Assembly (NCBI RefSeq): GCF_003704095.1 | Contig: NW_020844153.1 | Location: 1-64,000 of the forward strand | Origin: Pocillopora damicornis | Taxonomy: Eukaryota | DNA length: 64,000 nt | Direction: 5' to 3' | Shown here: one piece after another, positions 1 through 64,000 of the stretch | How the letters are laid out: each line of letters opens with the position of its first letter | Position numbering within the stretch: the first letter of the stretch is position 1 | The notes under the pieces: generated by a model | What the model saw: only the letters and a program-made list of their open reading frames with translations | What the model was told of the DNA's origin: nothing | The model's database searches: none | Program-made: the position numbers and the translations under genes

Positions 1-1473
1 AATGAATTTTAATGAGTCCACAAATAAACAAATTTGACAAACCTGCGCTGCCTCGTCCCCAGAGAGCAAAGCCATCCATTTCCAGAAACTGTCGGTGATG
101 TTTGTCAATGGCTGAAAGATTGTCGAGACGAACAAGCGGATATTGTCCAACCTAACCACCATATTATCCCAGACTCGAACGAGATATGTCCCAGTTAGAT
201 GAAAAGGATGAGCAAACATCGACCAGTAAGAGTGACCGGACGGAAAGATACTTACATAGGTAAAAGTAAAAGCAAAAAAAATGACAGCAATAATTATCAC
301 CGTCATTTTTGCATCGCAACGTCCGCTCAAACGTAGAATGATCCTGCCGTGGTCGCTGCAAACGGCAAACACATAATCGAGGAGTCTTTTGACCTCTCTC
401 ACACCTCTGGAGACCTTGCCACAGATAACTCTCGTGCCATGTTTAATCCAAAGCATCACTATTATTGCTATGCCGCACAAAGAACACAGTTGCCAAAAAC
501 TTCTCCAGTCGATTCTCAAATTTAAGGCCCAGTCTGAGAAAGATGAAACGACAGTAACCACGCCACGTAACGTAGTGGAACTAAGGCAACATAGGATAGG
601 TTTAATCGGTTCCGGGAATAGGTTCCAGATGAAACAGAGAACCCACTCAAAAATAACCCACACCTTCACCAAAGTAATACTTGCACCACTCACAACAGCG
701 AAATATCCATAAAATACGCAGAAATAACATAGTAAGTGAAATACGAACTGTACTGTCAGAATAATCACGAAAATGGCGAAAATTTTTATCGCGGCAACCG
801 CGGCGCAATCAGCCGAAGAACATCCCCTCAAGCTATCCACCCTGTCATGAATCCTTTTTGTTTGGCTACGGATGATGGTAAATAAAAAAGCAAATAGCGT
901 CTTGGGCTGTTCAACCACATTGAAATCGTTGTCGCCGAGGAAGACCAACACAAAAATAACCCACATGTCCTCCAAAATCATATAAACGCTGCTCAATATT
1001 AGCGCAAAACAACCACATAACACGCAGAAATAACAAAGTAGTTGAAATACGCCCTGAACTATCAGGATGATCATGAACACTATGGCGACTGTTTTTATCG
1101 GTTCAAGCACCACGTAACCAACCGAAAAATGTCCCCTCAAGCGATCAATTCTATCGAAAATCATCCTTTTCTGGTTACAGATGATGGTACATAAGGAATC
1201 AAAGAGCTTCTTGAGCTGTTCAAGCACATCGGAAACCCTTTCGCCGAATGCGACCCACACGATAATAACCAACGCATTCACCAAAATCATATACACGCTA
1301 CTCACTATTAGCGCGAAATATCCACAAAACAAGCAGAAAAAACATAGTGTATGAAATACGCACTGAACTGTCAGGATGATCATGAACAATATGGCCAAAG
1401 TTTTTATCGTCACAACTGCGGTGTAATCAGCCGAGAGATTTCCGCTCAAACGATCCATTCTGTCGTAAATCAT
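1..1473 (-). CDS. Multi-transmembrane tandem-repeat protein, 5' part (>=491 aa, runs off window start); paralogue of the N-terminus of the TM-WWE-PARP gene at 3961-6986
   Basis: Manual scan found no stop codon in this minus frame from the ATG at 1473 to base 1, so the ORF track omits it. Translation begins MIYDRMDRLSGNLSADYTAVVTIKTLAILFMIILTVQCVFHTLCFFCLFCGYFALIVSSVYMILVNALVIIVWVAFG. It has three 309-bp (103-aa) hydrophobic repeats, then DWALNLRIDWRSFWQL and YLVRVWDNMVVRLDNIR, matching 5637-6699. Confidence 0.75.
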   Translation of the reverse strand, partial: MIYDRMDRLSGNLSADYTAVVTIKTLAILFMIILTVQCVFHTLCFFCLFCGYFALIVSSVYMILVNALVIIVWVAFGERVSDVLEQLKKLFDSLCTIICNQKRMIFDRIDRLRGHFSVGYVVLEPIKTVAIVFMIILIVQGVFQLLCYFCVLCGCFALILSSVYMILEDMWVIFVLVFLGDNDFNVVEQPKTLFAFLFTIIRSQTKRIHDRVDSLRGCSSADCAAVAAIKIFAIFVIILTVQFVFHLLCYFCVFYGYFAVVSGASITLVKVWVIFEWVLCFIWNLFPEPIKPILCCLSSTTLRGVVTVVSSFSDWALNLRIDWRSFWQLCSLCGIAIIVMLWIKHGTRVICGKVSRGVREVKRLLDYVFAVCSDHGRIILRLSGRCDAKMTVIIIAVIFFAFTFTYVSIFPSGHSYWSMFAHPFHLTGTYLVRVWDNMVVRLDNIRLFVSTIFQPLTNITDSFWKWMALLSGDEAAQVCQICLFVDSLKFI

Positions 1474-1503
1474 CTTCGTTTGGCTACGGTTGATGGTACA
1501 TAA
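640..1503 (-). repeat. Three in-frame 309-bp coding tandem repeats
   Basis: The anchor tgatggta recurs at 873, 1182 and 1491 (period 309); the translated units align (DRxDRL..IKT.AI.FMIILTVQ.VF..LCYFC..CGYFA). Confidence 0.85.
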
Positions 1504-1592
1504 AATCTCCTTTTCCGTTGCGAAAGGTCGTTAGTAGTATTGTAACATCTATGAAGCTCGCAATTCTACAGCTGGGAAGGGAGGTGTTTAAC

Positions 1593-1800
1593 ACGGAAGT
1601 GGTAATTTATTCATTTTTCATGAAAGTGAGGTTAACATTTTTGGTTTCGTTTCAATGACGTTTCCATGGTAATAGAGAAGAATAAGCACGGACGTGTGTT
1701 TGAACCCGAAGTTGGTCGATATTTTCCCTTGAGATTTTCACAGATCTCTCGCTTGTAACGTTGAAAATGAAAATGAATCGTACGGCAATCTGCGCAAAAA
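1593..1800 (-). promoter_or_regulatory. Putative promoter block with ETS-like (acggaagtg 1593-1601) and ISRE-like (ggtttcgtttca 1643-1654) motifs; homologous to 7085-7500
   Basis: Visible similarity to the region upstream of the paralogue (gaggttaa, gtttcgtttcaat, agaga, gcacggacgt.tgtttgaa, gcttg.a.cgttgaaa). Confidence 0.55.
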
Positions 1801-3263
1801 GCAGTTTATCAAGGATTAAGCCTTGCCAAACGTTTTCGTGTAGATTCATTGACAAATTTGTGAATATTAATTCATTACGCTGGCTTCCCGTTGTCTGAAT
1901 AAAATTCTTTTGTCTTCGGAACGATCTTGGAATTGAGAACACTGTCGTTTTCTCGGAATCCTAGTCCTCATTTCTCATTGAATGTTTGGTTTAAAAAGCG
2001 ACAAATGATTTCGAGAGAGTTTTCTATAATGAAGGCGCATTTTTTGAGCACTCTTTTATTTGAGGGCTTCATCTCAACAAAACCAAATTGGTAGAGCAAA
2101 ACTGACTGATAAATCATGCTCGTGGCAGCGTTGAAATTTGTGGACCTCAGTTCTAGTCGATAACCAGGGATGAATGACAATAAAAATTAACTCTGTGCTA
2201 TAACATATACTGAATGGAATTTGGATGTCTTTTTTGGTTCTGAAATTCGCCACTGAAGACACTCTACTCTCAACACGGTGGTATGGGTGCAGCGTAAAAA
2301 AAAGAAGCATATCTGCATAATTATGTTATTTTAATTTTATAATACGCTTTCCAACGCTATGTTACTCAGCCAACAGTTTCTGTGAAAATCATTTCACTAA
2401 ACAGACCAGCTGTCAGGTTGAAAATTGCAAAAACAAGCCATTTTCCTCAACCCAGTCATGTTAGGAGAACATTGTCGTTTTCTCGGAATTCTAGCTCTCA
2501 TTTCCGTAAAGTGTTCAGTTTCAAAACGGGACAGACGATTTCTTGGTCGAGTGAGTAAGTCAATATATCTTCAGGGACCTTGCCATGTTTGTCTTGGTAG
2601 TGTTTAGATATAGAAGATGACCGTTGTTTATGTGTGTCCACACCTGCTTATGCACTTCGATGTTCTAAAGAGATGCAAAAGAAAAATTTGATCACTTGGT
2701 GCACGAGATGTTATTCATCAGAGACTTAAAACCAACTCTGATCGTGCAATCCGACTTAATCCGTGTTAAATCCGGATCTTAATCTTAATCTTAATCCCGC
2801 ATTCTTTATCATGTAAATGTATGGCAGTTATTAATACTCGCAGAATTCATTATCTTAACGATAAAAGTTACCTTGACAATTGCGTCATGAAGACTCTGAA
2901 ACGTGGGTTCATCGCTATTTTTTACGTGTTTATTTTTATACTAAACAAATAACAACTTCTTACACATAAGATAATGAAATCCCTCTGGGAAATTAGTCCG
3001 CAGAACAACGAAAAAACAGCAGCTTTTTATCGTCGGTTGCAAAACAGTGTTGTATGACTGTAATAGTAATTCCATTTTTAGTCCTATCTTTGTTGCTTAA
3101 AAATAAAAATATTAGCTTTTATGGAGGACTGTTCTTACTATTGAGAATTCCAGAGCAGTCGGTGGAATGCCGTATCAGTTGCAGTTGTCATCAATCATGT
3201 GCTAGAAGCTAAAACTAATAAGCCTTTTCTCAGCCTCTAAAAGTGTGAAACTCTTTTACAGAC

Positions 3264-3264
<1 letters not shown>

Positions 3265-3317
<53 letters not shown>
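3265..3317 (+). repeat. (GATA)n microsatellite, probably the 3' tail of the adjacent LINE fragment
   Basis: About 13 perfect GATA units directly abutting the LINE 3' end. Confidence 0.95.
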
Positions 3318-3730
3318 TTTAATCATCAATACTTTGCAACCCGAAGGCTGAATTGCGTATTTACAAAACTAAGTACAGTAAATATAGAAGTATATAAAAA
3401 AGTATATAAAACACAAAGTATATTAAAAAAAGACTGAAAATCCACGTATATATATTATTAATACAGGATCTAATAATAAAATTATTTCTAAAGCGATAAG
3501 TCTTGCATTTAGGTACGATGAAGTGCTTGTTGCATCTCTGAACATAACGTGACGGTCCACTAAATGGGATCAAACTGTGCAGACGGTGTCGTGGGACCTT
3601 AATAATGGTGTCAAAGGTATAACTACATAGCCCTGTGATGAAATATACAATAGGGACAATATTCACCAGTTCGACAGCCTCCTGGTAGGGCAGTCCCGGG
3701 CATATTATAGACATTGCCTGCTTTTCAAAT
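3318..3730 (-). mobile_element. 5'-truncated non-LTR retrotransposon (CR1/L2-group) 3' fragment
   Basis: Minus frame reads KQAMSIICPGLPYQEAVELVNI...LCSYTF..I...RHRLHSLIP...RY.QR....VPKCKTYRFRNNF, typical of the post-RT C-terminus of CR1/L2-group ORF2, followed by a simple-repeat tail. Confidence 0.7.
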
Positions 3731-4550
3731 TTTAAAGTATTTACAAAACCACACCGTTTTTCCTTTCTCAACTTTTTTGAAAGTAGCCTACAGTTTCTTA
3801 TCTGATTATCAAATCCTTCTCGCAACCAGACAGTTTTATGGGTACATATGTACATCATAACCATAACAAGTTGCACGTGGTAAATGGTAGAAGCCACCCA
3901 CGCTTTCCTAAAAGAATAGATTTTCATGAAACAAAGATTTTTATGAACAATGAAAAAGTAAAGGATTAAACATGACTTTTGGGGGTCAATGTTTTTGCAA
4001 TCGAGTGTAGTCTCAGAAAAGTTTATCGAGCCCATCGTAAATTGAGTGGTTGAGAAGCAAGGTTTCGGATTGGAAGTTATTGCTCTCTGTGAATTGAATC
4101 TTTTCAGATGCAAACAAACAGTTCAATACTGGAAGATATATTCTGGGTAGAACTGATCAATGTCAAAGACAATAAACATAGTTGGCTTCAATGCGTCATC
4201 CACACAGGAGTCATAATAAAGGATACCAGCTCCATTCAAAGGTTGCTTGTGGGGTGGTCTTCGATAGTTGGGGTTTCCCTTTACATACGAACCCACGAGG
4301 ACTTTGGCCACGAACATAAATCGAGACCTATTGGCATCTTCTTTTGCTTAGTTGTGGCTGTAGGATACTTTCACCGCAAAGTAGCTTCCTTGACCATACA
4401 AAGTAACGGTCGCAGTGCCACTTAGCCGCCAATCAAAGTTCTCTTTACAGATAGCCTCTACGGAATCTGAACTGGTTCCATGGAAAAGGCTTTTCTCGTT
4501 GACCCTCTGTTGATCACCGTTTGCTAGTTGTGTCATGTAGTCTTTTTTCC

Positions 4551-4650
4551 NNNNNNNNNNNNNNNNNNNNNNNNNNNNNNNNNNNNNNNNNNNNNNNNNN
4601 NNNNNNNNNNNNNNNNNNNNNNNNNNNNNNNNNNNNNNNNNNNNNNNNNN
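4551..4650. other. Assembly gap (100 N)
   Basis: Run of n. Confidence 1.
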
Positions 4651-5639
4651 TCAATCATTATAATCTGTGAACAAGACATCTTACCTTTTAAAGACGGTCA
4701 TTTCTTCAGGTGATATAAGTCTTTCTGGTCTTCGTTTCACCTTTCTTTTGGTACCGTATTGCATGTTTACTTGGTGCATGCCTTTCTCTGAATGAAAGAC
4801 CAAGTAGTACTCATGAGCTTTGACTTTGAAATTGAACGTATAGTCTGTCTCATTTCGCTTCAGCCCTTTAACGAAAGCTTGCTCTATCAGTTCTTGTAGA
4901 TTTCTTCCCTTAAAAACAAAATGTGAGTCGATATTAATGCGGATCGACTAACACTGTCGAGTAAGATGTAGTTAGTTCTCTTAAGGAAATGACATCTCAT
5001 TTGTTGATTTTATAGAATTCTAGTGGGTGCCATAATGCGATATTTTTAATAGAGTTTTTCAAAGTGCTCAAACAGGCAGCCATCATGCAATACTACTCGA
5101 ATTTATCTTTAATCGGTTTTACAGGAATTATGATTTAAACTTCAGATACATTTGAGAGATATTTCATAAGGGAGAAATACCAAATACTTTGTATCTTTTA
5201 AGAAGAGTTTTGCGATTACGATAGCTTGTAAAATACGAAGTGAAATCAGAAAGTAACGTCTAGCGATGAGGAGGACGATGAAAGGAAACAATATAAAGCC
5301 TGACATATGAATGTTCTGGGCTCTCTAAGATTTCAAACACAGTCTAAAGATACACTATAAAAGAACAGTTTACCAAGTGGTCCTTCTCGTACATACACCA
5401 AACGCCGCCATTATCTTCCCAGTACCATTTCCAGTTGGTGGAGAGAGTGTGACTTGGGTTTGTGGAGCAAGGTGGAGTGGCAAAGCACCTTAATTTTCCA
5501 GAGCCATAGCCTGCGGCGCAAATTCCTGCCGTTGGTTTTATTGACAAGGTCATGCTGTTAACGTCGATTGAGACTTCACATTCCCATGGTGGCAGAGTCT
5601 TTCCATCCGGCACTACGAAGTATCATAAAGTTAAATTCA

Positions 5640-5975
5640 CAAAATAACAACCATATTCTCCCGGACGCTAACAAGAACGACTAAAAACAACTCAAGCAGG
5701 TAATACGAAACATTCAGGCCATATGAAGCGAGCAAAGCCAACCATTCCAAGAATCTGTGGGCGATACTGTTCAATGCCTCAAATAGTTTTGGGATGAACA
5801 TGCGGAGATTGTCCAAAATAACAATCATACTTTTCCAGACACTAAAAAGAACGACTGAGAACAATTCAAGCAGGTAACATAAAACAGTCAGGCCGTATGA
5901 AGCGAGCAAAGCCATCCATTCTAAGAAACTGTGGACGATACTGTTCAATGCCTCGAAGACCTTCGAGATAAACCA
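5640..5975 (-). repeat. Two in-frame 174-bp (58-aa) hydrophobic repeats
   Basis: caagcagg at 5693 and 5867; the unit FEALNSI.H.FLEW.ALLASYGL.V..YLLELF.VVL.SV is repeated. Confidence 0.85.
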
Positions 5976-7084
5976 GCAGACATTCTCCATTATAACACAG
6001 ATATTATCCGAGAGTTTAATACTGGTTAATGCCCCAAAGTTCATCGAGACGTATACGCGGAGATTGTCCATAGTAAGGACCATATTCTTCCAGACGCTAA
6101 CGAGATATGTCTCAGTTAAATGAAGAAGATGTGTAAACATCGACAAAACAGAGTGTCGTGAAGGAAAGACGCTCGCATTTGTAACAGTAAAAGTCAACAA
6201 AATGGCAACAATTAATATCGCCATCATTTTTGCGTTACAAAGTCCGCTCAAACGATCCATTTTTCGAATCATGATCCAAGTTTCGGTACTGCATACGGCA
6301 AAACTGGAATCGAAGTGTCTCTTGGCCTCTTTCACACCTATGTAGACATTACTACAGATAAATCTCGTGGCATGTTTGCCCCAAAGCATCACCATTTTCA
6401 TTATGCCGCACAAAAAAAAAAAGTTGCCTAAAACTTCTCCTGTCGATTCTTAAATTTAAGGCCCAATCTAAGAAAGATATAATTAGGTAACGCAGAAAAG
6501 TAAACACGCCATTTAAAGCGAAAACCATAATGGGCTTTAAGCAATATATGGCAACTGTTATCGACCCCACAAAGATTTTCGAGATGCAATGGAAGACATA
6601 CTTAGAGGTAACCCACACGTTCATCAAAATCATATCTGCGCCTTTCACTATTACCACAAACGCAAAACATATGAGGGAACTCAAATATCCACATAACAAC
6701 CAGAAATGAGATTGTAAATAAAAAATATCGTCTCGACTGCCACTATAATCATGAACAGTATGACAGCAATTTTTATCACCGCAACTGCTGCGTTACCAAC
6801 CGAAGAATGTTGGCTCAAGCGATTCATCTTAACGTAAATGTTCCTTGCTTCGATCCAGATGATGGTACATAACGAATCAAATAGCCTCTTGGCCTGTTCA
6901 ATTGCATTTGAAACCTTGCCACGCAAGGCATTCTGTTCAACACTTCCGCAGTGTCTTTTCGAGTTGTGGTTGTATATACCAGACATTTTATATCTAAGAA
7001 TTTCGCTCAATACCAACAGCAGGATCGCATATCTTCTAAATTTCGTTTTCCGTTTCGAACGTTCCTCGTAAGTTGTAAAAGCTA

Positions 7085-8235
7085 AGCTAAGCCGGAAGTG
7101 GCGATTGCGTGATCTTTGACGAGGTGAGGTTAAAAATTTCTGTTTCGTATCATTAAATTGTGTCAAAATTCAAAATTCGAAATTTCTAGTAGAATAATAC
7201 AGGCCGGAAGTGGCTATTGTGTGATTTTTCACAAGGGTGACTCGTTCTCCTGAAAAATCACGCAATTCAGTTTCGTTTCAATAAAATGTGCCAGTAGAGA
7301 GAAATAACGGCACGGACGTATGTTTGAAACAGGAAGTTTATTTATGTTTTCCTTCACGTTTTTCACTGTTCATTTGCTTGAGATCTTAAATGATATTTTC
7401 TCTTGAGTTCTTTGGATTTTTTCTGCTTGCAGCGTTGAAACAAGGAATATTGAAATGACTGGCTGAGCGCAATGTGCACCGAAAGCAGTTGTCATCGACT
7501 TTCGGTCTCTGTCAGCGGTAAAAAAAGCTATTTTCCTTTTGGAAGGATCATATGACTAGGATGTTTGATGGCTAGCGAAGAATGCTGTTCAAAATTTAAA
7601 CTGACCCTAAAAAAATGTTTTAACCAGATTTTTCTCGTTACTATTTGTGACCAGTCTTGCTCTGCTTCCTGTCATTCAAATGTACAGTGAGGAACAGAGA
7701 AGTGAGCTACAATTGCATTTTGAAATTAGATTCAGTGCGCGTCTTTCAAACACAATACTTGGCACGTGCGTATTAGACAAAACAAACTGTGAATGACAAT
7801 ATATGATAATGTCATCTGAATTCAATTGAGTCTGATTATTTCTAAAAATAGGGAATTACTCTGCGCTATCGATGGAAGAAAAAAGTGAAAATTATTTTTT
7901 GGGCGGCTTAGGGCCAGTCTTTTATTTTGAAACCAAAACTGTGTTGGAAATAGTAAAAAGAGTTATTTTGCGACGCAAGGACAGGAAAAAAGGTATAAAT
8001 TTAAAATAAGTTTTAGTTCCCTGGAGTAGATATTTCTTCCTTGTTATTTCATTATATATTTTTTCAGCCGTAAAACAATCGAAGTTATCTCCTTCCCTCC
8101 CGAATAAAACAAAAATACGATGAAAGAAAAAAAAGAAAGAAAGTTGTATCCCCACCCTAGTCCTGTTAGGAAAGTGTTGTCGTTTTCTCGGAATTCTCGC
8201 CCTCGATTCCATGAAGTTTTCGTTTCAATGCCAAT
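7085..8235. promoter_or_regulatory. Divergent promoter region between the TM-PARP pseudogene and PARP12-like gene A, with ETS-, ISRE/IRF- and GAS-like motifs
   Basis: ccggaagtg at 7092 and 7204 (local ~112-bp duplication); cagtttcgtttca 7268-7280; aaaagtgaaa 7881-7890; ttctcggaa 8185-8193; agttttcgtttca 8215-8227. Confidence 0.5.
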
Positions 8236-11200
8236 ATGGCGGATGATGTTTTGGTTGAGAAAGTTTTCAATTTTATTTGCGGTAGTGGCGGATTTGTGGA
8301 GTTACCTCTACTTTTGAAGGATTCATCGCCTTTGAAAAACATAAAATCTAACTTGGAAGCGAAGAACTGGCTGACAAATCATGGCCGTGGCCGCTTTGTT
8401 GAGGTGAAAGATATAAATGATGAAGTCATAGGTGTTCGCGTTGAGCTGAAAAAGAAAATTTGTCAACAATATCTTGCACGGGGTTCATGCAGGAGAGCGA
8501 AGGGTTCGTGTAAATTCTGGCACATTTGTAAAAGCTTTATCGAGGGAAAGTGCGAAGGAGACTGCCGTCGTTCGCACGATTTTCTCGACAACGACAACGA
8601 AGCGAAGACCAAAGACCTAAATATCGAGAAGCACCCGAATGGCACACAACGGAACATCATTGCCTGGAGTCTACCACAGGTTTGTCAGTTGTATTTGAGA
8701 GATGAATGTAAATCGGAAAAATGTCCATATCTTCATATTTGCCCGAATGTAGTGCGACAATTGCCATGCAGTTGTAGTTTATCGCATAATTTGACTGAAC
8801 TTAACAACAAGAAAATACTGAAGCAGTATGACCTTGTGCCACATCAGTCGATGAAAACTGCTTTTGTTTGTAGCAGTATTTTAATCATGAACGAGCAGAG
8901 GTATTTTGGCAAAGGTAAATTCACAAGTGATGATACAACCGTTAAAAAGGCCTCACTTAAAAATAACGCAAACGAAAACAGCTCACAGCTTGGGGCAAGC
9001 CAAGAGCCGAACTCGAGTGGAACAAAAGGTTTTCATGTGAGCTCAAAATGCAAAGAGTTTCTTAATGATGATATGGAGGCGAGTTCGAAGAAGAATGAAC
9101 CGAAACCCGGTCACTCGAAGGCAAAGAAAGAGCAAAAACAGAAGCGTATACCGAAATACGTCAACAATTTGGCGAGTTGTGCAGATGCTTCAGCAAGATC
9201 TCAGAAAAATCCCGGGTTTCTAAATATACACGAAGAGGAAGAAGAAGGCCACTCGAACTCATCTTCAGAAGACAACAAACCCTATTCTAAAAGTTTCCTC
9301 TCTGCTAATCAAGGTGAATCGATTCATCAGATTCCAGAGTCGAAAATAAGTCACGAAAAGACTGGTAACGAAGTCAAATTTCGTCATCCTAAACTCGTGT
9401 CAAATAAGAAACCTGAAGCGGATCCGTGTACCTCAAATGGCGCAGCCAAAGGTGGTGTTGTTGATGATGACCCGCCTGTTTTGCCCGTTGATGATATCGG
9501 AAACGATTTTGTGAAGAATTGGGTCCTGGGTGTTGATGATTTTTCCTCTGAGTCCAGTCAAAGCCTTGGAAACTCTCAAATTGAAGAAAAACCAGCGGAA
9601 CGCAAGCGAAAGTCATCCATATCAAGTTCATGCAGCTCTGTTCCGAATCCACAAAAGAATACACCCTCTAAGAAGGCTGTCTTTGACTGCATTCTGAAAG
9701 AATACAATGGTACTGTCTCCTTTCTTGATATCTCGAAAAGAAAAGACTTGTTTCCTGAAGGATGTGGAGATATTGCAGCGTGGTTTATAGCAAGGAAAGA
9801 AAGCTTTCTGCTTAGGGAAAGTAAAGACGGAACACTGAAAGTGGACGTTCTTTGTAAACGAGCAAAATTATGTTTTAACCAGGATCATTGCTCCAAAGTG
9901 GGTTGCCCTTATCTACACGTGTGCCGAGATTACATCGCTGGTTTTTGTAGATTTGGCGGTAGATGCCAAAGAAACCATAGTTTTGAATACGATGAAAGCA
10001 GAATGCACATTTCTAAACTTAAATTATCTGGGTTTAGCGAAGAACAGCTGCGTAAACTCGTTCAGCTGTCAATACCCCAAGTATGTCTGGACTATAATGA
10101 AGGACACTGTGTACTCGGAGAGAGTTGTTGGCAAATGCATATTTGCAAGGATATGATAAAGAAGAAGTGTTCAGATGGAGTCATTTGCAGTCTCAAGCAT
10201 GAAGAAGCATTGTTGACGGCTCAAGCAAACACTGTGCTAAGTAGATATGGCCTGAAAGTCTGGGATGACAACGTTCAACCGATTTTGCGAACCCTTCTCA
10301 TCTGCGAGAGGAAATCTTCAGTTGACTCTACACCCCTTTTAAAAGACACTGTTTTAACAGCAGCTAGTCTGACATCGTCGAGCAGTGCAGTGGGCAGCCG
10401 AAAAGAGAAAAACCCGAGTGGTGCCATTCCTTATTCACTTGCATCCGTTTCTGTAGCCAGAACACCCAGCACTGTTTCAACGCCAAGTGGTTCGAGGACG
10501 TCAGAGGGAGCAGCTGGCGGCACAAAAGTGAGCGATCAGAATAGTAGTCCAATTCCTTTTACAGGTGCCGTTGTGAACAACAGTGAAGCATCCGAACGAA
10601 AAGTCTTTGAGTGCTTGTGCAAAGAATACAACTGCTCAGTTTCGTTTTCAGTGATTTCTAAACGCACTGATTTGTTCACTACCGGATTCAAAGACGTGGA
10701 GTCTTGGTTTCGAAGAAGAAATGGGAGCTTTTTGATCTTAGAAAACCCGGATGGGGCAATTACAGAAGTAAGTGCCTTTTCCGCAAAGGTTCGACTCTGC
10801 TTCAGTTACAACGCCCCCTATGGAACTTGTACAAAAGACAACTGCTCATTCCTGCACGTCTGCAGAGATTATATCACTGACTCCTGCGCCAACGGAGCAA
10901 CATGCCCACGGAACCATCAATTCCGCAACGAGAAGGATAAGGCTTTGCTGTCTAAGATCAACCTCGACAAGTTCACAGACGAGCAACTTCGCCGGCTTGT
11001 GCTGTTTTCGTCACCACTGATTTGCGTAGAGTACAACGATGGTATTTGTGATCGTGGCGATGCTTGTCCTAGAATTCACATGTGTGGCAACCACTTGAAA
11101 AAGTGCTCCCGAGAAAGACATGGTTGTATCTTAGAGCATGAATCCGCCATGACCACTGACCACACCAAAGCAGTTCTCGAGCGTTATCGTATGGACTACT

Positions 11201-14200
11201 TAAAACCAGGCGCAGCAAAGAAGGCTATTTTGCTTTTTGACGACTTGGCACAAAGTAGAGAAGCAGGTATGTTTCACTAAGAAAGCATACTGGTTTCAGA
11301 TTGTGCTCATGTATCCAGCAATATTTGTGATAAAGTATAGGTACAAAATTAAAATTGCTTTGATTTTATTCGGGAAGCTTTTTTTTTAATTTTATTTTTA
11401 TTTTATTTTATAAACTAGGGTTTTAAAACTAATGTCTTTGGTCATAATTGGACAATACAAAGGTGTTTTGTTAGGATTAATCGATGATTCTGTGGCACTA
11501 TCAGTCCCTAAATATGCTCAATTTCGTTTGCTCTCCCTATAGAGGTAAATGAAAAGTGATCCTTTTTTTTCCAAGGATAACGAAAAACGTGTCTTTCTCC
11601 CTCAGTCACACTGCTGTTTTTATCGTCGTCAGGTCATGTTCACACTGATCAACCAGATGCATATATCTGTTCAGATTTCCTTCTGGGAAAGTGTAAAAAG
11701 GGCATCAAGTGTTCTGAGCACCACTGCTCGTTGCCTTACCACTGGCAATACAGAGTCGAGAATAAAGGAGTCTGGAAGAGTTTTAGTGAGACTGACAATG
11801 AGAAGGTGGAGAAACTTTACTGTGACGCAATGATGAATGATTGCTCAGCCAATGGCTTCAAGCTGTCTTTCAAAAGGTAAGCCAAGGAGAGTCGTGTTTG
11901 AATACAGAGTATTTTGCAGAGGCAAACATAAATTGTTTATACAAGCTCAAGTCTAAAATTATGGGTTTACAAGCTCACTTCTTTGTAACCTCGATATTCC
12001 CTTATTCGTTGCTATCTGTTCTGGTAAATTGTGTTGTAATAATTTCTCATGATTAATTTATATGTATGGTTCTTTTTGAACCTCATTTATTCACAAGACC
12101 TTTGTAGACAAGCCCCTCAAGTTTAGATTACGATTGATGATCTGGTTTAGATCATCTTTCAGAAAGTGTTCTATTCTTGATGCAAATTCCTTATTAAAAG
12201 AAGCCCGCAATGAGGAATTTAACTTGATAAATAATGTACCCAAAATTTCATGATACTGAATTGGCACACAGATCGTAGTTAACTTAAAAATCGATTTTTT
12301 TAAGTCATGGATTCCCTCTCTTGGATGAAGAGTATACCGTGCAGTTCCTGTTTGAAAATGAGCTGATGCTTGTGCAGACAGATTTTGAAGTCGTCGCAGA
12401 CATTAGGCGGCTGTCCACAGAACCCTTCATCAATAATCCCGTTAATCCTTTGGCTGCTGTGTGGACTTGGTACTGGAAGGACGAAAATGGCATGTGGCTC
12501 GCGTATGGCTCAGACTACCTGGTAAGATTTTATGTGAGGTGCCATTTCTGGGTAATTGTTACAAACATGTTTTAAAGAAGAAATAACAAGTAAAGGTAGT
12601 AATTAGCCATGCTTTTTAAGCCTCATGTTATGTTAGGAAACTGTTAAGTCATGGACGTGTTAATAAGCAAACGTTATTTTGTTCAAGTCATTTGAAAAAA
12701 AAAATGAAAACAGTTAAACAAGCAGTAAACACAATCAGAAATCAGTAGATTAATTCATTGGAAATTTTTGTATATTTTCAGGGGAATGATCTTCAGCGAC
12801 CCATAGAAGAGGCATTCTTATCCACCCCATACTGCTATAAGTTTAAAATTGCCGAGCAAGACTATGTACTGCATTTCCTTAAAATGGAACAAGAAAACTT
12901 GAGGTATGGCACTAAACGACAAGTAAGGAGAAGACCTGGAGAATTTAGATCAGGCGCAGACATCCTGGAGATTCGAAGGTAATTTCAAGTGACAGTCAAA
13001 ACTTTCCGCAACGGCCACTTCTGAGGCAAAGAAATTTAGAAAGGGTGCAACACAGCACATTTTTTGTAAGAAGGGTCGAACTACATTTCTGAAGTTGTTA
13101 ACATGTTTATTTCAGCATATTAATACGTAACACACTCAAAGTAATGTACTGAAAAGAAAGGAAACATTAAACACCAAAGGATTGAAGCACACTGTTTTAT
13201 CATATTTTAAATACTTACTGCATGAAGAGAGCGATATGACCTTTCGGGGAGTAAGCCATGTTGCCCTGGTCAGGTGAGGGGTCAAACCTAGAGCTATCAA
13301 TCTGGAGAATGTGGCAAAGCCAGGAACGCCAGGATATTGGAATATCTCGGAGCACTAGACTGTATCGAAACAGTCGCAGCTTGACTTAACAAAATGCTCT
13401 TTCTGGCAAAACGGAGTGCAAAATGGTGCGATAGTAGTGGTGGAACTCCCCAAAAAACTAGGGAAGTTTGGGTCAGGTTACAGATAACTTTAAAATTTTG
13501 GTGGGTACATTAATTGCGCTTGAGTGTTTTTTTTTTTTTATGTCTGTCTTGCTTAAGTATAAGTATTTTCAATTTTTTTCGCCCAAGGTCATCCAGGAAG
13601 GGAAAACCGATTACAAATGTATCAAATACTGAAAGGCCTAGCAACTGGGCTTCTATGCCATCTACTAAGCAGTACACACGTGTCACGTTAAGCACTGTAT
13701 CATCTGAGTACAAAGAAGTGGAGAGGTTATTTAAAAGTTCAATCAAAAAAAGGGTCGTTATCCGTAGAATCCAGCGTGTGCAAAACTCTTTCATGTGGGG
13801 AAAGTATCAAAGGTATTATTTATTTATTTATATATATGTAGGAAATCTTTGTTTCGATTTTTCCGTCTTACAGTGCTCGATACATAAAAATAGAGCGTGA
13901 TATGTACTGTGTTAGGGGGAAAAAACAAGGAGACTACGCTTTCATCCCGAAAAGCCTGTTTAGTTATTAAAATCTCTCTTCAGGGGATTTTAAAATCCCC
14001 TGAAAAGTGATTTGAGTCAAAATCAACTTTTTGTGCTATATTATTTCAACGTTTTCGTAAATAATAGAAAAACTATTCACCTCAGTGTTGGTGGATTGTT
14101 TGAAACATTCTTATGTTGAAACATACTCTATTCTTCCGTGGAAATGGTCGTAATTGGGTATACGTAAAACGCTCTTTACCTGAAGCCTTGTTTTTGTTTG

Positions 14201-15018
14201 TTTTTGAAAGGAAAAAGGAATATTTGTTGACGATCAAGACAGGCGGTCACAAGTTTTCCCCCTTGAACGAAAAGAGGTTGTTCCACGGAACCAGCCCCGA
14301 TGCTGTAGAGGCCATTTGTAAACAAAACTTTGACTGGCGCTTAAACGGAAAGAACGCCACTGTTTATGGTGAAGGAAGTTATTTCGCTGTAAATGCCTCT
14401 TACAGCGATGCTTATGCAAAGAAAGACGCAAATTCGTCTCAATTCATATTCTTAGTCAAAGTCCTTGTTGGAACTTACACCAAAGGCGACTCCAGCTATC
14501 GAAGACCGCCTCCAAAACAACCATCCAATCCTTCGAGTGACCTGTACGACTCTTGTGTGGACGACGAGTACAATCCAACCATATTTGTGGTGTTTGACAC
14601 CGATCAGTTCTATCCAGAGTACATCATTGAGTATTCTGATGAAAGTAGAAGGTATTCCGGAGCTCACGGAGCTGGCCCTCAGACAGGAGCGTATGCAGTA
14701 CCTTCTTATAGCCGAGCTGCCCCATCTACCAGCTCCTTTAATCCCACAAGTGGTTATTACTCATCTAGTAGTGTGGCATCGAGTAGTTATGGCTCAGCCT
14801 CTAACAGCTCGTCTAGTACACCGTACCGCAGCACAGGTACAAGCTACTATTCAGGTACGGCGAGCTCTCATAATACAACATATTCATCGCACATCTCAAG
14901 CACAGGAACATCAAGAAATTATTCTTCATCAACGAATACTTCTAATGTGTCACACCACAGTTCAACTCCTAGCAGCTCCTCGAAATCTTCCAAAGACAAC
15001 AAGTGCTTGGTAATGTGA
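8236..15018 (+). CDS. PARP12: PARP12/ZAP(ZC3HAV1)-like protein A, ~1573 aa: 3x(HTH+4 CCCH) - CCCH - WWE-WWE - mono-ART (H-Y-I) - Ser-rich tail - CaaX
   Basis: Exons 8236-11266, 11633-11876, 12305-12521, 12782-12978, 13588-13812, 14211-15018; all introns GT-AG, phases 1,2,0,2,2, total 4722 nt in frame. Motifs: CCCH fingers, LPYHWQY, WTWYWKDENGMW, LFHGT, NFDWR, YGEGSYFA, YDSCVD, TIFVVF, QFYPEY; ends KCLVM*. Confidence 0.9.
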
Positions 15019-16194
15019 CTTCAAAGAAGGAGAGAGTGTGTCTGTGTTTCGTACTAATGATGGATAATGCTATATTTGTTGAAGTAGGTTTTTGTAAAGG
15101 AGTTTCTGAATCTAGGAGCACTAACTGCAGACGTAAATTTCTTCGAAAAGTTCACCGCAGTTTTGAAGCATACACGTAATTGATTTTAGGACTGTTATGT
15201 GGAAGTTACTTATGCTTTTCGGTGTCTGTCTTTATGACGTATGATTCAAATAGTTTCACATGTGGTGATGTAACTTCCTTTCCTACTAAGCTTTTGAACA
15301 ATTCTCTAAGTATGTAAACGGTTCAGTCGTATGATATGTGGATTTGTTTCTAGGTGCCGTTTTAAAAATTCTTTATCGTTCACCAATGCCACTAGTGAAC
15401 GTGGATCGAAAATTTGATGTGCAGATAGTGTCTTTGTAAAATGCAGCGGAGACAGCAACCTCCTGCACTATGGATATTTGATCGCCCGATAGAAAAAAGT
15501 CCTGTTCGAAAACACGAAAAAAACAAGACAAAATTCAAACACACACTGAAGTGCAAAAAAAAAAAAATAAATAAATAAATAGAAACAAAGGCAAACGAGA
15601 AAAAACTCTGAAAACGAGAACAAACTCAAGTTTAGAAGCAAAACAAAAAGTTAACAAACGAGACAAAACAAAAGAAGAGAACCGCAGAAAGCTAGGAGTT
15701 AAACTCTTTAGAAGAGATAGGTGGGTTTGGGCTATTAGTTTAATCTCATTATATTCTTTATTTTTTTTTTCTTAGAAATTACGTAAAAATGCTTTACAGT
15801 TAAATGAATAGACGGGGTCGGGCACCTGTCTTTATCCCTGTTATCGTCAATTTAAATCATGTAATGATTCATGCGAGGGGGCAAGAAATAAGCAATATCT
15901 CACAAGTAGCAGAGTGTAGGGAACATGAGCAAACAATACTTCTACGTCAGTGAATCATCGCATGATCTAAACTAGATGGTAGCAAGGATCTAAACACGTT
16001 ACCCAAGTACATATATCATTATTCACTGAGAGACCTCCCTGAATCGAAAAAGCTCTCTAGTCATATAGACTTATCGCTTAACTTGTGATGGTTTAAGCGG
16101 TTAGAAATACGGTTGTTAATGATCGTTTCGTGAGTGACAAGCTAAGACCAGCGTTAAGCTCAGGTACTTTATTCTTCAGAAAATGGAAACATGA

Positions 16195-16530
16195 ATGAGA
16201 ACAAGAACAATGATGATGATAACGATAACGATGATGAGAATTACAGTGGTAGATGATTGTAATGATGATAAAAAAAATCAAATCAAAAAAATTCTTGATC
16301 AAAAAAGGAACAATAAGAGCAAAAATAATAATGATGATGATGATGATGATGACGACGATGACGGTGACGGTGACGATGACCTCGAAGACTATGATAACGA
16401 TGATGATAATGATGAGGTCGATGAGGATAACGTTGAGGATAACGAGGACGCTGACGATATCGATGACGATGACGATAAAAATGATGACGATGACAATAAC
16501 GTTGGTAATGAAAGATGTTAACGTTAATAA
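16195..16530 (+). repeat. Degenerate (GAT/GAC/AAT)n low-complexity trinucleotide tract
   Basis: gatgatgat/gacgat/gataac runs, which produce poly-D, poly-I and poly-H ORFs in several frames. Confidence 0.85.
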
Positions 16531-18352
16531 TGTCTGTCGAAACAAACAAAAAATAATAACATCAACTCAGAGAATGGTTTGGTAACCTCTATGAAAAAAC
16601 TAAAGCGTTACTTTTCTCTGTTAAGGAAACCACACAACGTATTAACGCGGTTCTTAGCCCCACGATATTTTCAAAACAACCTACATACGTCGTCGTGGTC
16701 AGATAGAATTGTATTTGATATACGATTCAAATTACCTTCGCCTTGCCGAAATAGAAAAGTCGTATCTGCTTGAGTGTTTCCTTCTATAGTGCAAACGGGT
16801 GTAAGAAAACACATCCAGTGTTAAGCTAGTCCGTTTAACACAATTACTCTGATTTTTTAAATACTGTTCGAAGAGTATTCAACCCAAAAGTTGTGAAGTG
16901 TAATGCCGAATTCAATGTTTTTCAGAATTATGTTAAATTTGTTTGCCATGAGCGGGCAGTTTACTGAGATGTATTATGAAATACCTTTGATTCGTTATGT
17001 GCACAGTTAAAAGGCTTAAAAATGGGAGTTAAATTAAGTTATTCTTGCAATTGAAATAAGTGTGGACTGATGTAAAATTATTGAGCTCAAATAAATAATT
17101 CAAGGATTACACAATGCTTCTTCTTTTATTCATTCTTTCATCGATCTTTGAAATTATTACGCATCTTAAACTGCTTAGCTACCTGGTTGAGTTTGGAGTT
17201 GCCCTATAGGGAAGATATTCAAACTTCTGAAAACACTGAAAACGTAATATTCCGTCCAGACTTAACATATTACCCTATTTATTTGCTCATTTTGCGGCGA
17301 CATAAGTGCGCAATTTAGACCTCATTCATAAATGGCGGCCAACTTTAATTTATGTAAATCTACGTTTCTGGTCTTGACAGCAAGTTTGAAAACAAAATAA
17401 TTTCCACGTTAAAGCTAGGCTAGGGAGTTAATTTACATGTATGTACAAAAGAGAGAGGGCTATTTTCACACGCACACGCACGCATACAAAAAGGTTTGTT
17501 ATCAATTATATCTGAGAGGATTGCATGACACTTTCATTGTACAGTTAAGTCCAATGTGTTCAAAAGGGGCACTTGGGATTCTTTGATTTTCCGCCGGTTT
17601 GCATTCATTTGAATAATTTTCGATGTCTCGGTCCTTGATTCATTGAGATTCTCGAACTTTCCGTTCTGTTTCCGTCGGTTTCTATTTTTTGCTAAGATAG
17701 TTTTCCTTTACGTTTTCATCTTCGCCTATCTTTTCCCTGGGGTCATCGATCGCCTCTCTTCAGATCTAGTCCACCCACATTCTTGGTGCGGTTTTGAGAT
17801 ATTTGTGTTCCTGTTTTCGTTTCAGAAACAATTGAAATTGCGTTCCTCAGTTGCTTCGCGTAATTGCAAAGAAAGACAGTCCTCCAAAACAGCTTCAAAA
17901 GTAGATAAAACTGGAATAGGTCAGTGAAATAAATATGTTTTCCCCTACAGTGGGTGCTTAACCTTTAAAGAAAGTAGTGAATTTACCAGACTTTCAGGTA
18001 AACGAGTTAAGTTTCCCAGTCAACAGTAACGCAACTGGTTCAGGAGTTAATTCAGAAGCGATTTTATTAGTGAGGTAATGTAAAAATGAATAAAACTAGA
18101 TTGGCCACTTCATTTCTATTCTCAAACCAAACGTGGCATGTCCTTTCTGTTTCCTGATGGAAAACCCACCTTTTCTTGCTTTTGAAAAGAAACCATTCAG
18201 GCCTGAAATTCTTGTATACTAAATGAAATTGCAATTGGAATATTTATTTAACACTTGAGAGCACAAAATAGGAACGGTCGTGAAAATTACAATTTGAGGA
18301 ACTACTAATTGCACGATTTCTTTTGTAATTCTGGGGAACACACTTATCATAA

Positions 18353-19240
18353 ATGTCGAAAATTTCCCCTTGGCGACGAAATGGAGGAAATCACAGCTCC
18401 GAAAGCGAAGAGGAATCTTCTGAAACATTTTTAGACATCAATTTGAAATTCACTTCGAATGGCAATTCTTCGGGAAAGATCGTAGGATTCCCTCCCATCA
18501 CTGATGAATTGGATAAGAAAGGAAGCACACCTTGTATATCGTTTATGGACGAAGATTTAATGATAGATCACACAAAGAAAATGCCAGAACATATGAAACA
18601 GCGATGGAGAAGGGCTGCAATATGGGTGACGGTGTTCTGCATTGTTGTATCTTTTAGTATAACAATTGCTTCGTTTCGAGCCGCCGGGGCGTACGACAGC
18701 TCTTCTGCTCTCGCGCTCGCATTTGATTGTGCTAATGCTTTCTTATGCTCCTTCGTTGTTCTGTGGAGATTCAAGACAGCAAAGAACGGCAGTTTGGGGT
18801 ATAAAAGAGAGAGAATATCCTGTCTTGTGTTTGCGACTTCTTTTATTGTCAGCGGAACTTTGACTGCGGGATTATCAATCAAAAGAATTGTCGAGAAAGA
18901 TCATCCCACCAAAACGTTTTGCATCGTGGCTGTTCTAAGCGTTGGTTGCTTTCTGTACACTTTGCTAGCCGTGATGCAGTGTTACGTTTCTAAGAAACTT
19001 TTAAGTTCAGCGATGCTCGGGAGCTGTATAGACTCCGTGTTATCGGCTGCACTGATGTTTGGCCTTCTTATTAGTAACTGCGCCTTTTTACTTGTTCATA
19101 CAGACTTGTGGTATCTAGACCATTCCATGGCAATTTTAGTTGCACTAGTGACAATACTTTGCGGCTTGCAAATTCTGGTGGAAGTGTTGTTTTATAAGAA
19201 ACTTCCAATAGATATGATGCCTTGTAAGGAATGCTATTAG
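18353..19240 (+). CDS. TMEM163: TMEM163-like (CDF/ZnT-related cation transporter), intronless CDS, 295 aa
   Basis: Six hydrophobic segments. WRRAAIWV...SSSALALAFD....VVLWRF...RERISC...KKLLSSAM...WYLDHSMAILV parallels TMEM163 (YRKKALWVS..SASAFGFAFD..IVLWRY..REYIAC..WYLDGSIGVL) as recalled. Confidence 0.8.
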   Translation: MSKISPWRRNGGNHSSESEEESSETFLDINLKFTSNGNSSGKIVGFPPITDELDKKGSTPCISFMDEDLMIDHTKKMPEHMKQRWRRAAIWVTVFCIVVSFSITIASFRAAGAYDSSSALALAFDCANAFLCSFVVLWRFKTAKNGSLGYKRERISCLVFATSFIVSGTLTAGLSIKRIVEKDHPTKTFCIVAVLSVGCFLYTLLAVMQCYVSKKLLSSAMLGSCIDSVLSAALMFGLLISNCAFLLVHTDLWYLDHSMAILVALVTILCGLQILVEVLFYKKLPIDMMPCKECY

Positions 19241-20431
19241 CGCCATAACTAAGTTATGCCCATATAAATTTATTTCTGTCTCTTAAACATATCAATCTGC
19301 TAAAATTTGCATAATAATTTATCAAGAGTAATCACTATATATCAGGACAGATATCATCCTCAATAATCCGTGTGCTTTTAAGTATTTGCCGAAGAAAGCT
19401 TCACTAGATGACAACTTTCTGTGTTACCATGTAGTCTTTTATCAGTTTTTTAAATTTGCAAAGTCTCCATTCAGGCGAGTTGATATCCCGCTGTGCTGAC
19501 GCATACTTTCCCTGAGAAAGAACCGGCACGCAGTGTGTTAATACATATATGTCCTCTTGTTGTTCTTCAATGGGGAGTTCGTGTGCCGGTCTTAGATAGC
19601 CTTTAGGGGTAGCAGCTAGAAACTTAATAATATATTGCAAGGTGCTGAAGCGAAAATTTTCCTTGTGAAAACTAACTGATCATAGACCATTTCCCGGTGC
19701 AAAATAACAATTAGTCATCAGAAACGCGAATTTAGCCGGTTGTCGTCAATTTCACGATTATGAAAGGAGAAAAAGAAGATTGAACGCTTTCCTGATCGCA
19801 TAAGCTCCTGTCGTGAGGAAAAAGCCGCCAGTTTATGCGCCGCATGTTAATTAATTCGTCGGGCAAATCACTTTGACACCCACTCCTCTTTTTTATATTT
19901 TCCATAATTTACCTTCGGGAGAGACCTCACGTTTGGAGCCTCGCTCCATAACTTATTAGCAGAAATAATAAGATTAAAAGAGATGGAAAATTTGGTATGG
20001 ATTAAAAAATTTCATTGAGTGCTTGTTTACATTCAAAGTAGCTAAATTTACTGTGACGACATTTTTAATTCTGTTTTTTTAATTCAGAGGATTCTCGAAC
20101 GCGACCTTACATCAGCAACGCAATCAGCGCAAAAGGGAAACCATTGTTTAAAACTAGCAAAAAGATCAACATTTTCGAATGAAAAATTTCGAAAGCAGTG
20201 TGGGAAATCAGATAATCATTTAAAAAACCAGAATTAAGGAATTATAGACGTAATAGACGGAATAGCTTGCGAAGAGGGTACGTGCGAATGTTTTGCATGC
20301 AAGAACATTCTTGACAAAAAGCAATATTATCATTTCCCGAGGCGAAGACTGCTCATGACAAAGGAAAAGCCATATGATGATCATTACTTTTCGATTTGAA
20401 CGTCATGTTTCAGTGGTCAGCCACCAGTGAC

Positions 20432-23340
20432 ATGGAGTACGATAATGTGGTCCACAAAGTGTTTAACTTTGTCTACGATTCTGGCGGTTTCGCCGAATTG
20501 GATTAAATTTTTTAGAGCATCCGTCACCATTAGCATTTAAAGGGACAGAGGGAAGAGTGATAAGATGGTTGAAGAGGCAAGTGGTCTTGCAGTTGTAAAA
20601 GATCGCAATGGTGAAACTGCTGGTGCGCATACTGATCTAAGGAAGAAAATGTGCCAGGAGTATGTAATCAAAGGGTCATGTACAAGAGGGCAAGAAAGGT
20701 GTAAGTTTTGGCATCTCTGCAAAAGTTTTATTGACGGAAATTGTGACGGAGACTGTAAATGCTCATTCAATTTTTTGTACAAGGTTAGCAAGAAAAACAC
20801 AGAAAAGTTCAACCTCGAAAAGAGAACAAATGACGCGATAAAAAGCGTGGTAGCCTGGAGTCTTCCTCAGGTTTACTTGTTGTATTTAAGAACAGATTGT
20901 AAATCAAATAAGTGCCCATATCTTCACATCTGCCCCAAGGCAATTCGAGAGTCGCCTTGTAAATAAGCCACGTCACATAATGTGACCGATTTTCATAATG
21001 TACTAGTCCTCAGACAGTACGATCTGAAACCGCATAAGGGGATGAGTATCGATTTTTTCCGCTGCAGTATTTTAGTCCTAAAAGAACAAAAGCGTATCAA
21101 GGGGTGCAAATACTCAAGTGTTGCTCCCATTAAAAAGGGAAGCGGTAGTCATGCCCAAATTTCAATCGTCACGGCATCACCTCCAAGTGTAGCGGGCGCA
21201 CGTTGCTCAGGTAACGCGACTGCAAAGAGTTCGCCAAGTGACTCTTTGACTGGCGCTCAACGAAGTAACACTAAAAATGCAACAAAATGGTCGAAAAGAA
21301 AAACAAAGCAGTAAACAACCTAAAAAAGTGTCACATCACTTGGTAAAATCATCCGTTCCACTTGTTAACAACCTGGCCAAACATTCCCGTTCAATGCTGA
21401 ATAATAGGTCCCTCAATTTTCTATACATTCCATCTGAAGACAAGGTTGAATTGCCGATGGATTCGACATCAGATGAAAATGTCAATACCAGGATGTGTCC
21501 AAACCCAATCAAGTACACCGATAAACCAAACACTCCACCCAGCGATCACAATAATCTTCCAAAGTCTTCACAAAAATCCACCAACCATTCTCCAACCATT
21601 GACGCAAACTTGGAAGATAAAAACAAAGTCGAAAACATTTTTGAAGCTGGTTCCAACGCAGATGAAAAACCATCAAGTAGCAAAAGTTGCCAGGTGAGAT
21701 ACCTTGGTAGCATTTCCAGCTCACGTATTGCTGTCACCCACTTCGAACCATCAGAGTTAAAGGTTTTCGAGTGTCTGTGCAAAGAGTACCTCTAATCGGC
21801 CCCTTTTTCTATCATTTGTAAATGGACGGATCTCTACCCTCCCGAGCATTCTGATATCGAGCTGTGGTTTCGTGAGAACAAAGGAAGTTTTTCGATAAAG
21901 GAAGATGATTAGGGAATGATTTCAGAAGTTTAAGCCTTCTCTTCAAGGGCATGTATCTGTCATGGTTATACCTGCAATGTAACTTGTTCGAATGAAAGCT
22001 GCTCGTACATGCACGTTTGCAAAGATTACGTCACTGATTCGTGTTCCAATGGGGCAACTTGTCACTGGAATCACAGCTTTCACAACGGAAAAGACCGGGT
22101 ATGGCTGTCGAGAATTAAGCTAGATCAGTTTATTGAGGAAGAGCTTCGTTGGCTCGTGTTGACATCGACACCACAGATTTGCGCAGAGTACAACAATGGA
22201 ATTTGTCAGGATGGGTCCTCGTGCACCAGAATCCATACGTGCATCGCCTACTTACTGAGGCGCTGTAAAGCATCTGGCTGCGGTCTTAGCCATGAAGAGA
22301 CCATGAGGAGTGAGCACAATAGGGCAGTGCTTGACTGGTATCAGGTGACCGATTTGGATTCAGGCTATCTCGACCAGCTCATTCTGATGAATGAAGAACC
22401 GGTTAAAAAAGGCGACACAGCTAATTCAAAAGTGCGAATTTGCAATTCAGTTTTTCCTCACGACTCAAGGGATTCCCACACGGTTGCTGCAAGTCCCTAA
22501 GCCCAAAGCCAAATTATCACAAGCAGTGCTGTCCCAGTCTCAAATATTTTCAAGAGCAGCACCCTGGATGCTGAAGAAATCCAACCGCCACTGTGGTCAC
22601 GGGTCCAGGTATCCTTTGTCTCACTTTTACAGACGAGGCAAGGTTACCAGCAGCCACTTTTCCTTCAATGAAGTTCTAACCGTCAACAAATCTTCCAGAA
22701 CAAAAAGTGCAAGGGAACTCTTGGCCAGGGAAAGGTTTTTCAAGTCCCCATGTATCAGAACCGTGCACCTCTGTTAAGGGGGGAAATGATTCATAGAGAG
22801 ATGGCCAAAGACCCTGTGATACAAGTTCGGTTGTCTCATAAAAAATTATCACGGAAGGCTCCCTGTTATCAAAACTCTTTGTTTCATGGGCAGCTGTTCA
22901 AAACGAGAGAGTTACCACCAACGCTCCTTCAGGCAGATATCCCCCATATCATTGCAGCTGAGTTGCAGTCACGGAGAGACTCTGTTACTCGTGACAAGTC
23001 AGGGTGTTCAACCAAGTTTAACGGGGAAAGCGATCATTCTGATGAACTAACTACACAAGGAAGAACCTGGAGCTCATCTTGGCTGTCAATAACCCGTAAT
23101 GACGATGATGCATTCACACAGTCCAGTTATTAAGCGAGGACTATGACTGCCATAAATATACCCATTTGTGCAGATCGTGCGTTTAGCTCTTCAAGCCGTT
23201 CAACTTTCACCAACCACTTATTAGTCTTGAAGGCGCATGTTCCAAGCTGTTCCTGTCCAAGAAAATTTTCCCCGGGAAAGATGAAAATTATAACAGCCAT
23301 CATCATATCTATGATCATCTGTATGATTACAATCATTTGA
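20432..23340 (+). pseudogene. Decayed ZAP-like CCCH gene (two HTH+4xCCCH modules, no WWE/PARP exons seen), possible C-terminal TM
   Basis: Starts MEYDNVVHKVFNFVYDSGGFAELD* at 20432. Fragments KKMCQEY..GSC.RG...CKFWHLCKSFI and SELKVFECLCKEY..MHVCKDYVTDSCSNGATC align with modules 1 and 3 of gene A, with multiple stops and frameshifts. Confidence 0.85.
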
Positions 23341-24599
23341 TACAACAGCTGAATGATTTTATTGCTTTTTTAAAACGTGATTTCACTTGAACACCGATTA
23401 CATAGGTTTTGACATGTAAACGTTTTGCTTTTTAAGCATTATTTCCCTTTCATAACTGCTTAGAAAACTGTACGATCAGAACAAACTTACTCATCGCTGG
23501 AGCGCTGACTTTTGCGCATGGATTACCTAGCAACAAAAGAATACTGGCAGAGTAGGGGTCAGCGTGCGTAAATTTTGGAAATAAGGAAAATAACGCTTGC
23601 ATCTCTTTTTATGGCCATCAAATCTATGTATTAACACAAAAATGCAGTCTTTTATCGTTTCTTTTATATCTGCGACCACCGAGTACGAAGAAAAAGACAT
23701 CAAAAACTTTTTAATTTCAACAACCGTTTAATGCCATAGTTTTAACTTAAAGTTTACAAGTTCTATAACTTCCAAATAACATGATGTTTTTCTGGATACA
23801 ACTGTCGTGTTCAGTTCATCGCAGCCGTTGACGCGAACAAGATCTCTTCCACAAGAAACAGTACCATTTCTCAAGGGTAAAATACACTAGGTGGTATAGC
23901 CAGGAAATTAAGGTCACCAAAGGATAAGCTGAACAAGACATTGTTTCCTTCACTGATTTGGCAATTCACCTTACCGAATCAAAGGTACTAGACTGCGAAA
24001 ACATTAGCAATCAATGTGAAAAAATATATATATTGATAAGTTAACGATAAAGAGTACATATACATATAACATTGGCGCTTAGGAGTAAAAGTAAAGGAAA
24101 AAAGTAGTGATTTAAGCAATGGATAAAGAAGCGCAAATCAACTAACGCCTTACACCGCACGCCAACAAGCAAGCGTCGCACATCTTTCCGTGACCAAAAA
24201 AACGCCAAGATTTGACAACGGCGCGCGCTAACGCTTTGCCCACTGGAAGCCGTAGAGACATCGCGTTACACCTCGATGCGTTCACTGAATCTAATTTCGG
24301 CGAGGCGCGCGGCGAAGAGACACCGAAATGTATTACAATTCATCTAATGATACTAAATAACATAATGGCATTTCATTAAAACTCTTAAATAAATTATGAT
24401 TAAGTTATGATTAAGTTATGAGCTACACCAAGAGCAAGTTCTGCTATAGTTTTGCTGATTTACGGTGCATTCTTCGACACTAATGCGTTCAATTGTTTAT
24501 TAAACTTGTACAGCTCTATATTTAGCTACAAAACGCTTACTTAAGCTAACGATATATAACCCGTCACTTCCACGCGTGACCATGACAGAGGTTCTCCTT

Positions 24600-24763
24600 A
24601 AATTATCAATACATCAACAAGAAGATAAGTGATGAGAAAAAGAAGAATATCAACAAGCACTGTCAGTTGATCTAATACCAAATTCTCCGAACTAACATCA
24701 TAGAAATTGTATGACAGACAGTAAGGAGAATTACTGATGAGATCTTGGGAGTAAAACGGTTAA
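24600..24763. repeat. Probable dispersed non-autonomous repeat (MITE-like), related to 49800-49982
   Basis: Ends in tgggagtaaaacggttaa, versus tgggaataaaatggttaa at 49964-49981; ccaaattctc here is the reverse complement of gagaatttgg at 49840. Confidence 0.4.
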
Positions 24764-26918
24764 GGACTGCGCCATATATTATTTTAAATTCAGAGAATAA
24801 AAGGCAGTTTCTTCCGAATTGGACAATCAATCGACTTGGAACTGAACTAATTCACTAAAACTAAGTTTTAGTAAAGTAAGACAACCCGAATGTTACTGTC
24901 ATCTCCAGAGTATTTCTACACAACTTCTCAGGGTCACAGTGACTGTGCTGAGCCATTTTTGGGGGAGACGGACCTATTTCTAAGCATGGTTTGCATGAGA
25001 CAACACCCAACTACACTTTATGGTCTACCGTGCATAAACATTCCGAACTAAAGCAAGCAACCAAAGACTAAACTTCCCTCGAAACTAAAGAATTGATGTA
25101 ATACATTCAGTTTTATGACACAATTTTTCGTCATTTATGGCATAAACATGAATCTAATTGTCCAGTTCTTTTCTACCTAATTCTTTTGGGAAATTTCTAT
25201 GTCACGTCATTTTTCCCCTTAAGTATGTTTACATGATTGGAATGCTTGAAAAATCTCACGCAGCATTACGGGTCAACTTGAAATAGCGCATTTAAAATGG
25301 TATTTCAAGACTACCATAAATTGCTGTTCAAAATGTAGCAGAGTTAGCTGATTTAACCAGGGAGATCAAATCACCTTATCATGAACACTAACGTTATTCA
25401 AAAAAATTGTTGACAGGCGCAAGATTTATTTTGGGTGAACCATGAGATCGTGGGCTACAATTTTACGGAGTTTCATGGGTAAACTTCCACTTGGTCACAA
25501 AAAACGGAAGAAAACGTTTTGCCCTCTTCACAAGTAAGCCGTGCATGGCTTTAAGATGACTTACTATTGTGAAATAAGCCTTTTATAGACCAGCTTATAA
25601 GAGTTAAAAACCCTTTGGAGCAAAACAAAAGTGCTCAAGTCCGAAACTTGCATTGGTACCTGAAGTACCTTCGTAACAAGAGACAATAACTATCAAAACA
25701 CATCTCAGTACTTTGTGACAGTTGCACGTTACAGTAGGCCACATAATTTCAGGTAGGCCACATAATTTCAGAGCCTTCGTGAGTCGTAATAGCAAGGGGT
25801 ATGCAGTTTCCGTTGTGAAGTCGGGAAGTACGTGAGTACTCGCAAATCGCAAACTCGCAAAAAGTGGCTCAGTCGACCGACCAACGTACACGTGAAATAA
25901 ACTGCAGCATAAAATTATCGCGTTTCTTGTGTTGGAACCAGCGATATTTTTAACAAAACCGTTTATTCTTTTTTTTTTTTTTTTTTCTTTCTTTTTTCTT
26001 TCTTTTTTTTTTCTGAGACCTGCTTCTATGACGAAAAGCGATTAAATTGTCAGTCGAAGATGATCCTGATAGTTGAGTTTAACGTCAGAATGACGTCAGT
26101 ATCTGCTATACGCACATACGGAGGACGTTTTATGGTGAATAGTTTCATCGACCGAAGAGATATATTAACTTATCAGTGGCCTCAGACCACATAATACCTC
26201 TCTTAGTTACATTTTATATTACTACCACACAAGAAAAAATGCAATGGGACCTTCATTCAACAGACACTGAAATATCCCATAAACATAGTTGTCCCTTTTG
26301 TGGTGTTAACTAGGGATGCGGTTTGACATCCCATAAGGAACACGTCCCAAAGGAAATATTACCGTTCATTTTACTGCTACAGGAAATTAAAAGCTAATTT
26401 ATGCCACATGAGTATGAGACTGGTTATTCAGGAGGATAGAATTTCAGGGGGAAAAGATTCCTGTGCATCTCTTGTAGCAATAATGAGTCTTCAATGAAAA
26501 GAGAATTCTGCAAGGGCTTAAGAACTGTATTTCAGATAACAAACCCTTTCAGATCACCTCATACTCTTGTCATAAAACCCAAAGAGCGCTGCTTTCAATG
26601 GTCATGACATAAAATGAAATATCGAACCAATTTCAAGTCAGTTTAATACCACCTTGGCTTCTTTCTTCCTTATTTCGAATGTTTCTGTATGTAGATTGAT
26701 TATTTTCAATCGAAAAATCATATTCGCTGCTTTCGAGCTCACCGAAACGGGAAAGGAAGATACATGTATACGTTTTTTTACTTTCATTTTAAACGCTGAC
26801 CAAAGAAATGCGCTCACTTCGTTTAAGCATTCAAAGCTTCTCAAGCCTTAGAATGAAAATTTATAATCTAAGCGTGAGTATGTTATGAGGTCTGTAAACA
26901 GTATATGTACCTCAATGA

Positions 26919-29900
26919 TCAACAGACCACCTTAGATTTGGTCTTGAACTTTATCAAGAAAGTCGGGTAATACTGATCCGAGGCAAACAGCACAAAAATG
27001 GTGGGCTTGGTGACGTTATCCACACAAGAGTCATAACGCTGTTTCTTGGCTTCGGAGTCACTCCTTAACGGTGGTCGTGGTAAGGTTGGCTCACCTTTGG
27101 CATATGACCCCACAAGAACCTCGCACAAAAACATGTACCGGAAGGACTCGGAGTCTTGCCTGCAGTAGAGATTACTCAAGGCCGCCTCCTCTGTGAAGTA
27201 GGCTCCTTTACCGAACTGGGCAGCTCGGTCCTCTTCTAGAGCACGACAGTCGATGTTCTCCTCACATATCGTGTCTACAACTTGGGGATCAACTCCGTGG
27301 AAGAGAAGTTTTTCATTCATAGGATTGTCTTTGACCGAGGCCTTCTTCTCCATCCATTCTTTCTTACTAAGAGGAACAGCACAAAATTTCAGCTTCATTA
27401 TTGGGAATGAAATTTCAACCTAAATTCTGTTTTGATTTGAAGTGAGTGAATTGCAAGTTTTAGCAATAATTTTTTTCTTATTGCCGTTATAATTGCGTTG
27501 TTGAAGTTTTTATTTTAACCAGAGTTCAGTTCTTGTTTCGTTTACCTTAAGGTAATTTTCTTAAACAATAAGCCAAGAGGCCAGAACTGATTAAAAGACG
27601 CAGGCAGCAGTATTCACGAGATGTATGACTTTATGCGTAAAGTAGTCAACTGCTTAACCCAATTCATCTCTGGCTGCGGGCTAGACATTTCCTACTTTCC
27701 TAGTTCACTACAAATGTATGTGTCAAATGCAACCTCAGTGACTTCAAAGTCTGTTGGGATTCATCAAGAGCAAGAGTTACACTGGTGCGTATGACTGTAA
27801 TACCTAGAAAAAACCTCGAAGAGGATTAACTACCAAAAGAAGAAATAACACGTTCAATACATACTCTGCATACTTCTTCCACAAAAACGGATTTTGAACT
27901 CGCTCAACGGAGATGATAGTTGCCTTGTTTTCGGACATGGTTTGGCGAAACAGGCTTTCGGCACATTTGAATTCATCTGAGTTGCTAGTCAGAGGAACAC
28001 GCATGAACTCTCGGTCTTCAGGAACACGTTCCCAGTGAGAAGGAGTGTGACCATGTGATGAAGCTGAGGTAGACTGCCCTGGTGTTGCGGGTTGCAATGG
28101 GATTGGTAGTTCAAGGGGACTGAAGAATATAAAAAAAAACACGAAGTTCGCTTAACCTTATAGTGCTTTTCCTCGCGAATTAAAGCTCATACTGTTCATT
28201 TGATTTTTTCAGTTCCTGGCCTTCTTTAGAAAAGTGATAATGATAATGACATAAAATAAACTCGTGTTTGTACAGAGTCTCAAAGCAGATACAACAAAAG
28301 CTAGCTTACAACATATACCCATACAATATTCGTTTGACTACGATGTATACACTCTAGATACCAGTAAACAAAAACTCAAACAGCAAAGTAAAAATCTCAC
28401 TGGAGAAACGAAAACACTAATATACATTTATACATACAAGAAAACAAAAGAAATAAACAAACAGAACACCACCCGAAGTGTTCGGCCTACCCAAGTGCGC
28501 TTACTGTGATTGGTCAAAATAACAATCACCCCACCAATTTGATGCATGCAAAAACAAAAATATATTCCTCGTCAACACGCGTTTCCCACGTGTTTCTACC
28601 TCATGACTTTCTGTATTGTAAAATAAGCCTTGCGCATAAGTTGCCTTCGTTGTTGCTACGAGCGCATTTTACGTTTTAAATGACCCCCTGAGATGGACGA
28701 TAGGGTCATCATGCCACAAAATAACCTTGTAGAAATCAAGGTGACTGGATCTAACATATCTTTAGAGGTAAGCATTCACAGTGTTAGTTTTTACCTCTGC
28801 AGCCTCTCTATTTCCGACTTAGACCTAAACAAAGGCCTTCTTCTCACTTTTGTAACTTTAATGGGTGGTTTCAAGTTCTGCTGGTACATGGATGTTTTGT
28901 GAAAAAACAACTTATGGTCCTCTCCTCCTCTTTTAAATTTATGGAATGATCTTCCTTTGGTGAACGACTCTTCTATTCGCTTCTGTTTGGAGACATCATG
29001 GCACGAAAAAAAGGAAAATAGAAAAAAATAAGCCTTCAGAAGATACCACCGCCGAAATGAGGAAGTGAACTCCCCTTTTTTCCCGAAATAACGACAAACA
29101 TAAAACTTCGGTATCTAAGAATCAATAAATTATAATAAAACCTGCCATTGCATGGAAAAGAAGGGGACATTTCCTGAATATGGAAAATGCTCGAAGCTCG
29201 TTAATAAATACAAAAACATTAAATAAACAACAATATCAAAGAAAAGTTATGCTCACAATAAATTTGTCCCTAAAATGGATGACAAAAGCAAAAAAATAAA
29301 AAAAAAATTATGCATATATATAAATATATACATATACATATAAATATACATACATATAGGCTGCGGTTACTTTAGGGCAGTTTCAGAACCAAAACTGTCT
29401 CCAGATGTGGATATTTATATCATCTTACTTGCAGAGCTTCATAAATCACTCACCAAATTCTCCAAAAATGTTTTTTTTACTTTTCAGACCTAAGATAAAA
29501 TTTGATTTGCTCATTGGCCTAAAAGAATGCAGTGAATTGTCAAGCAACTCTCAGATGAGAAGAGAGGACCCCTTTTCTGTTACCAAGCCAATGATAGTCT
29601 GTGTTCTTGATATTAATTTTTTTTTCCTCTGTTTTTACCCAAAAGAGTAGGAATGATCAGCAATTATCTTACAGACATACCATAAGCTCAGAATCATACT
29701 CAGTCCAACTGCTGTCCTGATCTGACAGGTACCAAACCCATGTAGTCAATAGAGAATGATCTGTAAGCGAGCTCACTGACTTAGTGGACAGACGTCTCAG
29801 CTCCACAGATCCAAATCCTGTCACAGCTTTCATTTCATCAAAGTTGATCTTGATGTAACCTTCTCCAGGATCAATACTGCAGCAACAAAAGGGAAAGTTA

Positions 29901-32900
29901 ACTATCACACAGAAGTGAAACCAAACATTATGATTATCAATCATATTTAGATCAGCGTTAACTTATAATATAAAGATCTTTCCAAGCTTAAAACTGGAGC
30001 TTCAGTTAGTTAATTTAACAGCCCTTCCTTCATCAAAACTCCTCACTGTCGGTTGCAGAGTGTATTCTGGGAAATCAGTCATAAGTTATGAAGAGAGGGT
30101 GGGTATACCAGGGATAAGGGCTGGCTACCCTTCTTTATTTAACAAAATAAATATATTCTTCGGGTTCACTAGACAAGAAAAGTGATTAAAGCTGTAATTT
30201 CCTATTGGTGAAACAAGTTGTACTTACAGTGCAGTTGGAGGAGGTGCAACTTGAATGTGTCCAATTTCTGTCTCTGTAACATCAACAGTGCAGAACTGTC
30301 TCTCAATGTCTTCACTATCATTTTCGGTGAATGCCTTCCATCCATCTGCTTGCTCATTGTCAAGGTATCTATACTGCCACATGTATGGCATGTTGTGATG
30401 AAAGTACTCACACAATTGAGCCTTGCCACAATGACCCAATAGGAATTCCAGGCAGATGTACTGGGGGCTATGGAAGTTTTGCACCTCTGTCTTTGGATTC
30501 ATCACTTGTTTCTTTTGAGGTTGTGCAGCTACAGAATTAACAAAGAGATTGTTCAGTAATAAATTTAGAACTGAATTTTCATTTATGTTCTTAGAGGCCT
30601 GTGTATGAACAGGGTTAATTATTAAATATATAAAATAAAATCAAGAATACCAAACATTCCCAAACCGCTGGAATCAGAGTCATTAGAATCCTGCCATGAA
30701 CAAATACATGGTAAAGGATGATTTTGGGCGTTAGATGATGAAATCTCATCAATTTCTTTGCTAAAAGTATGGTTATTTCATAAGATTTGATGTCTCTGAC
30801 ATTTGTCTAACATCATAGTACAGTATCATCTCATTTCTTTGACACAATGATTTGCATCTGTAAAATAGATACATGCAAGTGAACAAGCTCAATAAAAAAA
30901 GATCCATAAACAACCCCATGCTTACAAATTGAGTTAGAAATGACCATGGCCAGGTTCAAAACACAAATGACAAAATTTCTTGGTCAGATGTGTACAGATA
31001 ATGAGATAGTGTATGTAACCATAAAAAACTAACTTGGGTAATGGTACTTCAAGCAATTTCCAGTGCAGCCCAGTACCAAAGGTACAATACTGATTACACT
31101 TCTTACCAGCTTCTTGTTCCTCTTTGGTTTCCATGGTCAATGGTTGCCTCTGTCCACGCACCAGAATGGCTCGAAAGACAGCTTGCACTGGAACAGTGGT
31201 CAAATTGTACTTCTCTAGAACTAACCGGGTATGGGGTTCTTTGAGACTTGCCTCATGGTTAAGAGGGCAGTTGGCTCCATTTTTGCAATTGCCCATTACA
31301 TAATGCTTGCAGACATGAATTGCATAGCAACGTAGACCTCTCCTGCATCTAGAAGATTTCTTGTTGTAATCAAGACAAACTTCAGGAACAGAGGCAGAAA
31401 TCAGGACACGTAGCTGCTCATCTGAGAAACAGCCAAGCTTCCGCCTTTTAGTGATGTTTTTGTTGTGAGGGCTCTTCAGATTATGGCTATGGCTGTATCT
31501 ACATTTCTTCCCTAACGGACAGGCACCATTAGCAAGATAATGCTTGCAGACATGGTAACGGAAACACTTTGGATCCTTACAGCCATTTTTGCCCATCAAG
31601 TAGCGAAAACAGATGCGTGCTTTAGGGGTGCATGCTCTTACTGATTCAATTCCCCCTTCACTGTTCTCAATGATCATAAACCTGCTTGAGTTTTCCCTGA
31701 ACCATGCAGCAATATCAATAGCATCTAGAGGAAACAGGTTGTAGCATTGGGATATTACAGCAAAAGGCACTTCACCATTGTGTTCTTTACAAATGTATTG
31801 AAAAACAGAGTTTACAGCTTCTTTTTCCAATTGGCTTTCTGCACTGTGCTGTTCAGATGGGTCAAAAGAGGTACTGTCCTGAGACAGTGCTCCTGCAACA
31901 TTTGTTGGGGACAGGTTGAAGAGCAAATCATCCACTTGAGAAAGTGGCTCAAAAGTTGAGAAGTCATCCTGTGAACCAAATGTATCTTCAAGATCTTGAA
32001 ATCCATCTTCTAACTCATCAGAAAAATTGATCAAGTTTCCTTCAGCAACTTCACTTATGCCCATTCCAGAAACCTGGTTCTGGTAAGTCATCCCACTGTT
32101 GGATTGTGTTTGCTTCCTCAGACCTTGAACAGATGTATTCCCTGATGTGTCTACATGCTTTGTGCTTGGACTAGGCTGATTGGAAAATTTTGAAACTGAG
32201 TAAAGATCAGGTTTGTCTGGCAAATCTTCATTATCTGAGGTTGAATCTGAACCTTCCTCTTCAACATCATCTGCAAGTGATTCTTCACATGGTTCACCTG
32301 CTTGATTTGCCTTTTTCTTCTGTCTTCGTCGTTGCCTTCTCCTCTTCTTCAGCCTCTCATCTGGACACCTTTTCACTTGTGAATCCAGATTGTTATCATC
32401 TTTTAGGGCTACAGGCAAGGACATCAAAGATGCTGGCTGTGATGTTAAAGAAGAACATGCTGAGGAAAGCTTGGCTTCTGTGGGACCTTTTTGCCTCTTT
32501 GGGAACAAGATGTTGCTCTGCATTATGATTATTTTGGTTCTCTGAGGGTCTAAATCATATTGCTTTAGAATTGAGGAATTATGGTCATCATTTAAAGCGT
32601 GTGTCAAGTTACAACTGCACGAGTTTTCTCCAAAAGCAAGGGGGCATAAATGTAAATGTCGGCAGTCATTACTGTAGTTGCATCTACTATTCACATATGG
32701 GAGACAAATTCGGGGAAAACTGTGTGAAATTATGTTCTTTAAAGTTCCATTTGGGCAACGCTCAATCCCCAATCTCTGTATCTTCTTTATGTTACCCTCA
32801 TCATGGAAGTCATGTGAGAGACCACAGCCTCCCTGACAAGTATCCTCAAGGTAACCTTTGCAGATATGCCAATACTGACAAGTGTTGAGAGATTTACAAT

Positions 32901-34056
32901 AACCTTTCATATACTGCAAACATAATTTTTTCCTTGAATTTACTCGAACACCGAGAATATCACCATTTTGGTTCTCTAGCAAAATGATTTTCTGTCCCTG
33001 TTCTGGGTGAGTGTTTACTTGAAGCCAAATCTTTGCATCAACCTCAGACTTTGAAAACTTCCCTACCAATGGCGAGGGTGGTTGTAATAGGTCCCGCAAT
33101 GAAGAGTACCCTCCTTTACTACATATGAAATTAAAAACTTTCATAAACAGAGGATCAGCATCAGGAGGTGCAGTGTCATGATGCATTTCTGGTTTGGCTT
33201 GAGCAGGTGCTTTTGGTTCAGGTTTAGAGAAGTTTTGGCATAAACGCGCCAGACTAACAGCTCCAGGTTTACCCTGATGTGAGGGGTGCCTCTGTGTAAT
33301 ATTATCAGGCTTATTAACTCTTGGCGTGGGTTGCCTGCTGAAGCTTGGATCATTGATAGCCCTTCCTTCAAAAGATTTCTGCTGCTTCGGGATCAGAATG
33401 TTACAACGAACGACATCCATGTCTGACGTTCGGGGAGGCCTGAACCCATACTGTTTCAGCAAGCTTCTGTTGTGCGGACTAGTGAAATCGTGATACCGAC
33501 TACATCCACAGGCTGTTGCCCGCACCGCATTAACACAAATATGAAGATACGGACAATTTACAGAGAGGCAACCATTTTTTGAATACATAAGACAAACCTG
33601 CAGAAAGCTTCCGGCGACAATAGTTTTCAAAGGCCCAGTCGCTTTTCCTTCAAAACCCAATTCCACCGTTTTCGCTTTGTTGTCTTCATCGTGAAAATCA
33701 TGTGATCGGCCACAGTTTCCTTTACAAGTTCCCTCAAGGAACTCCCTACATAAGTGCCAGAATTTACATCTACTTCCTGATTTACAAGACTCTTCGGTGG
33801 AGTACTTTAAACACATTTGTTTGGCCAAGTCGATTCGCACGCCGACAGCTTCATCACGTTGATTTCTTACCAAAACCAATCTGTTGTTTGGGTCCAAATC
33901 TTTCTGAGTTTGAAACCATAAAATCAGCTCAGTCTCAGTAGATTTCTTTGCCAAAGGCGAGGGATTTTTAAGTAAATGCGATAGTTCTAAAACTCCGCCA
34001 CTTCCACTGATGAAATTGAATACTTTTACAACTGAGACATCGCTCGATACTGCCAT
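26919..34056 (-). CDS. PARP12: PARP12/ZAP-like protein B, ~1445 aa: 3x(HTH+4 CCCH) - CCCH - WWE-WWE - mono-ART (H-Y-I)
   Basis: Exons 34056-31107, 30528-30228, 29876-29681, 28982-28795, 28119-27865, 27366-26919; GT-AG, the same phases (1,2,0,2,2) as gene A, 4338 nt in frame. Motifs MPYMWQY, TTWVWY, LFHGV, FGKGAYF, YDSCVD, TIFVLF, QYYP. Confidence 0.9.
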
Positions 34057-34489
34057 TGTGTCAATTAAGAATGGTCGAGCTGGCAAGCCTCGGTATTGAT
34101 TCACATGTCTTTTTTTTTTTTTTTTCACTTTTCTTAGAAAGTGACAAAGTCTACTAAGCGGGGGTACGGAGGTGCGTCAGTCTTACGACTGAAACAAAAA
34201 AATAGAGAGAAGATTAATAAAACGGAGGAAAAGATCAAAACTCCTAACAAAGAAGAAAAATTTACCCTCACTTTTGAAGTTAGACCCTTCTATTATCTGG
34301 ACATTCCTAGTCTAACCAAACGTGCAGTACTGGACAACCAGACTGATCGAGCCCTCCCTAGTGTGTTTTGATATAGTCTTACGCCCGCAATGCGACCTGC
34401 TGGTCATTAACTTGGTAACCACGTCGCGCGGCGGCCATCTTGCTAAGTTGTTTTTTCGTTGATTTGAGAATTTTAGCCTTACCTGAAAA
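34057..34489. promoter_or_regulatory. 433-bp bidirectional intergenic region between PARP12-like B and STEEP1
   Basis: Divergent ATGs at 34056 and 34490; IRF-like tttcacttttc 34123-34133 overlapping GAS-like ttcttagaa 34131-34139; YY1-like gcggccatcttg ~34431-34442. Confidence 0.55.
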
Positions 34490-37784
<3,295 letters not shown>

Positions 37785-38663
37785 TCTCGAGTGATGAATG
37801 TCATCCACCTCCAATTAAGATGTAACAAGAAGTGCCTTGCCGTAGTGGGCCTCAAAATCTTGTTGGAGATAAAGAGTAACTGGAAACAGATTATCATGAT
37901 CAAATGCTTCAATATTTGATGACAACAGTTGACCAGTGGTCAGCAATTCCTTTTAAGTGTTGAGACTTTAAGAGCTACAGGTAGAGTTCGTTTCAGTCCA
38001 ATTGTAAACTTTGGTAGCCGGATACAATGCACTGAAATTATCTAACAGTTACCCACAGAGTATTGTACAGAGTTTTGAGTTCTTGAAAGAGAACGGTTTA
38101 TTTGAAGATCGTAAAAATTATTCACGAAGTCTTGAAAAGGAGGGAAAAATCTGGGGAGTTTCCCAAGCAGTGGCGCTAAGTACTTCGTCACTGCACAGTA
38201 TGTGATAATTTTGAGAAGCTTAAAATGTTATAAAATACCTCGACACACACGTCGCGCATGCCCGTTGTTTAAGCACTGTGTTATTTATTACATCTCTTGC
38301 CTTTCATACGGAAGTACATAAAACGCAATTGTCTCCACAGACCCTATAATGGATGAACACCTTGATTGTTTTTGTCTTTAGTTTATTTATAGTCAATGTA
38401 CAAAGGAAGCAATACTTTTTTAGATTAATTAAAAAAAAATTCCTCAATTTTTTAGCCTCTTTTGTTTGAAATTGTCACAGAGGCAGTTCTTAATCAAAAT
38501 TATTGTAAGTTTGCTTTATGTACTAAATTAATTAACAAGCAAATGGAAAAAAGAAACACATTTAAAACAATTTCATGGCGATGTTTTTTCAATTCTCAAA
38601 TTTAGTCGCCTTTGTCAATCAATAAAAGTTCAAAAGTAATACTACATGTGCGTGTTAAGTGTA

Positions 38664-40985
38664 TTACGATATCTCAGATGTATTGTTATTGTTCAGCGGT
38701 GTTTTTTCATCAGGCAGGAGCACTTCCTTCAAAGAAACCGCCCTGTACTCTTTCGTCTTTTCGCGACGCTTGTAACTGACGTACACAGCTACGGCTAAAA
38801 TTCCCGCTAAAACTGTTGCGCACACGCTAAGTGCAATTGCAGCGCCTTGCGACATGGGCTTGGTTTGGTCTTCTGATACCATTTCTTCCGAAGAGTCATC
38901 GTCGTCTTGAGTGGCAAACGAGGCAAGAGTCCAATCAGCATTCGAATTGTTCCTGTACCAAACTTCACCATTTATTCCAACAACCATTAGCGTTTTTGTT
39001 GCCTTTGGGCTGACTCCCGGGCGAGCATTGTAGGGAGGTCTTCTCACAGCTGTGCGAGAGAGTTTCGCTAAAGAGTTCGCCTTAACGCAATAGTTTATCT
39101 CACATTCATTGTCAACTGACAGGAGATGCTGGGTGTACCCGCGTGGGCAACTTTGTGGGCCATTTACTATACCTGCTAAGTTTCCCTTAGGAGATGTCTT
39201 GGGCGTGGTTTTTCCGCTTTTTTGCTGATGGTTCTTGTTGGGAACAGCGAGAGGATTTCCAGACGAACAACTGAAAAATCCGCCGAAACGCAGCGAGAAC
39301 TGGTACCCGAGTTCATAATCATCACTCACGCAAACGTGAGAATGGCTTCCAAACGGCAACGCGTAGAACCTATGCGGGCAACTTTGTGCACCAGTCACAG
39401 GGTTCGGATCATGTGATGTGTAAACGCCTCCAAATAACATCCCACTGTTTTCGCCCACAGTCATCGCAGCAGCACACCAATAGGGTGCAATATATACCAT
39501 GCTGTAATGAAAAATGTTTTGGCATGAAGTATGGCAGCAATCTTGTAACAAAAAAAATCCGCATGGACGACAAAGTTTGCGGCAGTGTGTATGGTGATAC
39601 GATTTTGTTACTACCGGCCTTTCGCCTGACTGTGGTTTTAAAAGTTCCACGGCTTCGTATCCCTCGGGGCAGGAAAAATCGCCCGTAAGGGGGTTTTTAT
39701 GCTGTAACTCATCGCATAAGTTTCCCGCTGAGTTGAAGCGACTTGCGTAGCATTTTTGATACACTCCCCCAAATGTAAAATTTGTTTGTGTTGCGTGACA
39801 ACTGCCGTCATTGACGTTCGCATCGAAGTTGAATCTGGGCGACGTCTCGTCAGTACATCCTGCAACAGTATTTACTTTGTAATATAGGCGAGCAGCTCGC
39901 TGAACAATCTTAGCCAAGCGGAACACTGTTGGTTCTGGTAAGCTAGGCAGAGTGGCGCTGTTGATAACGTAGTAAAGGGGGTCGCCGCTTCTGTCAATAG
40001 CAACTAGCTCGTTCGTTAGACTGTTCTCCCAGTTTTGGACACTAAACTTCGATCGGTACGGTGGACCGCCATAGGTTAATACGCGTGAAGCGGTCCGACT
40101 CTTCTCAAACTTGTGAACGTTCTCGTTGCTTACATTGTGTCCGAAACCAGCGCCAAACTTAAGAGACCGAAAAAAGGTTGCTGTTGCGGCTACTTTTAAA
40201 TCGTGTGCAGAAAGCGATTTGTCCTTGAGAACATTTTCTTTGATATGAGTTTCTTGAACGAGCGCTGCACCAGCATCAACAGAGGTTATGATGTGAGTAC
40301 CGTATTCCCTGACCAGTAACTGCGCGCTGTACCACGCTTGTTTCGTGCGATTGTTCTGCAACTCAGCTGCGATTTGCATCAACCTGCTTTTAAAGACAGG
40401 ATGCAGACTTGACTCGGGATGCGTTTTTACCACGTACATGAAATGACGGAGTTGAACTCTCGTTGTGACAGCCTTGTCGCCAACTTGCTTTTCTTTGTTG
40501 TATTTAAAGTCCTCAGCAAAGGAACCGCTTACAACTGAGTAAGATGCGTGGAGATTGATGGAATGAGCAGTCGTGCTCGTGTAGCTATTCCAGCGGTCAA
40601 AGACCTCTGAGGACATGTCCACTTTACTGCGTTTGACAGGAATTACGAAAGCGTTATCGGGTAAAAGATATTTTCCGTCCGCGGTTGTTTTACACCGGGA
40701 ATAATTTGTGGCCAGCACTTGCCCCATCTCGATATTTAGCAAGTTATCCCAACCGAAGCCAGGAAGAACCTCGAGAGTGTTTACGTCGTGGAAAAAGAAG
40801 CAGAATTTTGGATCCCCGACTGGATATTTGTTCCACCAAGGCAATGGCGGCCAAATTGACTTGGTTTCCATTGCTGGTTGTGTAGCAATGGCGGGCTTAC
40901 CTGAGTGAAGATCATTGCAGAAAGACCTCGTCATATATGAAGTCAATACAGAAATGGCGCAAAGATACACCGTTGACATCGCCAT
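38664..40985 (-). CDS. MPEG1: Macrophage-expressed gene 1 / perforin-2 (signal peptide, MACPF, P2 domain, TM, cytosolic tail), 773 aa, intronless CDS
   Basis: LEVLPGFGWDNL, CKTTADGKYLLPD, YGTHIITSVDAGA, LVAIDRSGDPL, NFTFGGVYQ.C, NPLTGDFSCP.GY, FGGFFSC..GNPL, CP.GY.QHL; C-terminal TM and YRAV (YxxPhi) in the tail. Confidence 0.95.
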   Translation of the reverse strand: MAMSTVYLCAISVLTSYMTRSFCNDLHSGKPAIATQPAMETKSIWPPLPWWNKYPVGDPKFCFFFHDVNTLEVLPGFGWDNLLNIEMGQVLATNYSRCKTTADGKYLLPDNAFVIPVKRSKVDMSSEVFDRWNSYTSTTAHSINLHASYSVVSGSFAEDFKYNKEKQVGDKAVTTRVQLRHFMYVVKTHPESSLHPVFKSRLMQIAAELQNNRTKQAWYSAQLLVREYGTHIITSVDAGAALVQETHIKENVLKDKSLSAHDLKVAATATFFRSLKFGAGFGHNVSNENVHKFEKSRTASRVLTYGGPPYRSKFSVQNWENSLTNELVAIDRSGDPLYYVINSATLPSLPEPTVFRLAKIVQRAARLYYKVNTVAGCTDETSPRFNFDANVNDGSCHATQTNFTFGGVYQKCYASRFNSAGNLCDELQHKNPLTGDFSCPEGYEAVELLKPQSGERPVVTKSYHHTHCRKLCRPCGFFLLQDCCHTSCQNIFHYSMVYIAPYWCAAAMTVGENSGMLFGGVYTSHDPNPVTGAQSCPHRFYALPFGSHSHVCVSDDYELGYQFSLRFGGFFSCSSGNPLAVPNKNHQQKSGKTTPKTSPKGNLAGIVNGPQSCPRGYTQHLLSVDNECEINYCVKANSLAKLSRTAVRRPPYNARPGVSPKATKTLMVVGINGEVWYRNNSNADWTLASFATQDDDDSSEEMVSEDQTKPMSQGAAIALSVCATVLAGILAVAVYVSYKRREKTKEYRAVSLKEVLLPDEKTPLNNNNTSEIS

Positions 40986-42177
40986 GAAAATCCAGTTTAT
41001 TGAAAATCAATGCACAGAATGTTATGCGTAGAAACCGGGACATGACTTTGTACTTGTCATGTTGAAAAACACTGTGCAGCTTAAGTCCTTGCGGTTCATT
41101 GTGTGACTGTAGTAGACAACCCGTGGAGTGAAAAATTAAATATGTAAGCAATTGCTATGTATCTTTTTGCGCTAGGGCTTGGAAAAGTCGTAAAACCTTA
41201 TTAAGATACGCTTAAAAGCCCTAAATTACAGTAATTGAAACAATAAGATGATAAATTTTAATTTTTTTGATAATAAACGCCGCTGATCATGAATGAGTTT
41301 CTTCTCTTTACCAGCCGTAGACAATTTTGAGAAGGTACCAAAGTTCGCCCTACACATTATACGCGTACGGAGAATAAGAACCTACTATTTTCCTAAGCTA
41401 TATGTTCAGTTTTCCCCACCAGGATTTGTAGAATTCGGTTTTTTTTTTTCTTCTTTTAACAGGAAGAAATTCACTCTTAAAAGTCCTCCCACTCTCGGAG
41501 GGGTTCCCGCATGAAGCCGGGGTCTGGGCACGTCGCGCTAAATACTGGTCACGCAACGGAGTTTTGCGTGACGAGCACAAACCAAGACCTCGACGTTTGA
41601 GCAGCTTTCTTTCTTCACGGTTATACTATGACCCCTGGAATCGAGATGGAGGGCGGTTAAAACACAAGTTATATGCGAAGAATAATCTAAAAGCAACTCA
41701 GTATTCTCTTATGACACGTTTTAATATCCAATACCTTACTGTCATTTTTTGCTACTCAGATACGTTTGTTCAATAAAAGTTTACGTGTCATGAAAGACAT
41801 GGCGAAAAACCTCTTCCTCTTTTTTCATTTGTTTGTCTGGTTGCTTTATTTTTTCCCCATAAAATTCTGCTCTATTTAACACCTCTTACAAGATAAATTA
41901 TCGACCAATTCTTGATAAGCGTTACACTCTCATTAAAAACCCATTGCATTATCAAGTTGACGTTCAGAGAGAAAATGTCACAATTGAATTAACAAATTCC
42001 TCTAAAGTTCCTTTAATTTACTTTTTGCTTCCATTCATAGACACAGAGGTCAGATTCCAGGAGCTAGAAGCCAACCTTGTCTTTGAATTACGTTACCTCA
42101 CATGTTTCTCCTTCCATATCATGCTTTGAAGATCTCGAAAATACGCAAACAGCTCTTACAGCTATCTACGAATTTCC

Positions 42178-42984
42178 TCAGATTGACCGAAAAAGGTGCG
42201 ACAATCCACACGTCGTAGTGAATAAGTTGTTTGGTAGAGAGAAGGTTATAAGTGCTTGAGCTGCCTGATTTTGACTAGGGCCTTCCGCTGTTGTCAGTTC
42301 GGTAAAGCTTCGCTCGAGATGTCTCTTTGCGCGTGAGCATCGTTTGAGCGAGTGTGCAGTCAATTCAGGAAGCCCACCGTATTTAGCAAAAAAAACTTTA
42401 TGAACGTCCGACCAACTGTAATAGATTGTACCTCTCTCATTTCGTACCTCGCGCACACCAGAGAAATCTCCTGCGGCTAAATTCCAAGCCCTCTGGATTC
42501 GCCCAAGAGGTAACTCGCTCACTTTGATCCGTAGAAACTTCTCCCTGTGGTTCCTGATCCACGATGGAAGCTCTGGCGCACTGGTATTCAAAGTGATCCA
42601 TGTCCATAGCCACCCGGGTAGATACCCGTATTTTCCCGACGAGTAAAATCTCTCAGATAGATAAATCTTAGTCAAAGTGCGAGACATTGAAACCAGCCGG
42701 TAGATATCGTAGAATGACTTAAAAGGACGTTTTATTCGAAGATCCAGTTCGAAGTCTCGTCGAAGGCGTTCCTTCCATAAAGGGTCGCTAAATCTGACAC
42801 CATCACGAAGTCGTCGACAAGTTTTACTGAGTCGTATAACTGATCTAGCGTCCATGTATGTCGAAACGTATAGAAGGATTTCATTACTCAGACTCGTGAT
42901 GTAGCAATTGTTTTCTTCAGCTTCCTCACCGAAAGGCAGAGCTTCCTCGCTTGTTGACGCCTTACGTCGGAAAGAAGACGCCAT
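42178..42984 (-). CDS. F-box protein (268 aa) with possible XPA-C-like C-terminal domain
   Basis: F-box ITSLSNEILLYVSTYMDARSVIRLSKTCRRLRD....DPLWK; long single ORF. Confidence 0.8.
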   Translation of the reverse strand: MASSFRRKASTSEEALPFGEEAEENNCYITSLSNEILLYVSTYMDARSVIRLSKTCRRLRDGVRFSDPLWKERLRRDFELDLRIKRPFKSFYDIYRLVSMSRTLTKIYLSERFYSSGKYGYLPGWLWTWITLNTSAPELPSWIRNHREKFLRIKVSELPLGRIQRAWNLAAGDFSGVREVRNERGTIYYSWSDVHKVFFAKYGGLPELTAHSLKRCSRAKRHLERSFTELTTAEGPSQNQAAQALITFSLPNNLFTTTCGLSHLFRSI

Positions 42985-43397
42985 AAAATTGGAAGAAAGG
43001 CTATTGCCACTGGTGACAAATTTGCTCTTCGCCTGCGCGATTTGCGATCGTTAGAAACAATTTACTTTGTACATGTCACAAGAACTCGCCTGACGATTTA
43101 TTCTCATTGGATGGCATTAACTGGAATAATGAACTCAAATTGTTTTATATTGTTTTTGACTAATAATGAAATAATTTCTGTGACGTCGCAGCTTAATTAT
43201 AGACGGAGAAAACCCAAAGAACTTAATATGACCTCTTGATGAGTACACTCATCCGATCAAAATGCACAACATGTGTAAATTGGCCAGAGTTCTGTTGGAG
43301 TATGCTTCCTAATTCACGTGCGCGCGCTGTGCTGGTGATACAATTATGACGAAATTATTGAGCAGAGACAAGCCGCCGTCAAACAACTAAGAAAAGA

Positions 43398-45375
43398 ATG
43401 GCAGGCCCATCCAAACCTTCTATTCAGGGAGGAGCTATCATTGCGAAGAACTATCGTCTCCTAGGAAAGATTGGCGAGGGATCTTTTGGAGTAATATTTT
43501 TAGGAAAGAACGTCGAAAGCAGGGAACAAGTGGCGATAAAAATCGAGGCAAAGGAATCTAGCCAGCCTCAGACGCTACCAGAAGAAGCGCATTTGCTTAA
43601 CACGTTGCATTCTACAAGCATAGACGGGATTGTGGTAGGCATAAACTTAAAAATTCATAACCAAAGGAAATCTTAGAGGATTGCTTGTCATGGTCCAATA
43701 TTTGGCAATTAAAACTTCATAGATGTTGTGTCCCAGCTAATTATTTCTGGGAGTGTAGTAAGCGTTCGCGGACTGATCATACTTCCCTCATGAAACTTTT
43801 TGAAAGCAGCGTGGATCTTGATTGTGGAGAACCAAAGGCTCTTAGCAAAACTCGGCCAAAAAGTACATTTCAAAGGTCGCTTTGAAATCAAGCGATATAA
43901 GGTGCTTATCATATTTTTCTTCGCCTTCTCTAGGAGGGCTTTCCACAGGTACTATGGTACGGAAGAGAGTCGAATAATAACATTTTAGTCATGGAGCTTC
44001 TTGGAGCTAACTTGGATCAGCTGTTACATAAAGTATCAGGGAAGTTTAGTTTAAAGACCGTGATACAACTAGCTGATCAGATGATTGACAGGATCAAATT
44101 TGTTCATGAGAACGACTATGTGCACCGTGATGTCAAGCCGGAGAATTTTCTTATGGGTCGAAGAGACAAAACGGATAAGGTAAGCAATCATCCAGAGACA
44201 TGCGTACAATTCGTTCTTTCAGGAGTGCTTATTGTGTTTATATTGCAAACGGAACACAATGGGCGACGGGATGTGAGGAGGTGGGACAATCCGAGGAGAC
44301 GAGTGGGGAGCGTGCCACAGCAAAGATTACGGCCAGCCGTCAAGCTGAATTCTTGTATACTTGAAAATATAATATAAGATAGTTACAATACAATAGGATG
44401 TAAACGAACGTGTAACAAAATAAATCAAATAGACACATTAAAAACGATATAAAATGAAATATTAAAAAAAATTAACGATAATAAAAAATGAAAGGAAATA
44501 ATGATTTTAAAAAATAGTTTTTTTCAGATTGCATTAGAATTCTATTTGACTCGCTGTAATAAGAAAGATGAAGTCTTTAGATCTTTGTTGACCACAAACT
44601 CCTGCACAGTTGGAGAGACATCAGCACCATAGTTTGGGCTTTCAGAGCGATATGTTGAAAAGAAAAGGATATGCCTGAAATGGTGCCCTCGTGTGTCAAA
44701 TAATGACTTGTCGTTAGCACTTCCTGCCTTGATGGGAATGCTTGAGTAGAAGTCATCTTCTTTATGCGCATGCGATGTACTTGAGTGTCGTATTTGTCGG
44801 TAATTCAAACTCTGACTTTACCACCAGTTTTTAAATCTCTTTCTTTATTTTAGGTTTACTTGATTGATTTTGGACTTGCCAAAAGGTTCCGAGACAAACG
44901 TGGCAAACACTTGCGCTTTCGACAAATAGAAAATCGTGAAATCACCGGAACAACCCGATACGCAAGCATCAATTCACATAAAGGCATGGAGCTGAGTCGA
45001 AGAGATGATTTAGAATCTCTTGGTTATGTACTGTTGTACTTCTGTAAAGGTTCTTTACCATGGCAAGGCCTTCAAGCACGCAATGATCAAGAGAGGTTTA
45101 AATTAATAAAAGAGGGAAAACTTTCCATTTCTGTAGAATGTCTTTGTCACGAACTTCCCGACGAATTTAAAGATTACCTAAACTATTGCAGGGGATTAAA
45201 CTTTGAGGACGAACCAAATTATGAATTTATAAAAGGTCTTTTTAAACAGCTGGCCTCGAAAATTGAAATTGAATACAATGGAGTGTTCGATTGGGATCAG
45301 AAGGCAGCCATAAGTAATTCTAAGGACACTGAACAATTAGAAACCCTTGAGAGAGAGAAGTTCACCTCTAAGTAA
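43398..45375 (+). CDS. Casein kinase I family kinase, ~334 aa
   Basis: Exons 43398-43634, 43934-44179, 44854-45375 (GT-AG, in frame). Motifs IGEGSFG, VAIKIE, LVMELLG, FSLKTV, HRDVKPENFL, IDFGLAK, TGTTRYASIN.H.G.E.SRRDDLES.GY, LPWQGL. Confidence 0.92.
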
Positions 45376-46230
45376 TGTAACAATAGGTCTGCATTTTGAA
45401 ATTCACAACTATAACTACATGTTAATGTCTCTCTCAGTGGATGCTATGTGTATTTATTTATGTATTTTGCTTTCTTTTCGAGTGATGAGAGAAAATTAAT
45501 GAAAATTCGCGACTTAAAATTGGTTTAAGTAACTGGCCGTCTTCCTCCGAGGTGAACCAATTGCAAGTGGTCATTTGCACGACTGAAGTATAAATTACCT
45601 CTTATGTTTTCACATTCTGAGCTGTCAACACTTTATTCTCGACCCAATTTTGTCTTCCATTGACGCTTGATTTTACTTGATACGCGAGTCTACCATGAAT
45701 AAAATCATGTGTAAAGCTATAGCGCAGCGAATTCTCAAGGATCGAGGTATATCCAACAAGAATTCGATAGGAGCTACAGAGAAACTGTTTTCAAATGAAT
45801 GTCGAACCTTGGACGTGCAATGACTGATCGGTAATGTAATTTGATATCGTGTTAAGTGGTTATAGAAAAGTAAATGCTCTTCTCCTGAGTTTTCCGGTGC
45901 ATCGCGGAGGACTCTATTCCTGGGGAAATCAGTACGGACAGTGCAATCAAGCTATTAACAACACGAACCACATCTCGGATACAATGTTTCGGAAATATGC
46001 TTGAAGTAAAACCGATTTTGGATGCGAATCTGCAAGTCCTCTCGATAGAGTTGTCGCCAGATTACCATTTGAAGACAAGAAAAGGTGTTAATGACATGCT
46101 ATTAAAAAAGTGATTTATGTGTAATAATTTAATTCTACAAGTGCAAACGACTTATTCGAGAGATAATTAATTTTTCGATTTCGCCCGTTAATCACTTGAC
46201 GGAAACGGATTGAGAAAGCGTTACTCATTC

Positions 46231-46770
46231 GTAAGTGAAATCAAAAAAGTATTTCCTTAACTCAAAGTGACGGAGATTACTATGATTAAGTTGCTTTAAA
46301 ATCCAGACAAAAGACGACAACGTAATTAAAAACGTCGTAGTATTTGAGGTCACTTTCTGTTGCTTTAACGTTTGCCAAGCGTGTGAAAAGTAAACATTTG
46401 TTACAGTACAATAACTGTTGCGGAAAAGTCAATAGCAGGCTACAGTGCTCAGAAATACACAAGAGCAATTCGAAAAGCATCAAAGAAGCGTTGCGCGTGA
46501 GTACGTGAAACTAAATGACATATTTCCTTCGTCGCAAATGACGTAGATTAGGATAATTAAGTTGCTATAAAATCCAGCAAAAACCGAAAAACGTTTTTAA
46601 AATAATCTCAGGAATTGAGATAGAACAAGAAATCGCTCTCACTGACATGTGCGCCAATTGGGAAAAAGGTAAACGCTAGCTTACCTCACAGTAATTGTCG
46701 CGAAGTCAACAACAGACAACTTTGTGCCGATAACGCAGTCAGGTTCAAACAGAAACATTGGATTAGGCTT
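46231..46770 (+). repeat. Diverged ~270-bp tandem duplication upstream of GPCR 1
   Basis: gta.gtgaaa...atttcctt at 46231 and 46501; gatta..at.attaagttgct.taaaatccag at ~46275 and ~46546. Confidence 0.7.
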
Positions 46771-46775
46771 TTCAC

Positions 46776-47687
46776 ATGGGAACACTTTTGACAGTTTGTA
46801 TTCTTTCAATTATTAATGGATTTGCGTCCATCGCAGGAGCGATCGGAAACATCCTGGTCTGTTGCGTTCTATACCGAAACGAGGAATTACAAACAGGTGT
46901 GAACTATTTCATCCTAAACCTTAGTGTGGCGGATTTAACGGTGTGCACCATCGCTCAGCCGATGTACGTTTATTATTTAAACCAGGAGTGGAGCGCTAAG
47001 AACTTTGCAACTTTCAAGCTTGTCTCGTACTTTCCTTTGCATTTTTCCTTCTCAAATCTGCTGCTACTTACGGTAAATCGTTTATTCGCTGTCTTGTATT
47101 CTTTCCGATATGGGACGGTTATGCGTGGTAAGAACGTGGCAGTGATCGTGTGCTTAGCATGGGGAGTTTCAGCTGTCCTGGCAATCGTGTTTGCTGAGTC
47201 TCCCATTCAAGAAACCGCTCCGTACTTTCACCTGGCAATGCTGCTCACGTTTCTCACAATATATTTGAAGATTTTTTGTATCGCCGAGAAGAAACGCCGT
47301 CAGATTGTCTCGCAGTTTGAGTCTGTTTCTCATAACTACAGAGTTGCCAAGGTCGCTCAAGATTATCTAACGACGCGCACGCTAGCAATTCTAATCTGCG
47401 TTTCTGTGGTCCTTTTTCTTCCCGATTTATGGCTCCAACTTACAGGAAGCGAAGACTCCACAAGATTTTACTGGTCTTTCACGACGATGTTTTTAAGCTC
47501 ATTTTTAAATCCTTGTGTGTACGTTTGGAGAAGCGGAAAGTTTCGGTCGGCGCTGTACAAGACGTTTGGTTTGTCTCGAGCGAAAACCAGGCTTGTTAGG
47601 CGTAACCAGGTTAAAAGGATAAAAAACATAGATGGCGTATTCGGCTCATTGAAAGTCATAGACCTAGAAGCTCTTGAACACAAATAA
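46776..47687 (+). CDS. Class A (rhodopsin-like) GPCR, intronless, 303 aa
   Basis: GNILV (TM1), NYFILNLSVADL (TM2), NRL in place of DRY, W in TM4, LFLP (TM6), NPCVY (TM7), FR helix 8. Confidence 0.9.
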   Translation: MGTLLTVCILSIINGFASIAGAIGNILVCCVLYRNEELQTGVNYFILNLSVADLTVCTIAQPMYVYYLNQEWSAKNFATFKLVSYFPLHFSFSNLLLLTVNRLFAVLYSFRYGTVMRGKNVAVIVCLAWGVSAVLAIVFAESPIQETAPYFHLAMLLTFLTIYLKIFCIAEKKRRQIVSQFESVSHNYRVAKVAQDYLTTRTLAILICVSVVLFLPDLWLQLTGSEDSTRFYWSFTTMFLSSFLNPCVYVWRSGKFRSALYKTFGLSRAKTRLVRRNQVKRIKNIDGVFGSLKVIDLEALEHK

Positions 47688-49638
47688 TATTTCGTTACAA
47701 AAGAAGAATAAATAAATGGTTTTCGAACGTATTTACACCCTCCTCATAACTTTGACTTTTCTCGATAAATGAAGAAAATACAAAAAGTGATTTAAGGCGT
47801 GTGTTTGTACGTTCTTAATTTAAAGTGATTGTGCCTTGTGTGTTGCATCTAAAAATACTTATGGGCAAAAAAGACCAAAGATCTTCACAAATTTTTCATC
47901 AAAATAGTGGGTAATAAGACAAGAGAGCTCTGAAGTACTTTTTATCAATATTAATTTTATCATCGTCATTATTGTTATCATAACAACATGATAAGTTATC
48001 ATTTGTAATTTTAATTAATATCAGCTCGATAAGAGGAAAATGCACTGGTCTGCGGGTCCAGTGGTCCTGTAGTCCACTGTTCCTCCTTTTACCTTCTTTC
48101 CGTTAGGAGGATATCGAGTCAAGAGATTATAAACTGTCTAATAAATAACGTTTTTTTCATTTTTTATTTTTAATCGAGGACTATGTTCATATAAAGCTTG
48201 CTAGAAGAAATTTAAATTTTCCATTAATATCGCTTCTTATTTCTATGCGGATTAACAGGCAGAGCGACAAATCAGTTTCAATCAGATGGTTCTAGAGCTC
48301 TTTATAACCAGAATTCCGGCTTAAACTAGCCCTTTTTAAATATACGAGATATCATAAAATTATATTTTTGCTCACCTGCTATGTTTCTAAGCCAAAGTTA
48401 TAGACTACCACAAACACTGTAGACTTAAAGCCTTTTTTTAATTTATTTTGATTAATTTCATTTTATCTAATTTTTTCCTTTTTAAGAAATACTAAGCTCA
48501 AACTTTCATTATTACAAGACACGAGCGGATCCAGTTAAGACACCGAATCTCCTGCATAGGTTTTTATCTTAAGTTAATCCCTCTATACTGATTTTAAGAT
48601 TCCTCCTGCCGTGATGCTGCATTTTTTTTTCGCGCTGTCGACGTTAGTGTAAACGAAAAAGGCATCTATATATGACAAACAACGTCACACATAGAACTCA
48701 ATGCAATTAGTTGTCCGTGGCCAACTTCGAACTCATATCAGGCTCTTCTCTTCAAGAGAGACCCCGTAAAAAAGGTAATAAATAAATAAAAAAGCGAAGG
48801 AACAAACGAACGATCGAGGCCAAACTTTACAACATTTCTTAAGTCTTTCAGATTCCAGTAGGTCCCCACACATTTATATTTTTGTATCGAACAATTAAAG
48901 GAAGTCGCTGAGATGGAAATATCAGACAGGTAAGCGGAGAGGACATCAGTGATCAAAACCCATGCTTACAAGATCACGGCCGCTGGAATAAACAAACTAC
49001 AACACGTCTTTCGTACTGAGCTAAGCTTGACTTTAACATTGAAAACGTTCAATTGCGGAGACTTTGTTACCCTGTCATCCAGATCTTGTTTTTAACTAAC
49101 GAGGACGTGACTTTTAGAGGCATTTTCATCGACGTCTAGAAGTTAATAACGCTGTTTTGACGTTTTGACAGAGATAAATGCTATGCTGGAGCGTGTGTGG
49201 CAAAAATCACGTTAAAAACATTACGTCGAATGAGTGAATGGAGGTGGTTGGGATAAAATCAGTTTTAAAGTGAACAATAGACGAGGTGTACCCAATTTTT
49301 AGAATCTCACTGGAAAGCTTTCACAGCTTTCGTGGTTTAAAGGCAGAAATAAGAAGAATCCAATGAAGACAAATTGTAGATTTTTTATTTTCAAATTACA
49401 GCTTCTTCTTCTTTTGTATAGTTCTAGCTACTGCCTCGGTTAAAAACTCTATACGCTATTGGATCCAAATCTACATGTCACTTTTTCTGGTTAAAATTGC
49501 TTGAAAAAATTCTGGGTAAAAGAGACTTTCCAGGGTTCAACTCAGAAGAATCTATCTTTCTCGGTGCGCTGGCTTTTCATGACAAAGATCAAGATGGCGA
49601 TTCTCTGAACCGATTCGATTCCGATTTGATTCGCACTG

Positions 49639-49790
49639 ATTCGCTCAAACGAAGGGCTAAAGCTCGAAAGTCAGTTTTAAAACCCTTTACGGTGGCCAGT
49701 TTACGTTATCAACTCAGTTGATAATACTAAGGTACCCTGTTATTCTCTACCACCGACGCAACATTACAGTTTCTATAGAAACTTACCCCT
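49639..49790 (+). repeat. Dispersed repeat copy 1 (possible Penelope-derived, hammerhead-like core)
   Basis: Aligns with 54231-54381 and 57970-58035: cga.ggg.taa.gctcgaaa...cttta.ggtggcca.tttac.ttatca...cac..acg...cagtttc. Confidence 0.65.
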
Positions 49791-52051
49791 TTTATTATCT
49801 GCATTATCCGCTATACCCTTCTTGAGATCGTTTAGCTTTGAGAATTTGGCATCGAAACAAACAAAATTCCCTCGTTCAAGCTTCTCCTCTAATTTTTCGT
49901 CTTATCACCTTAACGCTGGAAAGAATATAGACATGAAAGGCAAAACTCCAATTCGGTCACCCCTGGGAATAAAATGGTTAAAAAAAAAAAAATTTTAGGG
50001 GCATGATGATCAAGCCGAACCCTCTAAGCTCATTGCTAAATGATGATTTTATCGACCGAATGACGTCAGGTCAAATGCCATGGAAATGGTAAAACATTTG
50101 GATAAAATTGGTTCCTTTTTTTAAAAGCAACAAATTCTTTAGCCATTGGAGAAAAAGAATTTGAATAGGATTTGCAACGAGAATTCTCATTTAATTCTCA
50201 TGCGAATCACATTCAGCCATTTTCTATCACAAACCGCTCTCTGGTACTTCGTGTTTTTGAAAGGGAACTTGACATTGTCTCGAGATGTAATACAATAGCG
50301 AACTCAGGGAAACAGAACTAAACTGACATTAATTGTCTTTCATTTTAACGCTGCTCTTCTCAAAAAAAACCATAAATATTACACGAAGTTATTTATTGAA
50401 GAAATGTTCCTTTAACTCTCAGACGGCAGCGATATTATGTTGTATTCTTGACTTGAACGGCAAGCCACGGTTTCTCATCATCATATTTAAATGTGTGACA
50501 ATTCCGGACTGATTTTTGCTCAGTAGTAAAGTAACACTCTAACCAACACATATTTTTACTCAGGTCGTTTCATTCTCAGTCTGTACTCATTCCAACAAGC
50601 GTTTTAATTCTCAACCTTTTCCTTTCGTTGGTAAATAGAAGCACTATTCTTTGAACGGTGCGCCTTCCTCTATCACTCATCCTAATCGCGATCTAATCAA
50701 CAGCAACAACAAAATCAATTTGGCTAAAAAAACAACAGTAATTTCATCTGGAACGGCACTGAAAAGCAACAACCAACAGCTGCGGGACTCAGGCTTGGAC
50801 TTCGGAACTTTTTATCAAAGAAAAATCTAAATAACTGTTAATGAGGATGGTTTGTTTGTTCACGTACATGAACTCAGAGCAGCGAGGAGAAAATAAAAAC
50901 ACTTATTGTCAGAAACAGAAAAAAATTCTCATGAAAGAACCAAATGACGTGCTAAAAAAACGTTACTGTCCCCGGTAAAGCCTACCATATAACCATATAT
51001 GCTAAGTTCAACCTTAAGTTATGTGGAGAAAGATGCTTGTATGTTTAAATGATTGGAATATTTTTTTAAAAATTTTTTACAATAGCGCCAGCGAAATTTG
51101 TTTACTGAGTCGATAACTTCAAAGCGACCAGAATGGCTTTTATTTTTTCCGATACATAGCTGCCGCGTTTTTCTTAAACGAATATTATCAAAATTTATCT
51201 AGATTTTATCAAAGGTTATGGGCATTGTAAATATTATCATCCTGTCTATTTACTTCTGAGACGATAGAAATATTCAGAACATGACGAAGTGTCAAACTCT
51301 GCGGGAAAAATGCACACTGAGAAGCTCTGATTATGCAAAGACATGGATGCAAAAGTGAAGCATCTCAAAGATGACACTGATGCGTTGCATATCAAAAGAC
51401 CCTTGAAAGAGACTTTGAAATATATTTTTAATTTTTTCTCCATTTTGCCGCGAGTTTGGAAATGAAGTAGACGAAATTATGACATGCCTTGTCTACCATC
51501 ACTAAAATTAGGAATTGCCTCGATCAATTTTTCTATTTTATCTCAGCATGTAGGACTGCATGTAAGGAAGTCGGAGGCGAAAAAAAATCGAATGCCGGCT
51601 AAACGCTTGTGTGTAGTATTGGTCTCACGTTTACAGTTTTTAATTAAATTCCCAAACATGATTGATTAATATCTGAGTGATTTTTACAAAACACAATCGA
51701 TGCCTTGTCAAAAAAAAATTATTTGTGGCAGCAAAGTTTAAGCACAGCCATTACTAAATAAACTAAACATTGCATCTTCTTTTTATCCTCAGTGAGAAAT
51801 TGAGTTCAGGTCAAAACAGCGCCTACTAGTTAAGAAGATTACATCGCATGGAGAAAAATGCTGTACTGCTTTAATTAAAGCTTCAGGGAAGTCTGCCAAC
51901 ATCATATTTCCTGTCAACAGGCAAACAGAATCATATCTTGGTTAGAAAAAAAAAAGAACGGTTGACATCAAACCACCTTTCTCATGCCAAAGAACTCGAG
52001 AGATCTACGTAAATCAAAGCGTCAATCTGTTCGTGCAAGCTGTTTGTGTTC

Positions 52052-64000: not shown

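What the first reader, a model, noticed from the sequence alone, without database searches (positions are those of the whole stretch)
1..34056. One ZAP/PARP scaffold, several candidate membrane anchors
Seen across the array: CaaX (gene A), polytopic TM repeats with a relic CaaX (left pair), a possible tail anchor (20432 copy) and a polybasic tail with terminal Cys (gene B, KFKTKSKVVC*). The neighbours STEEP1, MPEG1 and TMEM163 are also endomembrane-associated in mammals. Inference: paralogues diversified by subcellular address, for example ER, endosome or symbiont-containing vacuole.
Basis: inference. Interest (0 to 1): 0.7.

Follow-up and report, generated by a model that had tools for sequence, protein, structure and literature searches.

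The report
Two membrane anchors in coral PARP12s
A coral cluster of genes related to the antiviral protein ZAP shows two credible ways to attach to membranes, a fat-tag signal at the tail that also turns up in many invertebrates and a membrane-spanning front end that replaces the RNA-binding part, while two other proposed anchors look like chance.

Summary
Stony-coral tandem array of PARP12/ZAP-like genes. Two anchors hold, one relic is plausible, two fail. (1) Gene A is intact, spliced in three RNA studies and ends CLVM; CaaX boxes also end PARP12-like proteins of other corals, a hydrozoan, molluscs, a hemichordate, amphioxus and salmonids, which conflicts with a published gain of the box in tetrapods. 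(2) The hydrophobic exon of the left pair belongs to a coral TM-WWE-WWE-ART subfamily, spliced in relatives; these proteins have no zinc fingers and no CaaX (0 of 11), so the scaffold is not one. In the window no intact TM-PARP is shown: L2 is a broken, partly deleted allele, its TM-to-WWE splice was not seen, and L1 runs off the edge. L2's catalytic exons come from the zinc-finger/CaaX clade, which makes the relic CLIL plausible. (3) The 20432 copy is a pseudogene fragment; its 'tail anchor' is an unlinked ORF. (4) Gene B's tail starts inside the catalytic fold and is no prenylation motif. The neighbour argument and the symbiosome idea have no support. No localisation was tested.

The parts
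1..1473 (-). L1: hydrophobic-repeat ORF, runs off the window; link to any WWE/ART exon not visible
   Evidence: no Pfam hit; 8 hydrophobic segments; 90% identical ORF P0001 ends 22 codons past the edge; homologous to TM-PARP first exons
3958..3972 (-). L2 candidate relic CaaX: CLIL followed by TAC, about 54 codons past the ART domain
   Evidence: read through, not terminal, in P0241/P0242
4123..4548 (-). L2 ART exon, TAA at 4350-4348 inside the domain, TGA at 4125-4123 right after it
   Evidence: Pfam PARP in two pieces; same two pieces called on other contigs
4685..4908 (-). L2 WWE2 exon; the next exon falls in the N gap 4551-4650
   Evidence: Pfam WWE; joint 5373-4907 and loose end at 4684 in 3 RNA runs
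5373..5607 (-). L2 WWE1b/WWE2a exon; RNA continues upstream into an exon absent from the window
5637..7167 (-). L2 TM-repeat exon: indels near 6720 and 6412, truncated by a deletion junction at about 5637; 717-aa open allele elsewhere (P0002)
   Evidence: same truncated end in 3 other proteins
8236..15018 (+). Gene A, 1573 aa, exons 8236-11266, 11633-11876, 12305-12521, 12782-12978, 13588-13812, 14211-15018: 12 CCCH-pattern matches, WWE-WWE, ART, 127-aa Ser/Thr-rich tail
15004..15018 (+). Gene A CaaX box CLVM + stop
18353..19240 (+). Six-TM cation-efflux-like gene (TMEM163-like by recall), bystander
   Evidence: Pfam PF01545 E=1.5e-5, below cut-off
20432..22500 (+). Pseudogene fragment of the zinc-finger exon: frameshifts and stops, no WWE or ART exons behind it
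   Evidence: early stop shared by 14 of 15 listed cluster members
23281..23340 (+). Proposed tail anchor: unlinked short hydrophobic ORF end, judged chance
   Evidence: ORF not in the protein collection
26919..34056 (-). Gene B, 1445 aa, exons 34056-31107, 30528-30228, 29876-29681, 28982-28795, 28119-27865, 27366-26919: 11 CCCH-pattern matches, WWE region, divergent ART, no evident anchor
   Evidence: all GT-AG, same phases 1,2,0,2,2 as gene A; long branch; not covered by reads
26919..26951 (-). Gene B end KFKTKSKVVC + stop
34490..34909 (+). First two STEEP1 exons, head-to-head with gene B, bystander
   Evidence: Pfam PF25809

Best explanation
A birth-and-death tandem array of PARP12-like mono-ADP-ribosyltransferases with two real membrane-attachment designs. 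Type 1 (gene A): zinc-finger RNA-binding modules, WWE-WWE, ART, a long flexible tail and a CaaX box; the cysteine is most likely farnesylated (X = Met), which would put the protein on the cytosolic face of endomembranes as for ZAP-L. Type 2: at the phase-1 intron in front of the WWE exons the zinc-finger exon is replaced by a hydrophobic multi-helix exon, giving a membrane-embedded ADP-ribose reader and writer without RNA binding and without CaaX. L2 is most likely a decaying type-2 gene built on type-1 catalytic exons, whose CaaX became redundant and decayed. Gene B has no anchor of its own, and the 20432 copy is debris. Shown: gene structures, gene A splicing, the termini, spliced TM-WWE-ART in relatives, L2's clade. 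Inferred: prenylation, membrane insertion, the L2 TM-WWE splice, antiviral role.
For: Gene A: 4 of 5 junctions in the joint table of all 3 RNA runs, the fifth by contiguous coordinates in one 6187-nt contig. Cys at -4 in 75 of 120 hits, by named lineage: stony corals 7 of 21, hydrozoans 2 of 3, molluscs 12 of 14, hemichordate 2 of 2, amphioxus 4 of 6, teleosts 14 of 18. TM-WWE-ART models in Pocillopora (3 species), Stylophora, Oculina. P0107 residues 1-125 are 96.8% identical to DNA ORF P0005 376-500, then P0005 runs to a stop while P0107 goes on into WWE and ART: a splice. Of 34 hand-picked coral proteins, 11 have hydrophobic segments and none of these has CaaX or a CCCH match; 9 of 13 with two or more CCCH have CaaX. 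L2 WWE+ART group with zinc-finger/CaaX proteins (100/99), and grouping with the TM clade is rejected, p-AU 0.003. ZAP-L farnesylation and endomembrane targeting: PMC8568172 passages.
Against: No localisation or prenylation data. No listed contig bridges L2's TM exon to its WWE exons, and contig depth over the WWE exons is about twice that over the TM exon in X1 and X8 (a poor measure). No protein among the 349 held joins the L2-type LDNLR repeats to WWE or ART. The repeat helices have high hydrophobic moments (about 1.0-1.5) and may lie on, not across, the membrane; the structure model is low-confidence there (pLDDT about 35-60). The CaaX survey used a query carrying the tail, holds isoforms and near-duplicates, and the tails cannot be aligned. 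The 34 proteins are related and hand-picked, so the exclusion is not an independent-sample statistic. Gene B, intact and zinc-finger-rich, has no CaaX, so an anchor is not obligatory.
Confidence: 0.65

Rival explanations
1. One reading: four or more paralogues share one ZAP scaffold and each uses its own anchor (CaaX, polytopic TM, tail anchor, polybasic tail with terminal Cys) to reach a different compartment, such as the symbiont vacuole.
For: All strings exist; two anchor types are real in the family; B's last 10 residues have net charge +4.
Against: 20432 copy broken and without WWE/ART; tail-anchor-like ends arise in 14 of 713 short frames; B's tail overlaps the ART strand, and relatives without CaaX also end in basic residues such as YHLK; VVC* is not CaaX, CC or CXC (recalled definitions); TM members lack the fingers.
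Confidence: 0.05
2. L2 is not one gene: a TM gene and a separate zinc-finger/CaaX-type PARP were brought together by the deletion at about 5637, so the relic CLIL belongs to a gene that never had a TM exon.
For: L2's WWE and ART exons are nearest to Oculina zinc-finger proteins P0133/P0146; the deleted length is unknown; the exon upstream of 5607 is absent from the window; no bridging contig.
Against: Full-length alleles of the TM exon end in G-K, the reading of a phase-1 donor as in spliced relatives (inferred from the peptide); the TM exon is covered by RNA contigs on the same strand directly behind the divergent promoter; a separate TM gain on a gene-A-clade ART is seen in Montipora P0129.
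Confidence: 0.3
3. CaaX boxes in corals, molluscs, amphioxus, teleosts and tetrapod ZAP arose several times by extension of a disordered tail, not by inheritance from one ancestor.
For: Tails vary from about 10 to 680 residues and do not align; the last four residues differ by lineage; many paralogues lack the box; counts on an unrooted tree cannot tell gain from loss.
Against: The box is present in six of seven lineage groups counted, usually after basic residues; loss needs only one stop codon, as L2 suggests.
Confidence: 0.25

Closest known systems
Human ZAP-L (PARP13.1)
   Same: CCCH fingers, WWE-WWE, ART domain, C-terminal CaaX (CVIS in ZAP, PMC8568172 passages; CLVM in gene A)
   Different: Gene A has about three finger modules, keeps the H and Y of the catalytic motif with Ile third (PARP12-like, motif recalled), and has a 127-aa tail; CpG-binding residues not tested; no ZAP structure matched its first module by sequence
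PARP12 and cnidarian PARP12-like proteins (PMC8102003, PMC11784840; passages)
   Same: Architecture and cnidarian presence are published; ART fold nearest PARP12 for the TM-type model
   Different: Human PARP12 lacks CaaX; PMC8102003 says invertebrates typically have one copy and does not mention CaaX; here an array of at least four copies or remnants
Tetrapod gain of the CAAX box (PMC12204182; passages)
   Same: Same motif at the same place
   Different: The paper places the gain in a tetrapod ancestor; the motif is here in cnidarian, mollusc, hemichordate, amphioxus and teleost relatives. Its supplementary table S3 was not seen
Sponge PARP12-like protein with N-terminal TM (PMC4245714; passage) and PARP16
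   Same: A clade-3 PARP with an N-terminal TM is noted for Amphimedon; PARP16 has a C-terminal TM
   Different: Coral proteins have up to 8 hydrophobic segments and tandem WWE; homology to the sponge TM not tested
Rheb anchor swaps (PMC5869587; abstract)
   Same: A prenylation motif replaced by transmembrane segments in a paralogue
   Different: Unrelated family; there the TM segments replace the C-terminus, here an N-terminal exon also removes the RNA-binding module

Membership tests
PARP12/ZAP-like CCCH-PARPs (genes A, B) | N-terminal PARP12-type CCCH fingers | tested here: met
   PF25261 above cut-off in both first exons
PARP12/ZAP-like CCCH-PARPs (genes A, B) | Finger 5 + tandem WWE + ART | tested here: met
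   A: WWE twice and PARP. B: PARP strong, one WWE below cut-off, second by similarity to relatives only
ZAP proper (PARP13) | Catalytically dead ART and CpG-binding pocket | tested here: inconclusive
   A and B keep F-H-G and Y, unlike ZAP by recall; CpG pocket not aligned. Not filed as ZAP
CaaX-prenylated proteins (gene A) | C-a-a-X at the true C-terminus, free of a fold | tested here: met
CaaX-prenylated proteins (gene A) | Actual prenylation and membrane binding | not testable with these tools
   needs labelling and imaging
Prenylated or polybasic-anchored proteins (gene B) | CaaX, CC or CXC end, or a free polybasic stretch | tested here: not met
   ends VVC*; 8-residue tail with 3 Lys
Tail-anchored proteins (20432 copy) | C-terminal TM in frame with the protein body | tested here: not met
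   stops and frameshifts between
PARP12/ZAP-like CCCH-PARPs (TM type) | CCCH fingers | tested here: not met
   0 CCCH matches in 11 of 11; no finger family in Pfam for the 7 TM or signal-anchor models scanned
Coral TM-WWE-WWE-ART clade (L2) | WWE+ART in the TM clade | tested here: not met
   p-AU 0.003
Coral TM-WWE-WWE-ART architecture (L2) | TM exon spliced to WWE exons | tested here: inconclusive
   both parts covered by RNA contigs, no bridge listed
Coral TM-WWE-WWE-ART architecture (L1) | Downstream WWE and ART exons | not testable with these tools
   outside the window; no genome held

The most novel reading that the evidence does not exclude
The prenylation signal of ZAP-L is an ancestral animal feature of PARP12-like proteins, older than the cnidarian-bilaterian split and lost in human PARP12, and stony corals have repeatedly swapped it for an N-terminal membrane exon by shuffling at one phase-1 intron, creating integral-membrane ADP-ribose readers and writers; L2 would be such a swap caught with its old CaaX still readable.
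Probability: 0.35. Interest if true: 0.65.

Novelty: new variant of a known kind. Interest (0 to 1): 0.45.

Why it matters
Farnesylation is what makes ZAP-L the stronger antiviral isoform, and a 2025 paper treats the CaaX box as the last, tetrapod step in ZAP's origin. Its presence across invertebrate and fish relatives would turn that step into retention or repeated gain, and gives a direct test in sea anemone or coral cells. A polytopic TM-WWE-ART subfamily in reef corals was not found in the searches run and would be a new architecture for membrane-local ADP-ribosylation. The window itself holds one anchored intact gene, so the finding as worded overstates it.

Tried and rejected
No whole genome is held. 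A search for longer fused forms of L1 found none among 3956 candidates, and none of the 23 representatives had a PARP domain; fusions turned up only through cluster members. JGI metagenome scans with the TM exon and with B's last exon found no relative. The Atlas gave no hit for the TM exon and only generic PARP clusters for B. B's last exon under three starts was not in the collection, so conservation of KVVC is unknown. Reading past B's stop gives no CaaX. L2's downstream tail matched no tail among the relatives. A lenient search for WWE/ART remnants behind the 20432 copy gave a best E of 0.015, not accepted. The TM profile matched no natural solved structure; the fold search reported only ART domains. 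Misassembly as the sole cause of L2's damage was rejected because the truncated TM end, the ART stop and a poly-T frameshift end recur in other contigs; some of those could be the window's own sample. Three look-ups in earlier findings returned nothing. An earlier count gave L2's second stop as 4120-22; the right place is 4123-4125.

Full report
Setting. The window is from a stony coral: RNA holders are coral libraries and the nearest named proteins are Pocillopora and Stylophora. No whole genome is held. Positions 1-34056 hold, left to right, two hydrophobic-repeat regions on the minus strand (L1, L2), gene A, a six-TM transporter-like gene, a broken copy at 20432 and gene B.

Genes A and B. 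Both give open six-exon models with GT-AG introns and the same phases 1,2,0,2,2: 1573 and 1445 aa, with PARP12-type CCCH fingers, WWE and ART. Contigs of three RNA runs from three studies, laid on 4651-16050, show four of gene A's five junctions in all three runs and the fifth through contiguous coordinates of a 6187-nt contig that spans 8236-16050. The substitution table was cut, so the CLVM codons were not read from RNA; 15 of 15 listed members of the last-exon cluster end K[DE]NKCLVM. Gene B lay outside the stretch laid and has no RNA check.

CaaX. A search with gene A's last exon listed 120 of 209 hits; 75 have Cys at -4. By named lineage: stony corals 7 of 21, hydrozoans 2 of 3, molluscs 12 of 14, hemichordate 2 of 2, amphioxus 4 of 6, teleosts 14 of 18, amphibian and lungfish TIPARP-like 0 of 9 (birds, alligator and unnamed rows left out of this count; isoforms not collapsed; the query itself carried the tail). 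For comparison, 7 of 2083 stop-ended frames in the window end in C-a-a-X. Published work ties CaaX to ZAP-L of mammals and birds and notes its absence from human PARP12 (PMC8568172, passages; PMC9888277, passages), and PMC12204182 (passages) places its gain in a tetrapod ancestor; a term search of its one held supplement found nothing, so table S3 was not seen. PMC8102003 and PMC11784840 (passages) establish cnidarian PARP12-like genes and contain no occurrence of 'CaaX' in the main text. Searches showed no listing that reports an invertebrate CaaX in this family; the library lacks most subscription papers. Ancestry versus repeated gain is open because the tails do not align.

The hydrophobic exon. 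L1 has 23 relatives among 50%-cluster representatives, none with a PARP domain, because most are single-exon gene calls. Cluster look-ups and a second search gave full models: RMX47701.1, XP_058973793.1, XP_022804545.1, Oculina and P. meandrina proteins, all TM region + WWE + WWE + ART. P0107, on a 2230-nt contig, matches the DNA ORF P0005 at 96.8% over 125 residues and continues into WWE where P0005 runs to a stop; I read this as a spliced transcript. In 34 hand-picked coral proteins (32 relatives that looked full-length plus A and B; single-exon calls and some isoforms left out), 11 had hydrophobic segments and none of them had CaaX or a CCCH match, while 9 of 13 with two or more CCCH had CaaX. 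The best segments equal those of the neighbouring transporter (KD19 up to 3.0), but the 58-residue repeats are strongly amphipathic, and the model is all long helices at low confidence. A sponge PARP12-like protein with an N-terminal TM is already noted (PMC4245714, passage); searches listed nothing on the coral subfamily. Equal longest-contig lengths (62,221 and 1,328,993) for exon 2 of the P0107-type gene and for gene A ORFs suggest that a canonical TM-PARP sits in this same cluster outside the window; this is inference.

L2 and L1 in the window. L2's TM exon carries indels near 6720 and 6412 that other runs lack, and stops at 5637 where the 717-aa allele P0002 goes on. RNA at 5607 continues into an exon that is not in the window, and run X18 has other, intron-like sequence there. 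Three other proteins share the truncated end. The ART exon has an internal TAA, and both halves are called as separate ORFs on other contigs; intact alleles could sit in clusters not seen. The WWE exons are still spliced in three studies. In trees, L2's ART and WWE exons fall with zinc-finger/CaaX proteins, not with the TM clade (p-AU 0.003, group named after seeing the first tree). That makes the CLIL 54 codons downstream a plausible relic: the pattern is rare (9 of 1569 windows), and two alleles read from the ART end through it in frame, though past it. It is not a working anchor in any of 12 alleles listed. Whether the TM exon was spliced to these exons is unproven; I put it at about two in three. 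L1 leaves the window, and its homologue stops 22 codons later, so it cannot be called a PARP here.

The two weak anchors. The 20432 copy matches only gene A's first exon, in three frames with stops; the first early stop is shared by 14 of 15 listed cluster members. The hydrophobic ORF end at 23281-23340 follows further stops, and 14 of 713 short frames in the window pass the same filter, one with a higher score. In gene B, KF completes the last ART strand, leaving KTKSKVVC; this is no recognised prenylation motif (recalled), and no orthologue was found to test conservation (nearest ART 48%). Palmitoylation of the last Cys is not excluded.

Neighbours. STEEP1 is confirmed and lies head-to-head with gene B. 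MACPF and cation-efflux domains fit the other two names. Adjacency says nothing on localisation, and nothing here touches the symbiont vacuole.

Verdict. Partly right: two anchor designs, mutually exclusive in the sample and coupled to loss of the RNA-binding fingers, a pattern with a precedent in Rheb (PMC5869587, abstract). The lasting points are the wide spread of the CaaX box and the coral TM-WWE-WWE-ART subfamily. New variant of a known kind, interest 0.45.

Noticed in passing
P0010 and its cluster; compare window 4830-4810 (-): Another TM-repeat ORF type begins with TFNFKVK, identical to seven residues of L2's WWE2 exon, and shares contig lengths with L2 ART pieces and gene A exon 1; it hints at more tandem TM/WWE units or a second deletion junction in other haplotypes.
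   Followed up: no
P0151 (Oculina), P0129 (Montipora), P0323 (Porites), P0137/P0140 (Acropora): The same WWE-ART body carries other first exons: tandem UEV domains, a different TM region, a single N-terminal hydrophobic stretch, or long Ser-rich repeats. The first exon looks freely exchangeable.
   Followed up: partly
window 7167-8236: L2's TM exon and gene A are head-to-head about 1.07 kb apart; gene B and STEEP1 are head-to-head about 430 bases apart (34056-34490).
   Followed up: no
window 4123-5607: L2's WWE exons are still spliced in three studies although the ART domain has a common internal stop; a WWE-only product, loosely like ZAP-S in lacking the ART domain, is possible.
   Followed up: partly
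window 15018-16050: Gene A's RNA contigs run at least 1 kb past the stop and on beyond 16049: a long 3' UTR.
   Followed up: no
window 8236-11266 and 31107-34056: Genes A and B each carry about three repeats of the zinc-finger module in one 3-kb exon; an Oculina relative has 16 CCCH matches.
   Followed up: partly
window 43362-45375 (+): Casein kinase 1-like exons (by recall of the motifs) next to an F-box gene at 42178-43050 (-).
   Followed up: no
window 46767-47687, 52013-52999, 56219-62740 (+): Two intronless GPCR-like paralogues (71% alike) and two tandem trypsin-like protease genes.
   Followed up: no
window 35511-36116 (-): Reverse-transcriptase-like remnant of a LINE element inside a STEEP1 intron (by recall of the motifs).
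   Followed up: no

What the first reader, a model, noticed from the sequence alone, without database searches (positions are those of the whole stretch)
1..1473. Hidden open ORF: polytopic membrane protein of 103-aa repeats, probably the N-terminus of a TM-WWE-PARP
Seen: a stop-free minus frame of >=491 codons, absent from the ORF track. It has three exact-period 309-bp repeats, each with about two long hydrophobic Cys-rich segments and an amphipathic linker (EQ.KKLFDSLCTII...DRxDRL). Its paralogue at 6986-5637 sits directly upstream of WWE and PARP exons. Inference: a PARP12-family gene whose CCCH RNA-sensing exon is replaced by a repeat-expanded membrane domain. I recognise no family for this repeat.
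Basis: partly seen in the sequence, partly recalled or inferred. Interest (0 to 1): 0.85.

Follow-up and report, generated by a model that had tools for sequence, protein, structure and literature searches.

The report
Coral membrane-anchor exon of PARP12-like gene
The open frame is a real coding exon for a repeat-built membrane anchor found only in a few stony corals; in sister genes it replaces the RNA-binding zinc-finger exon of a PARP12-type ADP-ribosyltransferase, though this copy's link to a PARP domain about 27 kb downstream is only inferred.

Summary
Window 1-1473 (minus) is 491 stop-free codons, with a 309-bp repeat (2.6 copies) that encodes amphipathic-helix plus hydrophobic units. 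No Pfam or PDB family matches.

It is a conserved, weakly constrained coding exon of a pocilloporid coral. It is 98.3% identical to an orthologous contig, against 92.6% for the flanking DNA, and omega is about 0.5. The coding part probably ends at a conserved CAG|GT donor (exon 43-1473); bases 1-42 are read-through.

The family-level inference is right. A fully spliced mRNA contig (P0150), NCBI models from Stylophora pistillata (XP_022804545.1) and a Pocillopora damicornis protein (RMX47701.1) all join homologous membrane exons to WWE and PARP domains. Exon 1 uses the same phase-1 donor as the CCCH exon of the neighbouring PARP12-like gene.

For this copy, orthologous contigs show this order downstream:
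- a 900-1000-aa exon of 58-aa repeats;
- about 25 degenerate WWE-derived cassette exons;
- intact WWE and PARP exons about 27 kb downstream on the same strand.

Linkage to PARP is therefore plausible but unproven, because no transcript was found. The paralogue at 5637-6986 is damaged in this assembly.

The architecture already sits in public annotation as "uncharacterized", so I rate it a new variant of a known kind.

The parts
43..1473 (-). Probable exon 1 (477 codons) of the membrane-repeat gene. It runs from Met 1473 to a conserved CAG|GTTTGT donor (GT at 42-41).
   Evidence: Open frame. The donor is identical in all orthologous contigs, while the tail after it diverges; in L006 a stop follows 2 codons later. 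Omega is 0.53 (CI 0.38-0.74), and the ORF is 98.3% identical to L001 against 92.6% for intergenic DNA.
1..42 (-). Stop-free read-through into the probable intron. In orthologues the frame stops 19 codons beyond the window edge.
   Evidence: P0001 and P0002 are 510 aa.
1228..1473 (-). Repeat unit 1 (82 aa). Its amphipathic helix is truncated at the start.
919..1227 (-). Repeat unit 2 (103 aa): a K/R-rich helix followed by about 65 hydrophobic residues.
   Evidence: The AF2 model of this unit has helices 2-33 and 37-101, pLDDT 77.5.
610..918 (-). Repeat unit 3 (103 aa).
115..414 (-). Fourth, divergent unit (VREVKRLLDYVF…RLSGRCDAK plus a transmembrane segment). It leads into one 58-aa-type repeat (58-210).
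   Evidence: Alignment A2. R58 tblastn hit at 58-210.
1474..1533 (-). Remnant of the unit-1 helix upstream of the Met, closed by an in-frame stop at 1531-1533.
1594..1602 (-). CCACTTCCG (ETS-like) motif 121 bp upstream of the Met; a promoter-proximal candidate.
   Evidence: There are 3 matches in the window against 0.24 expected, and all lie upstream of the two membrane ORFs. The motif sits at about -115 to -230 in L001, L005, L008, L013 and L014, and at -424 in L006; it is absent upstream of the membrane ORF in L009, L010, L012 and L015.
5637..6986 (-). Paralogous membrane exon (P0008 type), damaged in this assembly. It has +TT near 6725/6724, +T near 6422, and a stop at 5637-5639 beside a deletion scar (5631-5639).
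   Evidence: The blastn comparison with the intact allele L005 shows 98% identity, the indels, and loss of L005 9769-11831.
7093..7213 (-). Two CCACTTCCG motifs upstream of the paralogue's Met.
4126..5619 (-). WWE exons (5347-5619 and 4684-4911) and the PARP catalytic exon (4126-4536) downstream of the paralogue. The N gap 4551-4650 lies where the first PARP exon would be expected; it was not filled.
8236..14667 (+). Head-to-head canonical PARP12-like gene. Its parts are a CCCH exon 1 (8236-11268, phase-1 donor), exon 2 with a zinc finger and WWE1a (11632-11857), WWE exons (12309-12521 and 12779-12979) and PARP exons (13628-13813 and 14209-14667).

Best explanation
Window 43-1473 (minus) is the first coding exon of a lineage-specific paralogue in a small coral gene family. 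In this family, a helical membrane-anchor exon takes the place of the CCCH zinc-finger exon of a PARP12-type mono-ADP-ribosyltransferase.

The exon encodes four copies of one unit. Three are tandem 103-aa copies and one is divergent. Each unit is a K/R-rich amphipathic helix followed by about 60-65 hydrophobic, Cys-rich residues. I infer that this stretch forms a two-pass transmembrane hairpin, so that all the basic helices, and eventually the C-terminus, face the cytosol.

Shown in family members: this exon is spliced through a phase-1 donor to WWE and PARP exons. The likely result is a catalytic domain (H-Y-I type) tethered to an endomembrane instead of to RNA.

Inferred for this copy: the exon is spliced at CAG|GT (phase 0) to a 900-1000-aa exon of 58-aa amphipathic/hydrophobic repeats. 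It then passes through an amplified array of frame-preserving, degenerate WWE-derived cassette exons. It ends in intact WWE and PARP exons about 27 kb downstream.

The locus belongs to a fast-evolving, structurally polymorphic tandem PARP12 cluster. An innate-immunity role is assumed by analogy with PARP12 and ZAP.
For: The exon is coding and under constraint:
- Chance probability of the open frame is about 2e-12.
- The ORF is kept at 461-510 aa in clusters of 95, 11, 116, 110 and 20 member sequences.
- Omega is 0.53 (CI 0.38-0.74), and the ORF is 98.3% identical to L001 against 92.6% for flanking DNA.

The fusion is real in the family:
- Spliced mRNA L012/P0150 aligns to genomic L009 as six exon blocks.
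- L010 retains intron 1 while introns 2 and 3 are spliced out.
- P0126, P0150 and P0257 have Pfam WWE and PARP domains with E-values down to 1e-28.
- Phase-1 donors and acceptors are shared with the CCCH gene.
- The head-to-head arrangement with a CCCH PARP12 gene is also seen in a distant coral assembly, L015.

Evidence specific to this copy:
- The donor is conserved, but the tail after it is not.
- The acceptor is conserved, and the next ORF has no conserved ATG.
- A phase-1 donor at the end of the repeat exon matches the exon-2-like acceptor.
- The cassette exons keep open frames and AG/GT sites.
- Intact WWE and PARP exons end the array on the same strand.
- A CCACTTCCG motif lies upstream of the Met in the window and in the orthologous and P0008-type loci; it was not found upstream of the P0033/P0119-type or L015 membrane ORFs.
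Against: - No transcript or annotated protein was found that joins this copy's exon to anything. All Logan contigs that carry it are collinear with the genome.
- A second 58-aa-repeat ORF and many degenerate exons lie between the exon and the PARP exons, so more than one gene, or pseudo-exons, are possible.
- Selection is weak. Omega confidence intervals for the closest pairs include 1.
- Membrane topology is not established. AF2 gave pLDDT 46.5 for the whole exon, and only two straight helices for a single unit with pTM 0.36.
- No transmembrane predictor was available.
- The neighbouring paralogue is broken, which shows that copies in this cluster do decay.
Confidence: 0.6

Rival explanations
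1. This is a stand-alone gene for a membrane-only protein of about 480-510 aa. The frame is read to the stop 19 codons beyond the window and is never joined to WWE or PARP. In effect it would be a PARP-less derivative of the family, possibly a regulator or decoy of its PARP-bearing relatives.
For: - The 510-aa ORF with its stop is kept in close relatives.
- It has its own upstream motif.
- Intron-1-retaining transcripts exist in Stylophora and would give a membrane-only product.
- No spliced transcript for this copy was found.
Against: - The tail after the CAG|GT donor is not conserved. It stops after 2 codons in L006 and is frame-shifted in P0003.
- The next ORF begins exactly at a conserved acceptor, in phase, and has no conserved ATG.
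Confidence: 0.2
2. This is a decaying duplicate. The exon is a recently duplicated, still-open remnant in a churning tandem array and makes no functional product.
For: - The adjacent paralogue carries frameshifts and a 2-kb deletion.
- The first repeat unit is truncated by a stop.
- The downstream exon-2- and exon-3-like copies have lost the Cys/His/Trp signature residues.
- Omega is 0.5-0.7, and some confidence intervals reach 1.
Against: - The ORF stays open at 71-88% protein identity in diverged orthologues (P0003, P0004, P0005).
- Omega is significantly below 1 against L006.
- The ORF is much better conserved than the flanking DNA.
- The splice sites are conserved.
Confidence: 0.15
3. The long hydrophobic open frame is a by-product of a tandem DNA repeat or a transposable element and is not a host gene.
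For: The 309-bp and 174-bp tandem repeats are conspicuous at the DNA level. No known protein family matches.
Against: - Only the first 60% of the ORF is repetitive.
- The repeat copies differ with dN/dS of 0.4-0.7.
- Homologues are spliced into annotated host PARP genes.
- The synteny is fixed, and only 23 representatives exist among 1.84 billion proteins. That is not a dispersed-element pattern.
Confidence: 0.03

Closest known systems
PARP12 / ZAP (ZC3HAV1)-type clade-3 mono-ADP-ribosyltransferases (CCCH-WWE-PARP)
   Same: Family members share exons 2-6 with the canonical coral PARP12-like gene next door. These cover two WWE domains and a PARP catalytic domain with H…Y…I-type motifs. They use the same exon phases and sit in the same tandem cluster.
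   Different: The N-terminal CCCH zinc-finger array is absent. A helical, hydrophobic repeat region of about 290-810 aa replaces it. RNA binding through CCCH fingers is therefore not expected.
Stylophora pistillata LOC111341798 (XP_022804545.1 / PFX16748.1, UniRef A0A2B4RK56) and Pocillopora damicornis pdam_00023751 (RMX47701.1)
   Same: They have the same membrane-unit family (motif …FDS..TI…D+.D+LSGHSSAGY… plus hydrophobic helices) joined to WWE and PARP.
   Different: They are only about 35-45% identical to the window ORF in the unit. They lack the tandem 103-aa triplication and the long 58-aa-repeat exon. They are compact six-exon genes. They are annotated only as uncharacterized, hypothetical or auto-named PARP, and I found no paper on them.
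[quoted passage not shown] 2014, PMC4245714)
   Same: It is a clade-3 PARP catalytic domain behind an N-terminal membrane segment.
   Different: I did not compare it by sequence here. As described, it has a transmembrane domain plus PARP. The paper does not report a repeat-built polytopic region or a WWE pair.
PARP16 (tail-anchored ER PARP) and the farnesylated long isoform of ZAP
   Same: The functional analogy is a mono-ART or ZAP-type module held at an endomembrane (my own knowledge; PARP16's C-terminal transmembrane segment is also mentioned in PMC4245714).
   Different: PARP16 has a single C-terminal anchor and belongs to a different PARP clade. ZAP-L uses a lipid anchor. Neither has an N-terminal repeat-built anchor.

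Membership tests
PARP12-like (clade 3) ADP-ribosyltransferase gene | PARP catalytic domain (PF00644) with an H-Y-[I/L/V]-type active site in the same protein | tested here: inconclusive
   The window lacks this part of the gene. In orthologous contigs, an intact PARP exon (LFHGT…GSYFA…MFIVF; Pfam E 1e-20) lies about 27 kb downstream on the same strand, but no transcript links it to the exon. The feature is met in paralogues P0126, P0150 and P0257.
PARP12-like (clade 3) ADP-ribosyltransferase gene | WWE domain(s) between the N-terminal module and the PARP domain | tested here: inconclusive
   The feature is met in the paralogues (PF02825, E 1e-15 to 1e-17). For this copy, the cassette exons in between have lost the W/C/H signature residues. 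An intact WWE exon appears only at the end of the array.
PARP12-like (clade 3) ADP-ribosyltransferase gene | N-terminal tandem CCCH zinc fingers (PF25261 / PF00642) | tested here: not met
   Pfam finds nothing in the 491-aa ORF or in P0008, P0033 or P0049. The neighbouring canonical exon at 8236-11280 does hit zf-CCCH_PARP12.
PARP12-like (clade 3) ADP-ribosyltransferase gene | Shared exon structure: exon 1 ends in a phase-1 donor and joins the homologous exon 2 | tested here: met
   This is met for family members. The window's CCCH gene has …GCAG|GTATGT, L005/P0008 has …GGGG|GTAAGT, and L009/L010 also use phase 1; the L012 cDNA confirms the junction. In this copy, the phase-1 donor sits at the end of the second (58-aa-repeat) exon.
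Coral membrane-unit family (undescribed; contains P0126, P0150, P0257, P0008, P0049) | The unit: a K/R-rich helix with …FDS..T…D+.D+LSG.SS… followed by about 40-65 hydrophobic residues | tested here: met
   phmmer E-values run from 1e-275 to 2e-4 against 23 representatives. Alignment A2 covers 19 units from 8 loci.
Any described membrane-protein family (Pfam-A or PDB sequences) | A significant profile match | tested here: not met
   Pfam gives no hit. The only near-hit is MnhE, E 0.096, below its cut-off and to an out-of-frame fragment of the paralogue. The PDB profile search gives only 7qru_E at E 0.033 for A1 and nothing for A2.
PARP16-type tail-anchored PARP | A single C-terminal transmembrane anchor after the catalytic domain | tested here: not met
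   In P0126, P0150 and P0257 the hydrophobic region is N-terminal and the protein ends with the PARP domain.

The most novel reading that the evidence does not exclude
Stony corals have built a new class of membrane-embedded PARP12-type effectors. An undescribed helical membrane unit replaced the RNA-binding CCCH module. In Pocillopora it is being amplified at three levels: 103-aa units, 58-aa units, and whole frame-preserving cassette exons. This would give a giant, rapidly diversifying, membrane-anchored ADP-ribosyltransferase that acts in innate immunity or symbiont control at an endomembrane.
Probability: 0.3. Interest if true: 0.65.

Novelty: new variant of a known kind. Interest (0 to 1): 0.48.

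Why it matters
PARP12/ZAP-type enzymes are conserved antiviral effectors that are normally aimed by CCCH RNA-binding fingers. Here a coral lineage has swapped that aiming module for a membrane anchor of an undescribed family, and it keeps expanding it. This is a natural example of re-targeting an ADP-ribosyltransferase by exon replacement.

It offers concrete, testable candidates for membrane-localised ADP-ribosylation in cnidarian immunity or symbiosis. It also flags a set of uncharacterized coral proteins (Stylophora LOC111341798 and Pocillopora pdam_00023751) as one family.

The locus also shows how frame-symmetric exons can be amplified into arrays. The practical novelty is limited, because the fused architecture is already present in public gene models, although nobody has described it.

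Tried and rejected
- **Pfam scans.** Scans of the ORF, its paralogue fragments and six relatives found nothing usable.
- **PDB profile searches.** Searches with A1 and A2 gave only a sub-threshold MnhE-like hit.
- **AF2, whole exon.** Using 21 aligned sequences, the model had pLDDT 46.5 and was unusable.
- **AF2, single unit.** Using 19 aligned units, the model was two straight helices with pLDDT 77.5 and pTM 0.36. It does not resolve a hairpin.
- **Fold search.** I did not run it, because a low-confidence or two-helix model gives meaningless matches.
- **Transcripts of this copy.** Logan contigs L013 and L014 turned out collinear with the genome and are uninformative.
- **Cluster listings.** The clusters of the 510-aa and 992-aa ORFs held no longer, fused members among those read.
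- **Search for annotated fusions in other cnidarians.** A search with the Stylophora membrane region returned only pocilloporid-type sequences.
- **Literature.** Searches by accession and by SRA run found nothing.
- **Corrected conclusion.** From L001-L008 I first concluded that no PARP exon follows this gene. Extending further downstream with L016-L018 showed intact PARP exons, so I withdrew that conclusion.
- I did not search or fold any joined (spliced) model; exons were searched separately by reference. The N gaps at 4551-4650, 36551-36650 and 58492-58613 were not filled or looked up. I took no contig for human.

Full report
**Observation**

Window 1-1473 on the minus strand translates into 491 codons without a stop. 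The frame is open for 19 further codons upstream, to a stop at 1531-1533, and the first Met is at 1473. With 5.3% stop codons on this strand, the chance of such a run is about 2e-12. The ORF track omitted it only because the tool does not list ORFs that run off an end of the window.

Tandem Repeats Finder gives a 309-bp period, 2.6 copies and 75% matches at 698-1505. The protein units are residues 1-82 (truncated), 83-185 and 186-288. Each unit has a K/R-rich helix (…EQxKKLFDSLCTII…DRxDRLxG) and then about 62-65 hydrophobic residues rich in Cys, Phe, Ile, Leu and Val. Alignment A2 shows a fourth, divergent unit at residues 354-453. It also shows that the end of each unit resembles the start of a separate 58-aa repeat.

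**Is it coding?**

Yes. The ORF is represented by clusters with 95, 11, 116, 110 and 20 member sequences from coral metagenomes (Tara scaffolds in ENA) and Logan assemblies. Lengths stay at 461-510 aa at 71-99% identity.

Against an orthologous contig (L001), the ORF is 98.3% identical in DNA, while the upstream intergenic DNA is 92.6% identical. Against the most diverged orthologue (L006), omega is 0.53 with a bootstrap CI of 0.38-0.74. Between the internal repeats, omega is 0.4-0.7. Constraint is real but weak.

Only 23 representatives among 1.84 billion proteins match the ORF, and none is longer than 745 aa. No Pfam or PDB family matches.

**Whose genome?**

Cluster members with names come from Stylophora pistillata and Pocillopora damicornis. 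The window is 99% identical to a Logan contig, L013. I infer a pocilloporid stony coral, most likely a Pocillopora. I took no contig for human.

**The family is a membrane-WWE-PARP fusion**

This rests on four lines of evidence:
- **Spliced mRNA.** Protein P0150 (947 aa) lies as one ORF on a 3.6-kb Logan contig, L012. That contig aligns to genomic L009 in six blocks. Block 1 is the membrane ORF P0033 and ends exactly at its G|GT donor. Blocks 2-6 are the WWE and PARP exons.
- **Partly spliced transcript.** Stylophora contig L010 keeps intron 1 but has introns 2 and 3 removed, so the membrane exon and the WWE exons lie on one RNA.
- **Annotated proteins.** NCBI models XP_022804545.1-47.1 (973-974 aa) and P. 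damicornis RMX47701.1 (667 aa) carry the membrane region followed by Pfam WWE (E 1e-15 to 1e-17) and PARP (E about 1e-28).
- **Shared exon logic.** Three exon-1 types end in a phase-1 donor and join homologous exon-2 sequences: the CCCH exon of the canonical PARP12-like gene in the window (…GCAG|GTATGT at 11268/11269), the membrane exon of P0008 in L005 (…GGGG|GTAAGT), and that of P0033/P0119.

A distant coral assembly (L015) has a single-unit membrane ORF (P0049, 241 aa). It sits head-to-head with a CCCH PARP12 gene and is followed by exons 2-5, the same arrangement as in the window.

**What follows this particular exon?**

The window stops too early, so I used orthologous contigs (L001-L004, L006-L008, L013, L014, L016-L018).

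*First junction.* The frame runs 19 codons past the window edge to a stop. However, a CAG|GTTTGT donor (window GT at 42-41, phase 0) is identical in all orthologues, while the sequence after it is not. L006 stops 2 codons later and P0003 is frame-shifted.

*Second exon.* About 870 bp downstream, a conserved acceptor (…ttcttag|GGAAGAAAC, phase 0) opens a 907-997-aa ORF with no conserved ATG. It starts with a 33-aa fragment derived from the second WWE exon. It continues as about 15 copies of a 58-aa repeat, each an amphipathic helix plus a stretch of about 28 hydrophobic residues. That ORF ends in a phase-1 GAAG|GTAAGA donor, which matches a phase-1 acceptor of an exon-2-like exon.

*Cassette array.* Next come about 25 exon-2-like and exon-3-like copies and a second 58-aa-repeat ORF. 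The cassette copies have lost the Cys, His and Trp signature residues. They still keep open frames and AG/GT sites. One subtype is a chimeric, frame-symmetric (phase 2-2) exon repeated every 560 bp or so.

*End of the array.* The array ends, on the same strand and about 27 kb from the membrane exon, with an intact WWE exon, a second WWE exon and two PARP exons (LFHGT…GSYFA…MFIVF; Pfam PARP E 1e-20).

I therefore think the exon most likely heads a very long membrane-repeat-WWE-PARP gene. No transcript shows this, and the Logan contigs that carry this exon are collinear with the genome.

**The paralogue at 5637-6986**

It does sit upstream of WWE and PARP exons. Compared with the intact allele in L005 (98% identical; P0008, 813 aa), the window copy differs in three ways:
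- two extra T in a T-run near 6725/6724;
- one extra T in a T-run near 6422;
- loss of 2,063 bp covering the rest of the 58-aa repeats, the C-terminal transmembrane segment, the donor, intron 1, exon 2 and intron 2.

It stops 24 bp before the WWE exon. The lesions may be real, or they may be homopolymer or collapse errors of the assembly; I cannot tell which. Contig L001 shows yet another arrangement at this place, so the cluster is structurally polymorphic.

**Mechanism (inferred)**

The units are helical in both AF2 runs, but neither model is informative about packing:
- The whole exon gave pLDDT 46.5.
- A single unit gave helices 2-33 and 37-101, with pLDDT 77.5 and pTM 0.36.

A 65-residue hydrophobic helix is too long for one membrane pass. 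In the older family members this stretch is split by a short HFRSYF-type loop into two segments of about 20-24 residues. A two-pass hairpin per unit would keep all the basic helices on one side. The last hydrophobic segment of P0008 is followed by RCCFRAVLRK and then by the WWE exon. That fits a cytosolic catalytic end.

I therefore read the region as a membrane anchor that places a mono-ADP-ribosyltransferase on an endomembrane. The analogy is with tail-anchored PARP16 and farnesylated ZAP-L (my own knowledge) and with a sponge PARP12-like protein that has an N-terminal transmembrane domain (PMC4245714).

A CCACTTCCG (ETS-like) motif occurs three times in the window against 0.24 expected, always upstream of the two membrane ORFs. 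It sits at about -115 to -230 in five related loci and at -424 in L006, and it is absent upstream of the membrane ORF in the P0033/P0119-type loci (L009, L010, L012) and in L015. For the two gene types present in the window, this suggests that these ORFs are first exons with their own promoter.

**Novelty**

The fused architecture already exists in public gene models, named only as uncharacterized or auto-named PARP. I found no paper on them. The membrane unit has no described family. I rate this a new variant of a known kind.

**Limits**

- I made no search or fold of a joined spliced model; exons were handled separately by reference.
- I ran no fold search, because the models were not fit for it.
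- No topology predictor was available.

Noticed in passing
L016:900-16700 (also L003:6100-21500): There is an array of about 25 exon-2-like and exon-3-like cassette exons. They have lost the Cys/His/Trp signature residues but keep open frames and AG/GT sites. One subtype is a chimeric, frame-symmetric (phase 2-2) exon repeated about every 560 bp. This looks like exon amplification inside a gene.
   Followed up: partly
window 20432-22500 (+): A further CCCH PARP12-like first exon is split into at least three separate ORFs (133, 172 and 163 aa), with tblastn hits to the 1014-aa CCCH exon. It is probably a fragmented or pseudogenised copy.
   Followed up: no
window 26919-34128 (-): A third PARP12-like gene lies here. 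It has a 1064-aa CCCH exon (Pfam zf-CCCH_PARP12, E 2.5e-12), WWE-type exons (28794-28985 and 30245-30460) and PARP exons (27870-28043 and 26931-27332). The window therefore holds a cluster of at least four PARP12-family loci.
   Followed up: partly
window 38664-40985 (-): A single 773-aa ORF carries a MACPF/perforin domain (Pfam E 4e-24) and a C-terminal hydrophobic segment. It is an immune-type pore-former gene next to the PARP cluster.
   Followed up: no
window 46776-47687 and 52046-52999 (+): Two tandem intronless rhodopsin-family GPCR ORFs (303 and 317 aa; Pfam 7tm_1, E about 1e-21).
   Followed up: no
L005:4263-7176 (-): In contig L005, the CCCH exon orthologous to window 8236-11280 changes frame between residues 303 and 380. 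The window copy is one intact 1014-aa ORF. This is the reverse of the situation for the membrane paralogue, where L005 is intact and the window is broken.
   Followed up: no
L001:11540-12400: The probable intron after the membrane exon contains a tandem duplication of about 410 bp. Each copy carries the acceptor and the start of the exon derived from the second WWE exon. The first copy could form an 84-nt in-frame mini-exon (GTNPQELKEETFLQELPRNGPDHTFNLR) with an AAGG|GTCAGA donor.
   Followed up: no
window 18353-19240 (+); 42178-42984 (-); 44860-45375 (+); 61192-61584 (+): Other ORFs in the window are a cation-efflux-like membrane protein (just under the Pfam cut-off), an F-box protein, a protein-kinase C-terminal fragment and a trypsin-domain exon.
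   Followed up: no
window 3260-3317; 16093-16545: An (AGAT)14.5 microsatellite, and a low-complexity Ile/Val-rich spurious ORF over simple sequence.
   Followed up: no

Follow-up and report, generated by a model that had tools for sequence, protein, structure and literature searches.

Genes of the Window

The window, the whole stretch of 64,000 nucleotides that was analysed, has a G+C content of 39% and carries a cluster of PARP-type loci together with unrelated genes. The genes to which the text refers are the following:

G1, 1–1473, reverse strand (ATG at 1473): hydrophobic-repeat open reading frame, still open at the window edge; visible part without Pfam match, PARP part presumably beyond the window
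G2, 4096–6986, reverse strand (ATG at 6986): frameshifted paralogue of G1, with WWE and PARP exons after it
Gene A, 8236–15018, forward strand: CCCH zinc-finger arrays, WWE and PARP, PARP12-like
Open reading frame with ATG at 18353, forward strand: non-PARP gene, cation-efflux type, which we take to be TMEM163-like; the site at 17814 lies before its ATG
Gene C, 20432–22500, forward strand: disrupted copy of the gene A first exon, recognized by self-comparison
Gene B, 26919–34056, reverse strand (ATG at 34056): PARP12-like, with CCCH, WWE and PARP; 43–45% amino-acid identity to gene A
STEEP1-like gene, start at 34490: head-to-head with gene B

The PARP exon of G2 contains an in-frame stop, and an assembly gap (4551–4650) lies inside this gene. 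The PARP12/ZAP-like architecture, given as CCCH zinc fingers together with WWE and PARP domains (PMC8102003), was found in genes A and B and not in G1 and G2, in which the N-terminus is a hydrophobic repeat without Pfam match. In place of the name ZAP-like used in the initial annotation, PARP12/ZAP-like is preferred because ZAP split from PARP12 within vertebrates. The first exon of gene A is 68% identical to Stylophora pistillata LOC111332135, likewise annotated as PARP12, and 92% identical to another protein cluster; the named homologues point to a pocilloporid stony coral as the source of the DNA. The Pocillopora damicornis gene model pdam_00023751 joins an N-terminus of the G1/G2 type to WWE and PARP, and therefore G1 and G2 probably belong to the PARP family, with the 3′ part of G1 outside the window; WWE and PARP are present in the relative P0216. 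A profile-library search with G1 returned 23 relatives, a homologue search for longer proteins found none among 4,863 candidates, and a scan of genome contigs with the first exon of gene A gave 20 pattern matches and no relative.

The coding DNA of G1 and G2 is about 70% identical, whichever codon position is taken. Four-fold sites of genes A and B were identical at 16 of 32 and 11 of 24 positions. In an unrooted FastTree analysis of 15 PARP-domain segments, gene B grouped with an Oculina protein (support 0.999) and gene A with Porites and Montipora proteins (support 0.79); this tree places the A/B duplication before the split of the Montipora/Porites and Oculina/pocilloporid lineages. Judged by these comparisons, A and B are old paralogues, the B lineage having an Oculina orthologue of its own.

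Occurrence of the Putative Regulatory Sites

Promoters of the type known from vertebrate interferon-stimulated genes, with ISRE/IRF, GAS and ETS sites, had been proposed for the PARP-family genes of this region on the basis of ten listed sites. All ten coordinates were found to be correct, and the GAS matches do lie less than 85 bp from the ATGs of genes A and B, at 51 bp (gene A, 8236, forward strand) and 75–83 bp (gene B, 34056, reverse strand). The list was selective: TTCYNRGAA occurs 12 times in the window, with two occurrences given, CGGAAGTG occurs four times, the fourth at 6941 inside G2, and a copy of TTTCGTTTC in an intron of gene B (28405) was omitted. The IRF-, STAT- and ETS-type sites do sit in proximal upstream DNA. 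One listed site, 2.8 kb past the stop of gene A and 539 bp before the ATG at 18353, is upstream of another gene and not of one of the PARP genes:

17814–17825, forward strand: pyrimidine tract ending in CAG, before the TMEM163-like gene; not a PARP promoter site

This tract may be a 3′ splice acceptor. In the canonical ISRE, GAAANNGAAA, 2 bp separate two GAAA half-sites (PMC6954429), the GAS is the palindrome TTC-N3-GAA (PMC5217051) and the NAANNGAAA core represents the monomeric IRF element, or IRE (PMC7819612, PMC5217051). Measured in this way, the listed IRF sites do not match the canonical ISRE, as 1644, 7270, 8217 and 17814 have a 1-bp spacer and 34123 has one of 3 bp; the canonical spacing was found only in sites absent from the earlier list (7041/7047, 7137 and 1763). 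The GAS assignment holds for 8185 and 34131, with further copies at 1950 and 2480. The NAANNGAAA core is present in all five listed IRF sites, and since it occurs 161 times in the window, this match carries little weight. The joint grammar itself was not recovered, with no promoter holding ISRE, GAS and ETS sites within 300 bp; G1 and G2 combine IRF-type and ETS sites, and A and B combine GAS and IRF-type sites.

Window-wide expectations were calculated from an order-3 Markov model of the window, and the usual consensus patterns were applied for IRF-E, kB and ETS. The enrichment looked for was absent for TTCYNRGAA (12 vs 7.7 expected, P = 0.09) and for the canonical ISRE core with 2-bp spacing (13 vs 11.1 expected, P = 0.32). 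KTTTCGTTTCA was found four times against 0.30 expected (P = 3e-4), a pattern picked post hoc in which 1644 and 7270 are paralogous copies, and CGGAAGTG four times against 1.15 (P = 0.03), likewise picked post hoc. TTTCACTTTTC was found once against 0.22 expected (P = 0.2), its first bases being the tail of a long T run. The location of the sites was more informative than these totals. The upstream and intergenic DNA of the PARP cluster (2,809 bp, 4.4% of the window) contained 4 of the 12 GAS, 7 of the 33 IRF dimers and 4 of the 20 ETS sites, with binomial P values of 0.001, 0.0005 and 0.01, respectively, duplicated copies being counted in each case.

The five PARP-cluster loci were compared with a control set of eight non-PARP genes, from which genes lacking a fixed ATG (the first protease as well as those around 58.9 kb and at 63–64 kb) were excluded. 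An IRF dimer or IRF-E lay within 300 bp of the ATG in four of the five PARP-cluster loci and in two of the eight other genes (Fisher P = 0.086, falling to 0.03 only with pseudogene C dropped and the broken G2 kept). For TTCYNRGAA and for ETS the corresponding numbers were 2/5 and 0/8 in both cases. Local dinucleotide shuffles (1,000 each) of the IRF dimers gave P = 0.006 for G1 and P < 0.001 for G2, followed by 0.16 for B and 0.21 for A, while the non-PARP TMEM163-like gene, with P = 0.008, was on a par with G1. Single sites of genes A and B had shuffle P values of 0.07–0.21, and both genes scored 0 for the strict GAAANNGAAA core within 300 bp of the ATG. Gene C had no IRF dimer, GAS or ETS site within 300 bp, and the same was found for the IRF, GAS and ETS sites around the MPEG1 gene of the window, a homologue of which is strongly induced in Nematostella (PMC8476169). 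No kB site was located within 300 bp of any of the 13 ATGs.

Module 1, an ETS Site with an IRF-Type Site

Upstream of the two hydrophobic-repeat genes, an ETS site is accompanied by an IRF-type site 49–65 bp off, in three copies. This arrangement (module 1) and its neighbouring elements are located as follows:

1594–1654, reverse strand: module 1 before G1, ETS 1594–1602 and IRF-type 1644–1654
7093–7152, reverse strand: proximal module 1 before G2, ETS 7093–7101 and IRF-type 7142–7152, the latter with one change and absent from the earlier list
7205–7280, reverse strand: distal module 1 before G2, ETS 7205–7213 and IRF-type 7270–7280
1686–1695, second copy at 7310–7319, unstranded: conserved 10-bp block of the module 1 alignment, no assigned factor
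7041–7056, reverse strand: tripartite canonical ISRE with three GAAA half-sites and 2-bp spacers, 55–70 bp before the G2 ATG, absent from the earlier list

Among the three copies, 18 of 19 motif columns were invariant against 24 of 78 other columns, a contrast somewhat inflated by the anchoring of the alignment on these blocks, and the 11-bp IRF-type site kept 10 of its 11 bases. The top blocks of a longer two-way alignment were the IRF-type site (13 bp), the 10-mer and the ETS site (9 bp); the 13-bp run alone was not significant (P = 0.068). The tripartite ISRE (local shuffle P = 0.002) is one of two such triples in the window, the other being intronic, and it is degenerate at the corresponding place before G1. 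Of the matches to the classical ISRE it is the best.

Module 2, an Overlapping GAS and Variant ISRE

Genes A and B are preceded by an element of 16–17 bp with the form TGTC-NN-TTTC-NNN-GAA on the gene strand (module 2), of which the initial annotation caught only part. Its geometry is such that the first half of the GAS doubles as a half-site of GAAA-NN-GACA on the opposite strand, GACA being a described variant of the ISRE half-site (PMC6954429). The copies and adjoining sites are:

8178–8194, forward strand: module 2 before gene A, GAS TTCTCGGAA at 8185 over the variant ISRE, 58 to 42 bp before the ATG
1943–1959, forward strand: relic c1 of module 2, at 470 bp upstream of G1, which is on the opposite strand; a decayed gene A 5′ end comes next
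2473–2489, forward strand: relic c2 of module 2, followed by a decayed copy of the gene A 5′ end
34131–34146, reverse strand: element akin to module 2 before gene B, with 12 of 17 bases matching; oriented in the same way relative to its gene, 75–90 bp before the ATG
34123–34133, reverse strand: IRF-E-like site reading GAAAAGTGAAA in the direction of gene B; it overlaps the GAS from the other side, and its outer bases belong to the tail of a T run
8217–8227, forward strand: 1-bp-spaced IRF-type site, positioned 19 to 9 bp ahead of the gene A ATG

The two relics were recovered by self-BLAST (1943–2133 against 8178–8398 for c1, and 2444–2556 against 8149–8264 for c2); in both of them the reading frame is lost and the element is kept. 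The three copies at 8178, 1943 and 2473 are identical at 17 of 17 bases amid flanks of 53–64% identity, and this run is the sole invariant one of at least 4 bases in 104 columns (permutation P ~ 1e-4). The gene B element departs from the others at 4 of 16 core positions, each of which falls in the 2-bp spacer of the ISRE or the 3-bp spacer of the GAS, and the TGTC half-site, which lies outside the GAS, is unchanged in the four copies. The flanks of gene B do not align with those of gene A, so that the homology of this element has to be inferred; a direct alignment of the A and B promoters left the two elements unpaired, and they came to match up only in the four-way alignment. Apart from the three exact copies, 16 places, the B element among them, match at 12 of 17 bases or better, and by our own estimate the probability of meeting one by chance in 150–300 bp is about 2–4%. 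In view of these further matches and the unalignable flanks, homology of the B element to module 2 is suggestive rather than proven. TTCYNRGAAANNGA occurs four times, in every case before a PARP-type start, against 0.40 expected, this pattern also being post hoc.

The overlapping ISRE/GAS geometry is seen in four copies, with one half-site of the variant type (GACA), and in comparisons between paralogues the putative composite is conserved above background. One of the checks named with the earlier proposal, conservation over background, came out in its favour: diverged paralogous promoters have retained the IRF-, STAT- and ETS-type sites much more fully than the surrounding sequence. Of the sites next to module 2, the IRF-type site at 8217 (local shuffle P = 0.21) is not preserved intact in c1, c2 or B, and the site at 34123 has a local shuffle P of 0.16. 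A reading of module 2 as a heat-shock element was rejected, given the 2-bp spacing of the heat-shock consensus and the 3 bp found here. An origin of the modules from a transposon was rejected as well, with no extra copies in the window and with relics that carry the gene A 5′ end.

Duplication History

Self-comparison revealed that all multi-copy sites are paralogous copies. An ancestral pair, formed by a hydrophobic-repeat/WWE/PARP gene on the reverse strand head-to-head with a zinc-finger PARP gene on the forward strand, would have been duplicated, and the simplest history is that the A partner was lost in the left copy. The listed instances reduce to two ancestral promoters; being copies of two modules, they form a sample of two promoters and not of ten sites, with only two independent promoter origins. 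The same duplication makes a conservation test between paralogous promoters possible. The persistence of relics c1 and c2 may be due to their serving G1 on the opposite strand, a bidirectional use that we infer from their position.

Interpretation and Alternative Explanations

The elements are real and probably functional, and they form a smaller and less independent set than was implied at first. The explanation preferred here is that two selected cis-regulatory modules of a PARP12-like immune cluster were copied along with the genes. Module 2 would be a STAT dimer site whose first half is a half-site of an IRF tandem site, and coral STAT and an IRF would share these 16 bp, binding jointly or one after the other, once dsRNA or cGAMP is sensed, and would thereby induce the genes. 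In module 1, the ETS site near the likely start site would provide basal or cell-type (immune-cell) activity, and the IRF sites would provide induction. Taken as a whole, this explanation, of selected STAT/IRF/ETS modules in a coral PARP12-like cluster, is moderately probable. Its parts differ in strength: the blocks are very probably under selection, to judge from their conservation; that STAT and IRF are the factors that bind them and drive induction is a proposal towards which we lean; and a common origin with the corresponding link in vertebrates is doubtful. The earlier inference that IRF/STAT control of ZAP-like genes is older than interferon presupposes binding, function and common descent, and is not supported in its stated form. 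More specific still, and unlikely, is the proposal that the 16-bp element is a single ancestral STAT–IRF composite kept since the A/B duplication and bound cooperatively by coral STAT and IRF.

Conservation of the blocks could also reflect core-promoter or housekeeping functions, or sites of other factors, rather than an inducible antiviral code: the ETS sites would then be an ordinary promoter motif, the GAS would bind a BCL6-like protein or some other factor, or STAT would serve growth or stress signalling. Non-immune promoters commonly have ETS sites close to their start sites, and the unrelated 10-bp block is equally well kept in module 1; yet none of the eight other window genes has an ETS site or TTCYNRGAA within 300 bp, and the differences between A and B are confined to spacers, where STAT and IRF should tolerate change. 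The main IRF-type motif departs from the canonical site in having a spacer of 1 bp instead of 2 bp (PMC6954429), although a 1-bp-spaced ISRE is tabulated for human IFI35 (PMC5985295). This family of readings also draws on results from Nematostella that count against the preferred explanation: knockdown of five IRFs (40–60%) and of STAT led to no measurable drop in cGAMP-induced genes (PMC8713801); NF-kB knockdown affected part of the cGAMP induction. Taken together, these readings are considered rather unlikely.

A narrower alternative retains STAT (module 2) and ETS (module 1) as the only real sites and regards the IRF-like matches as T-rich background. It accords with the loss of the 8217 site in the paralogous copies, with the T run that abuts 34123, with the clustering of IRF dimers before the TMEM163-like gene and in introns and with the lack of window-wide enrichment of the canonical ISRE core, but it is quite improbable in view of the IRF-type site kept in the three module 1 copies, the TGTC half-site outside the GAS shared by the four module 2 copies and the tripartite ISRE at 7041. 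Finally, the sites could be neutral leftovers, chance motifs without function that were multiplied by local duplication. Every multi-copy site is indeed paralogous, two of the loci are broken, the patterns were chosen post hoc and the similar identity of G1 and G2 at all codon positions agrees with this; neutral decay, however, is not expected to leave a perfect 17-bp run within flanks of 53–64% identity, nor the excess of invariant motif columns (18/19 vs 24/78), and this alternative is very improbable.

Relation to Known Systems

The broad pattern, of STAT, IRF and ETS motifs at immune-induced genes, has already been published for cnidarians; what appears to be new is the paralogue-conserved overlapping ISRE/GAS element. 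In Nematostella, STAT, IRF, NF-kB and ETS motifs were enriched around 1,379 poly(I:C)-induced genes, among them the PARP12-like NVE23559 with a log2FC of 4.19 (Lewandowska et al. 2021, PMC8476169 and its supplement S1). The coral cluster shares with that study the IRF, STAT and ETS motif types and the PARP12-like gene type, but the study concerned genome-wide enrichment with vertebrate matrices, and its available text describes no single element, paralogue footprint or composite. Two zinc-finger PARPs of Nematostella were also among the most cGAMP-induced genes (PMC11784840). Nematostella has one STAT (PMC8713801), so a STAT1/STAT2/IRF9 complex would not be expected. A search of the literature, to which most subscription journals do not belong, yielded no report of these coral elements or of a cnidarian ISRE/GAS composite, which is weak evidence of absence.

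In humans, overlapping ISRE/GAS sites are tabulated for BST2, TAP1, IFI35 and HLA-G, and ZC3HAV1 has an ISRE and a GAS 95 nt apart (Michalska et al. 2018, PMC5985295). As far as the shared bases can be read from that table, the 3′ TTTC of the ISRE is the 5′ half of the GAS in BST2 and TAP1, near the gene start, just as in the coral element; the coral outer half-site, in contrast, reads TGTC (GACA) and not TTTC, and the human composites were shown by ChIP to be bound, whereas for the coral element binding is a prediction. STAT and IRF3 sites have been reviewed for the promoter of human ZAP (ZC3HAV1) (PMC10747524), which resembles the coral cluster in having STAT/IRF-type sites before a zinc-finger PARP-family gene. 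ZAP nevertheless arose from PARP12 within vertebrates (PMC8102003), and no sequence continuity with the coral promoters is demonstrable. Among invertebrates, shrimp IRF binds the ISRE of Vago4, as determined by EMSA and reporter assay (Li et al. 2015, PMC4602278); it acts through an ISRE without interferon, as is proposed for the coral IRF, but Vago4 is a cytokine-like gene of a bilaterian, for which no GAS composite is described in the available text. Sequence matches have to be read with the finding that, in mouse cells, binding occurs at less than 1% of the sequences that form a canonical ISRE (PMC6954429).

If the 16-bp element is indeed an ancestral STAT–IRF composite, bound cooperatively, cnidarians would possess logic of the BST2/TAP1 type in the absence of interferon, STAT2 and IRF9, and this may be the ancestral form behind ISGF3. 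Many homologues of interferon-stimulated genes are induced in cnidarians; as to the factors responsible, motif enrichment points to IRF, STAT and ETS, and knockdowns showed nothing. The 16-bp element, chosen by conservation and not by matrix scan, makes the IRF/STAT question testable in cis by a small reporter, which avoids the problems of redundancy and partial knockdown; the gain would be a more pointed test and, perhaps, a view of the composite at an early stage. Homologues of IRF2, STAT5A, ELF1 and ELK1 are listed as induced in immune cells (PMC13319465).

Hydrophobic Repeat Proteins

5640–6986 and 1–1473, minus strand: hydrophobic repeat proteins of the paralogous genes G2 and G1 (hydropathy)

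Hydropathy analysis of the G1 and G2 proteins revealed about nine membrane-like segments. A Pfam search with them returned zero matches, and a profile-library search with G1 recovered only 23 relatives. The fusion of a hydrophobic region of this type to WWE-WWE-PARP in one P. damicornis gene model suggests that the product is a membrane-bound PARP12-like protein. The identity between G1 and G2 was flat over codon positions 1, 2 and 3 (0.70, 0.71 and 0.68, respectively), and the comparison therefore carried no purifying-selection signature.

PARP12-like Genes and Their Neighbors

Genes A (8236–15018) and B (26919–34056) both contain three repeated CCCH arrays in a single exon of approximately 3 kb. 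The coral locus holds at least five PARP12-like genes or relics, whereas the typical copy number reported for invertebrates is one (PMC8102003). A long GAT/GAC low-complexity tract of Asp/Asn-like trinucleotides (16195–16521) separates gene A from the TMEM163-like gene.

34057–34490, head-to-head: intergenic stretch between gene B and the STEEP1-like gene
38664–40985, minus strand: single-exon MACPF gene, MPEG1/perforin-2-like

The STEEP1-like gene, assigned from a Pfam STEEP1 match below the curated cut-off (E = 2e-4 over 42 aa), is head-to-head with gene B across a 433 bp gap. STEEP1 has a role in STING ER exit. The predicted GAS/IRF element before gene B could be shared by both genes. The MACPF gene lies 4.6 kb from the PARP cluster, with no IRF dimer, GAS or ETS site within 300 bp of its ATG.

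Promoter Motifs and Remaining Repeats

1686–1695 and 7310–7319: 10-bp block common to copies of module 1, the duplicated promoter block before G1 and G2
1626–1635 and 7124–7133: second such 10-bp block

Neither block matched the motifs tested. Eleven of the 12 TTCYNRGAA (GAS pattern) sites fell within 1–34,500, the PARP-cluster half, and one in the other 29.5 kb; the window scan placed some of the 12 in duplicated coding repeats. Tandem duplicates occur at 46,200–62,750, comprising rhodopsin-type GPCR genes (46776, 52052) and trypsin-like protease genes, and self-comparison of the window revealed a long inverted repeat at 63389–63572.

Follow-up and report, generated by a model that had tools for sequence, protein, structure and literature searches.

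ZAP, with its single RNA-binding head, is a textbook sensor of non-self RNA. The window analysed here, a stretch of 64,000 nucleotides of the stony coral Pocillopora damicornis (NW_020844153.1, positions 1 to 64,000), holds two PARP12/ZAP-like genes, A and B, with three heads of this kind in each large first exon, which raises the question of how such arrays arose and what they recognise. The reading we favour, at a probability of about 0.55, is that A and B are expressed PARP12-family genes of stony corals whose three diverged modules likely come from separate duplications of a pair of module types (I-II), the proteins likely being mono-ADP-ribosyltransferases that infection induces and that hold long single-stranded RNA by several heads, whose specificities differ and are not for CpG.

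Genes, modules and a pseudogene

The earlier note on this DNA had described three modules of a helix-turn-helix (HTH) and four CCCH fingers per first exon, ordered I-II-II in gene A and I-I-II in gene B, and I-II in a pseudogene. All eight modules were found where it had placed them (Table 1), the class assignments agree with this order, and the eight-module tree separates the two types (100/100). The short fourth finger of type I was seen as well and reads C-x8-C-x1-C-x3-H. Identity is 33-47% within type I, 34-51% within type II and 20-27% between the types. Every intact module carries 16 positions for Cys/His ligands; the legible ones are 89-100% conserved within a class (321 classified modules). 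Seven classes are present (Ia, Ib1, Ib2, IIa, IIx, IIb and IIc), with finger-2 residues that are fixed and differ by class; the modules are basic (pI 8.6-9.4) and all keep the four fingers.

Table 1. Positions of the two genes, the pseudogene and their parts in the window.
Feature	Positions	Strand	Evidence
Gene A, PARP12/ZAP-like, 1573 aa	8236..15018	+	RNA contig joints, open spliced frame
Gene A exons	8236-11266, 11633-11876, 12305-12521, 12782-12978, 13588-13812, 14211-15018	+	
Module A1, type I, class Ia, winged helix and 4 CCCH fingers	8254..8889	+	
Module A2, type II, class IIa	9670..10305	+	
Module A3, type II, class IIb	10594..11238	+	
Gene A ZnF5 and two WWE, exons 2-4, predicted poly(ADP-ribose)-binding unit	11633..12978	+	tblastn of homologues
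Gene A PARP catalytic domain, exons 5-6, triad H-Y-I	13588..14650	+	Pfam PF00644, E 1e-21
Gene A CaaX box CLVM	15004..15015	+	sequence
Pseudogene, exon-1-only copy of an A-type gene, ATG at 20432	20432..22389	+	
Pseudogene module P1, type I, class Ia	20450-21080	+	
Pseudogene module P2, type II, class IIb	21754-22389	+	
Gene B, PARP12/ZAP-like, 1445 aa, triad H-Y-I	26919..34056	-	RNA contig joints, open spliced frame
Gene B exons	34056-31107, 30528-30228, 29876-29681, 28982-28795, 28119-27865, 27366-26919	-	
Module B1, type I, class Ib1	33388..34032	-	
Module B2, type I, class Ib2	32500..33147	-	
Module B3, type II, class IIc	31156..31815	-	

Pfam PF25261 is found in three stretches of each gene. 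In PDB searches a profile of nine modules matched the ZAP N-terminal domain over its full length (E 6e-21 to 3e-20) and single modules matched too, although the whole of gene A exon 1 as a single sequence gave no match. The AlphaFold models of A1 (pLDDT 92.5) and B3 (pLDDT 91.7) have ZAP as their top structural match (Z 10.1, rmsd 3.3 A over 127 residues, and Z 9.3, rmsd 3.9 A over 126 residues, respectively). In these zinc-free models the superposition is limited to the HTH-ZnF2 part, about residues 1-145, and the whole B3 module compares to ZAP with an rmsd of about 11 A and a TM score of 0.41.

Codon comparison indicates that the modules of A-type proteins are under purifying selection, with dN/dS of 0.10-0.31 against 0.52-1.16 in the linkers of the three deepest full A-type pairs; some close A pairs reach 0.5-0.85 in modules, on small counts. 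In the single B pair the modules have 0.15-0.43, and the linkers (0.26 and 0.10) are as conserved as the modules. Among close relatives module A1 is variable, with 12 non-synonymous versus 3 synonymous codons in the rows shown and 90% identity, the values for A2 and A3 being 95-98%.

Both first exons are joined to the ZnF5, WWE and PARP exons at GT-AG introns in RNA contigs assembled from four runs of three studies (three of four runs for gene A, four of four for gene B), and the transcript of gene A extends to about 16314. An artefact, either assembly duplication or an unspliced reading frame, is excluded by these contigs and by the 20-51% identity of the modules. In both genes a ZnF-WWE-WWE unit is followed by a PARP domain, as in the zinc-finger PARP family PARP7/12/13 defined in the available text of PMC11784840. 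The Porites orthologue of gene A matches the central domain of ZAP (7kzh/7sz2, E 2-4e-13), and its PARP domain has human PARP12 (2pqf) as best PDB match (E 2e-50). The H-Y-I triad of both genes is that of PARP12, of mono-ADP-ribosyltransferase type, and activity is predicted. The CLVM of gene A stands just after lysines and closes a low-complexity tail of 126 residues; gene B ends in KSKVVC, without a CaaX box. A perforin-2-like gene adjoins the two genes.

The pseudogene has no middle module. P1 carries one frameshift and two stops and P2 three stops, tblastn of homologues found no WWE or PARP exon downstream, and cover in the RNA runs is patchy and shallow. As an exon-1-only duplicate adjoining its parent gene it resembles ZC3HAV1L, which has the N-terminal domain only, but differs by its frameshift and five stops.

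Origin of the arrays

Among 111 homologues and the genes of the coral's own genome, Ia-IIa-IIb was found 44 times and Ib1-Ib2-IIc 28 times, with Stylophora, Oculina, Porites, Montipora and Acropora among the carriers and both A-type and B-type arrays in robust and complex corals. Searching the own genome by Pfam family had little sensitivity: it gave two matches and missed genes A and B themselves. Reduced architectures of the A lineage are Ia-IIx-IIb (6) and Ia-IIb (7). Judged from the class assignments, there were three type II classes in the A lineage, which attained four modules (I-IIx-IIa-IIb); the three modules of gene A may be a reduction from four. Two or three modules are present in hemichordate, amphioxus and snail proteins and four to seven in some homologues; the array likely originated several times in animals. 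A literature search found no published description of tandem ZAP-type modules. The Atlas clusters for P0129 were generic (PARP12/ZAP, all under 0.9), and the search with P0240 gave 17 proteins with no named vertebrate among them.

The earlier note proposed that an ancestral I-II pair was expanded convergently, and set against this a single triplication with modules grouping by position (A1-B1, A2-B2, A3-B3). The latter is excluded: the modules do not group in this way, and A3+B3 is rejected (p-AU 0.01). The I-II pair is the likely start, as both trees place I-II proteins outside the coral clades; the pseudogene is not its relic: it falls within the A3 class, has lost a module secondarily and is therefore no evidence for such an ancestor. 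Separate expansions are the best trees, which have non-vertebrate rows throughout, with B1+B2 together (78/93) and the A-type II modules in one clade (89/95), and the events are ancient, not local. Of 1000 bootstrap trees for type I, 776 join Ib1 to Ib2, 5 join Ia to Ib1 and 8 join Ia to Ib2; of 1000 for type II, 2 join IIa to IIc and none joins IIb to IIc. The history we consider fairly probable from these comparisons would begin with I-II in the anthozoan ancestor; before the robust/complex split, type I would have become two modules in the B lineage and type II three in the A lineage, and A-type paralogues would then repeatedly have lost modules.

A1+B1 (Ia+Ib1, p-AU 0.42), A1+B2 (Ia+Ib2, 0.38) and A2+B3 (IIa+IIc, 0.23) are not rejected, so that a longer ancestor with differential loss is a possible, though doubtful, course. 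That ancestor would have had at least four modules (I-I-II-II), with one type I module lost from A and type II copies lost from B, or else neighbours would have exchanged sequence by gene conversion, without any convergence within corals. Frequent module loss in the A lineage would fit, and so would the eight-module tree, where B1 is closer to A1 than to B2 (87/76), and the fact that P0127/P0138 take different places in the trees of the two module types, a discrepancy suggestive of gene conversion or of poor resolution. Against it, no I-I-II-II protein is found among the 111 homologues, the bootstrap counts favour Ib1+Ib2, and the coral type I clade excludes both type I modules of Nematostella (100/99). 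A tree of the PARP domain, built from 39 rows after 14 incomplete, redundant or irregular ones had been removed, has unsettled deep branches and gives no order of A, B and Nematostella.

The Nematostella vectensis homologue LOC5516216 (XP_001636351.2 / XP_032241892.1) shares an I-I-II head with gene B, the ZnF-WWE-PARP part with both genes and a CaaX box (CSVM) with gene A, but differs by its triad, R-Y-V versus H-Y-I, and by its own type I duplication. Orthology of its type I pair to the coral modules is rejected at the B2 position (p 0.002) and has p 0.057 at the B1 position, and from the sequences its I-I-II is a type I duplication separate from that of coral B.

The CpG pocket and the function of the modules

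Multivalent recognition of RNA, possibly of CpG, was the explanation given for the repeats in the earlier note, which named the ZnF2 pocket as a check. The CpG part of this is not supported. With the pocket residues of ZAP (K89, Y98, K107, Y108 and F144) taken from the text of two papers, A1-A3, B1 and B2 have one or two of the first four contacts and no aromatic residue at 108, and F144 is missing in six of six window modules. At least three of these four contacts are kept in 0 of 291 modules of classes Ia, Ib1, Ib2, IIa, IIx and IIb (a single one has an aromatic at 108) versus 23 of 28 of class IIc, that of B3 and the only one with ZAP-like finger 2 residues (K89 in 21, Y/F98 in 15, K/R107 in 23 and Y/F108 in 21). 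B3 retains K89/R107/Y108 in an ambiguous register, because a second His stands two places on from the match at 108. The four residues holding F144 are missing from the coral profile and B3, and the loop C96-C106 has 3-5 residues in coral modules versus 9 in ZAP. CpG observed/expected is 0.99-1.21 in five neighbouring coding sequences, a small sample, and CpG is therefore a poor non-self mark here; gene B has 0.43. CpG-specific ZAP has been dated to lungfish/tetrapods, and published work places cnidarian genes outside the ZAP/PARP12 split. That modules multiplied to read several CpGs at once, like several ZAP molecules on viral RNA, is thus improbable, although the coral module is a true homologue of the ZAP domain, IIc keeps contacts at the frequencies given, and ZAP activity depends on the number and spacing of CpGs according to the accessible part of a review (PMC11414379); the duplicated classes are those without the contacts. 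Since the extra copies lack the CpG-reading residues, their likely effect is a broader or stronger capture of RNA and not a count of CpGs.

In the favoured reading each basic module would bind RNA, and the fast-evolving linkers would let three heads act on one RNA, giving avidity and breadth. The ZnF5-WWE unit would bind ADP-ribose chains and the PARP domain would modify viral or host proteins; human PARP7/12 ADP-ribosylate viral proteins (PMC11784840, available text). The gene A protein may be farnesylated and sit on endomembranes like ZAP-L, and the gene B protein may be soluble. Human PARP12, with the same kind of module, has no detectable RNA binding (PMC8102003), which would count against RNA gripping, as would the lobe packing of the A1 and B3 models, predicted to match ZAP at HTH-ZnF2 only. 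2'3'-cGAMP induces LOC5516216 (a supplement row gives log2FC 2.54 and padj 1e-39; the available text of PMC11784840 names the gene without describing repeated modules). On the other side, the anemone gene has a separate duplication and the triad R-Y-V, and it responds only moderately, standing in row 650 of the table, where the one gene annotated as PARP12 has log2FC 5.9.

The result for human PARP12 would also suit extra modules that serve as protein-binding platforms or as decoys, be it for nuclease or ligase cofactors or against viral antagonists, with at most one RNA-binding module per protein. We regard this as rather unlikely: the C-terminal domain of KHNYN is a further ligand of the ZAP domain (title of PDB 9bgl), the pocket is kept in class IIc only and A1 is unusually variable, but four fingers and basic charge persist in all modules, and gene A, without any IIc module, is still kept across corals. 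A non-immune role in stress granules, membrane traffic or host mRNA turnover, with repeats kept for host RNA handling, would agree with the full transcripts of A and B in runs not selected for infection and with the action of PARP12/13 in stress granules (PMC4245714, accessible part); the cGAMP response of the anemone homologue, the birth-and-death of paralogues and modules and the neighbouring perforin-2-like gene make it improbable.

Coral genes and the history of ZAP and PARP12

The coral genes resemble vertebrate PARP12 (ARTD12) in the HTH and four-CCCH module, ZnF5-WWE-WWE, the H-Y-I PARP domain and the absence of ZAP CpG contacts, but have three modules versus one; human PARP12 has no CaaX box in the source text available, while gene A has one. 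With the long isoform of ZAP (ZC3HAV1, PARP13) they share the homologous N-terminal module, the central PAR-binding unit and, in gene A, CaaX. ZAP differs by a single module with the CpG pocket and a dead PARP domain (Y-Y-V in mammals), the coral proteins by an intact triad and by three diverged modules that lack the F144 stretch. The dead domain is a weak criterion, since ZAP may be active in birds and alligator too. CaaX, which ZAP-L requires (PMC8568172, available text), was dated to tetrapods by a 2025 paper. In our census a CaaX terminus is found in 25 of 43 invertebrate proteins with module and PARP domain, and is absent from gene B and four of four other B-type proteins; this bears on the published scheme of membrane anchoring as a tetrapod step.

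A wider scenario, put forward tentatively and thought less likely than its opposite, is that the ancestral animal PARP12/ZAP was already a CaaX membrane-anchored, catalytically active, STING-inducible antiviral enzyme, and that invertebrates repeatedly multiplied and re-specified its RNA head into polyvalent non-CpG arrays, at least three times in hexacorals and again in hemichordates, amphioxus and snails, with up to seven modules. If so, CaaX would have been lost in vertebrate PARP12 and not gained by tetrapod ZAP, and modules of the ZAP fold would be a natural library reading non-CpG marks of foreign RNA. The coral modules bear on the targets of this fold in the time before CpG became depleted in vertebrates, and, as the seven coral classes have long kept fixed and different finger-2 residues, the question is testable by single-domain binding screens; with the Nematostella homologue, knockdown could be done in a laboratory animal. 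In reef corals, genes A and B are candidates for antiviral effectors.

The two genes and their surroundings

Genes A and B of this stony coral, whose nearest named relatives are Stylophora pistillata proteins, face each other with the pseudogene between them. In both, a 3-kb exon 1 is spliced to five more exons over GT-AG introns, as seen in polyA RNA contigs from three studies (3 of 4 RNA runs for gene A, 4 of 4 for gene B), which as assembled contigs report splicing and not expression level. The exon joints in these contigs give open spliced frames of 1573 residues for gene A and 1445 for gene B. Each exon 1 carries three modules of about 215 residues apiece, composed of a winged helix and four CCCH fingers; re-deriving their positions bore out the earlier note in full, and the two module types which it distinguished, I and II, are real. 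A profile of nine modules from this genome matches the solved ZAP N-terminal domain along its length (E about 1e-20), and for confident models of A1 and B3, the first module of gene A and the third of gene B, ZAP is the top-ranked fold. In both models the winged helix (residues 1-66) is similar to LOTUS (TDRD7, Z 7.2) and to Z-alpha domains (Z 6.5) as well, a modelled likeness at the generic winged-helix level.

Features of the window and of related loci on other contigs of the same genome
Feature	Location	Strand	Remarks
Second hydrophobic-repeat N-terminus	window 1530-1	-	runs off contig start
WWE-PARP gene	window 7169-4060	-	no zinc fingers; hydrophobic repeats at N-terminus
Gene A	window 8236-15018	+	modules A1 (Ia), A2 (IIa), A3 (IIb)
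Module A1	window 8254-8889	+	first module of gene A
Cation-efflux-like membrane gene	window 18353-19240	+	single exon; weak Pfam match, below cut-off
Pseudogene	window 20432-22389	+	exon 1 only; modules Ia, IIb
Short element	window ~24690-24765		matched by RNA contigs
Gene B	window 34056-26919	-	modules B1 (Ib1), B2 (Ib2), B3 (IIc)
MACPF gene	window 41006-38664	-	C-terminal membrane anchor; Pfam E 4e-24
Two more Ia-IIb PARP12-like genes (L016-L019, L024)	C3168 199541-232829		one with long tandem-repeat linker and CMIM CaaX
PARP12-like finger exons	C1986 about 682300-683700 and 696600; C2200 128352		more distant, intron-split

In the WWE-PARP gene, 3 of 4 RNA runs show splicing of one intron, an N gap sits in the PARP exon, and the hydrophobic-repeat part has no Pfam match. 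The C3168 locus also contains PARP pieces with hydrophobic repeats that share 69-82% identity with window 442-7371, and since the contig terminates there, its end and the window start may be one cluster. The finger exons on C1986 and C2200 probably belong to an ordinary single-module gene. The MACPF gene is presumably perforin-2/MPEG1-like; the cation-efflux-like gene, lying between gene A and the pseudogene and covered by RNA contigs, we take to resemble TMEM163. The short element is a dispersed repeat within the gene B 3' region, given its hundreds of matching RNA contigs and very high summed depth.

Distribution and history of the modules

Searching with exon 1 of gene A as the query recovered 111 homologues among 7831 candidates, the named ones being stony coral proteins without exception. 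Tree sorting of 321 of 322 full-length modules yielded seven classes (Ia, Ib1, Ib2, IIa, IIx, IIb and IIc). Counted together with the genes of the window and of C3168, the gene A type Ia-IIa-IIb is present in 44 proteins, the gene B type Ib1-Ib2-IIc in 28, Ia-IIb in 7, Ia-IIx-IIa-IIb and Ia-IIx-IIb in 6 each, and Ia-IIx-IIx-IIa-IIb in 2; the remaining homologues have partial architectures. Both gene types are found in Stylophora, Oculina and Montipora, and the A type also in Porites and Acropora. The first two genera being robust corals and the other three complex corals, both types are older than the robust/complex split.

An exhaustive profile search gave 1754 matches at E 0.001, the best 150 of which added at least 134 proteins; at least 63 of these 134 carry two or more modules. 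In the type I and type II trees alike, I-II proteins fall outside the coral clades, which supports the ancestral I-II pair of the earlier note. That note also proposed convergent expansion to I-II-II and I-I-II. Separate expansions in A and B are favoured, at a probability of about 0.6-0.65, by trees built from hand-picked module subsets without vertebrate rows and compatible with gene conversion, but they are not proven. In the type I tree (40 rows) the coral modules form one clade (100/99) excluding both Nematostella type I modules; the AU test rejects a pairing of the second of these with B2 (p-AU 0.002) and leaves that of the first with B1 borderline (p-AU 0.057). The best coral grouping is B1+B2 (78/93; 776 of 1000 bootstrap trees), with Ia+Ib1 (0.42) and Ia+Ib2 (0.38) not rejected by the AU test. 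In the type II tree (40 rows) IIa, IIx, IIb and two outside proteins group together (89/95), apart from B3; A3+B3 is rejected (p-AU 0.01), A2+B3 is not (p-AU 0.23).

The A lineage has three type II classes, IIa, IIx and IIb, all carried by its deepest-branching record (P0039), so that gene A may have come down to three modules from four. The pseudogene's I-II state is rejected as ancestral: its second module nests within IIb, while the linker it retains corresponds to linker 1 of the A-type proteins, indicating secondary loss, and the I-II genes on C3168 read as losses likewise. Multiplication of the ZAP head is recurrent, and more widely than proposed, given the separate Nematostella case and proteins with 2-3 modules in Ptychodera, Branchiostoma and Pomacea; the Ptychodera pair is 81% identical, pointing to a recent duplication. 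Seven further proteins (P0116, P0121, P0123, P0124, P0125, P0130, P0145) carry 4-7 ZAP-type modules and form their own clade with positional classes.

Selection and CpG contacts

Zinc ligands are 89-100% conserved within each class, and in the three deepest complete A-type pairs (18 loci sampled; pairs with dS under 0.45 reported) dN/dS is 0.10-0.31 for modules against 0.52-1.16 for linkers; together these argue that selection maintains the modules. Module dN/dS reaches 0.85 in close A-type pairs, on small counts, and in the sole B pair linkers are conserved as well as modules. Compared with RNA contigs from different colonies or species (40 of 377 rows), A1 shows 12 non-synonymous and 3 synonymous codons, a density of amino-acid variation that is a possible arms-race signal. 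Identity to P0001 is 90% for A1, 98% for A2 and 95% for A3; gene B is 99-100% identical to P0096.

ZAP is described as contacting CpG through K89, Y98, K107 and Y108 (PMC8102003) and also F144 (PMC8568172). Placed on the coral modules by alignment to 6uei, read with an offset of two, three of the first four contacts are kept by none of 291 scored modules of classes Ia, Ib1, Ib2, IIa, IIx and IIb, and an aromatic at 108 by one. Class IIc keeps at least three in 23 of 28 modules, the B3 register being uncertain, as there is another fully conserved His after the first. The multiplied copies are thus those least like a CpG reader. The coral profile and B3 lack the four-residue stretch that contains F144, and the A1 and B3 models superpose on ZAP only as far as the F144 hinge. 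CpG is not depleted in the coding sequences of five neighbours (o/e about 1.0-1.2). Multivalent CpG recognition, as earlier suggested, is therefore unsupported. Coding CpG o/e is 0.43 in gene B and 0.81 in gene A; gene-body methylation confined to gene B likely lies behind its CpG poverty.

C-termini, induction and candidate role

The C-terminus of gene A is a CaaX box, CLVM, preceded by a low-complexity tail. With 17 near-duplicate cluster mates removed, 25 of 43 proteins that combine a module with a PARP domain have Cys at -4, versus 5 of 241 without a PARP domain; the holders are named corals, Nematostella, Ptychodera, Branchiostoma, gastropods and bivalves, and none of five B-type proteins. 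CaaX gain has been dated to early tetrapods in a vertebrate-only sample (PMC12204182). XP_001636351.2, an isoform of the Nematostella I-I-II protein with CaaX, is named as cGAMP-induced (PMC11784840), with log2FC 2.54 and padj 1.4e-39 in polyps under cGAMP (PMC8713801 supplement); perforin-2 is likewise induced there (PMC8713801). This Nematostella I-I-II protein (record P0120, LOC5516216) has the triad R-Y-V, its catalytic His lost, plus CaaX, paralleling the dead PARP and CaaX of mammalian ZAP-L.

The PARP12/ZAP family and its cnidarian members are already known (PMC8102003, PMC4245714, PMC11784840); the tripled-module coral proteins are a genuine variant of it and, judged by open-access text, apparently undescribed, though figures or supplements of PMC8102003, PMC11784840 and PMC12204182 may show them. 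That the modules serve as scaffold or decoy is a live rival, since human PARP12 is reported to show no RNA binding (PMC8102003), the main counterweight to an RNA-binding head. Both genes are established in architecture, splicing, module conservation and the H-Y-I catalytic triad, and gene A also in its CaaX motif. Their products are most likely mono-ADP-ribosyltransferases of the PARP12 type, inducible and equipped with a polyvalent head. ZnF5-WWE would read and the PARP domain write ADP-ribose, the gene A product being membrane-anchored, presumably by prenylation, and the gene B product soluble; in an antiviral role in the coral, three basic modules of differing specificity, joined by flexible linkers, would bind foreign single-stranded RNA with avidity and breadth.

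Follow-up and report, generated by a model that had tools for sequence, protein, structure and literature searches.

Is the CaaX box at the end of a coral zinc-finger PARP a real feature of the protein, and does it share its origin with the one that anchors the antiviral protein ZAP-L to membranes? The question is raised by gene A, a stony-coral gene on the forward strand of the 64,000-nucleotide stretch of Pocillopora damicornis DNA analysed here (contig NW_020844153.1, positions 1 to 64,000; the window in what follows). An initial annotation had called this gene ZAP-like and regarded its prenylated, catalytically active product as either ancestral or convergent. The explanation favoured here, which we consider likely, is that gene A represents the ZnF-WWE-WWE-PARP group (PARP7/12/13) in a cnidarian and that its CaaX box is an ancient, selected, predicted prenylation signal that was lost in vertebrate PARP7.

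The window DNA is animal and intron-bearing, its top protein matches come from stony corals, and the last exon of a paralog neighbouring gene A is 91% identical to a Stylophora protein. Gene A has a 1573-aa open frame assembled from six exons with GT..AG introns. Exon 1 (8236-11266) carries the start codon and three tandem wHTH and CCCH modules with their spacers, as indicated by the open reading frame, Pfam zf-CCCH_PARP12, three profile matches and an RNA joint at its donor. The gene model and RNA, including joints for exon 2, place a further CCCH finger (the ZnF5 equivalent, at residue 1023) and the start of the first WWE domain in exon 2 (11633-11876), the end of the first and the start of the second WWE domain in exon 3 (12305-12521), the remainder of the second in exon 4 (12782-12978), and a linker with the first part of the PARP domain in exon 5 (13588-13812). 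The coding part of exon 6 (14211-15018), backed by Pfam PARP (E 1.2e-21) and RNA contigs, holds the catalytic core, tail, CaaX box and stop. The CCCH-WWE-WWE unit thus comes from exons 2-4, whereas the PARP domain is encoded by exons 5-6.

The RNA check of gene A drew on four of 19 listed runs, one per study from four studies. Joints across introns 1, 3 and 4 occur in all four runs and across intron 2 in three, and intron 5, though it has no row in the joint table, is contiguous in contig coordinates in all four. Exon 6 continues as 3' UTR to at least 16131 (contigs 14207-16131, 14207-15498 and 14207-15768), the passage from last exon through the stop into the 3' UTR being unbroken in three runs and the stop being spanned by a separate contig (14770-15546) in the fourth. 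The contigs of the four runs have no listed indels in 14211-15018 and reveal no alternative last exon of gene A, and they lend no support to a different last exon, the finding that the initial annotation had named as speaking against its CaaX claim. A donor-like site at 14651 was considered as an alternative splice and rejected, as continuous RNA contigs cross it. Two contigs of run X11 depart from the window at 14624, in frame and with similar residues, and then run into a different tail; since the loose end continues in frame as similar sequence, it fits a paralog rather than a splice form, and the departure probably marks a further paralog outside the window.

Positions 14995-15018 of the forward strand translate as DNKCLVM-stop, so that the 1573-aa product ends SKSSKDNKCLVM, with the CaaX box CLVM at 15004-15015 and a TGA stop at 15016-15018. 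The CaaX ending of the initial annotation is thereby upheld on an RNA-backed last exon, and the tail of about 120 residues rich in Ser, Thr and Tyr that it described after the ART domain proved to be 127 aa long (14635-15015), with 45 Ser, 14 Thr and 11 Tyr (55% Ser/Thr/Tyr). The tail is predicted to be disordered from its composition and from an AlphaFold model of the last exon, a weak model (mean pLDDT 58) in which residues 160-258 fall below pLDDT 50 and contain neither helix nor strand, and which matches PARP12 with high rmsd and is uninformative on the openness of the NAD+ pocket. CLVM fits the FTase-substrate pattern of a terminal C-a1-a2-X with aliphatic a2 and M, S, Q, A or C as X. Human FTase fully farnesylates CSIM, CAIM, CLIM and CIIM, as well as CVIM, geranylgeranylation being possible as an alternative (PMC11152559), so the earlier statement that a CaaX box with X=M is an FTase substrate holds for these Met-ending neighbours, CLVM itself being absent from the portion of that source available to us; none of the literature matches listed concerns CLVM. 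A weakly basic patch precedes the Cys (14980-15003; three Lys, net +2 in the 10 preceding residues), where six coral relatives have four to six Lys or Arg and a net charge of +2 to +5, and the weakness of this patch in gene A means that membrane binding may be loose.

Upstream of the tail, profile matches and alignment delimit module 1 (aa 1-225, 8236-8910), which is homologous to the N-terminal domain of ZAP and PARP12, module 2 (aa 473-700, 9652-10335) and module 3 (aa 780-1005, 10573-11250). The residues that form the RNA groove and CpG pocket of ZAP are V72, Y108, F144, H176 and R189 (PMC8568172, consulted in part). No module of gene A has the identical residue at any of these five positions, and in all three modules Y108 is replaced by Arg and F144 falls within a four-residue deletion, the comparison having been made by eye against the mammalian ZAP row P0210 with numbering counted by hand. 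In the catalytic domain, the triad residues His1330 (14284-14286), Tyr1362 (14380-14382) and Ile1429 (14581-14583), the last of the mono-ADP-ribosyltransferase type in place of Glu, line up with the motifs of human PARP12 chain 2pqf (E 1.8e-37), which bears out the earlier observation that the protein keeps H-Y-I.

The breadth of the motif was gauged with the pattern C-x-[VILM]-[MSAQCL]-end, which is matched by three of the 1237 stop-ended frames of at least 30 aa in the window, gene A included, and which is expected at a rate of 0.18% from composition and 0.13% from internal 4-mers (0.13-0.24% overall). Such an end was found in 168 of 395 fetched relatives against about 0.2% expected, in 74 of the 120 matches listed for one homologue search, in 64 of 150 representatives at 50% identity among the matches listed for a profile built from family members, in 27 of the 120 matches listed for a further search, and in 10 of the 19 proteins of the last homologue search, counts that show spread rather than independent events because of near-duplicate bird and salmonid isoforms and the family-built profile. 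CaaX carriers comprise anthozoans, a hydrozoan, molluscs, a brachiopod, a starfish, an acorn worm, amphioxus, fish and tetrapods: among cnidarians Oculina, Porites, Montipora, Acropora, Nematostella, Actinostola and Clytia; among lophotrochozoans Lingula, Mytilus, Pinctada, Mactra, Haliotis and Babylonia; among invertebrate deuterostomes Acanthaster, Ptychodera and Branchiostoma; and among vertebrates Polypterus (bichir), Cyprinus and other carps, salmonids, killifish, frogs, reptiles including alligator, and birds. Across tails of 9 to 688 aa the motif stays at the very end. Closely similar catalytic domains can differ in this respect, as in Acropora, where P0014 and P0019/P0022 contrast in having or lacking tail and CaaX, showing recent loss or duplication.

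The initial annotation had presented the union of CaaX box and H-Y-I triad as a contrast to the catalytically inactive ZAP-L. The combination is present; it is not special, as 150 of 335 proteins aligned over the catalytic domain have a CaaX box and 143 of these 150 keep H-Y-[IVLM]. Chicken and alligator ZAP have been described as likely active, in a paper that also notes cnidarian homologues and, in the portion available to us, does not mention prenylation (PMC8102003), and the combination seen in gene A is thus already implied for bird and reptile ZAP.

The placement of gene A was sought with trees of the shared ZnF-WWE-WWE-PARP region (profile columns 255-692, tail excluded). The gene matches the family profile over positions 19-778, with the CCCH finger, two WWE domains and PARP domain in order, and has both the domain order and the mono-ART H-Y-[I/L/V] triad of the group; Pfam PARP and zf-CCCH_PARP12 are found on its exons and Pfam WWE on its orthologues. 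The first tree retained 148 rows after clustering (226 of 258 proteins aligned, 198 with enough coverage), the second 129 rows after further thinning and removal of one long branch, the third, a quick tree, 67 rows hand-picked from 335, and the final careful tree 68 rows, with one crinoid row taken out and two relatives of the neighbouring gene C added. All are unrooted and built without a PARP14/15/10 outgroup, rooting on anthozoans being an assumption. One split is common to all of them. Its support is 98 in the quick trees and rises to 100/98 in the careful one, and either half of the alignment suffices to recover it (85 and 89). On side I are all the cnidarian rows sampled, together with vertebrate PARP7 and one class of proteins from amphioxus, acorn worms, brachiopods and molluscs. 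Vertebrate PARP12/ZAP and PARP11 belong to side II, as do a second invertebrate class, crustaceans and echinoderms.

Gene A lies on the same side as TIPARP, the branching within side I being without resolution in the 68-row tree; in none of the four trees does it fall in the lungfish and tetrapod ZAP clade, nor does it group with vertebrate PARP12/ZAP to the exclusion of PARP7 (100/98). The split therefore makes gene A neither a one-to-one PARP12 orthologue nor ZAP, from which it also differs in having Arg at the CpG contact Y108 and lacking F144. Side II contains no cnidarian rows, and the simplest reading of this is that the gene was duplicated in the bilaterian stem; since the trees are unrooted, side I may be paraphyletic and gene A may be co-orthologous to all of PARP7/11/12/13. 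Uniting anthozoans and class-I invertebrates with vertebrate PARP12/ZAP fails the AU test by a small margin (p 0.042, for groups chosen after seeing the trees). A single clade of all CaaX carriers was also tried and is rejected (AU p 7e-37).

Among the closest known systems, tetrapod ZAP-L (PARP13/ZC3HAV1) shares with gene A the wHTH-CCCH module, ZnF-WWE-WWE, PARP domain and C-terminal CaaX box, and bird and reptile ZAP also an intact-looking triad; ZAP-L, however, has one N-terminal module where gene A has three with altered Y108 and F144, the human ZAP triad is Y-Y-V rather than H-Y-I, most tetrapod ZAP tails measure about 9-12 aa, and the two proteins stand on opposite sides of the tree. 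Tetrapod PARP12 has H-Y-I and the same domain order and gives the best PDB match by sequence and fold, whereas human PARP12 has one N-terminal module, lacks a CaaX box according to the part of PMC8568172 consulted, and belongs to side II. The CaaX-bearing PARP12 paralogs of fishes and hagfish (zebrafish NP_001314726, reedfish, bowfin, gar, lungfish and hagfish) resemble gene A in having a Ser/Thr/Pro-rich tail with a CaaX end, and H-Y-I in the four records read whole, but have one N-terminal module, and the sampled ray-finned members are on side II. PARP7/TIPARP resembles gene A in its H-Y-I and its position on side I in all trees built, while the rows sampled have no N-terminal modules, tail or CaaX. 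Nematostella XP_001636351.2 (P0260, and P0133 as isoform) has three modules, ZnF-WWE-WWE-PARP, a 137-aa tail and CSVM, and belongs to the anthozoan group of gene A (84/90, not starred); unlike gene A it has Arg for the triad His, and for this reason may be a pseudo-enzyme, in parallel to mammalian ZAP.

The tail and motif cannot be aligned across phyla, and homology of the CaaX box is consequently judged solely by mapping it on the trees. Two-state models were fitted to the 129-row tree under five rootings, with a strict coding (61 rows with and 68 without CaaX) and a lenient one in which 20 doubtful rows, long-tailed and non-CaaX, were set as unknown. A gain-only history was tried and is far worse in all fits under both codings. 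Every printed fit gives the motif a probability of at least 0.85 at the anthozoan node and at least 0.88 at the lophotrochozoan node, while the vertebrate nodes swing from 0 to 1 across fits. Weighted parsimony was applied to the 68-row tree with anthozoans as the root, and for all gain costs tested above 1 it favours a root that carries CaaX. One origin requires 16 losses, and a gain-only history nine gains, or 11 once hagfish and lungfish are included as state-only tips. The CaaX box of cnidarians and of one bilaterian paralog class thus probably dates from the cnidarian-bilaterian ancestor; it would already have stood in the gene of that ancestor, would have been kept in one paralog class of anthozoans, hydrozoans, brachiopods, molluscs, acorn worms and amphioxus, and would have been lost in vertebrate PARP7 and several paralogs. 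Of the two outcomes posed at the outset, ancestral or convergent, the former is accordingly the probable one for these groups, and trees, fits and parsimony leave the link to ZAP undecided.

That link can be read in two main ways. The stronger form of the favoured explanation is a single origin with unbroken descent, in which the coral and ZAP-L boxes are one inherited motif that was lost many times, in PARP7, PARP11, tetrapod PARP12, sharks, lampreys, lungfish ZAP and the second invertebrate class; we regard it as roughly an even bet, if a shade under. Under strict coding the single-origin model leads slightly, its margin over a free model whose root lacks CaaX being 0.4-2.0 log units across the five rootings, and in parsimony its 16 losses tie for the best score when a gain costs four times a loss (three times with the hagfish and lungfish tips). 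The occurrence of the motif on the PARP12/ZAP side, in starfish, hagfish, ray-finned fish, paralogs of lungfish and tetrapod ZAP, also speaks for it, as does the ease of loss among close relatives exemplified by the Acropora paralogs. Against it, lenient coding makes repeated gain better than a single origin by 4.5-5.5 log units, and amphioxus, crustaceans, brittle star, acorn worm, molluscs and lamprey must have lost the box in parallel from their genes on the PARP12/ZAP side, where 15 of 16 invertebrate rows in the final tree are without CaaX. Two echinoderm rows on that side, P0188 (crinoid, ending CICM) and P0124 (starfish, ending CSIQ), sit on long branches, and their placement affects the ancestral-state result.

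With just under an even chance in our estimation, the PARP12/ZAP side instead lost the box in the bilaterian stem and later regained it, either in a single event at the base of the vertebrates or on several occasions (hagfish, ray-finned fish, lungfish, tetrapod ZAP, starfish), so that the coral and ZAP motifs are parallel, the proposed driver being that membrane targeting is favoured in antiviral proteins. The well-supported split, found by each alignment half, and the marginal, post hoc rejection of a grouping of anthozoans and class-I invertebrates with vertebrate PARP12/ZAP both point this way, as do the lenient likelihood fits, the best parsimony score at gain costs up to 3, and the ready convergence of four residues under selection. 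A matching end, on the other hand, arises at only about 0.2% per random terminus, whereas one stop suffices for loss; hagfish, zebrafish, bowfin and gar have the invertebrate-type layout of a Ser/Thr/Pro-rich tail with CaaX; and the gain-only model fares far worse in all fits.

A third explanation is that unequal crossing-over or conversion between tandem paralogs transferred the last exon, tail and CaaX included, so that its history departs from that of the remaining gene. It draws on the location of catalytic core, tail and CaaX in a single exon and on the presence in the window of four family loci spread over no more than 31 kb; separate trees for the WWE and catalytic regions nevertheless yield the same split, and the catalytic tree brings no better fit of the motif (10 changes against 8), which leaves the explanation improbable. 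That the box arose by chance or reflects a faulty gene model, and is unused, is very improbable indeed, given RNA contigs that cross the stop and nearest coral relatives that end in CSVM, CLVM, CSIM, CVIS or CLVS although their tails differ.

Returning to gene A as a cnidarian family member with an ancient prenylation signal, a working model of its product can be proposed. By analogy with CaaX biochemistry and the work on ZAP-L, FTase would add a farnesyl group to Cys1570, with GGTase-I as a fallback, after which LVM would be clipped and the Cys methylated. The lipid and the nearby lysines would hold the protein reversibly on the cytosolic faces of membranes, with the disordered tail as a tether. 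RNA or partner proteins are the probable ligands of the three zinc-finger modules, which are without the CpG pocket of ZAP, and judging from the family the ZnF-WWE-WWE unit would bind ADP-ribose chains and the H-Y-I domain would mono-ADP-ribosylate targets. The setting is most likely innate antiviral defence, a role suggested by the cGAMP induction of the three-module CSVM relative of Nematostella, XP_001636351.2, which is among the most cGAMP-induced genes according to the part of PMC11784840 consulted. Anchor, catalysis and CpG sensing, intertwined in human ZAP, come apart in a coral protein of this kind.

The literature search found one evolutionary study that maps the CaaX box (PMC12204182), and it places the gain in early tetrapod ZAP, as the last step in the origin of ZAP. 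In the supplementary alignment of that study, a CaaX end is present in at least 10 of 41 non-tetrapod PARP12/ZAP records (three from lungfish, two each from bowfin and reedfish, and one each from hagfish, gar and zebrafish), four of the 10 having been read whole and six assigned from the lines before the next header, with only the last alignment lines seen for most other records. The zebrafish record NP_001314726 ends in CVIS, those of bowfin and gar in CTIL and that of hagfish in CSLQ, and these records, read whole, all have H-Y-I and a Ser/Thr/Pro-rich tail. Lungfish ZAP itself is without CaaX in the same alignment, which is consistent with a gain in early tetrapods and also with a loss. Table S3 of the study may record the fish and hagfish motifs; no paper pointing out the CaaX of the fish PARP12 paralogs was found.

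Other sources, each consulted in part, add to this picture. The CaaX Cys is required for the membrane location and activity of ZAP-L, and the published conservation logo of the motif spans mammals and birds (PMC8568172). The architecture has been described as ancient and two Nematostella genes as strongly cGAMP-induced, the CaaX box going unmentioned in the portion available to us (PMC11784840), and the accessible part of PMC9888277 adds nothing on the origin. No report of a family CaaX box outside tetrapods, in invertebrates or fish, was found in a search that lay mostly outside subscription papers, and both the reach of the motif across invertebrates and fishes and a three-module cnidarian type with predicted prenylation appear to be unreported. 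Within the family the CaaX box is not confined to land vertebrates and is not a tetrapod invention. Given that it occurs in cnidarians, lophotrochozoans, ambulacrarians and amphioxus and, among vertebrates, in hagfish, lungfish and ray-finned fish as well, membrane targeting either predates CpG recognition, which would mean by hundreds of millions of years, or evolved repeatedly, and either outcome alters the stepwise model of ZAP. Zebrafish with its CVIS paralog and Nematostella with its cGAMP-induced CSVM gene are tractable animals for testing this.

Tentatively, and with somewhat less than even confidence, lipid anchoring may be taken further as the founding state of the whole PARP7/12/13 family, the cnidarian-bilaterian ancestor then possessing a membrane-bound zinc-finger PARP that was farnesylated, inducible and catalytically active. 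If so, ZAP-L would have kept the anchor and PARP7, PARP11 and tetrapod PARP12 would have lost it, and animals would repeatedly have kept anchored and unanchored copies side by side, as in coral genes A and C, the mollusc and amphioxus classes, the fish paralogs, ZAP and PARP12, and ZAP-L and ZAP-S. The sea-anemone copy would then have independently lost its catalytic His and kept the anchor, like mammalian ZAP.

The remaining family loci differ in their state of preservation. Gene C (26919-34176, reverse strand) is identified by search matches and the tree as a paralog with zinc-finger modules, WWE and PARP and without tail or CaaX; it lies on the same tree side as gene A and ends in a basic stretch and a terminal Cys, like Stylophora and Oculina relatives with three modules and H-Y-I. 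Gene B (20432-23133, forward strand) is, in translation, a remnant of gene-A-like zinc-finger modules with stops and frame changes, no WWE or PARP match follows its modules before 26800, and it is probably a pseudogene. Gene D (4126-5622, reverse strand), a WWE-PARP paralog without tail or CaaX, has an in-frame stop at 4348-4350 within the catalytic exon and adjoins an assembly gap (4551-4650), and is either a pseudogene or an assembly error. Beside the PARP cluster stands a single 780-aa ORF (38664-41006, reverse strand), which we take to resemble MPEG1/perforin-2, an innate-immunity gene. Further forward-strand ORFs at 18353-19240, 42178-43050, 43362-45375, 46767-47687, 52013-52999 and 57472-62740 presumably resemble a cation-efflux-type membrane protein, an F-box protein, casein kinase 1, two single-exon GPCRs and trypsin-like proteases, and hydrophobic, partly repetitive ORFs occupy 5637-7169 on the reverse strand, upstream of gene D.
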